Shown: positions 1 through 55,866 of the stretch, piece after piece
Layout: each line of letters opens with the position of its first letter
Numbering within the stretch: the first letter of the stretch is position 1
From: an uncultured Gammaproteobacteria bacterium
Lineage (GTDB): Bacteria; Patescibacteriota; Patescibacteriia; Patescibacteriales; UBA12075
Length of the DNA stretch: 55,866 nucleotides
Assembly: GCA_964459725.1 (NCBI GenBank)
Contig: CAYWNT010000008.1
Location: 3,694-59,559, forward strand
Direction: 5' to 3'
The notes under the pieces: generated by a model
What the model saw: only the letters and a program-made list of their open reading frames with translations
The model's database searches: none
Told to the model about the DNA's origin: nothing
Program-made: the position numbers and the translations under genes

Positions 1-2
1 CT

Positions 3-3000
3 GATGTTGCTATAACTTCAGCAGATACAGGAGATATAGTTTACTATAATGGATCAGATTGGGTGGACATATCTACATCATCTTTAGGATTGCTGGCGGA
101 TTTGGATATAGGTGCAACTGTTCAGGGCTATGATGCTGACTTGAATACTATAGCCGGACTTTCTGCCGGATCAGATTATTTTATGGTCGGCAATGGATCG
201 AATTGGACAACACAAGGATCTACAACTGTGTTAACTACATTAGGCTTAAACATCGGTTCAGATATACAGGCCTATGATGCTGGTCTGGCTTCTTTTGATA
301 CGGTAACAGATAGTGCGGCTTCAGGAGGAATATTCTATGCAACAGCAGCCAACACCTTGGCCAATTTAGCCGTTGGAAGCGAGGGTGACATTTTGTCAAT
401 TTCTAGTGGAGTGCCTACTTGGATAGCTAGTAATACCGTGCTTATGGATGCTGCATTTGCTAGTAACGGTATTATGGTAAAAAGAAATTCAGGAGATTAT
501 GTAGCCAGAACAATTGTTAGCACATCATCAAATGAAATAGAAATAGAGTATGGAGATGGAATTGATGGAAATCCAGCTATTGGACTTCCGGACGTTGTTT
601 ATCTGGGAATTAATGGAAAATTAGGAAGAGATGCGGCCAATTTGGTTGATTTTTCAATCGATGATCAATTAATGTTTAGGACAAACAGCACAGATCAAAT
701 GATAATAGATTCAAGTGGGAATGTGGGAATAGGAACAACCACGCCAGCCGCGAAACTCTCTGTTTATTCAAGTTTAGGAGCTCAACTTAGATTATCCTAT
801 GATGATTCAAATTATGCAGATTTTACCGTAGATGATACCGGACAATTAACTATTTCTTCAAATGGATTTCAGACAACCACTATGGGAAGTGGTGATGATG
901 CTATGATAATTGATGCTAACGGTAATATCGGTATTGGTACAACTACTCCGTCTGCAATGTTGACCGTAGGTGCCACCAGCACAAATCAGTTTATTGTAGA
1001 TTTAAATGGAAATATTACTGATGGTTCTTGGCAGGCAGATGTTATTAGCACTACCTATGGAGGAACAGGAATTTCCAGTGTTCCATTAGGATATTTGCTC
1101 CGCGGTACAGGTGGGACTTCTCTAGAGGCAACTTCAACCTTGTTTATGACAAATAACGGTAATATTGGAATTGGAACTACAACTCCGGAAGGAACTTTCG
1201 GAATTACCGGAGCCGGAACAGGTGATTTTGGAGGATACCCTACACTTTTTAGCATCAAAGGAAACGATGATCAGTTATGGCATACAACTTTTGAAAATTT
1301 ATCATATGGCGCGAACAAAGGACTTGCATATTATATGGGTAATGCAGGAGAGTTTTCTATGTGGGCATATGATGGTGCTCAGTCGACCACTACATTAACC
1401 GTAAATACGGCTACTGGTAACTCTGGTTTTGGTGATGGAGCAGGCGCTAGTGAGGCAACACCCGACGCTGTATTGGAAGTTATTGGAGATTTCATGGTTA
1501 GTGCTACTGGAAATGGTGATGGAGATAGGTTTATAGTTGATGCTTCTGGAAATGTAGGAATTGGATCAACTTCACCAAGCGCAAAGCTTGCTGTGAATGG
1601 TGAAACTATTTCTTCTTACTTTACTTCAGATTCCGCAACAACAAATAATTTTGGCGGCAATATCAATATTGCCAATGGCATGGAGTATCAGATTAATAAT
1701 GCAACCATGTTAAATTTCGGTGAAATAGGGCCAAATAATAATACTACAGCAAGCGGTATATCTATTGGCAACAACAATACTTCTTCAGGAGCCCTTGCTG
1801 TGGCTATGGGGTATAGCAGTCAAGCGACAGGATTATTAAGTGTGGGTGTTGGTTATATGGCAACTGCCAGCGGTTCAAACGCTGTATCACTTGGTAATCA
1901 AATTGGCAATAATAGCGGTAATGGCGGTGTTTCTCTCGGATATCAAACCAACATATTGTCAACAGGAACCGGACTTTTTAATATTGGTTCTCAAAATTCA
2001 ATTCCGGTTGGCTTAAGTAATGCTGGAGTCATAGGTTCTGATATGACACTTAGCGGAAGTGATAGATTGGAGGTTGGTGTAAGCGATACTGCTAAAATGA
2101 CTATTCTTGCTTCAGGATATTTCGGTGTAGGCACTACATCACCATCTGATAAGTTCGTAGTCGGTGCCACTAGTTCGAATCAATTTATAGTAGACGAAAA
2201 TGGAAATGTTACCGATGGTACTTGGACAGGAGACTTGATTGGTGCCCAGTATGGTGGTCTAGGTATCGCAACCAATGGCTCAACCGGAGTTCCTACAGTG
2301 AGTGGAGGCACTTGGAGTGTCAACACCTCTCTCCCTATTGGTTATGGAGGAACAGGCACAACCACTGCTCCAAATGCAGGTTATATGCTCATTGGAAATT
2401 CTGGTGGAGGATATGACTATATATCTTCTTCCTCCTTTGTGATAGATGGCAATATTAGCGGAACAGGCATAGTAGTCAAGACTGCAGCAGGAAGTTATAC
2501 CTCTAGAACTATTACAGGAACTGCTAATGAAATTACAGTAACCGATGGCAGTGGAGTAAGTGGTAATCCTACAATTAGCTTGCCTGATGCGGTTTATCTT
2601 GGAGCAAATGGTCAGATCGGAAGTGGAGCTACTAATTTAATTGACTTTACAAATAGTGAAATTGCTATGCAGACAGGAGGAGTTGATGCGATGGTTCTGG
2701 ATGTAAATGGCAATGTTATGATCGGCACTTCTACCGTAGGATCTAAATTGACTGTAATGAGCAATACCGGTTCTCAGCTTAGATTATCTTATGACGCAAA
2801 TACTTATGTTGACTTCACTGTTGCGTCAAACGGAGAGTTGTCATTCTCTGGCTCAGATGATTCAGGTTCGGTTATTTATCTGGGAGATAATACTGCGGAA
2901 AATATTGGTATGGTTTTTGATGGTAATGCTAATGATTATTGGATGTCAGTTTTGGATAGTGATGATAGCTTCCGAATAGGTACTAGCACCACAATTGGTT

Positions 3001-6000
3001 CTTCCTCAGTGTTTACAATTTTAAATAATGGAAATGTTGGTATTAATACAAGCACTCCGGGAGCAAAATTAGCTATTCAGGGCAGTCTAGGCATTGATAT
3101 TTTAGATATTGCCAGTTCAACTGGTGATAGCTTATTTAAGATACTTTCAAATGGAAGAATCGGAATTGGTACTTCTACCCCAATGGGCACAACTACAATG
3201 ACAATTTCCGGATCGCTTTACGCTGATGAAATATACACTTCAGGCTCCACTTTCTATATGGACAATAAGCCAATTTTATCAAGTACTGGTGGAGTTCTCG
3301 GCATGGCAGCAGGAAGTGGAGATGCGCTTAACTTAACTGTAAATAACGGAACTAATGGATTGTATATAGATACTTCTGGAAATGTTGGTTTAGGCACAAC
3401 AACACCTTCTCAAATGTTGCATTTGTCAAAAGCAGGGGATACAGCCGTTGGATTTGAAGTTAGGGATGTTAGTAGTGGCACTCAAACAGAAGGTCCAAAT
3501 AATGCTAGCGTATTTACACAAGATACTAGTATCGGAGGCAGTGGTTGGCTTAATCATTCCAATGCACAGACTTCTAATGATAGTGTAGCATCGGCTATTG
3601 TAGGCTTAACCACAGTATCATATTATCTTACTGCTACTGGTACAAGTTTTAGTATCCCGACAAATGCTACAATAGAAGGAATTTTGGTGGAAGTAGAAAG
3701 AAGACAAAACTCAAGTGATGGAGCAAGAGATAATAGTGTTAAAATTATAAAAAATAATACAATAACCGGAGATGAAAAAGCAGATACAGTTACTGAGTGG
3801 CCTACTTCAGATGGTTATGCTAGTTATGGTGGAGCAAGTGATTTATGGGGGGAGACCTGGACTGCAGACGATATTAACTCTGGAGGATTTGGTTTTGCTA
3901 TAGCAGCCTCTTCTACAAATACAGTTACCATTTATGTTGATCACATTAGATTTAGTGTGTATTATAGTGTCACTAAAGATATAAATTGGGCATTTGGCGG
4001 AGATTATAGCGATGGAGGTAAATTCAAATTATCAGGCTCTAGCACCTTTGGAATCGGTGATTTGTTAGCAGTTGATACTAGCGGAAACCTTGGTATTGGA
4101 ACAACTGCTCCATCTGCTATGCTTGAAATATATAAAGCAGGAGGAAGCGCCAGTGACGTAATGTTTGAAGTCTCAAGCAGCACTGGCATAGGATTCAAAA
4201 TACTTGGCGATGGTGAAGCAATTTCTGATCAAGCATTCAACTCGGCTGGAGCTGATTATGCTGAATATTTCTATACTGTAAATAATGATCTTGAAGCAGG
4301 CGAGGTAGTTTGTGTTGACATAGAGAATGAGAACGCTGTTGAAAGATGCGAGAGAGGAGCTGATGGAAATGTGATGGGTATAGTTTCAACCAACCCTTCT
4401 ATAATCGGTAATTACAAAGAGGGATACAAAGAAAATTCAAATCATGTTGTGATAGGTATGCTTGGGCAAGTCCCTGCCAAGGTTACAACAGAGAATGGAC
4501 CGATCAGGCCTGGAGACTCTCTAACTAGTGCTAGTCAGGCAGGATATATAATGAGAGCAAATCCTGGAGATCCTACTGTGGGTGTAGCACTAGAAAGTCT
4601 GGATGCTGATATGATTACTACTACAGTAGAAACATCCTCCACAACAAATGAGGAAATTTCAAGTTATGAATTAAATGAGGACACTATTAAAGTGTTAATA
4701 TCTAGAAGAAACAAATCTCTCACAGTGGAAATGGTAGAATCAAAAATCACAGATCGTATTGCAGCTATGGAAATAGAAGATGAGGTTCAAATATTAATTT
4801 CACAAGCTGTAGACAACTTAGAATTAGGAGATGAGATACAGACAATCGTTAATGATCAGTTGGCTGCGCTTAATTCTGCAATTGATTCAAGACTGTCAAT
4901 TGAGTTTGATTCTGTAAATGGTCAAATATTAAATGTGGCAGCTAGTGTTGATGATTTAATTGGTCGCATGTCTATAGCAGAAGGACGTATTGATGATATG
5001 TTGAGCAATCAAGCATCAATTATTGATCAGATAGCAATACTTAATAACCAGTTAGGAATAAATGCAACCAGCACAAATGACCTAGTGCAGAATTTCCAGA
5101 TCACCAATGAAGGTTACATAAAAATGGGTAATAACATAGCTCAAGTAGCAGAAGAGATTATTTCTACTTCAACTGAGGCTACATCTACAGAAAATATTAT
5201 TTCCGATGAACCATCCGTGGCCATTGTTGAGATCGATGCTATTTCAGATGAGATTGCCGCTTTTGTGGTCAATCAAGAAGGAGAAGGCGATATTGCCGAC
5301 TTCCGGTCAAAGGATGTTAGTGTGGTAAATATTGAGAACACTGGCAAGGTAACTATAGTAGGTAACATGTTGGTTGATGGAAGAATTATGGTATGTTCAG
5401 GTGGAGTATGCGGAAACGATCTGGACTCCGCTGTTGACGAAACAATGGGAGATATTGGAGTTGAAGGAAAGGTTGTGGCTGGAGCATTCGAGCAAGTTTG
5501 CGAAGAAGGTTATATCTGGGTAGAAGGTAATTCAAAGTATGGAACTCTGCCTGGATTCTGTGTGGCATCTGATGAAAATTGCATTGAGGACTCAGTTGCT
5601 AGTGTGAACATAACCCAAGGAGAAGCAGCGCTAACTTGTCAGGAACAAGGAGATGGTTATCATTTGGTATCTGAAAATGAATGGATGACCATAGCTGATA
5701 GCATTATTCGAGCAAGTGATAATGATATTGATGATATAATCGAAGGATTGCAGCTCGAAACTGCATCTACAGCGACTACCAGCATTGAACATGTCCTAAC
5801 CAACGGCAACAAGATTTATAATTTTGCTGGAGGTGTAAGTGAGTGGACTGATCAGTTGACGACTAGAGCAGAACTGGTAGAGCCGGTGGTTAATAGCTGG
5901 ATGGAGTATTATGAGGTAACTAATTATCATGGATATAACATTGCTCCGCCTTATTACTATAATAGTGAGAATGGAATAGGGGAAATATTTATTGGAACAT

Positions 6001-6116
6001 CTACTGAGAGTAATTTGAGAGGTTTTGTAAGAGGTGAGAATGCAATATTTGATCTTGATTTAAGTCATAGTCCAGTTGAGGCAACCAGCACGATTGGATT
6101 TAGATGTGCGAAATAG
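3..6116 (+). CDS. Giant surface/fibre-like adhesin, 5'-truncated by the window edge (>2037 aa)
   Basis: The frame is open from position 3 (DVAITSADTGDIVYYNGSDWV), so the GTG at 63 is not the true start. It has many GNVGIGTTTP tail-fibre-type repeats, YadA-head-like repeats (GALAVAMGYSSQATG), an ADYAEYF intramolecular-chaperone/peptidase G2-like domain and a coiled coil. The C-terminus is FGE-sulfatase/C-lectin-like (GGVSEW...IGFRCAK). Confidence 0.8.
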   Translation, partial: DVAITSADTGDIVYYNGSDWVDISTSSLGLLADLDIGATVQGYDADLNTIAGLSAGSDYFMVGNGSNWTTQGSTTVLTTLGLNIGSDIQAYDAGLASFDTVTDSAASGGIFYATAANTLANLAVGSEGDILSISSGVPTWIASNTVLMDAAFASNGIMVKRNSGDYVARTIVSTSSNEIEIEYGDGIDGNPAIGLPDVVYLGINGKLGRDAANLVDFSIDDQLMFRTNSTDQMIIDSSGNVGIGTTTPAAKLSVYSSLGAQLRLSYDDSNYADFTVDDTGQLTISSNGFQTTTMGSGDDAMIIDANGNIGIGTTTPSAMLTVGATSTNQFIVDLNGNITDGSWQADVISTTYGGTGISSVPLGYLLRGTGGTSLEATSTLFMTNNGNIGIGTTTPEGTFGITGAGTGDFGGYPTLFSIKGNDDQLWHTTFENLSYGANKGLAYYMGNAGEFSMWAYDGAQSTTTLTVNTATGNSGFGDGAGASEATPDAVLEVIGDFMVSATGNGDGDRFIVDASGNVGIGSTSPSAKLAVNGETISSYFTSDSATTNNFGGNINIANGMEYQINNATMLNFGEIGPNNNTTASGISIGNNNTSSGALAVAMGYSSQATGLLSVGVGYMATASGSNAVSLGNQIGNNSGNGGVSLGYQTNILSTGTGLFNIGSQNSIPVGLSNAGVIGSDMTLSGSDRLEVGVSDTAKMTILASGYFGVGTTSPSDKFVVGATSSNQFIVDENGNVTDGTWTGDLIGAQYGGLGIATNGSTGVPTVSGGTWSVNTSLPIGYGGTGTTTAPNAGYMLIGNSGGGYDYISSSSFVIDGNISGTGIVVKTAAGSYTSRTITGTANEITVTDGSGVSGNPTISLPDAVYLGANGQIGSGATNLIDFTNSEIAMQTGGVDAMVLDVNGNVMIGTSTVGSKLTVMSNTGSQLRLSYDANTYVDFTVASNGELSFSGSDDSGSVIYLGDNTAENIGMVFDGNANDYWMSVLDSDDSFRIGTSTTIGSSSVFTILNNGNVGINTSTPGAKLAIQGSLGIDILDIASSTGDSLFKILSNGRIGIGTSTPMGTTTMTISGSLYADEIYTSGSTFYMDNKPILSSTGGVLGMAAGSGDALNLTVNNGTNGLYIDTSGNVGLGTTTPSQMLHLSKAGDTAVGFEVRDVSSGTQTEGPNNASVFTQDTSIGGSGWLNHSNAQTSNDSVASAIVGLTTVSYYLTATGTSFSIPTNATIEGILVEVERRQNSSDGARDNSVKIIKNNTITGDEKADTVTEWPTSDGYASYGGASDLWGETWTADDINSGGFGFAIAASSTNTVTIYVDHIRFSVYYSVTKDINWAFGGDYSDGGKFKLSGSSTFGIGDLLAVDTSGNLGIGTTAPSAMLEIYKAGGSASDVMFEVSSSTGIGFKILGDGEAISDQAFNSAGADYAEYFYTVNNDLEAGEVVCVDIENENAVERCERGADGNVMGIVSTNPSIIGNYKEGYKENSNHVVIGMLGQVPAKVTTENGPIRPGDSLTSASQAGYIMRANPGDPTVGVALESLDADMITTTVETSSTTNEEISSYELNEDTIKVLISRRNKSLTVEMVESKITDRIAAMEIEDEVQILISQAVDNLELGDEIQTIVNDQLAALNSAIDSRLSIEFDSVNGQILNVAASVDDLIGRMSIAEGRIDDMLSNQASIIDQIAILNNQLGINATSTNDLVQNFQITNEGYIKMGNNIAQVAEEIISTSTEATSTENIISDEPSVAIVEIDAISDEIAAFVVNQEGEGDIADFRSKDVSVVNIENTGKVTIVGNMLVDGRIMVCSGGVCGNDLDSAVDETMGDIGVEGKVVAGAFEQVCEEGYIWVEGNSKYGTLPGFCVASDENCIEDSVASVNITQGEAALTCQEQGDGYHLVSENEWMTIADSIIRASDNDIDDIIEGLQLETASTATTSIEHVLTNGNKIYNFAGGVSEWTDQLTTRAELVEPVVNSWMEYYEVTNYHGYNIAPPYYYNSENGIGEIFIGTSTESNLRGFVRGENAIFDLDLSHSPVEATSTIGFRCAK

Positions 6117-6238
6117 AAAACTGTCACTACGAGGAGTCGGAACTGAGTATATTTTCATACTTGATTGTGGATGGTAGTCTTTTTCTTTTTTTATCAGTAT
6201 TCTTAATTAATGAAGTAATAATAATTTAATATAAAAAT

Positions 6239-6880
6239 ATGATCATAAAAAATAAAACATTCTTGAAAATACCTTTAATATTTATCATAATAGCCGTGGC
6301 GGTTTTGACCGGAGGAGCCTTGGTTTGGGGTGTTATAGTAAGTGATTATTTTTCTACCACTGATAATATTGCGGACACTTGGCGGGTGTCAGTAGCTACA
6401 TCAACAGGGGAGATAACTTTAGAGACCAGATCTTGTGATTCTGATATTTGGCTTTGCTCTGCTTCTACAACTTGCGCTAATGATTTAGGGGATGGAGATT
6501 ATATTATTGTAAAATTAGAGGACGAGGCTGATGGATATTGGAAAAATGCAAGCACTGACTGCGACACTCCTCAGTGCGGTCAAGACGGAGGACAATCCGA
6601 TAACATGGTGGCTGATAATACTGTAACATTTGGCAGCACTTATCCAGCTCGTGAAGCTTGTAAGGTTGCCGGAGGTCGTTTGCCAACAGTAGCAGAATTA
6701 ACTTGTATTTATACAAATAGAGTTACTTTGGGAAATAATTATCTAACCTCACTTTATTATTATTCAGCTGAGGAGAGAAATTCAACCACAGTTGAGATTC
6801 TGACTTTTGTTAACGGTAACCAAACCTATGGAGGAAAGTCTGGAAATAATTATCACACTCGTTGTGTTATGGGTTGGTAA
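6239..6880 (+). CDS. Exported protein with C-terminal DUF1566/Lcl-like C-type-lectin-fold domain
   Basis: N-terminal TM/signal; A..AC...GGRLPTVAEL, YYSAEE, F.NG and terminal RCV motifs. Confidence 0.7.
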   Translation: MIIKNKTFLKIPLIFIIIAVAVLTGGALVWGVIVSDYFSTTDNIADTWRVSVATSTGEITLETRSCDSDIWLCSASTTCANDLGDGDYIIVKLEDEADGYWKNASTDCDTPQCGQDGGQSDNMVADNTVTFGSTYPAREACKVAGGRLPTVAELTCIYTNRVTLGNNYLTSLYYYSAEERNSTTVEILTFVNGNQTYGGKSGNNYHTRCVMGW

Positions 6881-6898
6881 TAATTTTAAGGTTAAACG

Positions 6899-8947
6899 AT
6901 GCTATATATTTTAAAAAAACTAGAAAGATATTTTATATTATTTTTTGCTTTGTTCTTTTTTTTATTATTTTGGGGAAATAGTGTTCAGGCGGTAGATTAT
7001 TACAATGAAGGTGTAGTGCTATCCTCAAACCTTCTTTCTGGTAAATCGGATATGGTTATTATAAAAACATTTATCGCTACGTCATCTATTCCTGCCTCCA
7101 CAACAGTTCAAGTTCAGTTCAGCGAGGACGGATCAAATTGGTACAATGCTTCAAATACTGCTAACTCATGGACAGATCTGGTAAGTGGAACGACTAACAT
7201 TAATATTAAATATTTAGAGTGGGTAACGGCTAATTTTTATTACAAACTAAAACTAACCTCAGCCTCATCAACTATAACACCAACAATAACTGGAATAAGT
7301 GTTGAATATTCAGATAGTGTTGAGCTGATAGAAGCCTCTACTTATGATGCTGCCGTAATTAGTTATAGCGATGTCAGACTTAAGGGAAGTTTGGATTATA
7401 CAGGCGGCGAAAATGCTACAGAACGTGGTTGGGAATGGGGGACAAGCACAGGCCTGTATACTGATAGCTGGACAGAGACTGGTAGTTTTGGCGTGGAGAA
7501 TTTTGATCAGACAGTAACTACTTTTTCTTCTAGTACTACTTATTATTATCGCACTAAAATATATAATTCAGCTGGTTGGAGTTATGGAGAAGAAAAAAGT
7601 TTTAAAACTTTGCCATTTACTCGTTTTAGAGAAGGGACGCTTGTTTCAGCTAATGTTTTATCTGATGAATCTAATGTTTTTACTATTTCATCTTTTGTCG
7701 CGACTACAACCATCCCTGCTTCTACAACGGTTCAAGTTCAATTTAGCCAAGATGGTACTAGTTTTTATGATTCATCTAACACGGCAAATTCTTGGGAAAG
7801 TTTAATTAATGGAGTAAATAATATCAGCTTATCATCCATGGATTGGAGTGGCGCTAATTTTTATTACAAGTTAAAGTTGAGAGCCTCTACTACCGCCATT
7901 GCTCCGACTATAACTTCTGTGAGTGTTGAATATTCAGATGCTATCACAACACCTTCAGTTACAACTGACAATGCTACTGTAATTTCTCATAGTTTAGTAA
8001 ATTTAAGTGGAAGTATAGATACCACTGGAGGTGAATATGCCAATGAACGAGGATGGGAATGGGGATTGTCGTCAGGAGATTATTCCCTTGGATACTATTC
8101 ACAAAAAGGAAGTTTTGGGTTGGGTACATTTACTGCATCCATCTCTGATTTCCAAGCCAATACTACTTATTATTTTCGAGCTAAGGCAAACAATATTCAC
8201 GGAGGCTGGGCTTATGGAGAAGAAAAGTCTTTTACAACCCTACCGGAGACTTATCATAAGAAGGGAATAATTTTATCTACTAATTTGTTGGGCGGAAATA
8301 CTGTGGCGACAAGTGCTATTCGAAGATTTGGTTATGATATCACCTTGCCTGCTTCCACTACTGCTTCAGTTCAGTTTAGTCAGGATGGTGCAACATGGTA
8401 TGACTCTGCTAGCACTTCTAACGCCTGGGATTCGCTTAGCGATGGTCATAATTTGAATTATGCTGATGCTGTGAATCTTGTTGGGTTGGGTTGGACTACA
8501 GGAAATTTTTATTACAAATTAAAATTAGAAACAGAAAATATTTTAATATCACCAACACTTAGAGAGGTAAAGTTGTACTATACAGAAAATCCGACTATCA
8601 CAACTGCGTCTACTTCAGTTATAGCATCCAAGAACGCTAGAGGAAGTGCTGTGCTAAATGATTTTTATGGTGACATAACTTTGGGATTTGAATATGGTCT
8701 TACCGCCACCAATACTTGGAGCGTAAGTGCGCCAAGGAATTATAACGGAGGAAGTGAATCGTATTATCTGGAAGTTCCGAACTTAAATCCATCAACTACT
8801 TACTATGTTCGACCATATGCCATTAGTCAGGAAGGAGAATCTTATTATGGAGTTTATGACTCATTTGCCACAGAAGCAACCCACAAAGGATCGCCAATTC
8901 AGTTTAAAAGCAATTTACAGTTTAAAAGCAATTTACAGTTTAAATAA
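6899..8947 (+). CDS. Secreted surface protein with three tandem modules (beta-sandwich plus fibronectin-III-like)
   Basis: Signal peptide; G.(V/L/I).S.N(L/V)L...VQFS.DG...NFYYKLKL occurs three times, each followed by an FN3-like T(T)YY.R domain. Confidence 0.75.
   Translation: MLYILKKLERYFILFFALFFFLLFWGNSVQAVDYYNEGVVLSSNLLSGKSDMVIIKTFIATSSIPASTTVQVQFSEDGSNWYNASNTANSWTDLVSGTTNINIKYLEWVTANFYYKLKLTSASSTITPTITGISVEYSDSVELIEASTYDAAVISYSDVRLKGSLDYTGGENATERGWEWGTSTGLYTDSWTETGSFGVENFDQTVTTFSSSTTYYYRTKIYNSAGWSYGEEKSFKTLPFTRFREGTLVSANVLSDESNVFTISSFVATTTIPASTTVQVQFSQDGTSFYDSSNTANSWESLINGVNNISLSSMDWSGANFYYKLKLRASTTAIAPTITSVSVEYSDAITTPSVTTDNATVISHSLVNLSGSIDTTGGEYANERGWEWGLSSGDYSLGYYSQKGSFGLGTFTASISDFQANTTYYFRAKANNIHGGWAYGEEKSFTTLPETYHKKGIILSTNLLGGNTVATSAIRRFGYDITLPASTTASVQFSQDGATWYDSASTSNAWDSLSDGHNLNYADAVNLVGLGWTTGNFYYKLKLETENILISPTLREVKLYYTENPTITTASTSVIASKNARGSAVLNDFYGDITLGFEYGLTATNTWSVSAPRNYNGGSESYYLEVPNLNPSTTYYVRPYAISQEGESYYGVYDSFATEATHKGSPIQFKSNLQFKSNLQFK
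8900..8944 (+). repeat. 18-bp perfect tandem repeat x2.5 encoding the C-terminal QFKSNL-QFKSNL-QFK
   Basis: CAGTTTAAAAGCAATTTA at 8900 and 8918, partial copy at 8936. Confidence 0.9.
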
Positions 8948-9058
8948 TTGACCGAAAATTTATTTTGTTGTATATTAAATAACAAGCCAAGTCTTTTTGA
9001 TGTCTAGTATTAGACAATTTTAATTAACTATTATAATTTTTTATTTTATTAAATATTC

Positions 9059-10018
9059 ATGTTTGGAAGATTTATACATTTTATAAAATACAATAATTTG
9101 TCTGTATTCATAATATTAGCTTTTTTCGTTGTTGGTTCTGGAGTATTCGCTCAAACTGAAGTAGGGCAAGAAATGATTGGTGAAAAACAGACTAGAATCG
9201 AAGGGGTAGACAATACTTTACTTCTAGATGTCGATCTTTCTGTGTTTGATATGGATTTTAAGGTTGAAACACTTGAAGAGGATGATAAGTACTATTATGT
9301 AACTTATACATATTTAGATCTGGTAAAGAAAGATAACGCTTGGTTGTATCAGTTAAATGAAAAGAAAAGAAAAATAAGCAAGAGAATTAAGAAAGACTTA
9401 GGAATGTATTTGGCAGAGGAGTTGAGAGAACATTTTGAAGATAGATTGAGAGAATTGAGCGATGAAAAAGAAAAAGCACTTGCCCAGGGAGAAGAGACAA
9501 GGGAAGAGGTAACTGAATATAGCGGACTCGTTGGAAAGATATTAGCAGCAACTGGAGAGGTTTTTATTGGTTATGAACCTGTGAAAACAAGAGAAATTCC
9601 TTCTCCTTCTGCGCCATTAACGATTCTTAATAATCCTGCGACTTCATCTCCCGAGGTTGAAAGTCCGGTTTCAGCAGCGGACAATTTAACTGATATTTAC
9701 AATGATTATATCAATGAGAATGATCCGGACAGTGATAATATTTTTGGATCAATAGATAATTGTCCAAATGTAAACAATCCAGACCAGATAGATAGTAATA
9801 ATAATGGGGTTGGAGATGTTTGTGAGGTCATGCCAGAACTAGGAGATATTGATTTGGTTAATCCTGACACCACACCAGCTACTCTAGAGGTTCCCACAAC
9901 CACAGAAGACATAATAATTGAAAACCAAGATCAAATATCAACTTCGAGTGAGGCAGTGGAGGTGGAAATAATAGAGCTTCCTCAAGAAGATAATAACGCA
10001 ACAACAACCAACTTATAG
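9059..10018 (+). CDS. Membrane-anchored protein with thrombospondin type 3 (Ca-binding) repeat
   Basis: N-terminal TM; DSDNIFGSIDNCPNVNNPDQIDSNNNGVGDVCE. Confidence 0.75.
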   Translation: MFGRFIHFIKYNNLSVFIILAFFVVGSGVFAQTEVGQEMIGEKQTRIEGVDNTLLLDVDLSVFDMDFKVETLEEDDKYYYVTYTYLDLVKKDNAWLYQLNEKKRKISKRIKKDLGMYLAEELREHFEDRLRELSDEKEKALAQGEETREEVTEYSGLVGKILAATGEVFIGYEPVKTREIPSPSAPLTILNNPATSSPEVESPVSAADNLTDIYNDYINENDPDSDNIFGSIDNCPNVNNPDQIDSNNNGVGDVCEVMPELGDIDLVNPDTTPATLEVPTTTEDIIIENQDQISTSSEAVEVEIIELPQEDNNATTTNL

Positions 10019-10089
10019 TAATTAAACTTAATACTTATTCGGATGTGTCCGATTTGTAGTCGGACTTTGCAAGGCGAATAACCTAAAAT

Positions 10090-10716
10090 ATGTTAAATGA
10101 TTTTCAACAAACAGTTGACTTGAAAAAGAAGCTGAAAAATAACAAAAAACAATCTTCAGTAAAAAACCGTCCAAGTGAAGAGAAAGAGGAGTCTCGTGGT
10201 GTTGCTACTGATAAAAATGAAACAGTCCAGGCTGATCGAGTTGACGAGTTTTATAACAAGGAAGGTAAAAATGATTTTCATGTGATAGACAAAGCTAGCA
10301 GTAGCAAACAAGAAAACTTAAAAATTATTCTAGTTATTGTTTTTATTATATTTTCTAGTGCAGCTATTTATGGGTTATTTTTTAGAGATAATGATAAAAA
10401 TGAAGTTGTGGTGGAACAAAAAAAGGAATGGTATGCGGTCAAGTTGGTAACAGGCGAAGTTTACTACGGTGAAATATTAGATGTTTCAGGAGACCCGGTA
10501 GTGGTTGAAAATGTTTATTATGATTATGATCAAATATCAGAAAGTGAGAATGATGTGCAAAAAGATGAAGCAAGTAATCTGCGTCTTATTAAACGCGGCA
10601 AAGAAACACACGGACCAGCCGGGACAATGAATATTATAAGATCGCAGGTAAAGTATATAGAAAAATTAAAAAAAGAATCAAGAGTTCTAAGGGCTATACT
10701 TGATTATGAGAAATAA
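10090..10716 (+). CDS. Single-pass membrane hypothetical protein (CPR-type WYAV.L.TGEVYYG domain)
   Basis: Central TM helix followed by an extracytoplasmic beta-rich domain; 5-nt gap to the next gene. Confidence 0.7.
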   Translation: MLNDFQQTVDLKKKLKNNKKQSSVKNRPSEEKEESRGVATDKNETVQADRVDEFYNKEGKNDFHVIDKASSSKQENLKIILVIVFIIFSSAAIYGLFFRDNDKNEVVVEQKKEWYAVKLVTGEVYYGEILDVSGDPVVVENVYYDYDQISESENDVQKDEASNLRLIKRGKETHGPAGTMNIIRSQVKYIEKLKKESRVLRAILDYEK

Positions 10717-10721
10717 ATATT

Positions 10722-12035
10722 ATGTACAAGACTAAAATCCTCCCTAACGGAATTAGATTATTAACTTCTCCAATGCGTGGCACAAAAACTGCCACGATTT
10801 TAGTTATGGTAGGTACCGGGTCGAGATATGAAAACAGGCAAATAAGCGGATTGTCTCACTTTTTGGAGCATATGTTTTTCAAGGGAACAAAAAATAGACC
10901 GGATGCTCTCTCCATCTCATCCGAGCTAGATGCTATTGGAGCAGAGTTCAATGCCTTCACAAGTAAGGAGTACACAGGATATTGGGTAAAGTCAGATAGT
11001 AAAAAGATAGATACTTCTTTAGATCTTTTGAGTGATATGCTTTTTAATTCTAAGTTTGACTCAGCAGAAATTGACAGGGAAAGAGGCGTGATTATTGAGG
11101 AATGTAATATGTATGAAGACAATCCTATGATGCACGTGGAAGATGTTTTCGAAAGAGTTTTATATGGCAACACTCCGGCTGGTTGGGACACTATTGGACA
11201 TAAGGATAGTATAATGAAAGTTAAGAGAGACGATTTTGTAGAATATTTCTCATCTCAGTACATCCCGGAAAACATTACAATTTGTCTTGTTGGTAATTTG
11301 GGTGATATAAAAAAGGCGGAAAGAAAAGTAGGTAAATTTTTTGGAACTAAAAAGTTGGATAATGGTAATTTTATTGAAAAAGAAAAAGTTATAGAGAACC
11401 AAAAGAAACCTCAGATTTTGGCCGAATACAAAAAAACAGATCAAGCCCATTTTTCTCTTGGGGTTAGGTCATACGGATATAATGCAAAAGAAAAAAGTAT
11501 TTTGAAATTGATGTCTATTATTCTTGGTGGATCTATGAGTTCTAGACTCTTTATCAATCTCCGTGAACGTCATGGACTTGCTTATTATGTGAGAACCAAC
11601 AGCGAGGTGTATTCTGATACTGGTTATTTAACAACAGGGGCGGGAGTGCCGGTTGATAAAATAGACAAAGCTATAAAAATAATTTTATCTGAGTATAGAA
11701 AGCTAAAAACAAAGCTAGTGGATAAAAAGGAGTTACAAAGAGCAAAGGATTTACTAAACGGGAGACTTGCTATTCAAATGGAAGGCTCAGACAATGTTGC
11801 TAACTGGTATGCCAGACAGACAGCAATGGAGAAAACAGTTGCTAGAACTGCAGGCAAAAGGCTGGCCAATAAAGACATCCTAACTCCAGAAAAGTATTTA
11901 AAAGAAATAAATTCAATCAAGGCTAGTGATATTAGAAATGTCGCTAAAAAGATATTTGTAAATAAGGGACTCAATATGGCTGTAATTGGACCTTACAAGA
12001 GGAGGGATAAGTTTAGTAAGTTGTTGAAAGTTTAA
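10722..12035 (+). CDS. M16 (pitrilysin-family) zinc peptidase
   Basis: Inverted zinc motif HFLEH, NAFTSKE, and SSRLF..LRE.HGLAY. Confidence 0.95.
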   Translation: MYKTKILPNGIRLLTSPMRGTKTATILVMVGTGSRYENRQISGLSHFLEHMFFKGTKNRPDALSISSELDAIGAEFNAFTSKEYTGYWVKSDSKKIDTSLDLLSDMLFNSKFDSAEIDRERGVIIEECNMYEDNPMMHVEDVFERVLYGNTPAGWDTIGHKDSIMKVKRDDFVEYFSSQYIPENITICLVGNLGDIKKAERKVGKFFGTKKLDNGNFIEKEKVIENQKKPQILAEYKKTDQAHFSLGVRSYGYNAKEKSILKLMSIILGGSMSSRLFINLRERHGLAYYVRTNSEVYSDTGYLTTGAGVPVDKIDKAIKIILSEYRKLKTKLVDKKELQRAKDLLNGRLAIQMEGSDNVANWYARQTAMEKTVARTAGKRLANKDILTPEKYLKEINSIKASDIRNVAKKIFVNKGLNMAVIGPYKRRDKFSKLLKV

Positions 12036-12054
12036 GCTATTTTTTAGATATAAT

Positions 12055-12087
12055 AAAACACCCTTGTCTTCACGAGGGTGTTTTTTT
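12055..12087 (+). terminator. Intrinsic terminator, probably bidirectional
   Basis: AAAACACCCTTGT / ACGAGGGTGTTTT stem with T tract, between convergent genes. Confidence 0.85.
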
Positions 12088-12106
12088 GTTTTTTGTAGTG
12101 GAATGT

Positions 12107-12298
12107 TTAATCCACTTGAATTTTAAATTCTCCCTTGTGGATTTTTACAAAGATTGGTACCAATGCACCAATCAAGAACAATCCAAAAGAAAAAGGTGGT
12201 AGTAGATCGTTTGGTTTGAAGAAGTTGGTTATCACACAGATCATCGAAAGAACGAACATCAAGGTCATAAAAACTAATGATTTCATGATAAGCTCCAT
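12107..12298 (-). CDS. Small two-TM hypothetical protein (start may be 12286)
   Basis: Two hydrophobic segments; GGAG SD upstream of the second Met. Confidence 0.55.
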   Translation of the reverse strand: MELIMKSLVFMTLMFVLSMICVITNFFKPNDLLPPFSFGLFLIGALVPIFVKIHKGEFKIQVD

Positions 12299-12310
12299 TT
12301 TTATTGACTA

Positions 12311-12448
12311 TTATTCCTCAAATTCATCAAGTTCTGCTTCGTGAATTTCCAGTATACATGTTTTGCAGCATGAACCCTTATAGTCGTCTCCTAACCGGGA
12401 ACTACAAATTTCACATTCTCTTTTTTTAGAACTCATTTCCCCTTTCAT
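12311..12448 (-). CDS. 45-aa Cys-rich (CxxC...CxxC) zinc-finger-like microprotein, absent from the ORF track
   Basis: AAGGAG SD, then MKGEMSSKKRECEICSSRLGDDYKGSCCKTCILEIHEAELDEFEE*. Confidence 0.6.
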   Translation of the reverse strand: MKGEMSSKKRECEICSSRLGDDYKGSCCKTCILEIHEAELDEFEE

Positions 12449-12472
12449 TGTTAAGGTCTCCTTATTTAATTA

Positions 12473-12510
12473 AATGTATATACATTTGTTTAAACATATG
12501 TATATACATT
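12473..12510. repeat. 38-bp palindrome (one mismatch), copy 1 of 2
   Basis: AATGTATATACATTTGTTTAAACATATGTATATACATT; 37/38 identical to 38193-38230. Confidence 0.9.
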
Positions 12511-12553
12511 AATAAAATTTCTCCCGCATAATTTTTTTTGGAAGTAAAAGAAC

Positions 12554-12798
12554 TTATTGTTCACTATCAGTTATTTCCAAAAGTTCAAAAAGTTTATTCA
12601 AGGTGTCTTCTTCTAAAATTAGTTTAATATCAGTACTAACGTATGCTATATATCTTTGAGCTTTTGGTATCCCCCAGTTTTAAGTGCTTTAATAATTTCT
12701 GCTTTTATAACACTTTCATCCAAGGCCAGATAACCAATGATATCTTTTTAGTCTTTATCAAATAGTTTTTGTACGGTAGATATTAAATCTGTTTCCAC
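12554..12798 (-). pseudogene. Decayed small ORF of about 80 codons
   Basis: GGAGG SD plus GTG start; in-frame TAA at 12748-12750; an apparent TA duplication near 12649 creates a TAG. Otherwise protein-like to 12554. Confidence 0.4.
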
Positions 12799-12902
12799 TT
12801 TATTATCCTCCCATTTATTATATTTTAAAGGTTCGATTCTGTTTTTTAAGAACAAAATAAATTTATCATTAAATATAGTTAATTGCAAGAATTTATGCAA
12901 AT

Positions 12903-13454
12903 TTAATCTCTTTTTTCGTTAAAAATATTTGGAGGTAGTTCTTCTGGCCAATTGCCATTTTTTTTGGTCTCTAATATTTTCCAAAGTATATCACCAAGTC
13001 TACCATTTCCGTCTTCAAGGGGGTGGATTTTTTCAAATTCGGTGTATAGTAATGCTGTGTTTAGCCTTTCGTCCTCAGTCGGATCTTTCAGAAATGATTC
13101 GAAGCCTTGGCAGAAACCTTTTATCGCTTGTGGGATTTTTTCTGCATCCAATGCCTTTGATCCATTTTGAAAAGTGACTGGCACCTTGCGGTATCCTTTT
13201 TCATTGCGTTTTTCAATTAAAACCGCCCACTCTAAAATCAAAGCTTCAACATCTTCTGAGTTTAGTTGATTGAGCTTGTCCTCATTTGCTGCTAACTTTT
13301 TTGCCCCTGAATAAGCAATGGCAAATCCTTCTATTTGCTCTTTGCTTGTAGCTGACTGTATTTCACATTGTTTTTTCACCAAAAAGATATCAGTTTCAGA
13401 TAAATTATCAGGAAAAATATATTCAGATTCTATTTTTTGTTTAAAATTTTCCAT
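12903..13454 (-). CDS. Fic/Doc family protein
   Basis: HPLEDGNGRLG Fic signature; GYRKVPVTF flap segment. Confidence 0.9.
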   Translation of the reverse strand: MENFKQKIESEYIFPDNLSETDIFLVKKQCEIQSATSKEQIEGFAIAYSGAKKLAANEDKLNQLNSEDVEALILEWAVLIEKRNEKGYRKVPVTFQNGSKALDAEKIPQAIKGFCQGFESFLKDPTEDERLNTALLYTEFEKIHPLEDGNGRLGDILWKILETKKNGNWPEELPPNIFNEKRD

Positions 13455-13682
13455 ATTAATTAATTTTTTAAAAATAAAAATAAATTTATTTCGTCTAACA
13501 GGTTGTATGCGAACTTGTTTGCGAATTATTTAATGTAAGCTTTTAAAATAGGGGAAATAATTGTTCATGGGTGATATATTAGAGTGATATAAAGCCTATA
13601 TTAAAAGTATATATTTTTATCTAGTATTTGTAAATAAACTAGACTACTCACATATTTTCAGTTAATATGTTATTATAAAAAT

Positions 13683-16600
13683 ATGACTGAATTTGTTAAA
13701 CAATTAAATAATGAGCAGAAAAAAGCGGCTACTCATAAAGACGGTCCTCTTTTGGTTGTGGCTGGAGCAGGAACTGGGAAGACTACTGTTTTAATTGAAA
13801 GATTGAATTATTTAATTAAAAACAAGCTTGCCAAACCAGATGAGATACTTATTACCACTTTTACAGAAAAAGCAGCAGGGGAGATGGAGGAACGGGCGGA
13901 TAAGATATTGCCTTATGGTTATACTGATCTTTGGATAAATACCTTTCATGGATTTTGCGAACGAATTTTACGGGATCATGCTTTGGATATTGGGCTATCA
14001 GCTGACTTCAAACTTCTCACCCAAACCGAACAGTGGATGATGATAAGAAGGCACTTGGATGAGTTTGAGTTGGATTATTACCGACCTCTTGGGAATCCCA
14101 CTAAGTTTATTCATGAGCTTATTAAACATTTCTCTCGTTTGAAAGACGAGAATATTAGTAGTGAAGAATATTTAAAATATGCAGAAGACCTAGAGCAAGA
14201 CACAGACTCAATGCTTGATGGTAGCAAAGAAACAAAAGAGCAAGAAGTTGACAGAATAAACGAAATTGCTAATGCTTTTCATAAATACAACCAATTACTA
14301 CTAGAGAATAGTTATTTGGACTTTGGTGACTTAATTGTTTATACGATCAAACTATTCAAAGAACGGCCGAATGTCTTGAAGGGATATCAAGAGCAGTTTA
14401 AGTATATAATGGTGGATGAGTTTCAGGATACGAACTGGTCACAGTATGAGCTTATCAAAATACTGGCTGAGCCAAAGAACAACTTGATGGTTGTAGGAGA
14501 TGATGACCAGTGTCTACCGGGGAGTACTAAAATTTTATTACCAAAAAACAAAGAGAAAAGAATAGATAAAATAAAAGTAGGAGAAGAGGTGGTTACCGCA
14601 GTTGGTAAAGGGCATCTTTGTTTTAGTAAAGTAAAACACGTAAATAAAACTATCAAAAAAGCAAAATTAATTACTTTTAAAACAGAAAAAGGACGCACCA
14701 TTACCACAACCGATAATCACAAAATGTTTTGTTTTGTAAATGAAGATAAGTACGCCAAGGAGGTAAAAAAATATTTTTATGTTTACTTGATGCACAAAGA
14801 GGGACTTGGTTGGAGAATGGGAATTACAAATAACTTGATTATCAGATTAAGGCTTGAACGAAAGGCAGATAAAGTAGTTGCTATCAAAGCATGTAAAAAT
14901 GAAATAGAGGCTAGATATCAAGAGAATTTATTGTCTTTGAAATACGGTATCCCAACAAATGTGTTTGCTGAACGTGATGGTATTATGACTAAAAAAGAGT
15001 TGGTTGAAAAGCTGTATAAGGAGTTAGATGTTGAATCTGGTGTTATTCGGTTGGCTCAGGACTTGGGTATAGATTTAACAGTTCATCAAGTCAGCTCTAA
15101 TGGAGTAAATAGAAGCGGAAAAGTTAGAATAAAAATTAATTTGGAGATGTGTTATAGGAATTATCGAAGTAAGTATAGGAAAGTTTATTTAAAAACTCCA
15201 AATATATCTCATTTGCTCTCAGTGGAAACGACTCACAAGCCTACAATATTGAAATTAAAAAAAATGGGCTTTGATTTGAAAAACGCAAGACTTGGCAAGC
15301 GTTTGAGAATACAAAGTGAAGATTTATCATATTTGGGAAAAATAGCCAAAAAGATCCAGAAAGAAATAGGTGGAATAGTTGAGAACAGGTTTAATGTCGG
15401 AACAGCCAATATACAACATAAAAGATCCTTAGTGGTTCCTGCTTCAAATATTCTAGAGGGGATGTATATTCCAGTCGTGACTAGCAAGGGTGTTATATAT
15501 GATCAGATAATTTCTAGAAAAGAAAAGAAGAAAAAAACAACGGTTTATGACCTTGAAATAGAAAAAACTCATAATTTTATAGCAAACGGCATAGCTGTTC
15601 ATAATTCTATTTACGCCTTCCGTGGAAGTTCGATGCATAATATCATGCAATTTGAAGATGACTTTCCAAAAACCAAGAAAGTAGTACTGACCAAGAACTA
15701 TCGTTCAGGCGAGGAAATACTTGATGCCTCTTATAATTTTATAAAACACAATGATCCGAATCGTTTGGAAGTGAAACTTGGAATAGATAAGAAACTAACT
15801 TCGCCACTCAAGAAAAAAGGAGATATTGTAAATCTTAATTTCCATACAGAAGCAGAGGAGACCAGTTCGGTGGTTAAGGAAATAGTAAATATTAAAGCGA
15901 GTGAGAAAGAATCCAAGTGGAGCGACTTTGCTATACTCGTTAGGGCGAATAGCACAGCGGTTAAATTTGTAAACGAGCTCGATCGCGCTGGTATTCCAAA
16001 TCAATTTGTTTCCCTTCGAGGTCTTTACCAGAAACCTATCGTTGTAGACATCTTGGCCTATCTTAAGCTGCTTGATAATTATCATGAATCAAGCGCGCTT
16101 TATCGTGTCCTTAATATGGAAGTCTTCAAAGTAACGCATTCGGACATTGTAACCATAAACAAATTCGCTCGAAGGAAGGTCTGGTCGACATTTGAGGCGC
16201 TTAGAAATATTGACGCAATAAAAGAAATTAGCGAAACTTCTAGAGAAAATATCAAAAAACTCCTTATTTTTATAGGAAAACATTCAGAAAAAGTAAAAAA
16301 AAGTCTGCCGTCAAAGGTCTATGTTAGTTTTGTCAGAGACACCGGACTTCTCAAGGATTTGGATCATGATAAGGACAGAGAAATCTTTGATTATCTAAAC
16401 CAGTTTTATCAAAAGATAAAAACATTTGAATCAGACGGAGACGATCTGCGTCTTAGCGATTTTATGAAAATGTTTGAAATGGAGCTTGAGTCAGGAGAGA
16501 CAGGATCACTTCGAAGTATGGCAGATGACCCAGATGTTGTTAAGGTAATGACAGTGCATGCAGCTAAGGGACTTGAGTTTGACTATGTCTTCATGCCTGG

Positions 16601-17750
16601 ACTTGTAGATAAAAAGTTCCCGGTAATAAATAGAAAGGAGAAAATAACTATTCCGGAAAAACTAGTAAGAGAAGTAGTGCCAGAAGGGGATATTCACACA
16701 GAGGAAGAGAGGAGACTTTTCTACGTTGCTGTAACTCGTGCGAAAAGGAAGCTATATTTAACAACAGCCAAGGATTATGGCGGAGCAAGAGAAAAGAAAC
16801 CTTCCAAGTTTTTGGAGGAAATGGGTGAAGTCGAAAGTCGCCCGCCTGCCGGACGGACAGGAAAGTTGAAAGTCGCCCGCCTGCCGGACGGACAGGAAAG
16901 TCAGTTAAGTAGTAACGAGTTACTTGATGATGTAAATGCTAAGACAATCAAGAGGGAAACTGAGACTCTGTACGCATTACCAAAAATGTATTCATTTTCC
17001 CAACTTGAGGCTTATTCAAATTGTCCTTTGCAGTATAAGTTCAATTTTATTTTAAAAATACCGGTTGAGGAAAAGGTGAGCTTTATCTTTGGCAGGGTAA
17101 TGCATAATGTCCTTAAGGATTTCTTTGAGAGGATTATTGGTGGCAATAGTATTCAGCCTGAGTTGTTTAGCAGTACCGAAGAAAAAGAAGTTAAAAGGCC
17201 GACTGAAAAAGAATTGTTACAAATTTACAAAGAGAGATGGAATGATAATGGTTATCATTCTAAGCTCGAGAGAGAGAAATATAAAAAGAAAGGCGAGGAT
17301 ATTCTGCGTGATTTGTATAAAAGACTAGAGGAAGACGGTTGGCCGAAAGTCATGTTTGTTGAGAAAGGGTTTAATGTAAGAATTGGCCAATACACCCTCA
17401 GGGGTTCAATTGATAGAATCGACAGACTACCTGACGAGACTGTAGAGATAGTAGACTATAAAACAGGCAACCCAAAAGAGAAACTAGATGCCAAGAGCAA
17501 GCGCCAGTTAATACTCTATAAGATTGCTTGCGAGCAAGTGCTAGGCCTGAAGGTTTCTAAGCTTTCATATTATTATTTGGAAAACAATAACAAGATCTCT
17601 TTCGAAGCAAAAGACAAAGAAATAGAAAAACAAGAGGAACAAATTATAGCGCAAATTGAAGAGATAAAAAAATGCAACTTTACAGCAAAGCCTGGATTTT
17701 TATGTGCTTATTGTGACTTCAAAGATATTTGTGAGTTTAAAAAACTCTAA
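13683..17750 (+). CDS. UvrD/PcrA-family SF1A helicase fused to a PD-(D/E)XK nuclease with Fe-S cysteines; contains an intein
   Basis: AGAGTGKT, VDEFQD, GDDDQ/SIYAFRG, TVHAAKGLEF, EERRLFYVAVTRA; C-terminal GSIDRID...DYKTG and C.....CxxCxxxxxC. Confidence 0.95.
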   Translation: MTEFVKQLNNEQKKAATHKDGPLLVVAGAGTGKTTVLIERLNYLIKNKLAKPDEILITTFTEKAAGEMEERADKILPYGYTDLWINTFHGFCERILRDHALDIGLSADFKLLTQTEQWMMIRRHLDEFELDYYRPLGNPTKFIHELIKHFSRLKDENISSEEYLKYAEDLEQDTDSMLDGSKETKEQEVDRINEIANAFHKYNQLLLENSYLDFGDLIVYTIKLFKERPNVLKGYQEQFKYIMVDEFQDTNWSQYELIKILAEPKNNLMVVGDDDQCLPGSTKILLPKNKEKRIDKIKVGEEVVTAVGKGHLCFSKVKHVNKTIKKAKLITFKTEKGRTITTTDNHKMFCFVNEDKYAKEVKKYFYVYLMHKEGLGWRMGITNNLIIRLRLERKADKVVAIKACKNEIEARYQENLLSLKYGIPTNVFAERDGIMTKKELVEKLYKELDVESGVIRLAQDLGIDLTVHQVSSNGVNRSGKVRIKINLEMCYRNYRSKYRKVYLKTPNISHLLSVETTHKPTILKLKKMGFDLKNARLGKRLRIQSEDLSYLGKIAKKIQKEIGGIVENRFNVGTANIQHKRSLVVPASNILEGMYIPVVTSKGVIYDQIISRKEKKKKTTVYDLEIEKTHNFIANGIAVHNSIYAFRGSSMHNIMQFEDDFPKTKKVVLTKNYRSGEEILDASYNFIKHNDPNRLEVKLGIDKKLTSPLKKKGDIVNLNFHTEAEETSSVVKEIVNIKASEKESKWSDFAILVRANSTAVKFVNELDRAGIPNQFVSLRGLYQKPIVVDILAYLKLLDNYHESSALYRVLNMEVFKVTHSDIVTINKFARRKVWSTFEALRNIDAIKEISETSRENIKKLLIFIGKHSEKVKKSLPSKVYVSFVRDTGLLKDLDHDKDREIFDYLNQFYQKIKTFESDGDDLRLSDFMKMFEMELESGETGSLRSMADDPDVVKVMTVHAAKGLEFDYVFMPGLVDKKFPVINRKEKITIPEKLVREVVPEGDIHTEEERRLFYVAVTRAKRKLYLTTAKDYGGAREKKPSKFLEEMGEVESRPPAGRTGKLKVARLPDGQESQLSSNELLDDVNAKTIKRETETLYALPKMYSFSQLEAYSNCPLQYKFNFILKIPVEEKVSFIFGRVMHNVLKDFFERIIGGNSIQPELFSSTEEKEVKRPTEKELLQIYKERWNDNGYHSKLEREKYKKKGEDILRDLYKRLEEDGWPKVMFVEKGFNVRIGQYTLRGSIDRIDRLPDETVEIVDYKTGNPKEKLDAKSKRQLILYKIACEQVLGLKVSKLSYYYLENNNKISFEAKDKEIEKQEEQIIAQIEEIKKCNFTAKPGFLCAYCDFKDICEFKKL
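14511..15605 (+). mobile_element. 365-aa intein in helicase motif III with a GIY-YIG-like central domain
   Basis: Splits GDDDQ|SIYAFRG. Starts CLPGSTKI, has block B TTTDNH and block F VYDLEIEKTHNFIANG, and ends HN before Ser. Confidence 0.95.
16841..16896 (+). repeat. Two copies of the 21-nt element CCCGCCTGCCGGACGGACAGG inside the helicase gene
   Basis: Exact copies at 16841-16861 and 16876-16896, embedded in GAAAGTY heptamers. Confidence 0.9.
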
Positions 17751-17850
17751 GAGTCAGCTTAGGTTTTTATTATTGAAAAATTTGAAATAAAATGCTAAAG
17801 TTAATATATTACTTTAGCATTTTTTATTAATTTTAAGCTCGATATATTGC

Positions 17851-18228
17851 ATGACATTAAGCAAATATTTGACAATAATGGGAATTTTCACTGTGATTAG
17901 CTGGCTTAGTTTAATTTTTGTGCTTTGGACGGTAAATCCGGAAAGTACTAATACAGTGGGCTTTATTCTTTTTTATGTTTCCTTGTTTATTTCTTTACTT
18001 GGTACTTCGGCAATAATGGGTTTTGTAATAAGATTTGTAGCCATGAAAAAGGAATTAGCTTTTACCTTGGTGCGTAATGCCTTCCGTCAGTCATTTTTAT
18101 TTGCCGCCCTAGTTGTAATTTGTCTTTTTTTAATGACCAAAGACTTGCTGACTTGGCTAAACCTTTCTTTTTTGGTTATTGGGCTTTCAGTTTTGGAGTT
18201 TTTCTTATTAGGGTACGAAAACAATTAA
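17851..18228 (+). CDS. Four-TM hypothetical membrane protein
   Basis: Four hydrophobic helices; directly upstream of pheS. Confidence 0.75.
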   Translation: MTLSKYLTIMGIFTVISWLSLIFVLWTVNPESTNTVGFILFYVSLFISLLGTSAIMGFVIRFVAMKKELAFTLVRNAFRQSFLFAALVVICLFLMTKDLLTWLNLSFLVIGLSVLEFFLLGYENN

Positions 18229-18250
18229 CCAAATAATTTAATTAGCATAT

Positions 18251-19276
18251 ATGGAAAAAAAATTAGAACAAATAAAAAAAGATGCGATTGAAGCATTGAA
18301 AAATTTGAAGGACTCTAAGTTGGTAAAGGATCTTGAAACTGAATTTTTGGGAAGAAAAGGAAAGCTAACTACTGTACTTCGTGGAATAAAAGAGCTGAGC
18401 GCAGAAGAGAAGAAGAAGATTGGGAAATTGGCAAATGTTATAAAAAATGATATCCAGGAGAAATTTAATGAAATAAAAAACGAAGTTAGTGAAACAGGAG
18501 GAGAAAATTTTGTTGATGTAACTTTGCCAGGAAAAGAAATAAAGAGAGGACATCTAAGTCCTATCACCATAATACAAAATGAGCTGGAAGATTTATTCTC
18601 ATCCCTGGGTTTTGTGGTGGAAGACGGTCCCGAACTTGAAAGTGATTATTTCAACTTTGAAGCATTAAATATCCCTGCCAGTCATCCGGCGCGGGATATG
18701 CAGGATACATTTTTTATAGACAAGAAAAATGATAAAGATGAGTACGACTTAGTAATGCGCACCCACACTTCCCCTGTCCAGGTAAGATCAATGAAAAAGC
18801 ACGGAGCACCACTTAGGGTGATAGTGCCGGGCAGGTGTTTCAGAAATGAAGCCACAGATGTTAGACATGAGCATACCTTCTATCAACTCGAAGGTCTGAT
18901 GGTTGATAAGGGAATTAACTTCAGCCACCTAAAAGGAGTCTTAGAAGTGATTGGAAAATATTTGTACGGTGAAGATACTGAACTTAGAATGCGGCCTAAA
19001 TTTTATCCTTTTGTAGAACCGGGTGTGAATTTGGAATACACTTGCTTTCTCTGTAAGGGAGAGGGATGTAAGCTCTGTAAGAAAACAGGTTGGCTTGAAG
19101 TAGGAGGATGCGGCATGATTCATCCAGATGTTTTAAAGGCTGGCGGGATTGATAGTGATGAGTACACAGGCTTTGCTTTCGGATTCGGGCTTAATAGATT
19201 GGTAATGCTTAAATACGCCATAGAGGATGTCAGAACTTTTAATAGTGGAGACTTGAGATTTCTGTCTCAGTTTTGA
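18251..19276 (+). CDS. pheS: Phenylalanine--tRNA ligase alpha subunit
   Basis: HPARDMQDTF, MRTHTSPVQ, FYPFVEPG, GFAFGFG. Confidence 0.98.
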   Translation: MEKKLEQIKKDAIEALKNLKDSKLVKDLETEFLGRKGKLTTVLRGIKELSAEEKKKIGKLANVIKNDIQEKFNEIKNEVSETGGENFVDVTLPGKEIKRGHLSPITIIQNELEDLFSSLGFVVEDGPELESDYFNFEALNIPASHPARDMQDTFFIDKKNDKDEYDLVMRTHTSPVQVRSMKKHGAPLRVIVPGRCFRNEATDVRHEHTFYQLEGLMVDKGINFSHLKGVLEVIGKYLYGEDTELRMRPKFYPFVEPGVNLEYTCFLCKGEGCKLCKKTGWLEVGGCGMIHPDVLKAGGIDSDEYTGFAFGFGLNRLVMLKYAIEDVRTFNSGDLRFLSQF

Positions 19277-19326
19277 GACATACACGGAAAATAACGAAAA
19301 AATAAACGAACAGTAACTAATTTTTT

Positions 19327-20073
19327 ATGATACAAACTAAAGAAATAATACAATTTTGTGAGGAATATTTGAAGGTGGAGAATTTTGAAGATGGTTGTCA
19401 TAATGGATTGCAAATCGAAGGAGCGCCAAAGGTGGGAAAAATAATAACCGGTGTTACCTTGTCTCAGAAGCTGATTGAAACCGCTATCAAGAAACGAGCT
19501 AAGATGATATTAGTGCATCATGGAATCTTCCGAGACGCTCTAGGAAACCCCCCAATCGTAAAAGGAGTTTATAAAAATAGAATTAAGCTGTTACTGGAAA
19601 ACAATATCAATTTAGCAGCCTTTCATCTACCATTGGATGCCCACCCCTTGATTGGTAATAATATTTCGCTTTGTAGAGCACTTGGAATAAAGGATGTAAA
19701 ACCAATGGATGTTGGATTTGTGGGTGAGCTGGATGAGCAAATAAAATTTGCTGATTTTGTAGAAGTAGTAAAAGAAAAACTAGAAGCTGATCTGACTGTG
19801 ATCCCAGCAGGAACCAGAAAGGTGCAAAGAATTGGAGTAATTTCCGGCGGATCTTCACCTGAATATATTCAAGCAGTAGAAGAAGCAGCGGATGTTTATA
19901 TTTGTGGAGACTTGAGGGAAAATATAGTGCGAGAAGTAGAAGAGGTGAAATTAAATCTCATAAACGCCGGTCATTATAATACAGAAAAATTAGGAATAAA
20001 AAATTTAGGAGAATTAATCGCAAAAAAATTCGGAATTAAACATGAGTTTATAGATATACCGAATAGTATTTGA
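19327..20073 (+). CDS. Nif3-like dinuclear metal-centre hexameric protein (YbgI family)
   Basis: NGLQIEG, VHHG, HLPLDAHP, GHYNTE. Confidence 0.95.
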   Translation: MIQTKEIIQFCEEYLKVENFEDGCHNGLQIEGAPKVGKIITGVTLSQKLIETAIKKRAKMILVHHGIFRDALGNPPIVKGVYKNRIKLLLENNINLAAFHLPLDAHPLIGNNISLCRALGIKDVKPMDVGFVGELDEQIKFADFVEVVKEKLEADLTVIPAGTRKVQRIGVISGGSSPEYIQAVEEAADVYICGDLRENIVREVEEVKLNLINAGHYNTEKLGIKNLGELIAKKFGIKHEFIDIPNSI

Positions 20074-20074
20074 T

Positions 20075-20105
20075 ACACATAACAGTTGGCACATAACACA
20101 TAACA
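20075..20105 (+). repeat. ACATAAC heptamer array upstream of the four-helix-bundle gene
   Basis: ACACATAACA gttgg CACATAACACATAACA; reverse complement of the array at 20472. Confidence 0.75.
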
Positions 20106-20113
20106 TTTTTAAT

Positions 20114-20458
20114 ATGAATTATCATGATAATTTAAAAATAAAAATGCATAACTATGTGAAATTTGTGTATGAGGTTACAAAAAGTTATCCCAAGGATGAG
20201 ATATATGGAGTAACTTCTCAGCTTAGAAGATCTGCGATGTCAGTAATTCTTAATTATATAGAAGGATTTGCGAGAAATAAAGGAAAAGATAGTAAGGTTT
20301 ATAAAAATTTTTTAGAAATTTCATATGGCTCATTAAAGGAGTCAAAATATTTATTATATTTTTCATTAGATCAAAAATATATTACAGAAAAAGAATATAT
20401 TTATGGAAACGAATTGTCCGAAGAAATTGGAAAAATGCTTTGGAGTTTAATTAAATAA
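20114..20458 (+). CDS. Four-helix-bundle protein (23S rRNA intervening-sequence protein family)
   Basis: YPKDEIYGVTSQLRRSAMSV.LNY.EG and FL.ISYGSL.E signatures. Confidence 0.92.
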   Translation: MNYHDNLKIKMHNYVKFVYEVTKSYPKDEIYGVTSQLRRSAMSVILNYIEGFARNKGKDSKVYKNFLEISYGSLKESKYLLYFSLDQKYITEKEYIYGNELSEEIGKMLWSLIK

Positions 20459-20471
20459 ACGTGATTCATTT

Positions 20472-20506
20472 TGTTATGTGTTACGTGTTATATGTTACGA
20501 GTTATG
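20472..20506 (+). repeat. TGTTAYR heptamer array x5, the last unit supplying the pheT ATG
   Basis: TGTTATG TGTTACG TGTTATA TGTTACG AGTTATG. Confidence 0.85.
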
Positions 20507-22933
20507 AATTTATCACTAAATTGGTTAAAAGAATACGTTGATTTACCAAAATCATACACTCCCGAGAAGATCGGAGATGCTTTGACTATGCACACTGTTG
20601 AAGTGGAGGAAACAATAGAGCAGGCGAAAAAGTTTGATAGAGTGGTGGTGGGTAAAATTTTGGAAATAAGCAAACATCCAAATGCGGATAGATTGCAAAT
20701 CGCCAAGGTGGATATCAAGAGCGAGGAACTAAACATAGTTTGCGGAGCTCCAAATATTGAGGTGGGGCAATTAGCTCCGGTCGCTATGGTTGGCGCGGTT
20801 TTAGCAGGTGGGTTTGAGATCAAAGAAGCAAGCGTTAGAGGTGTAGAGTCAAGGGGAATGCTATGCGCTGAAGATGAGCTTGGACTTGGAGAGGATCATT
20901 CTGGAATTATGATTTTGGAAAAAGGTGCTAAATTAGGCCAGAACTTTTCAGATTATTTAGGTCTGGATGATATTGTATTTGAAGTGGATAATAAGTCACT
21001 CTCTAACAGGCCAGATCTTTGGGGGCATATCGGTATAGCTAGAGAATTGTCTGCCATATTTAATATTTCTTTTAAAAATTTAGACCTGAAATCTTCAAAG
21101 CTTGAGACTGATAATTCCCAGAAACTATCTATAAAAATAGAAGATTATGATTTATGTCCTAGATATATGGGTGCGGTCATTGAAGGTATAAAAATTGAAC
21201 CATCTCCGAAATGGCTTCAAGACAGACTCATTGCAGTTGGGGTAAGACCAATTAACAATATAGTTGATATAACAAACTACGTAATGTTAGAAACAGGTCA
21301 GCCTATGCACGCTTTTGACACTGAGAAAATATCAGAAGACGGGAAAGATGCCAAAATCATAGTTCGTAAGGCAGAAAAAGAAGAAGTGGTAAAAACACTA
21401 GACGGAGAAGAGCGAAAATTAAACGAAGAAACGTTGGTAATTGCTGATAATAAAAAAGCTATAGCCGTAGCAGGTGTCATGGGAGGAGGGAATAGCGAAG
21501 TGCACGATGACACTACTTCGATAGTTCTGGAATCTGCGAATTTTGATTATGTTTCTATCAGAAAAACGTCTACTAAGTTGGGACTCAGAACAGAAGCTTC
21601 TATGAGATATGAAAAAGGATTAGATCCGAACTTGTGCGAGGTTGGATTTGCTAGAGCAGCTGAATTAATAAAAAAGGTTTGCCCAGAAGCAAGGATTGTT
21701 AGTGAAATAAAAGATGAAAATAAATACACATTAAACACCGGTCCTGTAACTATCAACTATGAATGGGCCAAGGGAATTATCGGTGAGGAGATAGCGGAAA
21801 AAGAAATGGTTAAAATTCTTGAGAGTTTGGGCTTCGGTGTTGAGAGCGGGGAAGAAGAAATGAAAATAACAATTCCAACATGGCGAGCAACGCGCGATAT
21901 TGCATTGAAGGAGGACATAGTTGAGGAAATTATAAGAATATACGGCTTCAACAAGATTCCTTCCAAGATGCCAGAGGCCCCACTTGGTGTGCCTTTTAGT
22001 GATAAAAGCAGGGTAATCATTAGAAAAATAAAGAATATTTTATCTACTTCTTGTGCCCTAACAGAGACTTATAACTACTCTTTTATTGGTGAGGAGTATT
22101 TGGAAAAACTGGGAATGGATTATTCATCCTATGTTAGATTGGTAAATCCAATCGCTAATAACTTAAATCTACTAAGACAGAATCTTGCGCCAGGTCTCAT
22201 TGCTAATATCAAAACCAATCAGGCCAGGTATGATGACATAACACTTTTTGAAATCGGAAATGTCTATCATAATATTGATGGTGAAATTGTAAAAGGCGAT
22301 GATAGTAGTCAAAAGCTTCCTTATCAAGAAAAAAGATTGGGGATTATTATTGCTGGAAAAGGGAAGAATGATACTTTCGAGCTAGCTAAAGGAGTGTGGG
22401 AAAACTTGCTAACTAGTTTTAATTTGGAATCAACATATAGCCTAACTGATGTTTTACCGCCCTGGGCAGACAAGAATATATCAGCACAAATTAGCATTTC
22501 CGGAATTGATGTTGGATTTATCGGAGCGTTATCTTCAGGCGCTGCTAAAAAAACAGGAACAAAAAAACAAGCTACAATTATAGAGGTCAGTTTGCCGGAG
22601 CTAATCAGAGTTATTCAGGAAAAAAGTTCAATCATGCACGAACAAGAAGACAAATACCCACCGCTTATTAGAGATTTGGCTTTTGTGGTGAATGAGCGCG
22701 TTTTGTACAATGACATCAAAAATGAAATCAATGAGTTTAATGAATATATAAAAAATGTTGAGCTTTTTGATATTTATCGCGGAGAAAATATTGGAAAAGA
22801 GAACAAGAGCTTAGCTTTTCGAGTTTTCTATCAGGCCGATCGCACTCTTACATCAAAAGAAGTAGATGTGTGGCAAAAAGAGTTAATCAAAAAACTAGAA
22901 GAAAAATTCGAAGCAAAAATAAGAGACTTCTAA
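20504..22933 (+). CDS. pheT: Phenylalanine--tRNA ligase beta subunit (start corrected to ATG 20504)
   Basis: MNLSLNWLKEY, HPNADRL, NRPDL, GQPMHAFD, C-terminal RDLAFVV...KSLAFR. The extra 11 aa in the ORF track are translated repeat. Confidence 0.97.
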   Translation: MNLSLNWLKEYVDLPKSYTPEKIGDALTMHTVEVEETIEQAKKFDRVVVGKILEISKHPNADRLQIAKVDIKSEELNIVCGAPNIEVGQLAPVAMVGAVLAGGFEIKEASVRGVESRGMLCAEDELGLGEDHSGIMILEKGAKLGQNFSDYLGLDDIVFEVDNKSLSNRPDLWGHIGIARELSAIFNISFKNLDLKSSKLETDNSQKLSIKIEDYDLCPRYMGAVIEGIKIEPSPKWLQDRLIAVGVRPINNIVDITNYVMLETGQPMHAFDTEKISEDGKDAKIIVRKAEKEEVVKTLDGEERKLNEETLVIADNKKAIAVAGVMGGGNSEVHDDTTSIVLESANFDYVSIRKTSTKLGLRTEASMRYEKGLDPNLCEVGFARAAELIKKVCPEARIVSEIKDENKYTLNTGPVTINYEWAKGIIGEEIAEKEMVKILESLGFGVESGEEEMKITIPTWRATRDIALKEDIVEEIIRIYGFNKIPSKMPEAPLGVPFSDKSRVIIRKIKNILSTSCALTETYNYSFIGEEYLEKLGMDYSSYVRLVNPIANNLNLLRQNLAPGLIANIKTNQARYDDITLFEIGNVYHNIDGEIVKGDDSSQKLPYQEKRLGIIIAGKGKNDTFELAKGVWENLLTSFNLESTYSLTDVLPPWADKNISAQISISGIDVGFIGALSSGAAKKTGTKKQATIIEVSLPELIRVIQEKSSIMHEQEDKYPPLIRDLAFVVNERVLYNDIKNEINEFNEYIKNVELFDIYRGENIGKENKSLAFRVFYQADRTLTSKEVDVWQKELIKKLEEKFEAKIRDF

Positions 22934-22970
22934 AGATTAAAAAATTCAAAGATTAAAATATTTAAAGATT
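22931..22970 (+). repeat. Octamer array x5 running from the pheT stop to the next ATG
   Basis: TAAAGATT AAAAAATT CAAAGATT AAAATATT TAAAGATT|ATG. Confidence 0.7.
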
Positions 22971-23258
22971 ATGTTTGAAAATTCACAAGACATTTTGAAC
23001 CTGGCCAAGACTATTGGTGTTGTTGGCATATCAGTTGTTTTGGTAATGCTGGTTTATTATTTAGCCATGATGACTCGTCAGGTTTTTCTAATTATCAAGG
23101 AAATGCGCAACAGAACTCATAAGCTAGATGAGCTTTTGAAGATTGCCAAGGAAAAACTTGAACACTCAACATCATACCTGCTTCTAATTGGAGAGGGGGT
23201 AAAAAAGCTAGTGGAAGTAGCCAAGAGTTATACTGAGAAGAAAAAGGAAAAGAAATAG
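22971..23258 (+). CDS. Small membrane-anchored coiled-coil hypothetical protein
   Basis: One TM plus an amphipathic helix. Confidence 0.75.
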   Translation: MFENSQDILNLAKTIGVVGISVVLVMLVYYLAMMTRQVFLIIKEMRNRTHKLDELLKIAKEKLEHSTSYLLLIGEGVKKLVEVAKSYTEKKKEKK

Positions 23259-23345
23259 AAAGATTGACTTTTTGTTAGTATTTTGCTAATATGAGTTTTA
23301 ATAAATATTTTTATAGCTCTTCAAAACAAACAAAGGAGAAATAAG

Positions 23346-23564
23346 ATGATATTAGAAGAATGTCCCTCTTGCGAAGGAAGTGGTAGGGATAAAAACAATG
23401 AAGAACAAGCATGCCCAACTTGTAAAGGAAATGGCAGTCTCCCGTCTGATGATTATAAGGTGTATTTAGAAGTGGAAGGCCCTCCACCTCGCGCAATTTC
23501 ATGGGGATTAGTAATGTTCGTAATATCATTCGGTTCAATGATTGCGATGTTATTATCGTTGTAG
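23346..23564 (+). CDS. Small DnaJ-type CxxCxGxG zinc-finger protein with C-terminal TM
   Basis: CPSCEGSG...CPTCKGNG; AAAGGAG SD. Confidence 0.75.
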   Translation: MILEECPSCEGSGRDKNNEEQACPTCKGNGSLPSDDYKVYLEVEGPPPRAISWGLVMFVISFGSMIAMLLSL

Positions 23565-23638
23565 TTTTTTTCTTCTATTTTATCTTTTTTGTTTACTGAA
23601 AGAGGAGAGGGTATTATTTTTGTCATAGGAGTAGCTAG

Positions 23639-23860
23639 ATGAAAAAACCATTAAACTGTTGTTGGTGTGGTGGAAGCGGATGGCTTTATAACGATCTTAA
23701 AATTAAGACAAAAAAGGAATGTAATCATTGTAATGGCACAGGAGAAAGAAAGATACCCGAAATTGTTCTTCCAAAAAGTGATTCATTTTTAAGGCATCCT
23801 TTCTTATGGATGATGGCAGGTTTTGGGATTTTATTGTTGATAGCAGTGTTATGTGATTAA
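23639..23860 (+). CDS. Small DnaJ-type CxxCxGxG zinc-finger protein with C-terminal TM
   Basis: CCWCGGSG...CNHCNGTG; AGGAG SD. Confidence 0.75.
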   Translation: MKKPLNCCWCGGSGWLYNDLKIKTKKECNHCNGTGERKIPEIVLPKSDSFLRHPFLWMMAGFGILLLIAVLCD

Positions 23861-23882
23861 ATTTCTTAATTCTGGGAAAAAT

Positions 23883-23913
23883 AAAAAAAGTATCGTCAAA
23901 GCGATACTTTTTT
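23883..23913. terminator. Bidirectional intrinsic terminator
   Basis: AAAAAAAGTATCG / CGATACTTTTTT between convergent genes. Confidence 0.8.
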
Positions 23914-23938
23914 AATTTTATATGGAGTTTATTATATT

Positions 23939-26203
23939 TTATTTTTTATATTTACATTCCTTATTAGAGCATTTTGATCCTTCTTTTAGACCAACCATCA
24001 ATGACTCGCATTCCGGGCATTTTTCTCCTGTTGGTTTACTCCAGTAAGCGTTTTTACAATCTGGGTAATTATCACAAGCATAGAATGCTCCACGTTTACT
24101 TCTCTTCTGAACTATTTCACCTTTGCCGCATTTAGGGCATTTAATTCCAGTGCTATTTTTATTTTCTTCAAGTCCTTTGATGTTTTTGCATTTAGGATAG
24201 CCAGAGCAGGCCAAGAATGGTCCAAATCTGCCGTTTTTTATAATCATTTCGCTGTTACATTTATCACATACTTCGCCCTTGTATTTTTCTTGTAGGGCCT
24301 TGAGTTGATCATCTCCTTCTTTGTCCAGAGTTCCGTCAGTTTTTAAATTTTTAACATTTTTGCATTCAGGGTAATTGGAGCATGACATGAATTTCCCGAA
24401 ACGTCCTGTTTTAATAATCATTGGAGATTCGCATTTGTCACAAACCTCGTCTGTTTTTTCTTCTGGCATAATATCTTTTTTATTTACTTCTTTATATTTT
24501 ACTTCTAGGTTGGAGTGGAAAGGCTTATAGAAATTATCTATTGTTTCGTGCCATTTATGTTTTCCCTCGGCTATTTCATCTAGGTTTGTTTCCATTTGAG
24601 CTGTAAACTCATAATCAACGATATTCTTGAAATGATTGGTAAGGAGGTCGATAACTGTGAATGCAATCTCTGTTGGCTTTAATCTTTTGTTTTCTTCTCT
24701 TTGTACGTAATTCCTAGCCTCAATTGTTGAAATAGTTGGAGCGTAAGTTGATGGTCTACCAATTCCATATTGCTCCAGAGCTTTCACTAGAGTCGCGTCA
24801 GAATATCTAGCAGGCGGCTGAGTGAAGTGTTGTTCTGGATTTAGTTTTTCTAGGTCGAGCTCATCTCCGGCAGTAACCGTAGGCAGGATTGTTTCCTTGC
24901 TTTTTTCTGCATAAACCTTTAGATATCCAGGGAATTTTATTATCTGACCGGTTGTTCTAAATTGATATGGAGCCTGTCCTGAGCCTGTCGAATGGGTACT
25001 AGAGGCGTCTATGTCAATTGAAGTATTGTCCATGACAGCATCAGGCATTTGAGTTGCTATACTCCTTTCCCAGATTAACTTGTATAGCTTATACTGATCG
25101 GGTTTTAGCTTGTCTTTGAGTGAGTCAGGAGTTCTCTCGGCTTCAGTTGGGCGAATTGCTTCGTGTGCCTCTTGGGCGCCTTTACTTTTTGTTTTAAAAA
25201 CTCTTGGCTTGTCTAGGCTGTACTCCTTGCCAATTTCTTTGTCTAAATAGTTCTTTGCATCTTTAATAAATTTGGAAGACAGGTTCATAGAGTCGGTTCT
25301 CATGTAGGTAATCAAACCTCCACTGTCACCGCCCAGATCTAGACCTTCATATAATTGCTGAGCTACCATCATTGTTCGCTTAGCTGAAAATCCTAGCATT
25401 CTGTTGGCTGTAATTTGCAGCGTAGAAGTAGTAAATGGAGTAGGAGCTTTTTTCTTGCTTTCTTTTTTGGTTATATCAGAAACTTGGTACTTAACACCAT
25501 CTAGTTCTTTTAAAATCTTATCCATTTCCTCCTTGCTCTTAATCCCAAGCTTTGGAACACTCTTCCCATCTATTTTATTCAACTTTCCAATTAAATTTGC
25601 CTTTTTATCTTTTGTGTTTAGATTAGCCTCCAGGCTCCAATATTCTTCTGGCTTAAAGGCTTGTATTTCTCTTTCTCTTTCAATAATTAATCGAACGGCA
25701 ACACTCTGCACTCTACCTGCGGATAAACCATAAGTTATTTTTTTCCAAAGAAAAGGAGAAAGTTCAAAACCAACCAGTCTGTCTAGTACACGACGAGCTT
25801 GCTGAGCATCAACCAGGTCCATGTCAATTTTCTTTGGGTCTTCAAGGGCCTTAAGTATTGCACCCTTGGTAATTTCATGAAATACAATTCTTTGTGTTTT
25901 GCTAGCGTCTAATTTGAGCGCCTCGGCCAGATGCCAGGCGATAGCCTCTCCTTCACGATCTTCATCGGGCGCCAGGATTATTTCATCTGCCTTTTTGGCC
26001 AAGTCCCTTAACTTAGTAACTTGTTTTTTGGCTTTAGCTGGGATTACATATTTAGGTTTATAGTCATTCTCTAGATCTATTCCCATTTGTTTTTTTTCTA
26101 AATCACGGATATGACCAAAAGAAGACTCCACCTTGAAATCTTTACCTAAGAATTTTTTAATTGTTCTTGCCTTAGTAGGCGACTCAACGATAACTAATTT
26201 CAT
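23939..26203 (-). CDS. topA: DNA topoisomerase I
   Basis: LVIVESPTKA, DEDREGEAI, SAGRVQS, LITYMRTDS, C-terminal zinc ribbons. Confidence 0.98.
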   Translation of the reverse strand: MKLVIVESPTKARTIKKFLGKDFKVESSFGHIRDLEKKQMGIDLENDYKPKYVIPAKAKKQVTKLRDLAKKADEIILAPDEDREGEAIAWHLAEALKLDASKTQRIVFHEITKGAILKALEDPKKIDMDLVDAQQARRVLDRLVGFELSPFLWKKITYGLSAGRVQSVAVRLIIEREREIQAFKPEEYWSLEANLNTKDKKANLIGKLNKIDGKSVPKLGIKSKEEMDKILKELDGVKYQVSDITKKESKKKAPTPFTTSTLQITANRMLGFSAKRTMMVAQQLYEGLDLGGDSGGLITYMRTDSMNLSSKFIKDAKNYLDKEIGKEYSLDKPRVFKTKSKGAQEAHEAIRPTEAERTPDSLKDKLKPDQYKLYKLIWERSIATQMPDAVMDNTSIDIDASSTHSTGSGQAPYQFRTTGQIIKFPGYLKVYAEKSKETILPTVTAGDELDLEKLNPEQHFTQPPARYSDATLVKALEQYGIGRPSTYAPTISTIEARNYVQREENKRLKPTEIAFTVIDLLTNHFKNIVDYEFTAQMETNLDEIAEGKHKWHETIDNFYKPFHSNLEVKYKEVNKKDIMPEEKTDEVCDKCESPMIIKTGRFGKFMSCSNYPECKNVKNLKTDGTLDKEGDDQLKALQEKYKGEVCDKCNSEMIIKNGRFGPFLACSGYPKCKNIKGLEENKNSTGIKCPKCGKGEIVQKRSKRGAFYACDNYPDCKNAYWSKPTGEKCPECESLMVGLKEGSKCSNKECKYKK
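24973..24996 (-). repeat. 24-nt in-frame element CCCATTCGACAGGCTCAGGACAGG in topA
   Basis: Gives the insert in DASSTHSTGSGQAPYQF; removal restores DASSTPYQF. Confidence 0.8.
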
Positions 26204-26325
26204 TTATAATATTAAAGTTTAATTTTTATCATAATAATAATTCTACTATTTTTAGAGAAAATGTCAAGGAATAGTCGGATTTGTTAATTTTTTATTTAAT
26301 ATGAGTAAAAAAATAATTTATACTA

Positions 26326-26354
26326 TTGACATTATTTTTATAATGTGTTATTAT
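26326..26354 (+). promoter_or_regulatory. Sigma70 promoter of the accessory islet
   Basis: TTGACA-17-TATTAT with extended -10 TG. Confidence 0.7.
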
Positions 26355-26424
26355 GGACTATAATCTAAATAAGGTTTTGTTGTTTAAAAATACAAGTAAA
26401 TACTTGTTATAAAAGGAGGATGAC

Positions 26425-27051
26425 ATGAAAAGGTGGTTAGTTATTTCTTTGAGCTTATTAAGCGTTTTGGGTTTTTCCGGTGGATTTGCCCTTGCTGATT
26501 CACAGGAAATTACTCAAGAACAAATGATTGAATTTGAACGACAGGTTAAAAGCGGAGAAATAAACCGTGATAATTTTCAGGATTTTTTAGGAAATAAAGA
26601 AGATTCTTTTAGTTTTAAAATCGAAGGAAGATTCCCGGTAGTTATTGATTACAGTCTTTCCCTTGAAGAGATGATTGATAAGGGAGAATATGATCGGAAA
26701 GATTCCAGAATTAACTCAGAAAATTTTTCAATTTCCAAAAAGGGGAAGAATGAAGTCGAGCTACTGCTTATTCGTTTCAATAGAACAGTTTGTTCTATTA
26801 TTGTTTTAAATGAGATGGAAAAAATGGGTCTCCGTCCAGCGCGAATAGAAGAACTTTTGATTTTTGGATCTGGGCACCCTATGGTACAAACAAGATCTTC
26901 AGTGTTGGCTCTGGGTACGTCATCGGTTCGTGCTACTGGATACCATGAGGCTCTTTCTCTCACTGACGGTGATTCTGGTCGTGGACTGGGTTTTTATATG
27001 TTGAATAAGGAATTTAACACTTACTGTCGTTTTCTTGTTGTTCGCAAGTAA
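26425..27051 (+). CDS. Exported hypothetical protein of a CPR family ending RFLVVRK (DGR-target-like)
   Basis: AAGGAGG SD, signal peptide, DYSLSLEEMI..G.YD, GLRPA.IEELL.FG..HP. Confidence 0.7.
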   Translation: MKRWLVISLSLLSVLGFSGGFALADSQEITQEQMIEFERQVKSGEINRDNFQDFLGNKEDSFSFKIEGRFPVVIDYSLSLEEMIDKGEYDRKDSRINSENFSISKKGKNEVELLLIRFNRTVCSIIVLNEMEKMGLRPARIEELLIFGSGHPMVQTRSSVLALGTSSVRATGYHEALSLTDGDSGRGLGFYMLNKEFNTYCRFLVVRK

Positions 27052-27131
27052 TCTTTAGTTTTTTAGACTTACTTTTTTATTTTAAGGCTACAAGCACAAA
27101 CTTGTTTATAGAAACATTCAAGGAGGGTGGC

Positions 27132-27664
27132 ATGAAAAAGATTTTTTGTTTGGTGTTGGTAATATTGCAGACATGCTTGTCGGGCGTATCAAAAGGAAAA
27201 CTGCTTCACCGGTTGGTAGCTTTTTAATGACAGTAAAACTTGGCACTTATCCGAGTGCCAGATTACTTCGCGAAGCAATTTTATTAAAGGACAAAAAGAT
27301 TGATAGAAATGCAGATGATGTTCTTGAAAGCATTAAGATTAGCGAGAAAGAAGTCAAGTTGGATCTTTGGGAGATGTCTGCCACTGAGCTTGGATTCAAA
27401 GGGCCTGTGAGCCAGGAAGAAATCTACAATCGTGCTTTTGAGTGTGGCTTTGTAGAGTGTCCTGTGGAGGCTGGTTTTTTGGCATGTGTTGACTCTGGAG
27501 ATTCAAAATGCAGATTTATCGGGTCTGCGCCGATTTCAACTGGTGAATTTAGCGTACTTTATTTAGGTAATAAATTAGCCGGCTCTATTGGAATTGCGAA
27601 TCCAATAGATGGTCAGTGGATTGCTGATACAGTATGGGTGTTTGCCCGTATTCAGAGTTTGTAA
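27132..27664 (+). pseudogene. Frameshifted exported protein (signal peptide in one frame, body in the -1 frame)
   Basis: AGGAGG SD plus ATG 27132 gives MKKIFCLVLVILQTCLSGVSKGK...stop. The body (KLGTY, ELGF, CPVEAG, WVFAR) is in the frame of ORF 27146-27664. Confidence 0.6.
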
Positions 27665-27685
27665 AAACTATTTTTCATCAAACAT

Positions 27686-27721
27686 AAAACCTCACGTGTA
27701 ATTCTAGCGCGAGGTTTTTTT
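27686..27721. terminator. Intrinsic terminator
   Basis: AAAACCTCACG / CGCGAGGTTTTTTT. Confidence 0.75.
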
Positions 27722-27738
27722 ATTTTATATAAATTATG

Positions 27739-27757
27739 CTTGCCCGCCCCTGGAGGG
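27739..27757 (-). repeat. 19-nt intergenic copy of the CCCnCC...GGGCARG element
   Basis: Minus strand CCCTCCAGGGGCGGGCAAG; compare CCCTCCAGGAAGGCGGGCAGG at 55458. Confidence 0.75.
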
Positions 27758-27770
27758 CATTGTGAAGTTA

Positions 27771-29924
27771 TTAGCTTTCCATCAAAACTCTAACCAGCCT
27801 GAGCTCATCATAACCATATTTACCGCCTAAGTGCTCAAACACCGGCTTCAGGAATTCGTCGCCGATTTCCTCGAAGCCTTTTTTTATTTCCTCATATTTA
27901 TCACGAGGGAGTTTTAGGTATTCTAGGTCTAGATTCTCACCTGCATCAATCATTTTTTCAATATGATTTATAATTGTGCTTGGTTTTTTGTCTAGACGTT
28001 TAGCGATTGATTTTATTGGACTTTTCTTTTTTAGAAGTTCTTTGGTGCGGATATAATATTCTGGTTTGCGGATTTTAATGTCAGTAACAATATTTTCTTT
28101 TTTTACTTTTTTTGCAGAGGAAATAATTTCCTTTGATTCTATATTATTGTCAGTAGCAAATTTTGAAATATTTTTTATAAAAATATCCCCAAATTTTTCT
28201 AACTTTTTAGCACCAACACCGGAAATTTGTGAGAATGATTTTTTGTCCTGTGGGAAATAGTATGCCATTTCCCTAAGAGATACATCTCCGAAAATAACAA
28301 AAGGTGGCACGTTGCTTTTTTCTGCTTGTTTTTTTCTTAAATCTCTTAGAATATCAAAAAGCTCGATGTTGTAATCCAGTGCTTCCTTCTTCTGCTTGGT
28401 ATCAACTAGTTCTATTTGAGGTTTTGGAAGTTCTAGCTTGTCTTCTGACTGCAAGAACAGAGCTCCTTTCTTAGTAATAGAGAGTGTGGGATATTTTCCT
28501 TCTTGCTTTAGGATGTAGTCAAGATTTGTGAGATGTTTTATGATATGTCCTAGTTCATCAGCGTTAAAGTCCTTTACAATGCCGAACACGCTTAAGTTCT
28601 CGTGGTTGTTGCGTACAACTCTTTTTGCTTTTCGTCCGAGTAGGACTTCAATAATATAAGCAGCTCCAAAACGACTCTCTGTTCTAAGGATTGCCGAAAG
28701 TATTTTCTTGGAAATGGTGGTAGCGTCAAACATCTCTTTTTCAGTGGTGCAAGAATCACAAGATTTACAATTATTTTTTTTCTGTTCTTCTCCAAAGTAT
28801 TTGAGCAAGTATTTTTTACGGCAGGTAGTAAGATCGGCGAAAGCGAGAACCTGGCTTAGTTTCTCTCGAGCCATTTCAGCCTGCGTGGCATCATCCATTT
28901 GATTAATAAAGAATTCATGCTTGCGATTGTCAGCATAGGTATAGAACATGATGCACTCACTAGGCAATCCGTCTCGGCCTGCTCTGCCGATTTCTTGGTA
29001 GTATCCTTCTAGTGTTTTGGGAAAGGTATAATGCACCACTAGTCTGACATCCGGTTTGTCGATCCCCATGCCAAAGGCGATAGTCGCTACTATGATATTA
29101 ACTTCGTCCTTAATGAAGGCTTCTTGAGCTAGTTTTCTTTTGCTCGTTTCTAGCCCGGCGTGATAAGCGCGCGCCTTGAATCCGTTTAATTTTAGATTCT
29201 CAGCTATTTCTTCTGTTTCTTTACGGCTAAAACAATAAATAATTACTGATTCATTTTTATATTTTTGTAAAATGTTTACTAGTTTAGGAAAAGCTTGCTT
29301 TTTCTCGGTAACAGAGATATTCAGATTTTCTCGATCGAAACTTGAAATAAAGGTTTCAGCCTTTTTCAGATCGAGTTGGTTTAAGATGTCATTTCTCACC
29401 TTGGAGGTGGCCGTAGCAGTCAGGGCAATAATTGGAATTTGAGGGAATAGTTTCTTGAGTTCACTTAGATTGCGATAATCAGGTCTGAAATCATGACCCC
29501 ATTCACTAATACAATGAGCCTCGTCAACAGCAATTAGATTGATGCTTAAGGTTTTTAAAAATTCCTTGAAGGCCGGAAGCGCAAATCTTTCAGGAGCGAT
29601 GTAGAGTATTTTGGTTTCATTATTTTGTGCTTTTTTGTATATTTCATCAATTTGCGCTGGAAGTAGGGTAGAGTTTATAAACTCAGCCTCAATTCCATTA
29701 GCTCTTAGTGAGTCAACTTGATCTTTCATAAGGGCGATCAAGGGTGAGATAACTAGGGTTATACCCTCAAACTTCAAAGCTGGCAGTTGATAGCAAAGAG
29801 ATTTTCCTCCTCCAGTCGGCATCAAAACAAAGGCGTCTTTGTTATCTAAGACACTGTCAATAATTTCTTCCTGCAAAGGACGAAATTCATCATAGCCAAA
29901 ATATTTTTTAAGTATGTTTAACAT
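27771..29924 (-). CDS. recQ: DNA helicase RecQ
   Basis: MPTGGGKSLCYQ, DEAHCISEWGHDFRP, QEIGRAGRDG; RQC, HRDC and C-terminal HTH domains. Confidence 0.97.
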   Translation of the reverse strand: MLNILKKYFGYDEFRPLQEEIIDSVLDNKDAFVLMPTGGGKSLCYQLPALKFEGITLVISPLIALMKDQVDSLRANGIEAEFINSTLLPAQIDEIYKKAQNNETKILYIAPERFALPAFKEFLKTLSINLIAVDEAHCISEWGHDFRPDYRNLSELKKLFPQIPIIALTATATSKVRNDILNQLDLKKAETFISSFDRENLNISVTEKKQAFPKLVNILQKYKNESVIIYCFSRKETEEIAENLKLNGFKARAYHAGLETSKRKLAQEAFIKDEVNIIVATIAFGMGIDKPDVRLVVHYTFPKTLEGYYQEIGRAGRDGLPSECIMFYTYADNRKHEFFINQMDDATQAEMAREKLSQVLAFADLTTCRKKYLLKYFGEEQKKNNCKSCDSCTTEKEMFDATTISKKILSAILRTESRFGAAYIIEVLLGRKAKRVVRNNHENLSVFGIVKDFNADELGHIIKHLTNLDYILKQEGKYPTLSITKKGALFLQSEDKLELPKPQIELVDTKQKKEALDYNIELFDILRDLRKKQAEKSNVPPFVIFGDVSLREMAYYFPQDKKSFSQISGVGAKKLEKFGDIFIKNISKFATDNNIESKEIISSAKKVKKENIVTDIKIRKPEYYIRTKELLKKKSPIKSIAKRLDKKPSTIINHIEKMIDAGENLDLEYLKLPRDKYEEIKKGFEEIGDEFLKPVFEHLGGKYGYDELRLVRVLMES

Positions 29925-29960
29925 GTTTTTTAATTAATTGGGCGAAGAGGGGAGTTTTAA

Positions 29961-31052
29961 TTACTTCAACACATATTCCATTCCCCCGACATTTTTTACC
30001 ATTCCTTTCATTTCCATGATGGTTAGAGTGCTGCTAACAACTGATGTGGACATTTTTGTGTCTTGAATGATGTCATTGATATGAGTTGGGTCGTGGGATA
30101 GGGTAGCCAGTAGCAGGGTCTCTTCTTCTGTTTCAGGAAGTGTTTTTTTGCTTTCAATATGCGTCTTTACATTTTCAAGTCCTAGAGCGTCTATTATATC
30201 ACTTGCTGAGGTTACCGGGTGAGCACCTTGCTTGATCAGGTTATTTGGCCCCTTGGATACTAAAGAAAAGATGTTCCCAGGCACAGCCAAGACTTCTCGG
30301 TTTTGTTCTAGAGAGCATTTGGCTGTAATTAATGCGCCAGATTTTTCAGCTGCTTCTACAACCAGTGTTCCCAGGGATAGACCGGAAACGATTCTGTTTC
30401 TCTGGGGGAAGTGGTGCTTTAGTGGAGGGGTGCCTATGGGAAACTCTGAGAAGATGACTCCTCCGGAGTCAATTATTCTTTCTGCCAATTGTTTGTTGGA
30501 GCTTGGGTATACGCTTTGGTTGTCTATTCCAGTTCCCAGAACTGCTACGGTATGCCCTGAGTTTTTTATGGTTTCGTAGTGGGCCAGTGAATCTATCCCT
30601 ATGGCTAAACCACTTATGATGCCAATTTGGGCTTCAGTAAGACTGGGGATGATATTCTCTATGGCCATTCTACCGTAAGATGTAAACTTTCTAGCCCCTA
30701 CGACTGAAATGTTAAATTCATGGAGATTGTCTAGGTTCCCTTTATAATAGAGAATTTCAGGTGGGTCAAAAATTTCCGAGAGAAGTTTCGGATATTTATC
30801 GTCATTTGGAGTGATGATTTTTATGTTTTCTTTATTTAGCTTTTCCAGGATTTGGTCTAGGTTTATTTCTTTTCTTTCTTGGATAAATTCATTGGCAACT
30901 TTTTCATTGATTCCTGCCTTGATTAGCTGATCAGAATTAGCTTGAAAAGCGTCCTCTGTCGTCTGGAAATATCTCTTTAGCTTACTCAAACTGACAGGAC
31001 CAAACTTCCAAAAACTGGAAAGACCTACTAAATATTTGCTATTTTTGTCCAT
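29961..31052 (-). CDS. dprA: DNA-processing protein DprA
   Basis: SGLAIGID, FPQRNRIVSG, EAAEKSGALITA; ATG at 31052 preferred. Confidence 0.96.
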   Translation of the reverse strand: MDKNSKYLVGLSSFWKFGPVSLSKLKRYFQTTEDAFQANSDQLIKAGINEKVANEFIQERKEINLDQILEKLNKENIKIITPNDDKYPKLLSEIFDPPEILYYKGNLDNLHEFNISVVGARKFTSYGRMAIENIIPSLTEAQIGIISGLAIGIDSLAHYETIKNSGHTVAVLGTGIDNQSVYPSSNKQLAERIIDSGGVIFSEFPIGTPPLKHHFPQRNRIVSGLSLGTLVVEAAEKSGALITAKCSLEQNREVLAVPGNIFSLVSKGPNNLIKQGAHPVTSASDIIDALGLENVKTHIESKKTLPETEEETLLLATLSHDPTHINDIIQDTKMSTSVVSSTLTIMEMKGMVKNVGGMEYVLK

Positions 31053-31088
31053 AAAATCAGTAAAAAACAAGATTTTTGACCCTGCCTA

Positions 31089-31116
31089 TTGACAAAATTT
31101 TTTAATATGATAGACT
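31089..31116 (+). promoter_or_regulatory. Sigma70 promoter divergent from dprA
   Basis: TTGACA-16-TAGACT with extended -10 TG. Confidence 0.65.
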
Positions 31117-31122
31117 AATATA

Positions 31123-31285
31123 TTACAAAAATTTTTTCGATATTCAGATTACTGCTTGCCAAAAGATTATTATTCTTTCTAGATGCTTCATCCTCCTTGG
31201 GTATTTATTCAGAATGATTATTTCTTTGTGGCAAGCGGTAATCTGAACGTCGATTCTAGCCGAGATTATTTATCTCGGTTTTTTG
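31123..31285 (+). ncRNA. Candidate ~160-nt hairpin sRNA with a UCCUCCU apical loop
   Basis: Promoter, rod-like stem 31137-31253 with G-U pairs that favour the + strand, then terminator 31258-31284. Confidence 0.55.
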
Positions 31286-31322
31286 TTTTTTTAGAGGGCT
31301 TACTAAGAGTGGTGAGTTTCGT

Positions 31323-31868
31323 CTACAAGAGTTCATTTTCTATTTCCTTGGAAATATTATTAATAACTTCTATTTCTTCTTTATTGAATCTTTGTAAAAC
31401 AAATTTAACTCCTGGTACTTTGTCTAGTAAAGATGTTTTGATTCCTACTCTTATTCTTTCGAAGTTTTTTGTTTTGAGATGTTTGATGATTGACTCTACT
31501 CCGTTATGTCCGGCACTTCTGGAGCCAATTGATTTTTTGTATTTACCAAGTTCGATATCTAAATCATCGTGAACTACAATCAGATTGTCTAGTTCACTGT
31601 TGTTTTTTTTGAATAACCCCATTTTTTTCGGTAGCAATCCATAATAAGACATGATAGCTTCTATAGCTCGGCCAGAGTTATTCATATAGGTCATTGGTTT
31701 TATAAATATTGTATCTTCATGGCGGCAGACTTCGGCATTGAACTTCTTTGACTTGGTCCAGTGTAAATCTAGGCTATCTGCTATTTTATCAATAATTATA
31801 AAGCCAGCATTGTGACGAGTTTTATTGTATTTTTCATCTGGGTTACCCAGACCGGCGACTATTTTCAT
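31323..31868 (-). CDS. pth: Peptidyl-tRNA hydrolase
   Basis: GLGNP...TRHNAGF, KPMTYMNNSG, VHDDLD, GHNGV. Confidence 0.97.
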   Translation of the reverse strand: MKIVAGLGNPDEKYNKTRHNAGFIIIDKIADSLDLHWTKSKKFNAEVCRHEDTIFIKPMTYMNNSGRAIEAIMSYYGLLPKKMGLFKKNNSELDNLIVVHDDLDIELGKYKKSIGSRSAGHNGVESIIKHLKTKNFERIRVGIKTSLLDKVPGVKFVLQRFNKEEIEVINNISKEIENELL

Positions 31869-33375
31869 TCTCTTGATCTTCGTCTGCAGTTTTTGCAGAT
31901 TCTATTAATTCATCTTCCTCTTCTTTTTTCTCAGATTTTCCATGTGTTTTTCTTTTGCGTGCTACTTCGATATGAATTGGAGTGCCGGTAAAATTGAAGA
32001 AAGATCTTAGTCTGTTTTCAATGTATCTGATATAGGAATTGTCTAGAGAGTCCTGGGGGCCGATCACTACTGAAAACTTCGGGGGATCAACATGGACCTG
32101 CTTGAGCTTGTAAATGTATGGATTTTTCAAGCCTCTGCCTTTGATTGGTGGATGTTTTTTAATAATTTTCATCAAGAATTTTGTCAGGTAATTTTCATTG
32201 ATTTCTTGTTTTCTTGCTTCGGAAATTTCTGTAACTAAGTCGAGTATTTTTTGAGTCTTTTCTCCGGTTAGGGCAGAGATGAATTGGATTGGTGCCCAAG
32301 TGGCAAAAGGAAGAGTCTTGTATATTTCCTGGGTATATCCCTTGGTGTCTCTCTCTTCAATTAAGTCCCATTTGTTCGCTACGATAATAAGACTCGCATG
32401 TCTAGCAATAACTTCATCGATAATTTTGGTTTCTTGCTTGGTAAGTCCTTCATTTAAGTCGATAATCAGAAGAGCAACATCAGCCCTGCTTAGAGCGTGT
32501 AGAGACTTTTCTATGGAGAGTTTTTCCAGGGTGTTTTTTAGCTTATTTCTCTTGGCCTGTTTTCTTCCTTGTTTGCTGATTCCGGCGGTATCAATAAAAT
32601 TTATAACATGGTCGTTATAGGCAATTTGAGTGTCTTTTGGCTCCCTGGTAGTGTGAGCCTCGGAGCTGACAATCATTTTTTTGAGCCTTTCTTCATCGGT
32701 TTTATTTTTTTCAATAAAAGCATTAATCAGACTTGATTTTCCTGAGTTGGGTTTCCCTATGAGACAGACATTGATAATGTCTTTTTTCTTTTTGACGTCT
32801 TTTCTTTTTCTTATTTTTAGTCTTTTTACGATGACATCTAGCATGTCTCCGGTTCCTGAGCTGTTAGTAGCTGAAATTGCCAATGGATCACCAAGAGATA
32901 ATTTGTTGAACTCTGAAATGTCCTTTCGAAGACTCGGACTGTCAGCCTTGTTGGCGATGAGCACAATTTTGTCAGAGTCAGGAAGAATTTTCTTGAGGGT
33001 TAGGGCCATTTTCTTGTCATCACCCAGGAGCCCAGCCTTGGTGTCGACTAGAAACAAAATCAAATCAGCTCGCGATAAATAATCGCGGGCTTGTTGTTGT
33101 ACATTTTGGTCTATATCGTTTTCCTTCTTTTGTTTTTTCTTTTCTTTTTTAGTGAGAGCTAGTTGTTTGATATCTAGAATTCCTCCAGTGTCTACTATAT
33201 CGAAATGTTTTCCTTGCCACTCAACACTTCCTATGTTTGAGTCTCTGGTGGTGCCTTCAATATCGGAAACTAGGGCATTTTTCTTTTCTGTTAGAGTATT
33301 AAAAAGAGTAGACTTACCAACATTGGTACGTCCAAAGAGAACTACTAACGGATTTTTTTTCTTTGCTTTGGTCAT
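31843..33375 (-). CDS. der: Ribosome biogenesis GTPase Der (EngA)
   Basis: Two G domains (GRTNVGKS, GKPNSGKS), DTGG/DTAG, NKAD/NKWD, KH-like C-terminus. Confidence 0.96.
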   Translation of the reverse strand: MTKAKKKNPLVVLFGRTNVGKSTLFNTLTEKKNALVSDIEGTTRDSNIGSVEWQGKHFDIVDTGGILDIKQLALTKKEKKKQKKENDIDQNVQQQARDYLSRADLILFLVDTKAGLLGDDKKMALTLKKILPDSDKIVLIANKADSPSLRKDISEFNKLSLGDPLAISATNSSGTGDMLDVIVKRLKIRKRKDVKKKKDIINVCLIGKPNSGKSSLINAFIEKNKTDEERLKKMIVSSEAHTTREPKDTQIAYNDHVINFIDTAGISKQGRKQAKRNKLKNTLEKLSIEKSLHALSRADVALLIIDLNEGLTKQETKIIDEVIARHASLIIVANKWDLIEERDTKGYTQEIYKTLPFATWAPIQFISALTGEKTQKILDLVTEISEARKQEINENYLTKFLMKIIKKHPPIKGRGLKNPYIYKLKQVHVDPPKFSVVIGPQDSLDNSYIRYIENRLRSFFNFTGTPIHIEVARKRKTHGKSEKKEEEDELIESAKTADEDQENENSRRSG

Positions 33376-33379
33376 TTAT

Positions 33380-34876
33380 TTATTCTATTGGATTTTCAAT
33401 TCCGGAGCCAGTAACATCAGCTTCACTGCCTATGATAAGAATGAAGTCAGGTTGAACCGGGTTTTCTTCGTTTGTTTGCTTTTCACTGATATCTGTAATT
33501 AGCCATTCAGGAAGACTGGTCGAAACATTGGCATTTGTTTTTTCTTTTAATATGGTGAGTGAATCTTTTTTTTCTCCGTAAGTTAAATCGTAAATAACTG
33601 ATTTTTGGAAATTTTGTCTGCTGGAATTACCGATTTTGGCAATAGTGAATCCGAGTCTTTCGATGTCTTGGGCGGTTTGTGAAGCCAGGCCGTTTATCCA
33701 AGTGCCATTATAGATCTCTACTGATGATTTTTCTTCTATTACTTTTAGCTTTACCTCCTTAGGTACATCCAGGAAAATATTTTTTACAAAGTATTGTATT
33801 TCTTCAAAGTCACCACTTAGAGGGGAGAGAATGTATGCTCCTTCCTCGCTTCGACCTGTTGTTAGGAGGCCATTTGGTCCGTCGTCTAGGACCTTGCTAT
33901 AAATGTGCTTTTTTTCAATTTCCTTGGCAATGTCCCACAGTCTCAGTATTTCCCATACCTTCAAATTGGTATGGATATGTTCTTTCAATTCAGTGAAGAT
34001 ATTTAATATCGTTTTAGGATTGAGAAGTGTCCCAGAGGATAAGGCTTTGTCCTTGAAGGCGGAAATAATTTTCTGCTGTCTTCTTGCTCTGGCAAAGTCA
34101 GATCCTTCAATTCCGGCTGCGTGGCGGGACCTGGCATATTTCAGCGCCAATGTTCCGTCCATGTATTGCTCACCCTTTTCTATATATAAATGTTCAAATC
34201 TAGATTCATATGGCTCTGCTGATTCTCTGCCAGGGACAGGGTAGGACGGGTCACTGAGAGTGTTCTCTACATCCACCAGAAGACCTCCCAGTTCGTCGAC
34301 TATATTTACGAAGCCATCAAAATCGATTCGGAAAAAATAATCAACCGGCACCCCGAAGATATCGCTCACTGCTTGGCTAGTGGCTAGCCCACCACTTCCC
34401 GGGTTATCCATCTCAGCATAAGCATTGATATGATTTATTTTTCTCCATCCGAAGTTTTCGATCGGAACTGCTAAATCGCGTGGTATGGAAATAAGAAAAA
34501 CTTTTTTTGTAGAAGGCTCAATTGAGGCAAGCATCAGAGTGTCTGCTAGATATCCTCCCTCATGATGTTTTCCGCCCATTCCAAGGAGAAGGACATTAAT
34601 CCTGTCATTTTTCTCGCCTTTTAAATTTCGGTCAGCACTTTCTGCTAGATGTTTTATTTGTTTGATGATCGGTAAATTCAAAAACCATGAGGTTGACCCC
34701 TGGTCTGATACAATTACCTTGTTGGAAAAAACAAAAAATATTGTTACCAGGAAACAAGCAGCATAAACTAGTACTTTTAGAAATACTTTTTTCTTTTTGC
34801 TCTTTTTGTTTGTATCTTTACTTGGCTCTTCTTGTATTGTTTCTTCTTTTGCAGGTTCGGAATATTCTATATTCAT
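33380..34876 (-). CDS. LCP (LytR-CpsA-Psr) family protein with LytR C-terminal domain
   Basis: NVLLLG, DTLML, SIPRD, ARSRH, SDFARARRQQ, YNGT..NGLA. Confidence 0.93.
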   Translation of the reverse strand: MNIEYSEPAKEETIQEEPSKDTNKKSKKKKVFLKVLVYAACFLVTIFFVFSNKVIVSDQGSTSWFLNLPIIKQIKHLAESADRNLKGEKNDRINVLLLGMGGKHHEGGYLADTLMLASIEPSTKKVFLISIPRDLAVPIENFGWRKINHINAYAEMDNPGSGGLATSQAVSDIFGVPVDYFFRIDFDGFVNIVDELGGLLVDVENTLSDPSYPVPGRESAEPYESRFEHLYIEKGEQYMDGTLALKYARSRHAAGIEGSDFARARRQQKIISAFKDKALSSGTLLNPKTILNIFTELKEHIHTNLKVWEILRLWDIAKEIEKKHIYSKVLDDGPNGLLTTGRSEEGAYILSPLSGDFEEIQYFVKNIFLDVPKEVKLKVIEEKSSVEIYNGTWINGLASQTAQDIERLGFTIAKIGNSSRQNFQKSVIYDLTYGEKKDSLTILKEKTNANVSTSLPEWLITDISEKQTNEENPVQPDFILIIGSEADVTGSGIENPIE

Positions 34877-35086
34877 AATATAATCTTAATTTAAATTTTT
34901 TGTGAATTTATATAGGTAATTATAACTAATATTATGTATTTTTTCAATGGCTAATAGCCCCTAATTTATGGGCTTGATTTTTTTAGCGGTAAATGTTATT
35001 ATATTTAAAGAGTTTTTAAAAAATAAAAGATTTAAACAATAAAAAAAAGAAAGTAATTTCTTGTTTTTTATTTTTTTATTTAGGCT

Positions 35087-35644
35087 ATGTTTAGAAAATT
35101 TGTTTTGTTTGTATTTGAGTTAATGAAGATTGTGATTATTTGTTTGGTTATAATAATTCCAGTACGTCATTTTTTGATTCAACCTTTTTATGTAAAAGGA
35201 GCATCAATGGAGCCTAGTTTTTATAATAAAGAATATTTAATAATAGACGAAATATCATATCGTTTTAATGAACCTGAAAGGGGAGATGTAGTTGTTTTTC
35301 GTTATCCTAGAAATCCACAAGAATTTTTTATAAAAAGATTGATAGGTCTTCCTGGAGAAAGTGTTCAGATAAAAGATAATAAAATTATCATATTTAATAA
35401 AGAAAATAAAGACGGATTTGTATTAAGCGAAGGTTACCTTTTAGAAAATATGCAAACTTATAGTAGTTCTGAGGAAGTAGTTGAACTGGGAGATGATGAA
35501 ATTTTTGTTTTAGGAGACAATCGCAATGCCTCAAAGGATTCGAGGGTGTTTGGTCCTGTTAATGAAAGTTTTGTAGTTGGAAAAGTGCTTTTGAGAGGAT
35601 GGCCATTTGATAGAATTGATGTATTTAATGCACCAGTTTATTAA
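35087..35644 (+). CDS. lepB: Signal peptidase I
   Basis: GASMEP, FIKRLIGLPG, GDNRNASKDSR. Confidence 0.96.
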   Translation: MFRKFVLFVFELMKIVIICLVIIIPVRHFLIQPFYVKGASMEPSFYNKEYLIIDEISYRFNEPERGDVVVFRYPRNPQEFFIKRLIGLPGESVQIKDNKIIIFNKENKDGFVLSEGYLLENMQTYSSSEEVVELGDDEIFVLGDNRNASKDSRVFGPVNESFVVGKVLLRGWPFDRIDVFNAPVY

Positions 35645-35720
35645 TTTATTTTTTAAACTAGATTTATTATCTTAAACACATAAAATTCCCCGATTATTTA
35701 ATGTAATATTATTTATAATT

Positions 35721-37082
35721 ATGCCAAAAAAACAAGTAAAAAAGAAAGAAGTAAAAACTGAACCAAAAACTAGAAAGCCAAAGAAGTTTTCTAGATTAAG
35801 AGGGATGAAAGATGTTCTTTTTGATGAGTATAAGTATTGGAATTTGATATTGAAAAAATCAGCCGATTTAGCCTCTGTTTATGGTTTTAATAAGATTGAT
35901 ACCCCCATCATGGAAAAGGCTGAGATATATGAAAAGTCAACCGGCAAGGATACTGATGTCGTGTCAAAGGAGATGTATTCCTTTGTAGATAAGGGTGGAG
36001 ACAGGATTGCACTACGTCCAGAGGCTACACCCGGATTGGTAAGAGCCTATATTGATCACGGGATGTTTAACCTACCTCAACCAGTAAAAACATATTGGAT
36101 GGGTAAAATTTTTCGTCATGAAAAACCACAGTCTGGTCGCCTTAGACAGCATACTCAGGTTAACTTTGATATTTTTGGCGAGGAAAGTCCGGTAGCAGAT
36201 GCTCAGTTAATCTTGATTGCTTATAACTTCTTTAGCGAATTACAGATCAATGTACAGATTGAAATAAATAGTATTGGATGTGATGAGTGTCGTCCCGGGT
36301 ATATCAAAAGTTTAATAGAGTTTTACAAAGAAAGGGGGAAGAGGTCAAAGCTTTGCAATGATTGTAAAAAAAGATTTACAAAAAATCCGTTACGTCTCTT
36401 GGATTGTAAGGAAAAGCAATGTATCGAGGTCAGAGAGTCAGCTCCGCAGTTGGTGGATTTCCTTTGCGATGATTGCCGAGATCACTTCATAAAGGTGCTG
36501 GAGTACTTAGATGAGATGTCTATTCCTTATAATCTACAGCCTTCCTTGGTTCGTGGATTAGATTATTATAACAGGACAGTATTTGAAATTATCGCAGTGG
36601 ATGATGAGGAAGAGGAGCAGGAAAAAAAGAGACAGTCGTCATTAGGTGGCGGAGGACGTTACGATAACTTGGTGGAAGACATGGGAGGAAGACCTACTCC
36701 TGTTTGTGGATTCGGACTAGGTGTTGAGAGAGTGATTCTGAAAATAAAAGAAAAAAATATACCAATAAAGAAGGACAAAGAAGATATTATTTTTATTGCC
36801 CAGCTAGGAGATCAGGCCAGAAGAAAAGCTTTTGTTCTCTTCGAGGAGATGAGAAAAAATGGGTATATTGCTAGACAGTCTTTTACTAAAAATAGCCTGA
36901 AGACCCAATTGGAAGAAGCTAATAGGATTGGAGCAAGATTCTCAATGATTCTTGGACAAAAGGAATTACTAGATGGTACTATTATTTTCAGGGATATGAT
37001 TACAGGAACGCAGGAGGTAATTGACTATAAAAAAATATATAATGAAATTGACAAGAGATTAAACTTGGAAGAAAAACTATAA
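35721..37082 (+). CDS. hisS: Histidine--tRNA ligase
   Basis: LRPEAT, FRHEKPQSGR, LVRGLDYY, GGGRYD. Confidence 0.97.
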   Translation: MPKKQVKKKEVKTEPKTRKPKKFSRLRGMKDVLFDEYKYWNLILKKSADLASVYGFNKIDTPIMEKAEIYEKSTGKDTDVVSKEMYSFVDKGGDRIALRPEATPGLVRAYIDHGMFNLPQPVKTYWMGKIFRHEKPQSGRLRQHTQVNFDIFGEESPVADAQLILIAYNFFSELQINVQIEINSIGCDECRPGYIKSLIEFYKERGKRSKLCNDCKKRFTKNPLRLLDCKEKQCIEVRESAPQLVDFLCDDCRDHFIKVLEYLDEMSIPYNLQPSLVRGLDYYNRTVFEIIAVDDEEEEQEKKRQSSLGGGGRYDNLVEDMGGRPTPVCGFGLGVERVILKIKEKNIPIKKDKEDIIFIAQLGDQARRKAFVLFEEMRKNGYIARQSFTKNSLKTQLEEANRIGARFSMILGQKELLDGTIIFRDMITGTQEVIDYKKIYNEIDKRLNLEEKL

Positions 37083-37115
37083 AAAAATATGATTTATAAT
37101 AAAATAAAACATTCT

Positions 37116-37128
37116 AGAAAGGCAGGTG
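37116..37128 (+). promoter_or_regulatory. Extended Shine-Dalgarno of rpsU
   Basis: AGAAAGG(C)AGGTG, 4 nt before the ATG. Confidence 0.65.
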
Positions 37129-37132
37129 TACT

Positions 37133-37375
37133 ATGGTAGAATTCAAAAGAAAAAAAGGCGAAAGCTTTGAAGGTTTCCTGAGAAGATTTAACAAAACATT
37201 GATCAAGAGTAGAAAGTTGAAAGAAGCAAGAAGAAGAAAATACTTGCAACCGAAAAAAAACAAAGCCAAGCAAAAAGAACAAGCATTATTAGGAATAGAG
37301 ATTAATAAAAAGAATGATTATCTAAAGAGAATTGGGAAGATCAAGGAAGACATGAGAACCAACAGAAGAAGATAG
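37133..37375 (+). CDS. rpsU: 30S ribosomal protein bS21
   Basis: ESFEGFLRRF.K motif, very basic, followed by yqeY (conserved rpsU-yqeY synteny). Confidence 0.85.
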   Translation: MVEFKRKKGESFEGFLRRFNKTLIKSRKLKEARRRKYLQPKKNKAKQKEQALLGIEINKKNDYLKRIGKIKEDMRTNRRR

Positions 37376-37402
37376 TCACTAATAAATTTAATATTTATTA
37401 AA

Positions 37403-37852
37403 ATGCAATTGTTTGAAGAAATAAACAATGATTTAAAACAGGCTATGCGAGAGAAGAAGGCATTAGATCTTTCTGTTTTGCGTATGCTAGTTTCGTCATT
37501 ACAAAATAAGAAAATATCACTAGGTAAAGATGCAGAGTTGTCAGATGAGATCGTGACTGAAGTAGTGAAAAGCGAAATCAAGAAGAGAAAGGATTCGATT
37601 CTCTCTTATCGTGATGGAGGACGAGATGACCTAGCTGAGGCAGAAGAAAAAGAAATAAGTATTATTGAGAAATACATGCCAGAGCAAATGAGCCAAGAAG
37701 AACTGGAAAAGGTGGTTAAAGAAGTGATAGATTCAATGGGCGAAGTTGGCCCAGGAGATTTTGGAAAAGTCATGGGAGCGGTCATGGGCAGAGTAAAGGG
37801 AAAGGCAGACGGCACCATGGTGAGCGGAGCAGTGAAGCAATTACTTAGTTAG
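37403..37852 (+). CDS. yqeY: GatB/YqeY domain protein
   Basis: DLKQAMR, KKRKDSI, GR.DLA..E..E, GKVMG.VM...KGKADG. Confidence 0.95.
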   Translation: MQLFEEINNDLKQAMREKKALDLSVLRMLVSSLQNKKISLGKDAELSDEIVTEVVKSEIKKRKDSILSYRDGGRDDLAEAEEKEISIIEKYMPEQMSQEELEKVVKEVIDSMGEVGPGDFGKVMGAVMGRVKGKADGTMVSGAVKQLLS

Positions 37853-37871
37853 AGTTTGACTTCTAATATAT

Positions 37872-37909
37872 AAAAAGCAGAACGGATTTCTATTCGTTCT
37901 GTTTTTTTT
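37872..37909 (+). terminator. Intrinsic terminator after yqeY
   Basis: AAAAAGCAGAACGGA / TTCGTTCTGTTTTTTTT. Confidence 0.8.
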
Positions 37910-37935
37910 GTGTGAAATAAATTATTTTTCCCACC

Positions 37936-37963
37936 TTGACATATTTTAGAAATATGTTATAGT
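37936..37963 (+). promoter_or_regulatory. Sigma70 promoter with no downstream gene
   Basis: TTGACA-16-TATAGT with extended -10 TG. Confidence 0.7.
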
Positions 37964-37968
37964 GCTAG

Positions 37969-38167
37969 TTATTGGACTGAACACATTTTTTTTCAAAATA
38001 AAAAAAGAGGGGGGAAAGAATGGTTTCTGAAGTCTGAAGCGCTGATAACCAAGCAGCGCAAACATAAACAGAGATAAAACTCTCTATTTCGTCTAGTTTA
38101 GGCGGAAACTTGGTTAGGAAAACAAAAAGGCGGTTGAGCCTAGGAATCAACCGCCTTTATTTTTTTT
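37969..38167 (+). ncRNA. Candidate ~200-nt pseudoknotted ncRNA
   Basis: Promoter upstream. Stem 38039-38044/38054-38059 has a loop TAACCAAG complementary to CTTGGTTA (38109-38116), with two hairpins in between. Strong terminator at 38126-38167. Confidence 0.55.
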
Positions 38168-38191
38168 GGATAAAGTGAAATAAAATTTTCT

Positions 38192-38231
38192 CAATGTATA
38201 TACATATGTTTAAACATATGTATATACATTG
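38192..38231. repeat. Perfect 40-bp palindrome, copy 2 of 2
   Basis: CAATGTATATACATATGTTTAAACATATGTATATACATTG. Confidence 0.92.
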
Positions 38232-38321
38232 CTTTTTGATTTATATCTTAGCACTAAAGTATAATACTGGAAGTTCTGCGGGCAGAGCAATTCTTTTTTG
38301 TGTTGGCTTAATGTTGGTAAT

Positions 38322-38350
38322 AAAAAAGCCACGAGAACAAGTCTCGTGGC
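38322..38350 (-). terminator. Intrinsic terminator of the 278-aa gene
   Basis: GCCACGAGA / TCTCGTGGC stem with a minus-strand U tract. Confidence 0.8.
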
Positions 38351-38371
38351 CTAGGTATTGAAAGTGCGTTC

Positions 38372-39208
38372 TTACAAAACACCATCTTTTTTATATAAGT
38401 GACGTAAAAAGAGGGCTTTGCGGTCCTCTGCGCCATTCTTGAAAACTTTGTCTAGATGAACAAAAACTGCATTTATCCAAACACTTGTTTGAATGAAATC
38501 TTTTTCCATTTTTGAGTCAGGTTTTCCAAATACGGTTATTAAGTCTTCATCATATTCGGTGCGATTAGGGATAGTAAAATTTCCCACTGATCTTTTTGCT
38601 TCGTCGTTTATACGCTTTACCTCTTTGTCAAGCACAAATTGATATTTCGCACCACCGATAAGAGCCATGACCCTGTTTTGGAATGTGTGAGCTTTGACTT
38701 CTTCATAACAATACTCTTTATCACTTTGCTTTTCATAAGGATTCTTGATAAAAGTATAAGCGTGATACCCCTCATGAAGAAAAACTATTGCCTTTCCTGT
38801 TGGGTTGTATAGTGAGTCCTTTAGCACAACTGCCTTAATTTTATTAAGAAAATGTGCCGCAGCAGGTGAAGAAAAGATATATCTCCAGTGTTCATTTGCT
38901 TCTTTGTCTTTTTCTAGTAAGGGCATGATTGCCAACCAATCCTCTGATTGTGCTCTCTCTAAAAATTTCATTCCCTTTTCATTGGGTACGGCTAGAATGA
39001 GATTCTTCTCCAAGAATTGAAAAATCTCTATAGCTTCCCTGTCGTTAATTTTTTCCACTACTTGTTTTGTGCTTTTCAGCCACTCTTCTTTAATTCTTCC
39101 TCTTTCCACAGTATCATTTTTGTCTTTATCTGCACAGCCTAGTACGACCATGACAAAAAATAGTGAAATAAAGGAAAAAATAAAACGGACGGAGTTAATT
39201 TTTAACAT
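38372..39208 (-). CDS. Putative lipoprotein with zincin-type HExxH motif
   Basis: GAGGAGG SD; hydrophobic leader ending VLGC; FLHEGYHAY and downstream EEVKA. Confidence 0.65.
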   Translation of the reverse strand: MLKINSVRFIFSFISLFFVMVVLGCADKDKNDTVERGRIKEEWLKSTKQVVEKINDREAIEIFQFLEKNLILAVPNEKGMKFLERAQSEDWLAIMPLLEKDKEANEHWRYIFSSPAAAHFLNKIKAVVLKDSLYNPTGKAIVFLHEGYHAYTFIKNPYEKQSDKEYCYEEVKAHTFQNRVMALIGGAKYQFVLDKEVKRINDEAKRSVGNFTIPNRTEYDEDLITVFGKPDSKMEKDFIQTSVWINAVFVHLDKVFKNGAEDRKALFLRHLYKKDGVL

Positions 39209-39364
39209 ATTTAACCTCCTCTAATTTTTCACGAATCTTTATTAACCAAAATTTGTTTGTGATGTTTGTTCATCCCCCCCCTTTTTTTTTATTCTTATTT
39301 CATATCTGATTAAGATTTAAAGTGCAATATTTTATCCTAAATTACATTAACTTAGTATCAAAAG

Positions 39365-39393
39365 AGCATAGCATAAATGCTATACTTTGTCAA
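39365..39393 (-). promoter_or_regulatory. Sigma70 promoter of the lipoprotein gene with an overlapping palindrome
   Basis: TTGACA-17-TATGCT; ATAGCATTTATGCTAT overlaps the spacer and -10. Confidence 0.6.
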
Positions 39394-39498
39394 TAGCGAT
39401 AATTTTATATCTCATATTTTATTTTTAGAAATAACCTTATTCAACTTAACTTTTGTGGTAAAACTTGGTAGTTTTGCAGACAGACCAACTCATTCATT

Positions 39499-39529
39499 AA
39501 AAAACCACCAGCCTAGAGCTGGTGGTTTT
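39499..39529 (-). terminator. uvrA terminator
   Basis: AAAACCACCAGC / GCTGGTGGTTTT. Confidence 0.85.
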
Positions 39530-39544
39530 AATATTTAATAATTT

Positions 39545-42421
39545 TTATTTTACAACTTTCTTCAAAAATTTACCCGTATGACTGTTTTTCGCTTCTGCCA
39601 CTTGTCTTGGGGTGCCTTGGGCTACGATTTGGCCGCCTTTGTCTCCGCCTTCCGGTCCCATGTCGATGATCCAGTCTACTGATTTTATGACATCCATGTT
39701 GTGTTCGATGATTAGGACGGTGTTTCCTTTGTCGACGAGTTTGTTGAGTACTCCAAGTAGACGCTCTATGTCCTCGAAATGAAGGCCAGTTGTTGGTTCG
39801 TCTAGAATGTATAATGTTTTACCGGTTGATCTTCGAGCAAGTTCGGTTGATAGTTTTACTCTCTGTGCTTCTCCGCCGGATAGGGTGGTGGCTGATTGAC
39901 CCAGCTTGATATATCCCAAGCCTACCTCATTTAGAGTGACTAACTTGGTGTGAATTGCTGGAATATTCTTGAAAAAGGTCGAAGCTTCTTCTACAGTCAT
40001 ATCTAAAACATCTGAAATGTTCTTGCCCTTGTATTCAATATCCAGTGCTTCTTTATTGTATCTTTTACCATGACAAACATCGCACTCTACATAAACATCA
40101 GGCAAAAATTGCATCTCAATCTTGACCATGCCGTCACCAGAACAAGCCTCACATCGTCCACCAACAACGTTGAATGAAAATCGTCCTGCCTTGTATCCCT
40201 TTATTTTAGCTTCTGGAAGGCTGGCAAAGAGCTCTCTAATAGGAGTGAAGGCTCCGGTGTAGGTTGCCGGATTTGATCGTGGAGTTCTCCCAATCGGAGA
40301 CTGATCGATATTAATAACTTTGTTTATGAATTGTAGGCCCTCAATTTTTTTGTGAGCTCCTGGTTCTGTTTTAGCTCTATAAAATTTCTTGTTCAGGGAC
40401 TTAGCCAGAATATCTGTCATGAGTGTGGACTTACCAGATCCTGACACACCGGTGATAGCGATGAATTTTCCTAGCGGGAATTCTACATCGATATTTTTTA
40501 AGTTATGTTCCTCTGCTCCAATAATTTTAATTGCCGCATTGTTTCCTGGGCGGTACTTGGTTGGAGTAGGGATGCTTTTTTGTCCGGATAAGTACTGACC
40601 AGTTGTTGAAGTTTTGGACTTCATTATTTCTTTTGGAGTGCCCTCTGCTATGATTTCCCCTCCGTGCTCACCAGCACCAGGACCAACGTCGATTATCCAA
40701 TCAGCGGTCATCATGGTATCTTCGTCATGCTCTACCACTATGACTGTATTTCCAATATCTTTTAAATTCTTAATAGTTTTTATTAACTTGTGATTGTCTC
40801 TTTGGTGTAGACCAATAGATGGCTCATCCAAGATGTAGAGAACACCAACAAGTCTAGTGCCGATTTGGTTGGCTAGTCTAATTCTTTGCGCTTCGCCACC
40901 AGATAGAGTATTGGCTGCTCTGTCTAAAGTTAAATAATCAAGTCCAACATTCAAGAGAAAGTCTAATCTGGAAATTACTTCTTTTATAATTTGTGTTGAT
41001 ATTTTCCTATCTTTAGCGGAAATATTTTTTGACTTGGCAAAATCAGAAAAGAATTTTTTAGCATCATTAATAGGCTTTTTTGTAACATCCGAAATAGAAT
41101 GATCAAGAACTTTAACACCTAAAATTTCCTTTTTTAATCTCTGACCATCACACTCAGGGCACCTCAAAACTCTCATGTATTGTTCTATTTCTTTTCTTAC
41201 ATAATCTGACTCAGTTTGCTGATATCTCCTTTCCAGGTTAGGAACTACACCTTCAAAGTTAGTAGCTAGCTCTCCTGAAAATCTCTGGCTTTCGTATTCT
41301 ACGTCATAGTTTTTATCTCCGGTTCCATAAAGCAAGATCTCCATTTGCTTGTCTGTGAGATCCTTGATTGCAGTGTTTAGATCAAATCCGTGCTTCTCGG
41401 CAACAGTTCCTAAGATGCGCATCATCCAGGTCTGACTACCGGCAGTATTATGAGACCAGGGTTTTACCCCGCCTTGAGCGATAGTTAGGTTTGGATTCAG
41501 TATTAGTTTGGTATCGATTTCCAGCTTAGTACCAAGACCGGAACATTCAGGACAGGCGCCATGAGGAGAGTTGAATGAAAAGTTACGAGGTTCTAGTTCG
41601 TTGAGGCTAATGTCGCAGGTCGGGCAAGCATAAAGCTCTGAGTAAGTCTTTATTTCATTTTTTTTCTTTAAGTCGAGTATATACACTAGTCCTTCTCCGA
41701 ATTTCAGGGCTTGTTCTATTGATTCTGAAGTTCTGGCTATATCATCTTTATTCTTGGTTACAGTTATTCTATCAATAACAATTTCCATGTTATGTTTCTT
41801 TTTTTTGTCAATTTCCATGTCTTCAATTTCTTCAATCGTATATATACTTCCATCAAATCTAACCCGAGAATAACCAGCTCTTTCGATATTTTCTAAAAGG
41901 TTTTTATGCTCTCCTTTTTTGTCTTTGACAATTGGAGCGAGTATTAGAATTTCTTTATTTAGATAATCTTTTAATATGCGAGTATTTATTTCATCGATTG
42001 AGTATTGTTCGATTTTTTTACCACAAACAGGACAATGCGGTATGCCAATGCGAGCGAAGAGAAGTCTGATGTAGTCATATATCTCAGTTACGGTTCCAAC
42101 GGTTGAGCGTGGATTATGCGGGGCAGTTTTTTGATCTATAGAAATAGCCGGAGATAGTCCTTCGATTGAGTCAATGTCAGGTTTATCCATGAGCCCGATG
42201 AACTGTCTAGCATAAGCTGAGAGAGACTCTACATACCTTCTTTGTCCTTCAGCGTACACCGTATCAAAGGCGAGTGATGATTTTCCTGATCCAGAAAGGC
42301 CAGTTATAACCACAAATTTATCTCTAGGAATATCGATATCTATATTTTTCAAATTGTTAACCTTAGCTCCCTTAATTTGAATTGAATTAGAATCGATAGT
42401 TTTTTTGATCTTTTTTGGCAT
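39545..42421 (-). CDS. uvrA: Excinuclease ABC subunit A
   Basis: Two ABC modules ([24 protein letters not shown] twice) and zinc fingers. Confidence 0.98.
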
Positions 42422-42548
42422 TTTATTATATTGTTAGAGACTGCTTAGACACCCTCTTTATTATTTTAAAACAAAGTTTATTATACATTAATATCTAAAG
42501 TATTGCAAGCCCTTGTCAGAGAGATTCGATATTGGTAAACTGTATAAT

Positions 42549-43655
42549 ATGGAACTTACTAATATTTTGTTAATAATTTTAATATTTTTTATTGGTTTTA
42601 CTATTTATTTAGTCCTCAAAAAAGGAGAAAGAGGGGGAGATGGAGAAAAGATAGCAGCCATGATGGAGCGTCTAGCTCAGCTCGGAGATCAGAACAAGGA
42701 TTTGCGGGAGGTTTTGGATAGTAAGTTAACAGAAACGCACAAGGCAACTCAGGAGCAATACAGAAACACCCAGGACCAAATAGGCAAAACTATCAAGACA
42801 GTTCATGGCATCACTGATCAGTCAGCTAAGCTAATTTCTAATGTAACAGAAAAATTAACTAAATTAGATGAGACCAATAAGCAGGTTGTAAATTTTTCAG
42901 CACAATTACAAAACTTGCAAGATATATTGAAAAATCCAAAACAACGCGGAGTATTGGGGGAGTATTATTTGGAAGAGACATTGAAAAATGTATTGCCACC
43001 AAATTCTTATAAGATGCAGTATTCGTTTAAGGATGGAAATATTGTTGATGCTGTGGTGTTTGTGAAAGAAAAGATAATTCCAATTGATTCGAAGTTTAGT
43101 TTGGAAAATTATGAAAAACTATTAAGCACTAACGACCCGGAGGTGCGAGAAAAACTTGAAAAGCAATTTAAGCAAGATTTGAAATTGAGAATTGATGAGA
43201 CAAGTAAGTATGTGAAACCGGCTGAGAATACCATGGACTTTGCCTTCATGTTTATTCCGTCTGAGGCTATTTATTATGATCTGCTTATTAACAAAGTGGG
43301 ATCAGTCCAAGTCAATACCCGTGATTTAATAGAGTACGCCTTCAAGGATAAACATGTCATAATAGTTTCACCTACTTCTTTCCTGGCTTATCTTCAGACA
43401 GTTTTGCAGGGACTCAGGGCCTTACAAATTGAGGAAAGCGCCAAGACTATAAAAGTGAATGTTGAAAAACTGGGTAGACATATAGCCAGCTATGATGAGT
43501 TTATGAAAAAATTGGGAGTTAGTATGTCTACCACGGTAAACCATTATAATAATGCTTATAAAGAATTTAAAAAAGTAGATAAAGATATAGTGAAAATTAC
43601 CGGAGGGGAGGCAAATATTGAGCCGGAAACTTTAGAAAAACCAAAGTTAGAATAA
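42549..43655 (+). CDS. rmuC: DNA recombination protein RmuC
   Basis: N-terminal TM and coiled coil, K.RG..GE, PIDSKF, DFAFMFIPSE, SPT. Confidence 0.93.
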   Translation: MELTNILLIILIFFIGFTIYLVLKKGERGGDGEKIAAMMERLAQLGDQNKDLREVLDSKLTETHKATQEQYRNTQDQIGKTIKTVHGITDQSAKLISNVTEKLTKLDETNKQVVNFSAQLQNLQDILKNPKQRGVLGEYYLEETLKNVLPPNSYKMQYSFKDGNIVDAVVFVKEKIIPIDSKFSLENYEKLLSTNDPEVREKLEKQFKQDLKLRIDETSKYVKPAENTMDFAFMFIPSEAIYYDLLINKVGSVQVNTRDLIEYAFKDKHVIIVSPTSFLAYLQTVLQGLRALQIEESAKTIKVNVEKLGRHIASYDEFMKKLGVSMSTTVNHYNNAYKEFKKVDKDIVKITGGEANIEPETLEKPKLE

Positions 43656-43666
43656 TTTATTTTATT

Positions 43667-44599
43667 ATGATTGACTCAGAAAAAAAACAAAAAATAATGG
43701 AGGGCATTGTGAAAACAATAGCCTTTTTTGATATGTTTGATTATCCTGTGACTGCTTTTGATGTCTGGAAGTTTTCTAACACTAGGTGCGGGTACGAAGC
43801 TGTGTGTCAGGCGCTGGAGGACCTAATACTTAGAAGAAAGGTGGAGAGCAAAAATGGATTTTATTTTTTACGAGGCAGAAGAAGGATTTGTGACACAAGA
43901 GCGGATAGATACAAAAAAGCAAACAAAAAATACAAACGCGCCTTAATGATAGCTAAGATTTTTAAGTACATCCCCTGGATAAAAATGGTTGCAATGAGTA
44001 ATGTGATGGGTTCAAATAATTTCAAGCAAAAAAGCGATATCGATTTATTTATAGTAACTGAGAAAAAAAGAATTTGGATCACTAGATTCTTCAGCGTGGC
44101 CATAACCAAGATACTCGGGATGAGGCCTAAGATAAATAACGTTACTGACAAGATTTGTTTGAGTTTTTTTGTCAGTGAAGACGCTTTAGCTTTGCGAAGC
44201 TTAATGCTGGATGATTACGATCTTTACTTTTTTTATTGGCTTGCTAGCATCATTCCAATTTATAATAGGGATGAGACGTATGAAAAATTAATAAAAGAAA
44301 ATAAATGGATACATAAAGTATTTCCAAATTGGTGTCTTTATATTCCAGCCTCAGACAAGAGTGTTGGAGTAAATGAGTCCAGAATATATATGGATATTAT
44401 TGATTTGTTTGTGGGCGGACTAGAAAAAAACTTTAAAAAATTAGAATTAAATATATTGCCTACTGTCTTAAAGGATTTGTTGAATAAAGACACAAGAGTA
44501 GTTGCAAACGATGAAGTAATAAAACTGATTCCTAATGATCGTCGAGAATTTTATAGGCAAAAATATGGAGAAAAATTAAATCATGGACAAATTAATTAG
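43667..44599 (+). CDS. CPR-type hypothetical protein with a nucleotidyltransferase-like motif
   Basis: FFDMFDYP N-terminus; SDIDLFIV motif. Confidence 0.7.
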   Translation: MIDSEKKQKIMEGIVKTIAFFDMFDYPVTAFDVWKFSNTRCGYEAVCQALEDLILRRKVESKNGFYFLRGRRRICDTRADRYKKANKKYKRALMIAKIFKYIPWIKMVAMSNVMGSNNFKQKSDIDLFIVTEKKRIWITRFFSVAITKILGMRPKINNVTDKICLSFFVSEDALALRSLMLDDYDLYFFYWLASIIPIYNRDETYEKLIKENKWIHKVFPNWCLYIPASDKSVGVNESRIYMDIIDLFVGGLEKNFKKLELNILPTVLKDLLNKDTRVVANDEVIKLIPNDRREFYRQKYGEKLNHGQIN

Positions 44600-45953
44600 A
44601 AATTTATTATATTTTCTGGCTTTTCTGTTGCCACTTCAAGCCAGGTGGATTTTTCGCCCTGGAGAAATAAGCGGCGGTTATTTGGAATATGTGACCATGA
44701 GTCTATATCTAACCGATATAGTCTTGCTTGCTCTTCTGGCTTTGATTTTTATAAATCTAAGAAAAACAAAAGAACAAATCGAGGTAAGTAGTATCTGGGT
44801 TGTTTTGGCAGGACTAGAGTTGTTTGTTTTTGTTTCTCTGTTAGTAGCACCAGACAAAGGTCTGGCTGTTTTTTATTATCTTAGATTTTTGTTGGGACTT
44901 GGTTTATTCTGGGCGATGACAAAAACAAGTTTCAAAAAGATTAGATTATTTTTTGCATTTCTCTTGGGAGTAGCAGTTCAGGCTATGATCGGGGTATGGC
45001 AGTTTATCAATCAATCTGATTTTGCTAATAAGTATTTGGGTATTGCAAGTCATGACCCTACTTCTCCAGGGACATCGGTGGTTGAAGTTTTGGGCGAGGA
45101 CGGCTTTTGGCAGAGATGGCTTAGGGCTTATGGCGGACTAGATCATCCCAATATGCTTGGTGGCTTACTTGTTGTTGCCATATTGTTTATATTATTATTT
45201 GTTGTCACAGGGAATAAAAAAAATAAAAAGATTGAGAGACAGGATGCTGACACTTCTATTAATATAGATTTGCCATTTTGGGCGATAGCAGGAGTTGCTT
45301 TGTTCTTCATAACCTTATTTTTTACTTTTTCGCGGGCCTCTTGGATTGGATTAATAATTGGTGTTTCAGGAATGCTTGCTCTTTCAGTCATTAAAAAGGA
45401 TTTAACAGCACAATTAAAAATTTTAAAAACGATATTCATTATGGGGATCATAGCCGTTCCGCTCTTGTATTCTTATGGTGATTTGGTGGAAGCAAGGATT
45501 TTGGGTAAGGGCAGAATAGAGGAGAAATCGATAAACGAGAGAGTTTCTCAAAGCGGAGAAGCTATTCAAATCATCCGAGAAAATTTATTTTTAGGAGTTG
45601 GTGTGGGAAATTATACAAAAGCTCTGAGTGAAGTTGTCAAAGACAAGCCGAGCTGGTATTATCAGCCTGTCCATAACACCTTTCTCCTAATATGGGCTGA
45701 GATTGGATTGATTGGATTTTTATTTTTCTTAGGTGTTTTGCAGTTACTCTTTGCAAGATATATTAGGAATTTTCAAAATAATGAAATATATAGATTGCCC
45801 ATACTTATTTCTTTGATATTTTTGCTAATGTTTGACCATTGGTGGTGGAGTCTTCATTTTGGCGTGTTGCTATTTTGGTTTGTGATTGGAGTTTTGTATG
45901 TTTCCAATGATAAGCCCTGGGCTTTTAAGGAAATAAGTGATAAAATTGAATAA
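44583..45953 (+). CDS. O-antigen ligase/oligosaccharyltransferase (Wzy_C) family membrane protein
   Basis: Multi-TM; RAYG...HPN, TFSRASW, GVGVGNY, PVHNTFL...AE.G. Confidence 0.88.
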   Translation: MDKLIRNLLYFLAFLLPLQARWIFRPGEISGGYLEYVTMSLYLTDIVLLALLALIFINLRKTKEQIEVSSIWVVLAGLELFVFVSLLVAPDKGLAVFYYLRFLLGLGLFWAMTKTSFKKIRLFFAFLLGVAVQAMIGVWQFINQSDFANKYLGIASHDPTSPGTSVVEVLGEDGFWQRWLRAYGGLDHPNMLGGLLVVAILFILLFVVTGNKKNKKIERQDADTSINIDLPFWAIAGVALFFITLFFTFSRASWIGLIIGVSGMLALSVIKKDLTAQLKILKTIFIMGIIAVPLLYSYGDLVEARILGKGRIEEKSINERVSQSGEAIQIIRENLFLGVGVGNYTKALSEVVKDKPSWYYQPVHNTFLLIWAEIGLIGFLFFLGVLQLLFARYIRNFQNNEIYRLPILISLIFLLMFDHWWWSLHFGVLLFWFVIGVLYVSNDKPWAFKEISDKIE

Positions 45954-45983
45954 ACAATTTCTAATTATTATTAATCATTTTTT

Positions 45984-46292
45984 ATGAAAAAAGTAATTTA
46001 CGCTCAATTTTTTGTCTTGTTTATTGGTGTAGTATTTTCGTGGACAAATTTTATTAATGAGTTATTCTCTTGGTTGAATAATCAACCTTGTGAAACAGGA
46101 TGTTCTGCTAGTGGAGCATTGGTTAATCCATTCTTGACTCCTTGTTTTTATGGCGCGATATTTTTTACCCTGGCTTTTCTCTTGAGTCTAGTAATGCTCT
46201 TCTTGGGGCGTGATAAAAAGAGTGATGATGTTGAAATGGTGGAAAAGGAAATAAGTGAACCAGTAGAAGAGGAAGAAGAAACAACAGAATAA
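45984..46292 (+). CDS. Small two-TM protein with three periplasmic cysteines (VKOR/DsbB-like fragment)
   Basis: CETGC...TPCFYGAIFF between TM helices. Confidence 0.6.
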   Translation: MKKVIYAQFFVLFIGVVFSWTNFINELFSWLNNQPCETGCSASGALVNPFLTPCFYGAIFFTLAFLLSLVMLFLGRDKKSDDVEMVEKEISEPVEEEEETTE

Positions 46293-46295
46293 AAA

Positions 46296-46331
46296 TGTTA
46301 CGTAGCATGTTACGTAACATGCTACGTAACA
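46296..46331. repeat. Perfect 36-bp palindrome built from three 12-bp units
   Basis: TGTTACGTAGCA TGTTACGTAACA TGCTACGTAACA. Confidence 0.9.
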
Positions 46332-46340
46332 AATAAAAAT

Positions 46341-46856
46341 ATGAAAACTTTTGTATGTAGAATTTGCTCTGAGGTATACATAGGCAAGGACATACCCGGC
46401 AGCTGTCCTTTTTGCGGAGTGTCTAACAAATATTTTCGCCTGGCCCATGTTTGGCAAGACGAAAATGATGTTGATTTAGTAAGTGTTGATAAAAACAATG
46501 TTGAAGCAGCTCTGAAATTGGAGTTGTCTAACTCAGCTTTCTATAAGTGCGTATCAAAAAATGCCGAAGACCTAGAAACCAGATTGGTTTTTAAGGGGCT
46601 TTTCAAGATAGAAAAAGAGCATGCTGAAGTATACACCAAGCTATTAAAAATAGAAATGCCAGAAATTGAAGAAATGGAGTGTGAAATTAGTTCCGAAGAA
46701 GCTTTTAAAGATTCTCTAGAAAGAGAAAAAAGAGCTGTAGACTTCTATGCCAAGGCAGCAGCAGAATCTGTTAACCCTAGAGTCAAAGAAGTTTTTGAGG
46801 CTATTTTGGAAGCAGAAAAAGATCACATAGAGCTCGATGAAGGAAAGCTCGGATAA
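46341..46856 (+). CDS. Rubredoxin-ferritin (reverse rubrerythrin-like) protein
   Basis: N-terminal CRIC...CPFCG; two ExxH diiron motifs (EKEH, EKDH). Confidence 0.88.
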   Translation: MKTFVCRICSEVYIGKDIPGSCPFCGVSNKYFRLAHVWQDENDVDLVSVDKNNVEAALKLELSNSAFYKCVSKNAEDLETRLVFKGLFKIEKEHAEVYTKLLKIEMPEIEEMECEISSEEAFKDSLEREKRAVDFYAKAAAESVNPRVKEVFEAILEAEKDHIELDEGKLG

Positions 46857-46862
46857 TAATAT

Positions 46863-47648
46863 ATGAAAATTACAAGCAAGGACAATAAAACTATAAAACT
46901 TTTTAAAAGTTTACAAAACAAAAAACACAGAGAAAAGGAGTCAATGTTTGTGGTGGAAAATTTAAAAACAATTTATGACGCTTTCGAGAGCGATATTTAT
47001 CCGGAGGAGATATTAATAACTGAAGAGATCCTAAAAAAAGATGGCGAAAAAATTAAAAATCTAACTAATTCAGTAAATATTATTGATTCAAAATTAAATA
47101 AACAAATTTCAAGCTTGGATACAGCTTCAGGCGCTATGGCAGTTTATAAAAAAAAGGAAAAAGAAATTAATAAGAAAGGTCCGATTGTTTATTTGAACAA
47201 TATCAATGACCCAGGCAATCTAGGTACAATTCTGCGTTCGGCTCTGGCTTTTGGTATTAAAAATATAGTTCTTGATGACAAAACAGTAGATCTCTATAAT
47301 CCTAAGGTTATTAACGCGGCCAAGGATTCGATTTTCAAGTTAAATATAAAAACGGGTGAGAGTATAGCGTTTCTTAAGGCGCTTGCCCTGTCGAATGACG
47401 GGGTTAAAGAAAAAACCCCAATCATCTCGACCTCACTTGAGGGAAGGAGCATTAAAGAGGGTAATGTGTTTAGCAAAAATAATTTTTGTTTAGTTCTGGG
47501 AAGCGAGGCCCATGGAGTAGACCAGGAAATCCTGGAAATGTCTGACTACAAAATAAAAATCCCAATCAGCAAAGAAGAGGAGTCATTAAACGTAGGAGTG
47601 GCTGCTGGAATAATATTTTTTTATATAGCATCATCTAAGGCAGTGTAG
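46863..47648 (+). CDS. TrmH/SpoU family RNA methyltransferase
   Basis: DPGNLGTILRSA, LGSEAHGV, ESLNVGVAAGI. Confidence 0.95.
   Translation: MKITSKDNKTIKLFKSLQNKKHREKESMFVVENLKTIYDAFESDIYPEEILITEEILKKDGEKIKNLTNSVNIIDSKLNKQISSLDTASGAMAVYKKKEKEINKKGPIVYLNNINDPGNLGTILRSALAFGIKNIVLDDKTVDLYNPKVINAAKDSIFKLNIKTGESIAFLKALALSNDGVKEKTPIISTSLEGRSIKEGNVFSKNNFCLVLGSEAHGVDQEILEMSDYKIKIPISKEEESLNVGVAAGIIFFYIASSKAV
47382..47402 (-). repeat. 21-nt in-frame element in the TrmH gene
   Basis: Minus strand CCCGTCATTCGACAGGGCAAG; adds LALSNDG, and removal gives FLKAVKEK. Confidence 0.65.
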
Positions 47649-47697
47649 ATATAATACTCAAAAACATACTTTAAAAAATTATAAATTTTAAGATTTT

Positions 47698-47747
47698 AAA
47701 ACTTCATCATCCGAAAATGCGATCGTATTTTCGGATGATGAAGTTTT
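47698..47747. repeat. 50-bp near-perfect palindrome centred on CGATCG (terminator-like)
   Basis: AAAACTTCATCATCCGAAAATGCGA|TCGTATTTTCGGATGATGAAGTTTT, one G.T pair. Confidence 0.88.
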
Positions 47748-47766
47748 TTTATATTTGTGAAAAAAG

Positions 47767-47797
47767 AAAAGCCTCGCAAGTTTTACCTGCGAGGCTT
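47767..47797 (-). terminator. Terminator of the 703-aa gene
   Basis: AAGCCTCGCA / TGCGAGGCTT. Confidence 0.8.
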
Positions 47798-47811
47798 GTT
47801 AAATTTAATGT

Positions 47812-49923
47812 TCAAGAAAATTTAGCTGCTAAAGCTTCTAATGATTGTTGTGACGGCGCATTTATGTTGCCGACAATTTTCGCCTTGTAGCTTGGTTTTC
47901 TCACCTTTTTTTTCATTGGTTTTGGTTGATTTTTTTTCTTGATATCAATCGCGCAAAAGGGGAAAACGGTAAATAGTTGAAAATGTGGTAAGTCAACAAG
48001 ATTTTTCACAATATGACAATAATACAATTTTTTTTCGTCGATTTCCATTGAGAAATCTCGATCAATGATGTATTTTTTCTTGCCAATTTGTTTTTCCCAT
48101 TGGCTTTCGTCAGTTTGTCGATTAACTCCTTTTTTAAATGACAACTTTATGCAGTCATCAAATCCAAGCAGCGCTTCTGCTCTTGTGTTGTTAATTTTGG
48201 GAAAAAACACAGGAACATTATACCTAGAATCAAATTCCATATCCCGACATTCATCTACGAATTGTGATAATTCTTTTAAGGATAACTGTTTTGGCAAGGT
48301 CATAAAATATGCTTCTATAGATGAATGGTTATGATGCCCTATTACCTCCCGAGACATTGAAAACGATAAATCATAATAATACGTGCTAAGCAGTATTTCA
48401 ATCAGTGACGAACAGAGAAATGACCGGTTGAACTTCTTGCTGGAATACTCTGACAAATCAAAATCACAAGTTAAAGCAGTTTCGTATGGTTTTTCGAATA
48501 ACTTACGAGAAAAATTTTGAAGTTTTTTTCTCGCCATTTTGGCTTTGTTAATTTTATTCTGGCGAACTTCTATTGATTTACAAATGTGTAAACAGTCCTG
48601 GATAGTAATTAATCCTGGATATTCCCCGGAAACTTCTTTGAATAATCGATTCTTGAGATATCTGCTAAAGAGAAAGCTCAAAGGAAACAAAGAATTATTG
48701 GAGTAATATTTACGGACATTATCATCAATAAATATTTCTGGGTCACTTGATCCAAACATTCTATCGCCGAGTCCGGCCAATGATTTTCTTTCGGTTTTTG
48801 CTTTCTTAAGTTTTGCAACAATTTTATGGTAAGTAGTTACCATCCTTGACAACAAGTCAAGTGTTATCATTTTTGGAAAAAGTGACAATGAACATTTCCA
48901 TGCGCGAGGATTGGGAGTAATTTTCCATGAAGCATCCAATTTTGCAATAAGAAAACTGACAGGAAATAGTGAGTTTTTATACTGTGTTATATTACTGTTT
49001 CGAAGAACACCTTTCGAATTACTGGATAACATCATATTTATGACCAGTTCTTGCAGCTGCTTCCGAACATTGGCGGCGTTGTTAGTGGTATTTATCCGAT
49101 TTTTCATCGTTTGCCAAAGTTCTACCCATCCATTTTGAGTAACCCTCTCAGGATAGATTTCACTCTCTAAGCTATCAGCCAAAAGACTACTAATGAAAAT
49201 TTCAGTATCATCATTGGCTTTTTGGTCTCTGGTTTTGTATCGCATTCCTTTAAACGCAGGATTGTTATAATAATACGTTTTTCTCGCAGCTTTATAATCT
49301 TCTATCTTTTGAAGATTGTTTACGCTAAGAATGATCAGTAAATCAAACCGTTGTTTCTGAGTCATCATGTCTGGCACAAAAAATGTTCTTGTGTTTTTGT
49401 AAAACTCCAACATGTCTCGCGCCCCTTCAGTGCTGTCGGCATATCTAAAAGCTTCAACATGTCGAAGGGTGTTCAGTATGCGTTTTGGAATTTTGACTCC
49501 GGCAATGTACTGACTCATCAGCCAAGATGTAACAGTTTGTGCAATTTCAGTCGGTCTTGAAGGATTGCCCGGTTTGTTGGTTTCAGGTCCAAAGATATCG
49601 GTGTAGTCCTTAGTGGCTTTTTTCTTTTTTTCCTTAACTTCATTAACATCAATAAGGACGCCGGTTTGGGCAAGGTGTTGTAATTTTACCCAACAATCTT
49701 CACCAATAAATTCTGTTGTAGAACCTTTTTTAATTGTAACTACATTTACTAGTGGGGTGTGACAAAGGTGACAATGTCCTCCCTCTTCAAGTGTTTCTCT
49801 GTTTATCACGTTCCATCCTTGAGCCGCTTTTTGCAAATCATAGCAATTGGTAGCACTTTTATTGGCAATAAGCAATTGCTTCTTGAAACTTTTACTTTTT
49901 GCACTCTGACTTTCTTTAGCCAT
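47812..49923 (-). CDS. 703-aa basic hypothetical protein with an N-terminal Cys/His cluster and four degenerate repeats
   Basis: Long ORF with AAAGGAG SD, own promoter and terminator; HCHLCH...IGEDCW. Confidence 0.75.
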   Translation of the reverse strand: MAKESQSAKSKSFKKQLLIANKSATNCYDLQKAAQGWNVINRETLEEGGHCHLCHTPLVNVVTIKKGSTTEFIGEDCWVKLQHLAQTGVLIDVNEVKEKKKKATKDYTDIFGPETNKPGNPSRPTEIAQTVTSWLMSQYIAGVKIPKRILNTLRHVEAFRYADSTEGARDMLEFYKNTRTFFVPDMMTQKQRFDLLIILSVNNLQKIEDYKAARKTYYYNNPAFKGMRYKTRDQKANDDTEIFISSLLADSLESEIYPERVTQNGWVELWQTMKNRINTTNNAANVRKQLQELVINMMLSSNSKGVLRNSNITQYKNSLFPVSFLIAKLDASWKITPNPRAWKCSLSLFPKMITLDLLSRMVTTYHKIVAKLKKAKTERKSLAGLGDRMFGSSDPEIFIDDNVRKYYSNNSLFPLSFLFSRYLKNRLFKEVSGEYPGLITIQDCLHICKSIEVRQNKINKAKMARKKLQNFSRKLFEKPYETALTCDFDLSEYSSKKFNRSFLCSSLIEILLSTYYYDLSFSMSREVIGHHNHSSIEAYFMTLPKQLSLKELSQFVDECRDMEFDSRYNVPVFFPKINNTRAEALLGFDDCIKLSFKKGVNRQTDESQWEKQIGKKKYIIDRDFSMEIDEKKLYYCHIVKNLVDLPHFQLFTVFPFCAIDIKKKNQPKPMKKKVRKPSYKAKIVGNINAPSQQSLEALAAKFS

Positions 49924-50073
49924 GACGCACGCTCCTTTTATGTGTTTTATTGTATTGTTAATGTTCTTTTTTGTAGAAAACCTACAATCATTGCATTATT
50001 ACATATTTTTTGATTTTTGTCAACTAAATTTTATAATTTTATTAAATATTAGCTAAAAATATTTTTTTCATTC

Positions 50074-50101
50074 TTGACAAATTGATATTTTTAGTTATAA
50101 T
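50074..50101 (+). promoter_or_regulatory. Consensus sigma70 promoter
   Basis: TTGACA-16-TATAAT; a divergent TTGACA promoter lies on the minus strand near 49995-50023. Confidence 0.75.
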
Positions 50102-50142
50102 TAGAGCAATTAATAAGTAGTTCATTTAAAAAGGGGATTATA

Positions 50143-50583
50143 ATGGCTGAAAATATTCTTGTCCAAATGTTAAGAGCAGGAAGAGATGGAGTTGAATTAA
50201 GTATTGAAGAAGTTCAGGAGATGGCGGTTAATCTAGAAGCAAACATGACCGGCAAAGTAAAATGCCTGTTTTGTGATCATGAATGGGATATTGAAGAGTC
50301 AAAGTTGTGGCAATACCTAACTTGTGAGTGCGGAGCAGATTATACTAATCCAAATTATGATCATGAAGCAGCACTAGAAGTTCGAAAAAAGATTAAATTG
50401 CCTGTTAATTGTTGTTACGATTTTTCAGAGGGTGTTCCTCCTTGCGTCAGCGAGTCGGAATATTGTGAAAGAGAATGTTGGTATGTAACAGATCAAAAAT
50501 TTTCATTCGTAAACGGAGAATGTCCAAATTGTGAAAGAGGTTTAAATCAAGAAGGGTATTGTGAAAATTGCGATGATATTTAA
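50143..50583 (+). CDS. Cys-rich acidic zinc-finger-like hypothetical protein
   Basis: CLFC, CECG, CPNC and CENC clusters; AAAGGGG SD. Confidence 0.7.
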   Translation: MAENILVQMLRAGRDGVELSIEEVQEMAVNLEANMTGKVKCLFCDHEWDIEESKLWQYLTCECGADYTNPNYDHEAALEVRKKIKLPVNCCYDFSEGVPPCVSESEYCERECWYVTDQKFSFVNGECPNCERGLNQEGYCENCDDI

Positions 50584-50611
50584 GATTTAAACAAAAGGTG
50601 TTATATCTAAT

Positions 50612-50908
50612 ATGCTCTTTATGTTTATAAAATGGTTTTTTAGAAAGCGGGTATTATCGCTCGAATAATAAGTAACAAGTGGTCATGTTGGCGTTACTTT
50701 TGAGGAAAGATTACTCTATGGGCTTATGTATTTACATGAAACTGGAGAGTATCTTGACTGGAACACAGAAGTTTCCTGTGCAGGCTCGCGTTGTATTGAT
50801 GGTAAAGCCTTGGGAACGTATTATAATGAAGATTCAAGTTTTCTTGTGGAAATGGAATCCTTTGACGAACAGCATAAAATATTGCGATCTCGTGAAGTGA
50901 TTATTTAG
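50612..50908 (+). pseudogene. Small hypothetical ORF interrupted by TAA TAA, or a 60-aa gene starting at 50726
   Basis: ATG 50612 is in frame with ORF 50726-50908 apart from two adjacent stops after codon 18. Confidence 0.35.
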
Positions 50909-50940
50909 TCTTTTTGCCAGCTATCGAATATTTTTGTTTT

Positions 50941-50980
50941 AACCCTTTCGAAAAATTTAGTTTTTTCGAAAGGGTTTTTT
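50941..50980 (+). terminator. Intrinsic terminator
   Basis: AACCCTTTCGAAAAA / TTTTTCGAAAGGGTTTTTT. Confidence 0.8.
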
Positions 50981-50990
50981 ATATTCAAAA

Positions 50991-51042
50991 TCAAAAAACA
51001 TAGCATTTGCATACGATCGTATGTAAATGCTATGTTTTTTGA
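50991..51042. repeat. 52-bp near-perfect palindrome centred on CGATCG
   Basis: TCAAAAAACATAGCATTTGCATACGA|TCGTATGTAAATGCTATGTTTTTTGA, one G.T pair. Confidence 0.88.
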
Positions 51043-51114
51043 ATATCTGCTTTTTTTACTGGTCTAGTAATTCGACCGGGTATACTTTCGACTTTATAGA
51101 CTTTATGGACTAAC

Positions 51115-52176
51115 TCAATAATGATTATAAACTACAGTTCCTAAATTATTTTCATTAGCCCTGGTAAAATTATCTCCTTCTGGAATGTTTGGTCCTACTT
51201 TTTTAAAAATATATTTAGCATCTCCCTGAGTTAGGTTGGTGCAGCCGTGGCTTTGTACTTTGCCGAACTTGTCATGCCAGTATGCTCCATGCACAGCGTA
51301 TGATCCGTTGTAGTACATGGTGTAAGGGACGTCTTTTAGGTCATAGGGCTCAGGGAATTGGGGAGGACCTCCGTCCATTCTTGTCTTTTTAAACTTTATC
51401 CAAATTCTGTTTACCCCTGTAATTGTAGGGTAAAAACGAGTGCCTGTTGAAATATATGTGGCAAAAAGCGGTTTGTCATAATTGAATAAGGTCAGCGTCT
51501 GCTTTGTTAGGTTAACATCAATCCAGTAATCTCCCTCCTTGACGACTTCTGGGATAGTGAATTCTTTTGGGGGTTCGGGCTGGGCAATTGCTTCGATATC
51601 CCCGCTTGAAATATAGGCACCTGGATAAGCTCCGCCATCAATCTTGTACCATTCACCACTATTAGTGGTGGTGGAATCTAGGACCTTTACTCTATTTACT
51701 AAATGAAAAAATCCAAGTCGGGTGGAGCTTGCATCTGGCTCGGTCATGACTGATGTATAGTCTTTGTTGATTTTCCCCCACCAGCCAATGTTTCTAAATT
51801 CATATGCGGTTTTTTCAAAAGCTGCTTTTTTTATTTTATTCTCATTGAACTGAGAAAGATCAATCGGAAATTTCTTCAAGTCTTCATTGGTTATGCCGAT
51901 GAAATTATTTTTTACAAATTCAAAAAAATCAGTAGGGTTCTCGGTTAGGTATGGGTCGAGGCTAAAGGTGTTTAGATAAAAAGCTTCCTCATTCGACATG
52001 TCAATAAAAGTTCGATGGAAGTTGTCCGGGTTTATATACCAAACCTCACCATTTTCTTCAGCTTGCAAAACAAATTTCCCTTTTAAGTGATTATAGAGAT
52101 TGTTAGCCAGAAGGGGAGCAGTGTTAGTTGCGAAAAATAAAATAAATAAAACGATAATGAAGGAAATTTTTTTCAT
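51115..52176 (-). CDS. L,D-transpeptidase (YkuD family) with signal peptide and SH3-like domain
   Basis: WIDVNLTKQ, ISTG...PT..G, catalytic HGAYWH...SHGCTNL. Confidence 0.92.
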   Translation of the reverse strand: MKKISFIIVLFILFFATNTAPLLANNLYNHLKGKFVLQAEENGEVWYINPDNFHRTFIDMSNEEAFYLNTFSLDPYLTENPTDFFEFVKNNFIGITNEDLKKFPIDLSQFNENKIKKAAFEKTAYEFRNIGWWGKINKDYTSVMTEPDASSTRLGFFHLVNRVKVLDSTTTNSGEWYKIDGGAYPGAYISSGDIEAIAQPEPPKEFTIPEVVKEGDYWIDVNLTKQTLTLFNYDKPLFATYISTGTRFYPTITGVNRIWIKFKKTRMDGGPPQFPEPYDLKDVPYTMYYNGSYAVHGAYWHDKFGKVQSHGCTNLTQGDAKYIFKKVGPNIPEGDNFTRANENNLGTVVYNHY

Positions 52177-52282
52177 AAATTTTTTGGTATTATTTTTTCG
52201 AATTTCTTTTCTGTCTTCAGTTAAAATTATATAACAATTAAATTAAGAAAAGATTAATTAAATTTTTTAAAGATGATTGTGG

Positions 52283-52313
52283 TCTGCCCTCCGAAGCCTT
52301 GGCGAAGGAGTGG
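52283..52313 (-). repeat. Intergenic GC-rich hairpin element of the CTTCG...GCT...GGGCAG type
   Basis: Minus strand CCACTCCTTCGCCAAGGCTTCGGAGGGCAGA, an isolated GC island in AT-rich DNA. Confidence 0.75.
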
Positions 52314-52322
52314 TTATCCACA
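52314..52322 (+). promoter_or_regulatory. Perfect DnaA-box match
   Basis: TTATCCACA; single copy, followed by about 350 bp of extremely AT-rich DNA. Confidence 0.4.
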
Positions 52323-52696
52323 AAGAGCGAAAGTGTAAATTTATTTTTTCTGTTTATAAAAATAAGCAAAAATTTAATAAATATTATTAAAAAAATTATT
52401 TTACTAATGTTAGCTAAATAATTTTTTATTAAAAACATAAAACTTAAGTTTTTTGTTATACTTTTTTATTTGTCTTAAACTAGTTAAAAATGGTATAATA
52501 AAGAGGAAATCAGCTTATTAAAAAAGAGAAATAAATTGAATAAAAAATAAAAATAAAATTAATATTTTAAACTAATATTAAATAATAAAAATCAAAAAAA
52601 TAAAAGAAAAATAAAATTTTTCAACTAAAAAAATAAAATACAAAAAACAAAAATAAAATTCGAAATTCTATAAAATAAAATTTGAATTTTATACCC

Positions 52697-55600
52697 ATGC
52701 TTGTCGGGAAATTTTGTAAAAAATTTTTAAATATTTTTAAATATTCACGATGGAGTCAGTTGAGGCGTTTGATGCTTAACTGGCGTTTTGTTTTTTTTGG
52801 AATATTAATTTTTGTTATTTTTGGAGTTTATCCTTATAGTTTTTTAAAAAAATCAATCAAGGCAATAAAGGGAGTTGATTCTGCAGTGGTGAGCCTCTAT
52901 GCAGACAAGGCAGCGTTAGTCGGTGAAGTTGAGGACGGATACAAAGTGGGCTGGTGGAATGTTGGTAACTCAATCGGAGAACCTGAGCTTGGACCAAATG
53001 ATGATTTACTATTTTTCAATGATGCTAATTCTGTTTTTTATTCAGGCGGAAATTACAGCATGGTGCTGGGTGATTTTTCTCCAGCTGAAGAATATGTGTC
53101 AATAGCAAATGAAGAGGATGAGGAAACTCAAGAAAGCTATGATATTGTCGAGGTGGTTGATGAAAATGAATTTGATAATGAGTCTGCTACTTCTTCCTTG
53201 GCTACTTCTACTACTGCTACTTCAACCAGTATAAGCACTGCTACTACTACAGCCTCAACATCCCCGGAAATTCAGGTTGAAGTGGAGGACGATGAGATTG
53301 TTGATGAAAGTATTGGAAATAGTGAAGATCCTTCGGCCACTTCGACTGGCTCTCCTTCGGCAAGCTCAGAGCAGACCCACCATGACGGCGGGCAGGTAGG
53401 GCAAGGAGGTGATAGGAGTGAGAATTTGTCTGAAACAGAACAGCCAATAGGCGAAGAAGAACAAATAATCCAAGAAGACATAGGGGGAGTTGAGGAATTG
53501 GCAGAGGAACCAGATGTTGAGTTCTTGGTTGAGGATTTACCCGAAGAGGGGAATGAGGATGCGGTGGTTGAAATTATTGAAATAGAAGAAAATGATGTTC
53601 AAATTCCTGTGGAAGAGGAGGTTGAAGATATTTCATTTTTGAAAAAATCAATTAATTTTGTAAGAAACATTGGTAGTGTTTTAACTAATTCCCGTGCTCA
53701 AGCTGCTTCAGAAAAAGTGGATTTAGAAAAATTTGGCGAACTAAATGGGGCTAGAATTGTTTTTTCTTTAGCCAGTGTTTATATAAATAGATCAAATAGT
53801 AGCTCTGATGAGGGGGGTGAAAATTCTTTTCCAGCCCCGCTAGACGTTGATACAACTGGTAGCGATGAATTCTTGGTCGAAGAGGGGGGTGAGACAGAGA
53901 CAATTTCGGAAGAACCTGTGCTGTTTGAGGCGGTTGAAGAAGAAGTATTGCCAGAGCCAGAAGTGGTCGAAGAGGAGGAAGTCGTATCAGAGCCAATAGA
54001 GAGTGAGACAGTGGAGCAGGAACCTGTCGAAGCTGAAGAAACAGACCTGATAAGCAGGATAAATAATTTTTTATTTCAATCAGTAAGCGCCCAGTCTGAT
54101 CAGAGAAATACCAAAATAATTATTTGGTATTCTACTCAAAAAGATCAGGGCACAACAAGTGAAGAAGCTCTCTGGCATGAGCTGGGCAGAATTAGTAGTG
54201 GAAATATTTCCAATGCTCTAAACGGCGGTTATTTTGAGTATGATGCGCCGTTTTTGGATAGTTGGGAAAAAATTGAAAATTTACGTATAAAGCTGGAAGG
54301 TGTAACCGGCGACGATGATAATTATATTTTTTACCTTGATTCAGTCTGGGTAGATGCAGAGTATGATCCCGCTGAAGAAGCGCCGGAAAAAGAAGAGGAT
54401 CGCAGGAAGAGATGGGAGGAGGCCTTGGAGTTGTTGTCAGAAAAACAAGATTTTAAATTAGATGAAAAAGGAGAACTTAGATTTAAATACAAAAAAAACA
54501 AAGAGAGGCTGCTCGAGGCTATTGGTGAATTTTTTGGACTTTCAAACTATTGGAGTGATGTAAATCTAAAGGCCGAACTTCGGGGTCGCAAGGGTGAAAA
54601 GCTTGACCTACCTCTTGATATTGTCTTTGAAGAAGATGGTGGATTTACTTTGAACTTGCCAGACTTGCCTCGTGATTTCCAGCCAGGTGAATATAGTATT
54701 GAATTCACAATTGAAGATAATTCGGGGGAGAATCCTGAAGTGATTACTCTAACTCAGGACTTTACTTGGGGAGTTATCGCTATGAATTTTAACAAAAGTA
54801 TTTATTCTATGGACGAAAAGGGCTATATCCAGATGGCTGTACTTGATGATTATGGGCATACAATATGTGATGCTGAGTTGAATCTGGAAATTATCGGACC
54901 GGGAGGAGCTATCGAGAGTTTAAGCACAGAGTCAGGTGATATTGAGCTAAGTGAATATTGCGGTCCGAAATCAATTACTAACGTACCGGATTATTTCATC
55001 TATTATGATTTTAAAAAGGAGGGGGATTATCAGTTTGAGTTAACCGCTGATACTAAAAATGGAACTAGAGTGATCCATGACTTTGTTGAGGTGAGAAAAG
55101 GTGTGGAGATTTTTGATATTGAGCGCACCGGAGCGACCAGGATTAACCCAAAGGCTGATTATGTTATGACTATTAGATTGACCGCGAATGAGGATTATCG
55201 TGGTGACATAACAGAGTATGTGCCAAGTGAATTTAAAATTACCCACACTTCGCTGATGCTTCTAGGGGCAGGCTCTTTAGAACGTGATCCTTTTGGTAGT
55301 AACTACAAATATTATGAGGATAATCAAGAAGGTGAGAAAATTCTTGTTTGGCAAGATGTTGATTTGAGAGAGGGGGATGTTCTGGAAATGAAATATACTT
55401 ATGACGCTCCTGATATTTCTCCAGAGTTTTATTTGCTAGGACCTCTTCGACTGAGCTCCCTCCAGGAAGGCGGGCAGGCAGGGCAGGCCCTTGATCAAAA
55501 CGGTATATTTGAGGAAAGTCGTTCTTGGCAGATAGCGTCAGACGCGGTTAGTAAAAGAGCGAAAACTGTTATGTTTTATGCCGGACAATACAATGGCGGA

Positions 55601-55866
55601 GCAACGGCTGGCAATTCTACTAACGTACAATACACTCTATCTGATTTTAATTTTCGTTTAGCAGAATCCGGGGTGGATATTAAAAATGCCTATATTCTTT
55701 TTGAAGCACAGATTGAAGCTTATACAAACGGGTCTGGGAATTACACGGGTTATGACCTTGGGTTTGATGCTTGTTCAGGCGCGTCTTGTCCGCCTTCGGC
55801 ATTTATAGGAGACAATGTGCAGCAGAATGACACAAGCGTACTTGCCTATAATGAGGGCGAGTCAAC
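52697..55866 (+). CDS. Giant exported acidic surface protein, 3'-truncated (>1056 aa); missing from the ORF track because it has no stop in the window
   Basis: The frame from ATG 52697 (alternative 52772) matches the reading frame at the window end. N-terminal TM, Glu-rich linkers, ATSS/ATST tracts, QDFTWGVIA.N.NKS and FEE.R.WQIASDA segments. Confidence 0.85.
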   Translation, partial: MLVGKFCKKFLNIFKYSRWSQLRRLMLNWRFVFFGILIFVIFGVYPYSFLKKSIKAIKGVDSAVVSLYADKAALVGEVEDGYKVGWWNVGNSIGEPELGPNDDLLFFNDANSVFYSGGNYSMVLGDFSPAEEYVSIANEEDEETQESYDIVEVVDENEFDNESATSSLATSTTATSTSISTATTTASTSPEIQVEVEDDEIVDESIGNSEDPSATSTGSPSASSEQTHHDGGQVGQGGDRSENLSETEQPIGEEEQIIQEDIGGVEELAEEPDVEFLVEDLPEEGNEDAVVEIIEIEENDVQIPVEEEVEDISFLKKSINFVRNIGSVLTNSRAQAASEKVDLEKFGELNGARIVFSLASVYINRSNSSSDEGGENSFPAPLDVDTTGSDEFLVEEGGETETISEEPVLFEAVEEEVLPEPEVVEEEEVVSEPIESETVEQEPVEAEETDLISRINNFLFQSVSAQSDQRNTKIIIWYSTQKDQGTTSEEALWHELGRISSGNISNALNGGYFEYDAPFLDSWEKIENLRIKLEGVTGDDDNYIFYLDSVWVDAEYDPAEEAPEKEEDRRKRWEEALELLSEKQDFKLDEKGELRFKYKKNKERLLEAIGEFFGLSNYWSDVNLKAELRGRKGEKLDLPLDIVFEEDGGFTLNLPDLPRDFQPGEYSIEFTIEDNSGENPEVITLTQDFTWGVIAMNFNKSIYSMDEKGYIQMAVLDDYGHTICDAELNLEIIGPGGAIESLSTESGDIELSEYCGPKSITNVPDYFIYYDFKKEGDYQFELTADTKNGTRVIHDFVEVRKGVEIFDIERTGATRINPKADYVMTIRLTANEDYRGDITEYVPSEFKITHTSLMLLGAGSLERDPFGSNYKYYEDNQEGEKILVWQDVDLREGDVLEMKYTYDAPDISPEFYLLGPLRLSSLQEGGQAGQALDQNGIFEESRSWQIASDAVSKRAKTVMFYAGQYNGGATAGNSTNVQYTLSDFNFRLAESGVDIKNAYILFEAQIEAYTNGSGNYTGYDLGFDACSGASCPPSAFIGDNVQQNDTSVLAYNEGES
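53337..53405 (+). repeat. Triple nested micro-element cluster (24+24+21 nt) in coding sequence
   Basis: CCACTTCGACTGGCT[CTCCTTCGGCAAGCTCAGAGCAGA][CCCACCATGACGGCGGGCAGG]TAGGGCAAG. Confidence 0.75.
55246..55272 (+). repeat. Degenerate 27-nt micro-element in coding sequence
   Basis: CACTTCGCTGATGCTTCTAGGGGCAGG. Confidence 0.5.
55443..55487 (+). repeat. Nested micro-elements (21 nt inside 24 nt) in coding sequence
   Basis: CTCTTCGACTGAGCT[CCCTCCAGGAAGGCGGGCAGG]CAGGGCAGG. Confidence 0.8.

Follow-up and report, generated by a model that had tools for sequence, protein, structure and literature searches.

Families of ultra-short repeats with in-frame copies in conserved genes of an uncultured bacterium

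Several conserved genes of an uncultured bacterium assigned to the Patescibacteriota carry GC-rich micro-elements, and comparison with orthologues supports their having been inserted as whole units, in frame, with the addition of 7-9 residues at apparently permissive loops. That these are real unit insertions is very probable. The elements fall into several ultra-short repeat families that resemble REP/SDR-type very small dispersed repeats, and we consider it probable that such units are copied into new sites, that the coding copies survive by selection, and that a trans-acting factor most likely does the copying. The analysis covers a 55,866-nucleotide stretch of DNA (the window), the whole 1.7-Mb genome assembly (36% GC), the 0.7-1.7-Mb genomes of relatives, whose sizes suggest a CPR/Patescibacteria-like lineage, and a wider sample of genomes, phages and plasmids.

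Repeat families behind the GC-rich islands

All 12 stretches listed in the original prediction were present at their coordinates in the window sequence, and 10 of these are members of repeat families with a strong genome-wide excess of copies (Table 1). One exception, 55246..55272 (+), proposed as a 27-nt type-B copy, proved to be ordinary coding sequence across which 14 orthologues align with a one-residue gap; the other, the 'longer variant' noted at 52283, joined no family in our clustering. The division of the islands into two types of 21 and 24 nt had to be abandoned. There are at least four families, with cores of 18 or 20 nt in type A and about 20-24 nt in F1, and a 35-bp unit in the helicase gene; the net inserts in conserved genes are 21, 21, 21, 24 and 27 nt long, and with lengths varying in this way, the element ends are not sharply defined. 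The GRCARG-like 3' end noted originally is common to all four families. The type-A assignment holds for 16841, 16876, 27739, 53376 and 55458, whereas 47382 belongs to a different hairpin family, F2; among the supposed type-B copies, 24973 is F1, and 53337, 53352 and 55443 are F1-like.

Table 1 Repeat families and their copies in the window
Feature	Position	Strand	Sequence or structure	Location
Family A			CCNCC-N3-8-GRNGG-RCARR; imperfect hairpin; own heptamer flanks per subfamily	
Family F1			(C)C-TTCGRCARGCTCAGGRCARG-(C); non-hairpin	
Family F2			CCCYGTC-ATTC-GACAGGG-YAAG; hairpin	
Family P1			CCTGYCTRYCGRCAGRCAGG; palindrome	
First tandem unit, 35 bp	16833..16867	+	GAAAGTCG heptamer, type-A core CCCGCCTGCCGGACGGACAGG (16841-16861), then AAAGTT	UvrD-like helicase/nuclease gene (13683-17750), linker between UvrD_C and PD-(D/E)XK domains
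Second tandem unit, 35 bp	16868..16902	+	type-A core 16876-16896	same linker
F1 element	24971..24996	-	core TTCGACAGGCTCAGGACAGG at 24973-24992	topA (23939-26203, minus strand)
Type-A core	27739..27758	-	CCTCCAGGGGCGGGCAAG, preceded by GC	intergenic, between ORF 27146-27664 and recQ-like gene (27771-29924)
F2 hairpin	47382..47402	-	minus strand CCCCGTC-ATTC-GACAGGG-CAAG	SpoU/TrmH methylase gene (46863-47648, plus strand)
GC-rich stretch, no family	52281..52310			intergenic
Two F1-like modules	53331..53375	+	TTCGACTGGCTC at 53341, TTCGGCAAGCTC at 53356; translation ..PSATSTGSPSASSEQ..	acidic low-complexity N-terminal part of large surface-protein-like gene (52682 to past window end)
Type-A core	53377..53396	+	CCACCATGACGGCGGGCAGG	same gene, directly 3' of F1-like modules
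Composite block	55443..55490	+	F1-like module CCTCTTCGACTGAGCTC, type-A core CCTCCAGGAAGGCGGGCAGG (55459-55478), CAGGGCAGGCCC; translation ..LRLSSLQEGGQAGQA..	same gene, length-variable loop between conserved PEFYLLGP and WQIASDA blocks

Copy numbers are far above chance, as had been anticipated. The F1 core pattern matches the genome 30 times (reversed pattern, 1) and the type-A pattern 46 times (reversed pattern, 0). Under a 4th-order Markov model, the 11-mers CATTCGACAGG (11 observed vs 0.25 expected), GGCGGGCAGGC (12 vs 0.25) and CGGCAGACAGG (11 vs 0.30) are in 35-50-fold excess. None of the elements matched an Rfam family. The term 'hairpin' suits the TrmH element (F2; fold z = -2.0 as DNA and -2.5 as RNA), the palindrome family and, weakly, type A (z = -1.2 for the 27739 core), but not F1, which, like the helicase type-A copy, folds no better than shuffled sequences.

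The units are modular. Heptamer flanks differ between type-A subfamilies and are thus part of the unit rather than target duplications; heptamer arrays are also common on their own, with 6 of 51 adjoining a GC-rich stretch at our cutoff. In the genome G431, modules are chained and shuffled ([CCCTTCGAC]n-F1-CAGGCTCAGGGACC), and in G000, type-A units form head-to-tail chains. P1 hairpins cluster beside tRNA genes, and F1 copies lie directly 3' of one tRNA gene and of the tmRNA gene.

An example of modular arrangement is the helicase gene, where the two type-A copies, originally taken for free-standing 21-nt inserts, each sit within a tandemly repeated unit of 35 bp, together with heptamer flanks of the AAAGTCG type. 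The first unit is translated as ..SRPPAGRTGK.. and the second, in another phase, as ..KVARLPDGQES..; a FemAB-like gene at another genomic locus contains two more copies of the ARLPDGQES-type peptide, in the same phase, and the 35-bp unit is found at 11 islands genome-wide (family 3 of the clustering). Separate contigs of runs X1 and X2 break at 16837-16898, in the manner typical of repeats. The helicase copies lie in a length-variable linker and the surface-protein copies in length-variable loops, so that orthologue alignment does not set the exact limits of these inserts.

In-frame insertions and the filter on coding copies

In five conserved genes, the inserts stand out as block indels. TopA carries a net insert of 24 nt or 8 residues (..THSTGSGQA..) that is absent in 17 of 19 orthologues and is located at the tip of a hairpin turn, where solved TopA chains show a gap. 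The TrmH insert (21 nt, 7 residues, LALSNDG) is absent in 12/12 orthologues; five further F2 copies in the genome comprise three intergenic ones, one at a gene edge and one in a called CDS. The exact indels predicted for TopA and TrmH are thus borne out, and comparable inserts are present elsewhere in the genome, in AspRS (21 nt, 7 residues; absent in 13/13 orthologues), ExoIII (21 nt, 7 residues; absent in 11/11) and an ELP3-like protein (27 nt, 9 residues; absent in 12/12 informative orthologues), extending the proposed 7-8 added residues to 7-9. All five genes remain open as long ORFs.

The relative G011 carries a different hairpin, AGACGCAT-N4-ATGCGTCT, at five loci and G021 carries it at two; all seven copies are within long ORFs and in one phase, and one copy in each genome occupies the same TopA loop. 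In one metagenomic TopA, a P1-type palindrome with heptamer flanks is present there as well; the closest metagenomic TopA is only 66% identical.

A filled/empty pair is provided by tRNA-His and its partial duplicate, which differ by an exact 20-nt P1 insert between flanks identical over 21 and 40 nt. At this site, the sole case where it can be read, there is no target-site duplication, in agreement with the original prediction, and no donor-recipient microhomology was seen. Presence/absence polymorphism was not seen in the only runs covering the sites, which are probably the source samples and are present as contigs; the TopA insert is spanned without difference by separately built contigs of two of them.

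The description of coding copies as lying on either strand and in different frames is misleading. A single sense phase accounts for 21 of the 27 F1-core coding matches (binomial p 5e-12) and yields the peptide (P/T)S(T/A)(S/G)S(G/A)Q; of the 20 type-A coding copies, 16 run in the direction of the host gene, encoding ARLPDGQES, RPPAGRTGK or SLQEGGQAG. These counts rest on crude whole-genome ORF calls, which may have mislabelled some copies as 'CDS antisense' or 'intergenic'. Among intergenic copies, the ratio of leading to lagging strand (13 to 6) reveals no polarity in excess of that of the genes themselves (853 to 242). Of the type-A copies that are intergenic or at a gene edge (26), 17 have the orientation of the gene upstream and 8 the opposite orientation. 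Because the coding bias is absent from intergenic copies, we infer that selection filters strand and phase, and not frame alone as originally proposed. Synonymous positions are kept among copies in unrelated genes.

The F1 core in other phyla, phages and plasmids

Of 401 genomes drawn from the whole phylum, 46 carry the F1 core (reversed control, 0). Elsewhere, it occurs on at least 119 contig stretches that represent many phyla, on at least 120 viral-contig stretches and in 51 plasmid records of isolates. In Proteobacteria, it forms REPIN-like inverted doublets, as in the Moraxella and Sphingobium plasmids of cultured isolates. The genome G431 has 114 copies in 1.8 Mb, and G433 has 32 copies in a complete 3.6-Mb chromosome. 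F1 is the local version of a core common to many phyla and carried by phages.

How the units may be copied

The window's genome encodes one intact IS200-type Y1 gene, but the predicted Y1/HUH gene flanked by the motif was not recovered: this gene is flanked by ACCACCAG..CTGGTGGT hairpins unrelated to the elements, and no mobilising gene linked to any element was found. Across the phylum, Y1 genes are present in 34/46 F1-positive vs 156/355 F1-negative genomes (odds ratio 3.6, p 1.4e-4; cross-tabulated by hand, ignoring relatedness and genome size), whereas the reverse-transcriptase control shows no enrichment (16/46 vs 121/355). Statistically, the link is suggestive, but it is at odds with copy-rich genomes: G431 and G433 have no match to Y1 (PF01797). 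Among the 46 F1-positive genomes of the phylum, 12 have no Y1 match. In five F1-rich genomes, 19 of the 21 Y1 loci (56.6 kb) lack an F1-core match, the only two matches lie beside the Y1 gene without flanking it, and there are no type-A matches at any of the 21. The weak folding of F1 and of the helicase type-A copy also makes for a poor fit with hairpin-recognising HUH enzymes. Dedicated mobilisation in trans by some factor is, on balance, slightly favoured; mobilisation specifically by Y1/HUH is unlikely.

Without a dedicated transposase, the units could be copied between loci by the repair and replication machinery of the cell, possibly through ectopic gene conversion, template switching or templated filler synthesis at breaks, seeded by microhomology in an AT-rich genome, with local slippage then expanding units and heptamers. 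The copy-rich genomes devoid of Y1, the variable insert lengths, the 35-bp tandem duplication in the helicase gene, the chained and shuffled modules, the abundance of solitary heptamer arrays and the lack of target duplication at tRNA-His are all compatible with this route. However, it leaves unexplained both the identical ~20-nt core in many phyla and phages and the completeness of the inserts, which share the GRCARG 3' end instead of being chance pieces of nearby DNA, and no donor-recipient microhomology was seen at the tRNA-His site; we regard it as a doubtful alternative. An RNA route, in which element transcripts are reverse-transcribed and copied into DNA, has been proposed for cyanobacterial small dispersed repeats. 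The genome has two bacterial-type reverse-transcriptase genes (~380 aa), for several stems, RNA folding with G-U pairs on one strand gives the better structure (helicase unit, minus strand -11.2 vs plus strand -7.6 kcal/mol), and coding copies are sense-oriented. Nevertheless, this route is improbable: F1-bearing genomes show no excess of reverse-transcriptase genes, no elements flank the two genes here, and the orientation of intergenic copies does not follow that of neighbouring transcription, which makes selection the better explanation of the sense bias.

The repeats could instead be non-mobile functional signals, such as a DNA-uptake-type sequence, a protein- or RNA-binding site or part of a terminator, or else a favoured linker peptide, accumulated by selection, recombination and horizontal transfer. 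The very consistent F1 peptide phase, the positions of P1 and F1 relative to tRNA and tmRNA genes and the conservation of the core across phyla would fit, but coding copies are block indels relative to orthologues rather than substitutions, synonymous positions are kept, strand polarity and Rfam matches are lacking, and the density of ~30-46 copies in 1.7 Mb is much lower than known uptake sequences reach; the probability of this explanation is very low. An assembly or binning artefact, or mere local low-complexity slippage, might be suspected because the genome is a metagenome bin of 128 contigs, with an estimated contamination of 2.7% and some contigs that look foreign (C40 and C28), and because contigs break at the helicase tandem. 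This is hardly credible given the open ORFs of five conserved genes, the TopA insert without difference in two runs (probably the source samples) and the same core in complete chromosomes and plasmids of cultured isolates.

In the preferred reading of unit copying followed by selection, entire elements are copied to new sites, among them intergenic DNA, protein-coding genes and a tRNA paralogue. They are most likely non-autonomous and would depend on a factor supplied in trans, for which a Y1/HUH (RAYT-like) enzyme acting on single-stranded DNA would be the leading named candidate. Coding copies would survive only where they keep the frame, occupy a permissive loop or linker and have the strand and phase that give short hydrophilic peptides.

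Short GC-rich element families and their heptamer context

The source genome (G000) is a metagenome bin of 1.695 Mb in 128 contigs, with 36.4% GC, a completeness of 92% and an estimated contamination of 2.7%; the 30 genomes nearest to it are 0.7-1.7 Mb, the organism is probably CPR/Patescibacteria-like, and DNA of the window is contained in marine or seawater metagenome runs. All 12 stretches listed in the original prediction, which assigned them to two types (A and B) of in-frame micro-elements, exist in the window sequence, and Pfam confirms the host genes that it named, a UvrD-type helicase, topA and a SpoU/TrmH methylase. The motifs also occur above chance genome-wide, as had been anticipated. 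Core 11-mers are found 35-50 times over the expectation of a 4th-order Markov model (CATTCGACAGG, 11 observed vs 0.25 expected; GGCGGGCAGGC, 12 vs 0.25; CGGCAGACAGG, 11 vs 0.30), and the longer patterns far exceed their reversed controls, with 30 matches against one for the F1 core TTCGRCNRGCTC and 46 against none for the generic type-A pattern.

The 5,658 GC-rich islands of the genome were clustered, and crude ORF calls made for this analysis served as whole-genome gene calls. Type A, an imperfect hairpin with heptamer flanks, and F1, an element that is not a hairpin, share a cluster of 42 islands, of which 22 lie between genes, 19 in ORFs and 1 at an edge. The palindrome P1, CCTGYCTRYCGRCAGRCAGG, accounts for 19 islands (15 lie in intergenic DNA, for the most part beside tRNA genes), an AAAGTCG-flanked unit of the kind seen in the helicase for 11, and a GC-rich family containing CCCACCCTGACGGGCATCCCTCCAAGGAGGGG, which codes for PP(H/R)PDGHPS(K/R)EG, for 12, four of them in ORFs. 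Roughly one in two copies in the source genome is genic; called ORFs contain 20 of the 46 type-A matches and 27 of the 30 F1-core matches. The four main families all finish in GRCARG-like bases, in agreement with the predicted common 3' end. The proposal that the elements are hairpins holds for P1 and for F2 (CCCYGTC-ATTC-GACAGGG), which fold well (z of -2.0 to -2.5), but type A folds weakly to moderately (+0.5 to -1.2) and F1 forms no hairpin (+0.8 to +1.8).

In the helicase, a 35-bp unit (GAAAGTCG, which resembles a heptamer, followed by the 21-nt core CCCGCCTGCCGGACGGACAGG and AAAGTY) occurs twice in tandem; since its length is not divisible by 3, the first copy reads RPPAGRTGK and the second, in another phase, ARLPDGQES. 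In topA, the sense strand of the gene has TTCGACAGGCTCAGGACAGG, and at the surface-protein sites F1-like and type-A modules follow one another in chains. Some of the listed sites had to be reassigned. The TrmH copy, previously considered type A, reads on the minus strand as another hairpin, CCCCGTC-ATTC-GACAGGG-CAAG, which is found at five other places in the genome, of which three are intergenic, one lies at the edge of a gene and one within a called CDS; site 52283, described as a family variant, joined no family in the island clustering; and site 55246, to which 14 orthologues align, is ordinary coding sequence.

On either side of type-A cores lie direct heptamers whose sequence depends on the subfamily: AAAGTCG pairs with CCCGCCTGCCGGACGGRCAGG at 11 islands, CATAACA with CCGCC-loop-GGCGGRCAGG, and others likewise. 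Since the heptamer tracks the subfamily, it belongs to the unit and does not represent a target duplication. Type-A subfamilies are located within AAAGTCG, CATAACA, GATTGAA and similar arrays, and F1 is found inside heptamer arrays at three loci from other genomes (L075, L079 and L150). Heptamer arrays are frequent by themselves: in a filtered TRF set, 6 of the 51 arrays adjoin a GC-rich stretch under a cutoff that we set. Tandem arrays of CATAACN, AAAGTCG, TAAATCC, TGTTATC and other heptamers are abundant both intergenically and in ORFs, and often end contigs, so that they probably fragment the assembly.

The cleanest evidence of a unit copied into pre-existing sequence is a tRNA-His pair. 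A partial duplicate of this gene, about 150 nt away, has exactly 20 nt, CCTGCCTGTCGGCAGACAGG, inserted into its D loop between flanks of 21 nt and 40 nt that are identical in the two sequences, and no target-site duplication is present at this insert, as the original prediction had it. The duplicate is truncated, with a diverged 3' end, and ARAGORN calls no tRNA in it. Elsewhere, P1 directly adjoins many tRNA genes and may represent processing or terminator hairpins of tRNA operons; the tmRNA gene is closely followed on its 3' side by two intergenic F1 copies, and a tRNA-Arg gene directly by another. A longer dispersed repeat of more than 200 nt, in which GGGGGTTTGGGGGTGGATGCTGAGCG and ATAAGCGGTAGCGCGATAGG blocks have type-A cores between them, is present in 6-8 copies, mostly intergenic.

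Several further features of the bin were noted. Chained F1 and type-A modules are most abundant in the very large Pfam-less proteins (2,000-4,700 aa), which have acidic low-complexity linkers. The UvrD-like helicase contains an intein between its N- and C-terminal helicase domains and a PD-(D/E)XK nuclease domain fused at the C-terminus. The 3.7-kb contig C40, whose 1133-aa ORF includes a reverse-transcriptase domain, is unlike other contigs of the bin in sequence; it resembles a eukaryote-type retroelement and is probably contamination. The helicase-like match on contig C28 suggests an organism that reads TGA as sense.

Features in the window and on contigs (C) of the source genome
Feature	Position	Strand	Remark
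UvrD-type helicase with intein and PD-(D/E)XK nuclease domain	window 13683-17750		Pfam
Helicase intein	window 14550-15605		residues ~290-641; Intein_splicing and Hint Pfam matches
Helicase 35-bp repeat units	window 16833-16867, 16868-16902
topA	window 23939-26203	minus	Pfam
SpoU/TrmH methylase	window 46863-47648		Pfam
Large protein	window 52682 to past window end		no Pfam match
Very large proteins	window 3-6116, 52682-55866; C1:55433-63643; C8:63117-77234		no Pfam match
Tandem heptamer arrays	window 20075-20105, 20472-20504
Heptamer arrays at contig ends	C5:1-55; C20:1-55; C20:11698-11752
CCCACCCTGACGGGCATCCCTCCAAGGAGGGG family, IleRS N-terminus	C1:181480-181539		family also has intergenic copies
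CCCACCCTGACGGGCATCCCTCCAAGGAGGGG family, FemAB-like gene	C1:201876-202994
P1 beside tRNA genes	C4:16396-16900; C1:145826-146011; C7:26874 and 37954; C18:5775		examples
tmRNA gene	C7:24627-25012	complement
F1 copies 3' of tmRNA gene	C7:24456-24546		two copies
tRNA-Arg	C11:22889-22963	complement
F1 copy 3' of tRNA-Arg	C11:22877
tRNA-His	C11:21822-21896	complement
tRNA-His duplicate	C11:21999-22079	minus
Repeat of >200 nt	C1:77377-77521; C2:28849-28991; C2:116533-116676; C9:65913-66096; C12:10366-10511		and others
IS200-type Y1 gene	C2:98747-99130		intact
Helicase-like match	C28:3714-4439		10 in-frame TGA codons

In-frame inserts in conserved genes

In five conserved genes, comparison with orthologues verified block inserts, with net lengths of 21, 21, 21, 24 and 27 nt; the ends assigned to the elements are approximate.

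Inserts in five genes compared with orthologues
Gene	Insert	Orthologues without insert
TopA	+8 aa (24 nt), ..HSTGSGQA..	17/19
TrmH	+7 aa (21 nt), LALSNDG	12/12
AspRS (outside window)	+7 aa	13/13
ExoIII (outside window)	+7 aa	11/11
ELP3-like (outside window)	+9 aa	12/12 informative

The indels of exactly 21 or 24 nt that had been proposed are thus borne out for TrmH and TopA, but not for the helicase or for 55443-55490, where limits are not definable: the latter is length-variable among orthologues, and the helicase units and a pair of type-A copies in the ELP3-like gene occupy linkers of varying length; both situations fit insertion. In solved TopA structures, too, a gap falls exactly at the insert, in a hairpin turn. 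Translational bypass or RNA-level removal is unneeded, given that the verified inserts are all multiples of 3 without stops. The suggestion that the elements themselves are multiples of 3 in coding sequence failed, because type-A cores are 18 or 20 nt long, in coding and intergenic copies alike; the reading frame is kept by the insert flanks and not by the core. Candidate inserts were also seen in IleRS, GlgA and FemAB-like genes. Contigs of two metagenome runs that are probably the source samples match the window with no indel, and those of two others do not extend over the insert sites, so these runs are uninformative on polymorphism; no same-species empty TopA allele was found in metagenome contigs, the best match being 66% identical.

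The TopA loop appears as an insertion hot spot. Two relatives have another perfect hairpin, AGACGCAT-N4-ATGCGTCT, in the same loop as the insert described here. This hairpin is found at five loci in the relative G011 and two in the relative G021, and at none in G000 and the further genome G015 (reversed control, 0); 7/7 copies lie within ORFs of 298-762 codons, in one phase, ETH(G/S/C)NAS. Loop length varies among 80 metagenomic TopA homologues, and one of these has, in the same loop, an in-frame palindrome of P1 type flanked by heptamers. Thus, a single TopA loop has been hit by three different elements in different lineages. The helicase linker at two loci from other genomes (L042, from G023, and L055) reads PSTSSGRG, which is F1-like, or PRPAGEGRGEG, so that this linker, too, is a repeated landing place.

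Copies had been predicted to occur on either strand and in different frames, a description that misleads, as both families are mostly sense to the host gene. Of the type-A ORF copies, 16/20 are sense, in three phases (10, 4 and 2), the four antisense copies being in small, doubtful ORFs, and 21/27 F1-core ORF matches are sense in a single phase, (P/T)S(T/A)(S/G)S(G/A)Q (binomial p 5e-12); the remaining matches are mostly without the full element. Orientations of intergenic type-A copies relative to the upstream and downstream genes (same/same 12, opposite/opposite 8, same/opposite 4) rule out transcription-coupled orientation, and a ratio of 13 leading to 6 lagging by local GC skew, compared with 853:242 for genes, rules out a KOPS-like or lagging-strand polarity. 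Because the strand and phase bias is confined to coding copies and absent intergenically, it is best read as the result of selection for tolerable hydrophilic peptides and not as a property of the insertion step.

Spread of the F1 core across phyla, viruses and plasmids

A 20-nt F1 pattern matches 46 of the 401 genomes sampled from the phylum, in 44 of 320 genera, and its reversed counterpart matches none. With one genome per species, the pattern is present in at least 119 stretches; among the matches listed, all titles are those of MAGs, and the phyla include Acidobacteriota, Chloroflexota, several proteobacterial classes, Bacteroidota, Planctomycetota, Cyanobacteriota, Saccharibacteria and others. 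These cross-phylum loci have only ~22-26 nt in common, with unrelated flanks, and some lie within heptamer arrays. The largest copy numbers are 114 in a 1.8-Mb genome (G431) and 32 in a complete 3.6-Mb chromosome (G433); in G431, 20/20 sampled copies are intergenic, arranged in mosaic arrays that have inverted partners close by. The pattern is also present in viral contigs (at least 120 stretches), and the F1 core in 51 records of plasmids or chromids of cultured strains; its copies on one plasmid of Moraxella osloensis and one of Sphingobium are arranged as inverted doublets between genes. Where a long ORF crosses F1, PSTGSGQ is the commonest phase (6/6 low-GC loci from all phyla, 5/7 CPR and 51/121 viral), with the proviso that ORFs of 150 codons are weak gene evidence in high-GC DNA. 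Neither the window nor six loci with F1 gave an Rfam family scoring at the gathering threshold. In the searchable literature, six 15-nt DNA strings of the F1 core occur in no paper, and searches for in-frame inserts of this kind in CPR genomes returned no such paper, only general reviews and unrelated papers.

Candidate mobilisers and similarity to known systems

The original prediction had the elements mobilised by an HUH transposase (Y1; PF01797) whose gene would be flanked by the motif. The only intact Y1 gene of the source genome, of the IS200 type, lies instead between its own hairpins, ACCACCAG..CTGGTGGT, which are unrelated to the elements. No TnpB (PF07282) was found in this genome, and its two bacterial reverse transcriptase genes have no flanking elements. 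In a hand cross-tabulation of 401 genomes that ignores kinship, Y1 genes are commoner in genomes with F1 (34/46 vs 156/355; odds ratio 3.6, Fisher p 1.4e-4), whereas reverse transcriptase genes are not (16/46 vs 121/355). Against Y1 as the mobiliser stand the scarcity of F1-core matches (only 2) at 21 Y1 loci from five other F1-rich genomes, the lack of any Y1 match in the copy-rich G431 and G433 and in two plasmid records, and the absence of a hairpin in F1. The copies inspected in the source genome are singlets or head-to-tail chains. The mechanism by which the elements spread is one that we infer.

An IS200/IS605-derived, PATE-like miniature is rejected on the same hairpins, which the element ends do not resemble, and on the lack of TnpB. 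REPs are generally species- or genus-specific, whereas the F1 core spans phyla. In the REP-RAYT system, it is the inverted doublet (REPIN) that replicates. Similarity to REPs and REPINs is seen in the inverted doublets of the Moraxella and Sphingobium plasmids and in the enrichment of Y1 among F1-bearing genomes of the phylum, and the mosaic arrays of G431 resemble BIMEs. According to Bertels and Rainey 2011 (PMC3116915), REPs are short GC-rich imperfect palindromes with tens to hundreds of copies; the elements here are likewise short, GC-rich and of such copy numbers. The present elements differ in that about half of the copies in the source genome are in genes and F1 is a singlet without a hairpin; with their genic copies and no RAYT gene (the Y1 type tied to REPs) flanked by them, they fall short of the definition of the REP-RAYT system. 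The Rickettsia palindromic elements (RPEs) are likewise palindromic, selfish-looking repeats in frame at permissive positions of coding genes. However, their length is ~105-146 nt in Delihas 2011 (PMC3184786, citing Ogata et al. 2000), whereas the inserts here are 21-27 nt, the host belongs to another group, and several unrelated micro-families coexist in one genome.

Among fungal mitochondrial elements, GC clusters, double-hairpin elements and byp elements are usually 30-55 nt long, and byp elements are bypassed by the ribosome. They, too, are short, GC-rich and often palindromic, in compact AT-rich genomes and sometimes within coding sequence, but they are organellar. Unlike byp elements, the inserts here are multiples of 3 without stops, so that plain read-through suffices. 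MITEs are rejected because there is no target duplication at the tRNA-His insert, there are no TIRs, and the heptamers are subfamily- but not site-specific. DNA uptake sequences (DUS/USS) are built by substitution, at high density and with no indel relative to orthologues; the coding copies here are block indels, and there are ~30-46 copies in 1.7 Mb, so they do not fit this class.

The closest known system in behaviour appears to be the small dispersed repeats (SDRs) of heterocystous cyanobacteria. As Elhai and colleagues reportedly described them in 2008, SDRs are ~21-27 nt long, form families alike in fold rather than in sequence, and often lie within tandem heptamer arrays, with copies chained or nested; they are said to have been proposed as the smallest mobile elements, with no known transposase. 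Both fall in one size class (cores of 18-24 nt in the source genome), occur in a heptamer context and lack a transposase. From SDRs so described, the present elements differ in their host, a small-genome and probably CPR-like bacterium, in the many in-frame copies in conserved genes, and in the occurrence of F1 in many phyla and phages, clearly wider than one cyanobacterial subgroup.

To our knowledge, the way in which repeats without room for any gene spread has been an open question since the cyanobacterial SDR paper of 2008. The source genome offers clean, datable events, namely, the block inserts in five conserved genes, the filled and empty tRNA pair and the three-element TopA loop, and ties them to a core common to distant phyla, phages and cultured Moraxella and Sphingobium, where experiments are possible. 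On a reading that we consider doubtful as a whole and put forward tentatively, F1 (core TTCGRCARGCTCAGGRCARG) would be a mobile or templated unit of ~22 nt that occurs throughout bacteria and is carried by phages, not tied to Y1 and identical in more than 10 phyla through horizontal spread or a universal host factor; together with its sister micro-elements, it would represent an undescribed and general means by which essential proteins such as TopA, aminoacyl-tRNA synthetases and repair nucleases gain new surface loops. In practical terms, the units break assemblies, and motif-rich peptides can mislead homology searches and annotation. Selection apparently shapes the insertions into short hydrophilic loops, which would give reduced genomes a concrete way of evolving new protein loops.

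Follow-up and report, generated by a model that had tools for sequence, protein, structure and literature searches.

The 55,866-nt stretch of DNA analysed here (the window) contains, downstream of yqeY, a unit of approximately 195 nt which, judged from its sequence, is most likely a genuine transcription unit, small and confined to its lineage, and which is placed here, as an unverified candidate, among the ordinary intergenic sRNA genes. The tentatively preferred reading is that of a lineage-specific sRNA gene which would be independently transcribed and would act through open loops, and to which we assign a probability of roughly 0.45. An earlier note on this DNA had described the same elements and had proposed a novel structured RNA with a pseudoknot, possibly ribosome-engaging or catalytic; the elements were recovered almost entirely as described, while the proposed pseudoknot and its roles found no corroboration. 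The features of the unit and of its surroundings are as follows:

37403-37852, + strand: yqeY (Pfam YqeY, E 9e-48)
37878-37908, + strand: terminator of yqeY (sequence reading and terminator scan)
37936-37963, + strand: promoter P1, with TTGACA at 37936-37941, a 16-nt spacer with a TGn extended -10, and TATAGT at 37958-37963
37970-37972, + strand: predicted transcription start, from promoter geometry (7-9 nt after the -10)
37972-38037, + strand: A/U-rich 5' hairpin, predicted by MFE and centroid fold, in which parts of the SD, AUG and mini-ORF are paired to the 5' end
38007-38014, + strand: SD-like GAGGGGGG in a purine tract, 5 nt before the ATG
38020-38037, + strand: mini-ORF ATG GTT TCT GAA GTC TGA (MVSEV*), from sequence reading
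38039-38059, + strand: stem 1, 6 bp, with a 9-nt loop holding TAACCAAG (38046-38053); pair probabilities 0.98
38070-38085, + strand: hairpin 2, 5 bp, 6-nt loop; pair probabilities 0.82-0.92
38087-38107, + strand: hairpin 3, 9 bp including 2 G-U, 3-nt loop; pair probabilities 0.69-1.0
38109-38116, + strand: CTTGGTTA, perfectly complementary to 8 nt of the stem-1 loop, which may form an H-type pseudoknot or a helix in place of stem 1
38126-38167, + strand: intrinsic terminator, 12-bp stem (38126-38158, 6 G-C pairs, 9-nt loop) and T8 (38160-38167)
38352-38326, - strand: terminator belonging to the 278-aa gene
38372-39208, - strand: 278-aa orphan ORF, convergent to yqeY
39545-42421, - strand: next gene beyond the 278-aa ORF
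Overlapping the unit, - strand: ORFs of 39 aa and 61 aa, without support

The near-consensus promoter of the earlier note (TTGACA/TATAGT) matches 11/12 consensus positions and additionally carries TGn, and it is the top-scoring of 11 promoter-like sites in 37000-39500, a region for which shuffles predict 7.5 +/- 2.2 such sites. The strong terminator said to close the unit was found both by scan and by folding: a standard scan misses it (loop limit 8), while our own scan and the fold reveal the 12-bp stem and its T8. It begins 162 nt after the -10 and is bidirectional on account of an A-run upstream of the stem. No + strand ORF of at least 30 aa occurs within the unit, in agreement with the statement that these two elements enclose nothing longer than a few codons. 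Likewise, the purine-rich SD-like tract, the mini-ORF MVSEV with its TGA at 38035-38037, the stem GCGCTG/CAGCGC with its 9-nt loop and the perfect 8-nt pairing between that loop and the distal segment were all recovered. Of the two hairpins placed between the pairing partners, that at 38087-38107 was confirmed, and that given as 38070-38083 is present but truly ends at 38085. G-rich SD 5-mers also precede long ORFs of this genome; since an SD and ATG followed by an ORF of fewer than 10 codons occur in approximately 50 cases in the intergenic DNA of the genome, the mini-ORF alone is not significant.

The unit lies in a spacer of 519 nt between yqeY and the convergent orphan ORF, and both genes downstream of it are encoded on the - strand, so that none follows on its own strand. 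Its location had been given as just downstream of rpsU-yqeY, of which the yqeY assignment is secure (Pfam E 9e-48), whereas that of rpsU is weak (S21-like, 18.3 bits against a Pfam cut-off of 27). The 278-aa ORF has a lipoprotein-like N-terminus (…VVLGCADK…), belongs to no Pfam family and has no relatives in genome contigs, constituting an orphan gene that adjoins an orphan RNA unit. The source genome (G000) measures 1.70 Mb with 36% G+C and is 92% complete. DNA contigs covering 37400-38900 are identical in 2 DNA runs of one study, while the single RNA run of that study gives zero cover in 30/30 bins of this region, yqeY included; the organism is not seen in that run, and the zero cover speaks neither for nor against a transcript.

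To which class P1 belongs was assessed across the genome, where sites matching at least 11/12 positions number 190 compared to 92-113 in local shuffles. One hundred and thirty-three of the 190 are intergenic, although the intergenic share of the genome amounts to only 19% (as derived from crude ORF calls). TGn is carried by 62/190 sites, of which approximately 12 would be expected by chance, and 55 of these 62 (89%), P1 among them, are intergenic. A same-strand ORF of at least 100 aa is faced by 109 of the 133 intergenic sites, and an opposite-strand gene by 20. Of 14 such opposite-facing units that were inspected, one leads into the 16S rRNA gene, seven into SD-led ORFs of 40-74 aa and one into an ORF of 14 aa, and a few, the present one among them, have no ORF; for most of these apparent 'orphan' units the product is 16S rRNA, a small protein or a conserved RNA. 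The promoter class TTGACA..TGnTATAAT is clearly functional in this Patescibacteria genome. Since P1 falls within this functional class and is followed by a terminator, a discrete transcript of approximately 195 nt is likely.

In the form TTGACA-N14/16-TGnTATAAT, the class also offers a practical handle for small genes and RNAs in this lineage. Two further orphan units of the same class were encountered, namely a unit of approximately 150 nt without an ORF (G000:C18:5505-5330, - strand), for which Rfam gives nothing, and one with an SD-led 14-aa ORF (MEDLLDMLFGGTKK) and a terminator (G000:C10:67791-67990, + strand), for which Rfam gives only a terminator-type sub-threshold match.

Folding of 37970-38167 (198 nt) yielded a predicted structure of -56.8 kcal/mol (z = -4.59), with 0/200 shuffles as good. 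When the terminator was omitted the z-score was -3.0 (4/500 shuffles), and the core at 38038-38120 alone gave -2.75 (3/500 shuffles), while the 5' hairpin (-14.3 kcal/mol, z = -2.1, equalled by 15/500 shuffles) is weak. The core at 38038-38157 has a G+C content of 43% compared to an intergenic median of 28%, a level that approximately one in ten intergenic windows of 120 nt attains. The terminator behaves as a constitutive one, being retained in the MFE structure under 5/5 masks, which simulated a ribosome at the start or stop codon, single blocked arms, or the state before the 3' arm is made. The duplex between CTTGGTTA and TAACCAAG has a calculated energy of -8.2 kcal/mol, and a fold in which this long-range helix replaces stem 1 reaches -54.2 rather than -56.8 kcal/mol, i.e. 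at a cost of 2.6 kcal/mol; in the model, this helix and stem 1 could possibly also form together, giving an H-type knot. A perfect pairing of at least 8 nt between a loop and a distal segment arose in 48/1000 dinucleotide shuffles (4.8%), and by itself the pairing is only marginally unusual. The pairing on which the pseudoknot of the earlier note depends lies within the reach of chance, and comparative support for the pseudoknot is nil as no homologue was found.

In the preferred sRNA reading, a sigma-70-type promoter with an extended -10 would start an RNA near 37971, and the intrinsic terminator would end it near 38163-38167, giving the transcript of approximately 195 nt. In its 5' third, an A/U-rich hairpin is predicted to partly hide the strong SD and the 5-codon mini-ORF, while the remainder would hold three short, G+C-richer hairpins. 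Contacts would probably be made through the stretches left open, namely the TAACCAAG loop, the linker (38060-38069) and the tail (38108-38125), and the most likely mode of action would be that of a base-pairing regulatory sRNA. The SD and mini-ORF would be either a vestige or, at most, a place where ribosomes land and thereby stabilise the RNA.

The unit resembles intergenic sRNA genes in having its own near-consensus promoter and intrinsic terminator, a predicted length of approximately 195 nt (within the 50-300 nt class), a number of hairpins whose loops are open, and its placement between two convergent genes. It differs from them in being known from sequence alone, in being unconserved, in its lack of a target or chaperone context, and in its strong SD and 5-codon ORF, features missing from most sRNAs. 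Against this reading also stand the absence of homologues from every search described below, the commonness of an SD and ATG with a very short ORF in intergenic DNA, the 4.8% of shuffles that reach the 8-nt pairing, and the bidirectional nature of the terminator, which could serve only as a stop between the convergent genes.

With respect to the SD-like tract, the STAB-SD stabilisers (Agaisse and Lereclus, 1996) are reportedly 5' SD-like purine tracts which stabilise a transcript, and which could bind the 30S subunit without productive translation. The unit is similar in that its purine tract lies in the 5' part of the predicted transcript, and differs in that this tract is partly paired in the predicted fold. 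Few-codon ORFs behind an SD are also known as minigenes, those of lambda bar being an example. A good SD followed by an ORF of a few codons is likewise a feature of mg2 of axe-txe as described in PMC8708949, where minigene translation is reported to be capable of shielding an RNA in cis against nucleases. Known minigenes exert their effect on a cistron further along their own mRNA, whereas no such cistron follows here.

The earlier note could not match the unit to tmRNA, SRP RNA, RNase P RNA or 6S RNA, and the comparisons made here bear this out. Rfam 15 gives 0 matches at the gathering score across the whole window, and the best + strand sub-threshold matches at the locus are U12 (22 bits, cut-off 53), L20_leader (21.1, cut-off 58.7) and ctRNA_pT181 (19.9, cut-off 56). 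The unit is not a tmRNA, an RNA with a tRNA-like domain and a tag reading frame, as ARAGORN finds none in the window and the tmRNA of the genome is located on a different contig, at G000:C7:24625-25012 (138.6 bits). Nor do SRP RNA, 6S RNA or RNase P RNA models match 37850-38400, even at E values up to 10. RNase P RNA measures approximately 350 nt with conserved catalytic-core helices; it was rejected as a candidate given the lack of a gathering-score match in the window and the length of the unit, which is only ~195 nt. 6S RNA forms an extended rod, paired at its ends and opened by a bubble in the middle; RF00013 matches neither the locus nor G000, and the predicted fold consists of four separate hairpins rather than a rod. 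A protein sponge of the CsrB/RsmZ type was also rejected, CsrA (PF02599) not being found in G000 at 92% completeness.

The domain IV hairpin of SRP RNA carries a conserved apical tetraloop and internal loops. RF00169 and RF01854 are silent on the locus and find nothing anywhere in G000, and SRP RNA was set aside as a candidate with the proviso that SRP RNAs of this lineage may escape these models or the first-look filter. RF00169 finds nothing in 31 genomes (G000 and 30 relatives), yet it has matches in 12-13 of 14 control genomes, and its silence looks like a blind spot for the lineage, not like a clue to the nature of this locus. The SRP and 6S RNAs of this order are either very divergent or missed by the first-look filter. 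The unit is outside every known family, although the lack of a match alone does not make it a new kind of RNA.

Protein-coding alternatives were assessed on both strands. The two - strand ORFs (61 aa and 39 aa), considered as a small protein or a type I toxin-antitoxin component, lack an SD, and the start of the 61-aa ORF lies inside the terminator stem; in 200 genomes the best match to this ORF has an E value of 0.002 per genome, corresponding to chance level. Coding explanations fail because there is no + strand ORF, because the frame obtained by read-through of the mini-ORF has no relatives in 200 genomes, because no + strand frame has a paralogue in its own genome, and because the 61-aa - strand ORF has no relatives in 200 genomes.

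No relative of the unit was identified. BLASTN of 37920-38180 against 60 relatives returned only promoter and A/T-run pieces of 17-48 nt, no second copy is present in its own genome, and the exact 14-mers shared with the rest of the genome are estimated to be about the number expected by chance. Homologues downstream of yqeY in relatives had been suggested as a source of comparative evidence. YqeY was found in 28/40 relatives, the best match (66% identity) being that of the nearest genome, which belongs to a different genus; 26 of the loci offered 300 nt or more of downstream sequence, and no comparable unit occurs at any of them, while at 14 a convergent long ORF directly follows yqeY. No closer relative could be reached via YqeY, either in metagenome contigs (best 61%) or in GTDB genome contigs (best 60%, Patescibacteria/Falkowbacteria-type MAGs). 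A covariance model (R1) built from 38005-38126 scored no better than E 0.02 per genome across 150 members of the order and E 0.16 across 24 members of the family, both at chance level. Furthermore, the exact stem-loop pattern occurs 0 times in viral contigs, and BLASTN against phages gave no match.

The sensitivity of these searches can be gauged from a second RNA of the same genome, which lies outside the window at G000:C1:6779-6924 (+ strand). This control RNA, another orphan unit of the P1 promoter class, is rod-shaped, measures approximately 130 nt and has a T-run as well as a TGn promoter of its own; plain BLASTN matches it in 36/40 relatives at 70-79% identity (e.g. L235:80-225 and L244:1501-1646). 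It folds as a rod with z = -8.7, 18 of its 44 predicted pairs show compensatory changes among 11 sequences, and two blocks in it, one of 19 nt and one of 13 nt, are invariant. It usually has a gene that begins MKQVADFHIHSKYSR on one side and a convergent gene of approximately 480 aa on the other. A model of it (R2) detects it in 6/6 same-class genomes and in 1 genome of another class in a 150-genome sample of the phylum, and Rfam matches it neither in G000 nor in 6 relatives. As an SRP RNA it looks unlikely, given that its apical loop varies. It is a class-wide conserved RNA that is absent from Rfam.

Since the control RNA was found by BLASTN in 36/40 relatives, a broadly conserved RNA at the candidate locus would have been detected, and the candidate unit is not such an RNA. 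This contrast with a true structured RNA of the same genome counts against the sRNA reading, as does the absence of homologues in 60 relatives by BLASTN, in 150 and 24 genomes by R1 and at 26 yqeY loci. Conversely, genus-level regulatory sRNAs are rarely alignable at such distances, and an sRNA of that kind may be compatible with the absence of homologues.

A possible, though unlikely, alternative is that the locus represents a young or decaying small-ORF unit, whose RNA is made but has no function at the RNA level; the ORF would have been cut short at codon 6, or the transcript would never have gained one. The genome is full of units consisting of a promoter, an SD, a small ORF and a terminator that encode orphan proteins of 40-75 aa: 7/14 inspected orphan units carry SD-led ORFs of 40-74 aa and one (C10:67791) an ORF of 14 aa, and the present unit shares with them its promoter type, a leader of approximately 50 nt, a strong SD and an ATG. 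The neighbouring 278-aa ORF is itself an orphan, with neither a Pfam family nor a relative. Restoration of such an ORF is nonetheless difficult to envisage, as frame 1 requires the removal of two stops and then crosses the terminator, while frame 2 lacks an ATG, GTG or TTG start, and the read-through frame is as devoid of paralogues in its own genome as it is of relatives elsewhere. In addition, the approximately 90 nt from the stop to the terminator hold three stable hairpins and a raised G+C content, whereas the 3' ends of the small-protein units looked shorter by eye.

It is rather improbable that the arrangement arose by chance, with a silent or weak promoter, functionless hairpins and a bidirectional terminator that merely separates the convergent yqeY and 278-aa genes. 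Approximately 100 sites of at least 11/12 arise in shuffled genomes, the terminator, with its upstream A-run, works on paper for the - strand too, and both the want of a homologue and the 48/1000 shuffles that reach the 8-nt pairing are in keeping with such an origin. TGn-bearing sites such as P1 are, however, 89% intergenic (55/62), the fold z-scores range from -2.75 to -4.6, and yqeY and the 278-aa gene each possess their own terminator, so that a third needs another reason.

The reading favoured by the earlier note, in which an H-type pseudoknot behind the stop of the mini-ORF engages the ribosome (read-through or stalling) or is catalytic, is highly improbable. The knot is sterically possible, with a 6-bp stem 1, a 1-nt loop 1, a stackable second stem of 7-8 bp and a long loop 3 containing two hairpins, and the SD is strong and well spaced. 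The order of a stop codon and then a stem whose loop can pair downstream is also that of recoding H-type pseudoknots. Known read-through and frameshift knots, however, sit 5-8 nt downstream of the recoding site. Here stem 1 begins only 1 nt after the TGA, a spacing that misfits known recoding signals, and a ribosome with the TGA in its A site would, by established footprint geometry and the masked fold, have opened it beforehand. Read-through would add only 9 codons, in a frame without relatives in the 200 genomes, there is no extended ORF, and the second helix is without covariation support and its pairing is reached by 4.8% of shuffles. As regards catalysis, no ribozyme family was matched and no homologue was found.

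A translation-gated riboregulator, for which the chances appear slim, would employ the same parts differently: a ribosome terminating on the mini-ORF would melt stem 1 and thereby switch 38046-38053 between 38109-38116 and a target. If true, such a switch would constitute a species-specific RNA of approximately 195 nt from a CPR bacterium, with a mini-ORF abutting an H-type pseudoknot. The faintest prospect is that of a remnant of a leader-peptide attenuator of the trp/leu type whose regulated gene has been lost, which would fit the order of promoter, micro-ORF, hairpins and terminator, but which is contradicted by the lack of an antiterminator (no alternative fold removes the terminator, which persists under all five masks), by the position of the next genes on the - strand with no same-strand gene following, by a 5-codon ORF (MVSEV) with no codon bias or single-amino-acid run, and by the absence of sequence similarity elsewhere in the genome.

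Downstream of the unit, 38192-38231 forms a perfect 40-bp palindrome composed of three tandem 12-bp ATGT-N4-ACAT boxes. This is a dispersed repeat, with 5 copies in the assembly within 3 mismatches (38192-38231 and 12472-12511 of the window, G000:C7:46012-46051, C12:2515-2554 and C12:36164-36203) and flanks that share no similarity; reading of the flanks places three copies just upstream of gene starts and two between convergent genes. Logan contigs break at the palindrome, where the depth is approximately 154 compared to 10. The element could be a regulon operator or a REP-like element. On the - strand, the palindrome at 38192-38231 together with the terminator of the unit gives a hairpin-plus-terminator match to the trpB motif (RF04312), the highest-scoring sub-threshold match of the area. 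It was rejected since its 43.5 bits do not reach the gathering score (59), since it is opposite in strand to the unit and outside a 5' UTR, and since it corresponds to a generic hairpin and terminator; the account of this motif in PMC11109978 places it in Firmicutes and Fusobacteria. Directly after the palindrome, a second promoter-like site (38236-38288, + strand; TTGATT-18-TATAAT, 10/12) is accompanied by a 6-bp hairpin and T-run within approximately 10 nt of its expected start, and a transcript from it would enter the 278-aa gene in antisense orientation.

Returning to the sRNA reading, few or no small RNAs have been described for the Patescibacteria (CPR), no paper on ncRNAs of this group being among the matches listed. 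On present evidence a single unconserved locus teaches little, and the promoter-class handle and the control RNA may matter more than the locus itself. If transcribed, the unit would nevertheless rank among the first regulatory sRNA candidates from genomes of this reduced type.

Follow-up and report, generated by a model that had tools for sequence, protein, structure and literature searches.

Nested GC-rich micro-insertions at a fixed junction in a Patescibacteria genome and their possible spread by homology-templated copying

Two sites in a large gene for a membrane-anchored protein, in the small genome of an uncultured Patescibacteria member, consist of short GC-rich units inserted into one another at the same nucleotide. 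We tentatively assign both to a modular family of short GC-rich insertions, found in this genome and its relatives, that spread by homology-templated copying between family members. We give this reading a probability of roughly 40% and favour it over insertion by a dedicated site-specific enzyme, which is possible but less probable.

Two nested sites in one host gene

The nested micro-elements described in the initial annotation were confirmed by direct reading and by a pattern search of the window (the whole stretch of 55,866 nt that was analysed). The units involved are A (21 nt) and B (24 nt), and the host B is divided into a left half (L) and a right half (R); ^ denotes the junction.

52682..55864, + strand: host gene, an ORF open at its 3' end, 1061 aa in the window, holding both sites in frame
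53330..53338, + strand: partial left half 5' of the site 1 host L, CCTTCGGCC
53337-53351, + strand: site 1, left half L of the host B, CCACTTCGACTGGCT, with GCT at its end
53352-53375, + strand: site 1, complete inner B of 24 nt, CTCCTTCGGCAAGCTCAGAGCAGA (CTCC + TTCGGCAAGCT + CAGAGCAGA), directly after the host GCT
53376-53396, + strand: site 1, A unit of 21 nt, CCCACCATGACGGCGGGCAGG (CCCACC-ATGAC-GGCGGG-CAGG)
53397-53405, + strand: site 1, right half R of the host B, TAGGGCAAG
55443-55457, + strand: site 2, left half L, CTCTTCGACTGAGCT, which contains one extra base and overlaps conserved G-P-L codons at its start
55458-55478, + strand: site 2, A unit of 21 nt, CCCTCCAGGAAGGCGGGCAGG (CCCTCC-AGGAA-GGCGGG-CAGG)
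55479-55487, + strand: site 2, right half R, CAGGGCAGG

The 30-nt A+R pattern matched twice in the window, compared with no match in each of 100 dinucleotide-preserving shuffles, and Rfam and tRNA scans of the window gave no matches. Site 1 was reproduced without differences in contigs of all four public runs, from two studies, and site 2 in two of the four; the assembly may derive from two of these runs. No indel alleles at either site were present in the Logan contigs of the four runs, a type of contig that drops rare variants. Both hosts had been described as split 15+9. The interruption does lie at the same position relative to GCT at both sites, but the left parts are out of register, because site 2 reads TTCGACTGAGCT where TTCGACNNGCT, shorter by one base, is usual. 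At site 2, the left edge of the host is arbitrary, since its first bases encode G-P-L residues that are conserved in insert-free homologues.

The simplest parsing of site 1 (element order L L R A R) is a canonical L-A-R composite with one whole 24-nt B at the same GCT^ point, and this site is the single instance of B inserted into B. The 9+13-nt prefix seen at 53330..53338 also occurs at C1:59715, C4:82880, C9:12440, and C3:51400 (contig:position in this genome), and the array at C1:59715-59825 contains three left halves and one clear right half and does not parse as strict nesting. The sole TRF report was a 9-nt run of 2.5 copies at 55468-55488, which corresponds to the site 2 R and the 3' part of the site 2 A.

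The host protein has an N-terminal hydrophobic segment and acidic low-complexity linkers and matches no Pfam family; its homologues are large proteins of MAGs named as Patescibacteria. The suggestion that such insertions could enlarge low-complexity linkers of surface proteins was borne out, for loops as well as linkers: the site 2 loop is hypervariable, at 12 to 46 aa across 67 homologues. Two of the 67 homologous loops carry an 8-aa PSxGSGQx at IGD^F, and a minimal form of the loop lacks it; in other homologues, the same loop contains heptamer expansions.

Units A and B across the genome and its relatives

Unit B (TTCGRCNNGCT+CAGGRCARG) is a DNA-level module in a genome of 36% GC, and within it a GRCARG core is directly repeated (TTC-GRCARG-CT / CAG-GRCARG). 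It was found in 19 of 61 relatives, and a reversed-pattern control gave no matches. At least 12 of the 14 intact B units in this genome (G000) lie in long ORFs on the sense strand, joined in frame to loops and linkers and usually translated as P-S-x-G-S-G-Q. CCTT/AAGG is the only sequence shared at the B ends, and the copies near one tmRNA and one tRNA lie outside the RNA genes. Unit A (CCCTCC-N5-GGCGGGCARG) forms a weak, imperfect hairpin that ends in a CARG tail. It was matched in 9 of 25 family genomes (0 matches in the control), and the 27 family matches had invariant stems and variable loops. Further copies of both units occur in the window.

24971..24994, − strand: uninterrupted B in DNA topoisomerase I (topA), a 24-nt in-frame insertion of 8 aa, HSTGSGQA
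27739..27757, − strand: non-coding A-like unit, CCCTCCAGGGGCGGGCAAG followed by CATAAT

The topA unit is a clean 24-nt insertion: of the 23 other topA sequences of the family, 21 lack it at this position.

Seven of the 20 A-like units in this genome are coding; they share one reading frame, and each lies in a B composite. In the coding DNA of this genome, A was found only within B-type units. Non-coding A units also occur in arrays between heptamer repeats, as at C12:26380-26520, C26:2511-2552, and C6:8072-8113, where units of 18-23 nt lie between CATAAC(N) repeats, and one non-coding A is identical (21/21) in G000, G011, and G022. The loops of B-embedded A units are purine-rich (AGGAA, AAGAC, AGGAC, and AAGAA; in genus g12, AAAAA, AGAAA, and AAAGA), whereas those of non-coding A units in the same genomes are AGTTC, TGAGC, and similar; among the G000 units listed, no loop is common to the eight coding and the non-coding A units. 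B-embedded A units form a subfamily distinct from the non-coding A of the same genomes. A metagenome scan with the strict A pattern identified 67 loci, five of them related (L048, L088, L064, L087, and L092; GC up to 0.44). The others, on contigs of 0.45-0.78 GC, look like chance matches in coding DNA.

Nesting at one nucleotide, as originally proposed, is a non-random feature of the family. In coding DNA, A sits at the midpoint of B, between the half-repeats (GCT^CAGG). GCT was found directly 5' of A in 6 of 8 coding A units of this genome and in 4 of 6 identified in other genomes or metagenome contigs by A-only search patterns that left the flanks unconstrained, 10 of 14 in all, and all 14 share a single orientation. 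An A1+A2 doublet at C9:12479 likewise sits after GCT, as single A units do. Outside B, the bases 5' of A vary (AACA, AATT, TTTT, GAAT, CAGG, and others). Microhomology at the L/A junction is limited to 1 nt (C). The L+A pattern occurred in 2 of 316 genomes of the order; an L+A junction scan of genome contigs gave two matches, in unrelated GC-rich or other genomes, which we took as chance.

The units are carried in frame by topA, RmlD, NusB, ribosomal protein L29, an FtsK linker, and a radical-SAM enzyme. A composite is present at the NusB C-terminus of G011, whereas G020, G022, and G000 have none there, and another splits the RmlD Pfam match in L088; in these two cases, 45-nt L-A-R composites are present at new sites as whole units. 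The architecture l9-L-R-CAAGCT-A-R recurs in different genes at C4:82880 and C9:12440. In a radical-SAM (MiaB-like) gene, a 36-nt block (A2 and a third hairpin) flanked by a GAT direct repeat is present in G020 and missing in G011, and the triple unit of this gene also occurs in an unrelated G028 gene and in L048.

The intermediate alleles that had been predicted for such composites do exist: two congeneric pairs differ by an exact 21-nt A, in one case inside B. In the tail of ribosomal protein L29, B stands alone in G020 (AAGTTCAGAGC), and in G022 it is interrupted at GCT^CAG by an exact 21-nt A (...AAGCT[21 nt]CAGAAC), with identical bases in 345 of 371 aligned flank columns. Shared derived changes are kept 4-8 nt from the junction (TTCAAC, CAGA-), so any conversion tract would have coincided almost exactly with A, as an enzyme would give. 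The second exact 21-nt A indel, between G009 and G019, is accompanied by differences at 6 of the 10 bases 3' of A, a replaced flank, and the G009 bases after A recreate the CAATTTT heptamer that flanks A in L064, L087, and L092. Both indels are unpolarised and may be gains or losses. The difference between G020 and G022 in the surface loop, where G022 has an extra R-like 9-mer, is ambiguous, and can be aligned as an A-in-B indel or, globally, as a single 12-nt gap with substitutions. In a sister family, a 20-nt palindrome is exactly inserted in a tRNA-His copy with neither target duplication nor flanking homology, and an empty site lies 180 nt away. We found no target-site duplication at topA, L29, the tRNA-His copy, or G009/G019. 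Orthologue comparison of the FtsK linker returned only 40%-identical paralogues, and no orthologous region was found for the non-coding A on contig C95 of G022. For the host protein on contig C130 of G011, the G022 orthologue is cut by a contig end.

Templated copying and its alternatives

In the reading that we prefer, a dedicated transposase would not be needed: during replication or repair, GC-rich family members would be copied into each other by template switching or ectopic gene conversion, with the B halves (11-13 and 9 nt) or a carrier heptamer as short homology. If copying proceeded via the B halves of an existing composite, the nesting point would be inherited from the donor without a cutting enzyme. 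Resident copies would draw in further copies, and the 45-nt L-A-R composite would be copied to new places as one unit. Local variation would arise from in-frame 9- and 15-nt slippage of sub-modules, and selection would retain only in-frame, hydrophilic, sense-oriented copies in permissive loops. The common GRCARG core and the 9-nt periodicity offer the microhomology for such copying, and the recurring higher-order architectures, together with the failure to find an element-linked transposase, also argue for it. The replaced flank in G009/G019, the separate coding A subfamily, and the whole composites at virgin sites point to templated copying or to shared descent. Other observations tell against it. 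A search with the strict A pattern (1-2 matches each) revealed no donor composite in G022 or G009, so any donor would need to be divergent, unassembled, or exogenous. The 1-nt L/A microhomology, the exact tRNA-His insertion, the unpolarised indels, the whole B at the GCT^ point of site 1, and the topA and RmlD insertions at virgin sites with no obvious homology also speak against it, and the conservation of A and B DNA across genera is more easily explained by protein recognition or function than by passive copying.

The strongest competitor, which we consider conceivable but rather doubtful, is that A, and sometimes B, is a tiny non-autonomous cassette that a site- or structure-specific enzyme inserts or excises after GCT with no target duplication; such an enzyme could act on single-stranded DNA, like the IS200/IS605 or RAYT Y1 transposases. 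The exact 21-nt presence/absence in two congeneric pairs, the near absence of co-converted flank in the L29 pair, and the invariant junction and single orientation of the 14 coding A units are all consistent with such an enzyme. The same is true of the whole B at the same point in site 1, of the conservation of both units across genera, of the exact palindrome insertion in the tRNA-His copy, 180 nt from an empty site, and of the A1+A2 doublet and single A units after GCT, which may represent separate entries. Nevertheless, the search for the enzyme itself was negative. The genome encodes one intact Y1_Tnp (PF01797), IS200-like, at C2:98753-99091, which is flanked by its own unrelated end hairpins (AAACCACC...GGTGGTTT) and not by A or B. 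No A-type sequence was present at the 10 Y1 loci inspected in family genomes, and Y1-like genes, which occur in 8 of 9 genomes with A and 10 of 16 without, show no clear co-occurrence with it. We rejected a RAYT/IS200 link because of the unrelated hairpins, the Y1 loci without A, and the absence of tracking across the family. Reverse transcriptase genes are located at C5:57817 and C9:40572, and nothing ties them to A or B.

The hairpin of A is thermodynamically weak in the A units of the window, whose folding energies as single-stranded DNA (-2.1 and -1.7 kcal/mol; z = 0.34 and 0.31) do not surpass those of 200 shuffles, and whole composites fold worse than shuffles. A1 units of the CCCGCC type have perfect 6-bp stems. 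The inconstant 5' context of A outside B, the replaced flank in G009/G019, and the separation of B-embedded from non-coding A also weigh against enzymatic insertion. Of the proposal that the element is its own preferred target with a defined cut point, the fixed GCT^ junction stands; enzyme-directed insertion was not upheld, because no element-linked transposase was found, the A hairpin is weak, B-embedded A units are a subfamily of their own, and one indel has a replaced flank. It is with considerable reserve that A and B might be called the smallest known bacterial mobile cassettes, integrated by a Patescibacteria enzyme at GCT^CAGG, self-targeting, and with no target duplication.

A purely local origin is improbable. 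In this account, the units are phases tolerated by selection, generated by slippage and unequal crossing-over of 9-, 15-, 21-, and 24-nt sub-repeats. Tandem structure is indeed visible in the 9-nt periodicity at 55468-55488, the tandem L-L at site 1 and at C1:59764/59779, the tandem 9-nt prefixes (CCTTCGRCC ACTTCGACW) at five loci, and the extra R-like 9-mer of the G022 loop; the 12-nt gap alignment for G020/G022 and the heptamer expansions in that loop of other homologues fit the same account. However, local processes cannot put the same 20-24-nt sequences in unrelated genes or in non-coding DNA, no contiguous segment, duplicated in tandem, would give the order L L R A R, and the direct repeat flanking the exact A indels is a single nucleotide long. 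Slippage as the sole process, which the initial annotation had also set aside, is largely refuted by the dispersed identical copies.

Slightly less probable again is that L-A-R is the original full-length element, B its internal-deletion derivative, and the intermediate alleles losses of A. Composites that move as units, and the GAT-flanked 36-nt block missing in G011 whose triple unit recurs in G028 and L048, would suit this order of events, but B (19/61 relatives) is far more widespread than the composite (2/316 genomes), A occurs independently in non-coding arrays and other carriers, and recurrent precise 21-nt loss with 1 nt of microhomology is unlikely. An assembly or binning artefact or a chance resemblance is a negligible prospect: some GC-rich contaminant contigs are present in this MAG of 128 contigs, but identical sequence in contigs of four runs from two studies, the absence of matches in shuffles and reversed-pattern controls, and the presence of units in many independent genomes and metagenomes already refute it.

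Relation to known elements and significance

A and B are a variant of REP/BIME-, RPE-, and mitochondrial GC-cluster-like elements, and a literature search by keyword, peptide word, and DNA word, with supplementary files outside its range, returned no description of them. REPs are extragenic, GC-rich imperfect palindromes of 20-40 nt with a conserved tetranucleotide (GTAG or CGTC) by the stem; as BIMEs, they form many dispersed copies and head-to-tail mosaics with other short motifs, with no target duplication, and RAYTs are Y1/HUH transposases. A and B resemble them in forming mosaic arrays with short linkers and no target duplication. In contrast to the extragenic REPs, in-frame translation here covers 7-8 of some 20 A units and 12-13 of the 14 B units. 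B is built as a direct repeat instead of a palindrome, the 3' tag is CARG in place of GTAG or CGTC, the A stem is thermodynamically marginal, and neither unit flanks a Y1 gene. Rickettsia palindromic elements are selfish-looking alphaproteobacterial palindromes of about 100-150 bp in a reduced, AT-rich genome, located in frame in genes, including housekeeping genes, and in surface loops; we know of no enzyme that mobilises them. A and B are likewise in frame in protein-coding genes, including housekeeping genes, of an AT-rich reduced genome, but their units are 21, 24, and 45 nt, modular, and nested at a fixed nucleotide, and homologues of the host protein bear Patescibacteria/CPR names.

IS200/IS605 elements insert in a specific orientation 3' of a short sequence, with no target duplication and with precise excision, using two subterminal hairpins and TnpA. 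The formal behaviour of A at GCT^ is similar, but A has one weak 17-nt hairpin and no consistent 5' tetranucleotide outside B. Template switching, microhomology repair, and ectopic conversion produce short inserts copied from elsewhere, with replaced flanks and no dedicated enzyme; hot spots lie where there are homologous copies, and events are normally idiosyncratic. The replaced flank in G009/G019 and the failure to find a dedicated enzyme for A and B match this pattern, whereas the recurrence of the same 21- and 24-nt units across genera does not, so templated copying would require a further driving force, for example selection, horizontal supply, or GC-rich 'sticky' homology. A and B differ from MITEs and classical transposons in having neither terminal inverted repeats nor target-site duplication, and from simple tandem arrays in that many contigs and genomes carry identical units. 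Yeast mitochondrial GC clusters are short GC-rich units in an AT-rich genome, organellar, and true palindromes of 30-60 nt with an AG target duplication (PMC4478555). A and B are similar in merging and shuffling in composites and arrays and in having A stems conserved over loops; they differ in that they lack target duplication, include one direct-repeat module, and are bacterial and order-wide.

The three open sense frames of A and B yield recurrent pseudo-motifs in predicted proteins, which is relevant to annotation. Besides giant surface proteins, the units reach essential enzymes (topoisomerase I, RmlD, NusB, and ribosomal protein L29), and they are a tractable case for asking whether an enzyme or templated repair spreads very short GC-rich repeats such as REPs, RPEs, and GC clusters. 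The exact 21-nt presence/absence pairs make the question testable by comparing close genomes. If the enzyme reading were true, self-targeting that builds linkers and loops would amount to a dedicated generator of protein-length variation. If the units are actively copied, they would represent, for the candidate phyla radiation, a previously undescribed way in which protein length varies in frame.

Nested units at two sites and their composites

The initial annotation described a 21-nt unit (A) and a 24-nt unit (B) nested in one another at two sites, and direct reading together with a pattern search recovered both as described (L and R, left and right halves of B; order 5' to 3'):

53337-53405, site 1: L CCACTTCGACTGGCT, B CTCCTTCGGCAAGCTCAGAGCAGA, A CCCACCATGACGGCGGGCAGG, R TAGGGCAAG
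55443-55487, site 2: L CTCTTCGACTGAGCT, A CCCTCCAGGAAGGCGGGCAGG, R CAGGGCAGG

Most simply, site 1 is a canonical 45-nt L-A-R composite, with A between the B halves after GCT, in which one entire 24-nt B has been set between L and A; duplication of a contiguous segment cannot produce this module order. The proposed 15+9 split of the host unit proved nominal only, as the 15-nt left parts of the two sites are one base out of register. The left edge of site 2 overlaps codons for a G-P-L that insert-free homologues also conserve. A 3'-open ORF (52682..55864) reads through both sites in frame, and its product (the host protein) has a hydrophobic segment at the N-terminus and acidic linkers, and was assigned to no family in a Pfam search; its homologues carry the names Parcubacteria, Kerfeldbacteria, Falkowbacteria, and Patescibacteria group. 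Taken with the small genomes of relatives, these names suggest that the organism is probably a member of Patescibacteria/CPR. The A+R pattern had two matches in the window and none in 100 shuffles. Contigs from four marine or seawater public runs, two of which may be its source, were identical to the window over the parts covered (site 1 in all four, site 2 in two).

In the genome holding the window (G000), patterns for A alone, which set no condition on the flanks, located every coding A unit within a B-type context, with orientation and frame the same throughout. The composites are arranged as follows.

Composites of A within B in G000 (C, contig; l9, partial 9-nt left-half prefix)
C1:59715-59825: l9 L A L L A R
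C4:82880-82950: l9 L R CAAGCT A R
C4:105520-105570: L A R
C8, site 1: l9 L L R A R
C8, site 2: L A R
C9:12440-12530: l9 L R CAAGCT A A R

GCT lies immediately 5' of six of the eight composite A units, and the 9-mer YAGGRCARG lies 3' of six of the eight. The C1 array, in which three left halves accompany a single clear right half, is not parsed by strict nesting. Beyond G000, L/A/R junctions were found in relatives at the NusB C-terminus of G011, in G011:C130, and in the ribosomal protein L29 tail of G022, as well as in an RmlD loop in metagenome locus L088, where the composite splits the Pfam match. Degraded left sides were seen in G020:C138 (GTT/A/CAGGCCAGG) and in the FtsK linker of G020 (CCT/A/CAGGATGAC). 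The composite is rare, being detected in 2 of 316 genomes of the order with an L+A pattern that misses variants such as TTCAAC. When the loops of G020:C138 (L185) and G022:C98 (L186) were compared, G020 had a B-type left half in which three of four CpG had become CpA; the adjacent A keeps its CpG, indicating that the ages or constraints of the modules are unequal.

Units A and B across the family

G000 (1.695 Mb, 128 contigs, 36% GC; relatives' genomes, 0.6-1.8 Mb) is enriched in GC-rich 10-mers on a GRCARG core (GGCGGGCAGG, 14 copies; GGCAGACAGG, 16 copies). The G000 counts leave out 29 contigs of 0.45-0.62 GC, among them C29, C34, C40, C58, and C101; these add up to about 68 kb, have GC far above the 36% of the rest, and probably represent other organisms in the bin.

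Intact B (pattern TTCGRCNNGCT+CAGSRCARG) occurred 14 times in G000. Eleven copies were on the sense strand of long ORFs, in one frame reading P-S-x-G-S-G-Q, and the others were in another frame, at a C-terminus, and after a tRNA (one each). The pattern matched in 19 of 61 relatives, with no matches for the reversed control. Judged by sequence comparison, B is a true insertion. The window's Pfam-identified topoisomerase I gene (23939..26203, minus strand) contains 24 extra bases that correspond to B and encode HSTGSGQA:

24971-24994, minus strand: intact B in topoisomerase I, 8-residue insertion

Nothing was present there in 21 of 23 other family sequences; in G011, topoisomerase I carries another insertion of 8 residues, unlike this one, a few codons upstream. 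In 2 of 67 host-protein homologues, an 8-residue PSxGSGQx lies between IGD and F, in a loop otherwise of 12 residues.

Under a strict definition (CCCNCC-N5-GGCGGGCARG), G000 contained 20 A units (12 non-coding, 7 coding, and 1 unclear). Most non-coding copies belong to arrays in which 18-23-nt units follow one another head to tail, separated by CATAAC(N) heptamers. A was present in 9 of 25 family genomes, with no control matches. The stem of the window-type A has one mismatch and folds no better than shuffled sequence, so "hairpin" is a nominal term for it. In other family genomes, A is also central in symmetric carriers (L151, L157 (G017:C5), L149, L159, L161, L165, and L167; G003, G017). The carriers consist either of direct CAAAATT heptamers, at two coding loci with 48 nt in common, or of inverted repeats, for example ATTCTGAAT...ATTCAGAAT; one falls within the G017 orthologue of the host protein.

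Alleles with and without a unit

Orthologous positions were compared within genus g12 (G011, G020, G022) and genus g10 (G009, G019). In the L29 tail, G022 has TTCAACAAGCT and CAGAACAGG separated by CCCTCCAAAAAGGCGGGCAGG, whereas the G020 sequence is TTCAACAAGTTCAGAGCAGG; the two differ by a gap of exactly 21 nt, and the flanks are identical in 345 of 371 aligned columns. This pair is B alone (G020) versus B with A at GCT^CAG (G022). In a putative membrane-protein gene, G009 has a 21-nt A between TTTTCAATTTT and CAATTTTTTATC, whereas G019 has TTTTCAATTTTCAGCTTACAGTC; the gap is again exactly 21 nt, 6 of the 10 bases after A also differ, and those of G009 recreate the CAATTTT heptamer that flanks A elsewhere. 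The intermediate alleles predicted initially exist, and the exact 21-nt difference of either pair, like the differences described next, may be a gain or a loss.

In a radical-SAM (UPF0004) gene, G011 lacks a 36-nt stretch of G020 that comprises A and a third small palindrome and has a GAT direct repeat at its borders, and the triple unit of the G020 gene recurs in another gene of G028 and in locus L048. NusB carries a whole L-A-R within its last codons in G011 and nothing there in G022 or G000; in G020, an intact B and other units lie just past the stop codon. A surface-protein loop differing between G020 and G022 is ambiguous, because an A indel in B and a single 12-nt gap fit equally well. 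At an orthologous intergenic position with 80% identical flanks, G011:C105:8480-8580 (L215) and G022:C45 (L216) both have a GC-rich centre between heptamer repeats, but they share neither the heptamer (GTTGAAA versus ATTCTTA) nor the central unit, a difference resembling the replacement of a cassette.

Possible modes of spread, and accumulation in a tolerant loop

A and B are discrete modules: gain or loss of A involves a block of exactly 21 nt, its junction in B is fixed, with a single orientation, and composites are copied whole. We favour, with a probability of roughly 0.4, templated copying, in which family members would be copied into one another through template switching or through gene conversion over short tracts. 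The B halves or the carrier heptamer may serve as homology, in which case the nesting point would be inherited from the donor. This is favoured by the replaced flank in G009, the separate subfamily with purine-rich loops formed by B-embedded A copies, the recurrence of higher-order architectures, and the GRCARG core common to the units. Against it, a strict pattern detected no donor composite in G022 or G009, the L29 indel is almost flank-free, microhomology at L/A is 1 nt only, it does not account for A and B being identical in DNA sequence across genera, and a related 20-nt palindrome is exactly inserted in a tRNA-His copy. These points keep a dedicated enzyme that moves the units a serious, if rather unlikely, rival. 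The defined cut point proposed initially is real as a pattern, in the GCT preceding A; its putative enzyme-directed origin competes with homology-templated copying, and no transposase linked to A or B and no target duplication at their insertions were found. The probability left over falls to slippage alone or to L-A-R as the ancestral form.

G000 has one intact IS200-like Y1 transposase gene (C2:98753-99091), which lies between AAACCACC...GGTGGTTT hairpins. Its low-GC contigs also carry two reverse-transcriptase genes (C5:57817-58428; C9:40572-41078), and none of the three genes is positionally linked to A or B. The truncated second tRNA-His copy (C11, ~22000-22080; L168:500-581, minus strand) is interrupted in its D-arm, between GGTTA and GAACAC, by the perfect 20-nt palindrome CCTGCCTGTCGGCAGACAGG, without target duplication; the intact tRNA-His 180 nt downstream (L168:323-397), alone called by ARAGORN and Rfam, has an empty site. 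Further GC-rich micro-elements or short repeats occur in the window at 16828-16902, 20075-20105, 20472-20506, 46295-46331, and ~47382-47403, including a 35-nt unit in 2.1 copies, with GTCGCCCGCCTGCCGGACGGACAGG set between GACTTT-like repeats, runs of heptamers (ACACATA, TGTTACG) and of a 12-mer, and the hairpin CCCCGTCATTCGACAGGGCAAG, whose family is also represented in the rRNA spacer (C4:16443).

In behaviour, the units resemble REP/BIME mosaics, Rickettsia palindromic elements, and yeast mitochondrial GC clusters. REPs are extragenic, flank a RAYT, and form a stable stem, whereas A/B units are not extragenic, flank no RAYT, and lack such a stem; they have a fifth of the length of Rickettsia elements, are not organellar and lack the AG duplication of GC clusters, and lack the terminal inverted repeats and target duplication of MITEs. 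No description of them was found in the main texts of the literature searched, including by peptide and DNA words. They are short interspersed repeats related to these known kinds but lacking defining features of each, and the pattern is found far outside the window as well.

Between LLGP and WQIASD, the loop at site 2 ranges from a minimal 12 residues, in 32 of 67 homologues, up to 46. It contains a degenerate uninterrupted B in G015, small perfect palindromes in G010 and G009, carrier heptamers without A in G011, and heptamer expansions. These varied contents and lengths indicate that elements build up at positions that are tolerated by the protein and already contain earlier elements.
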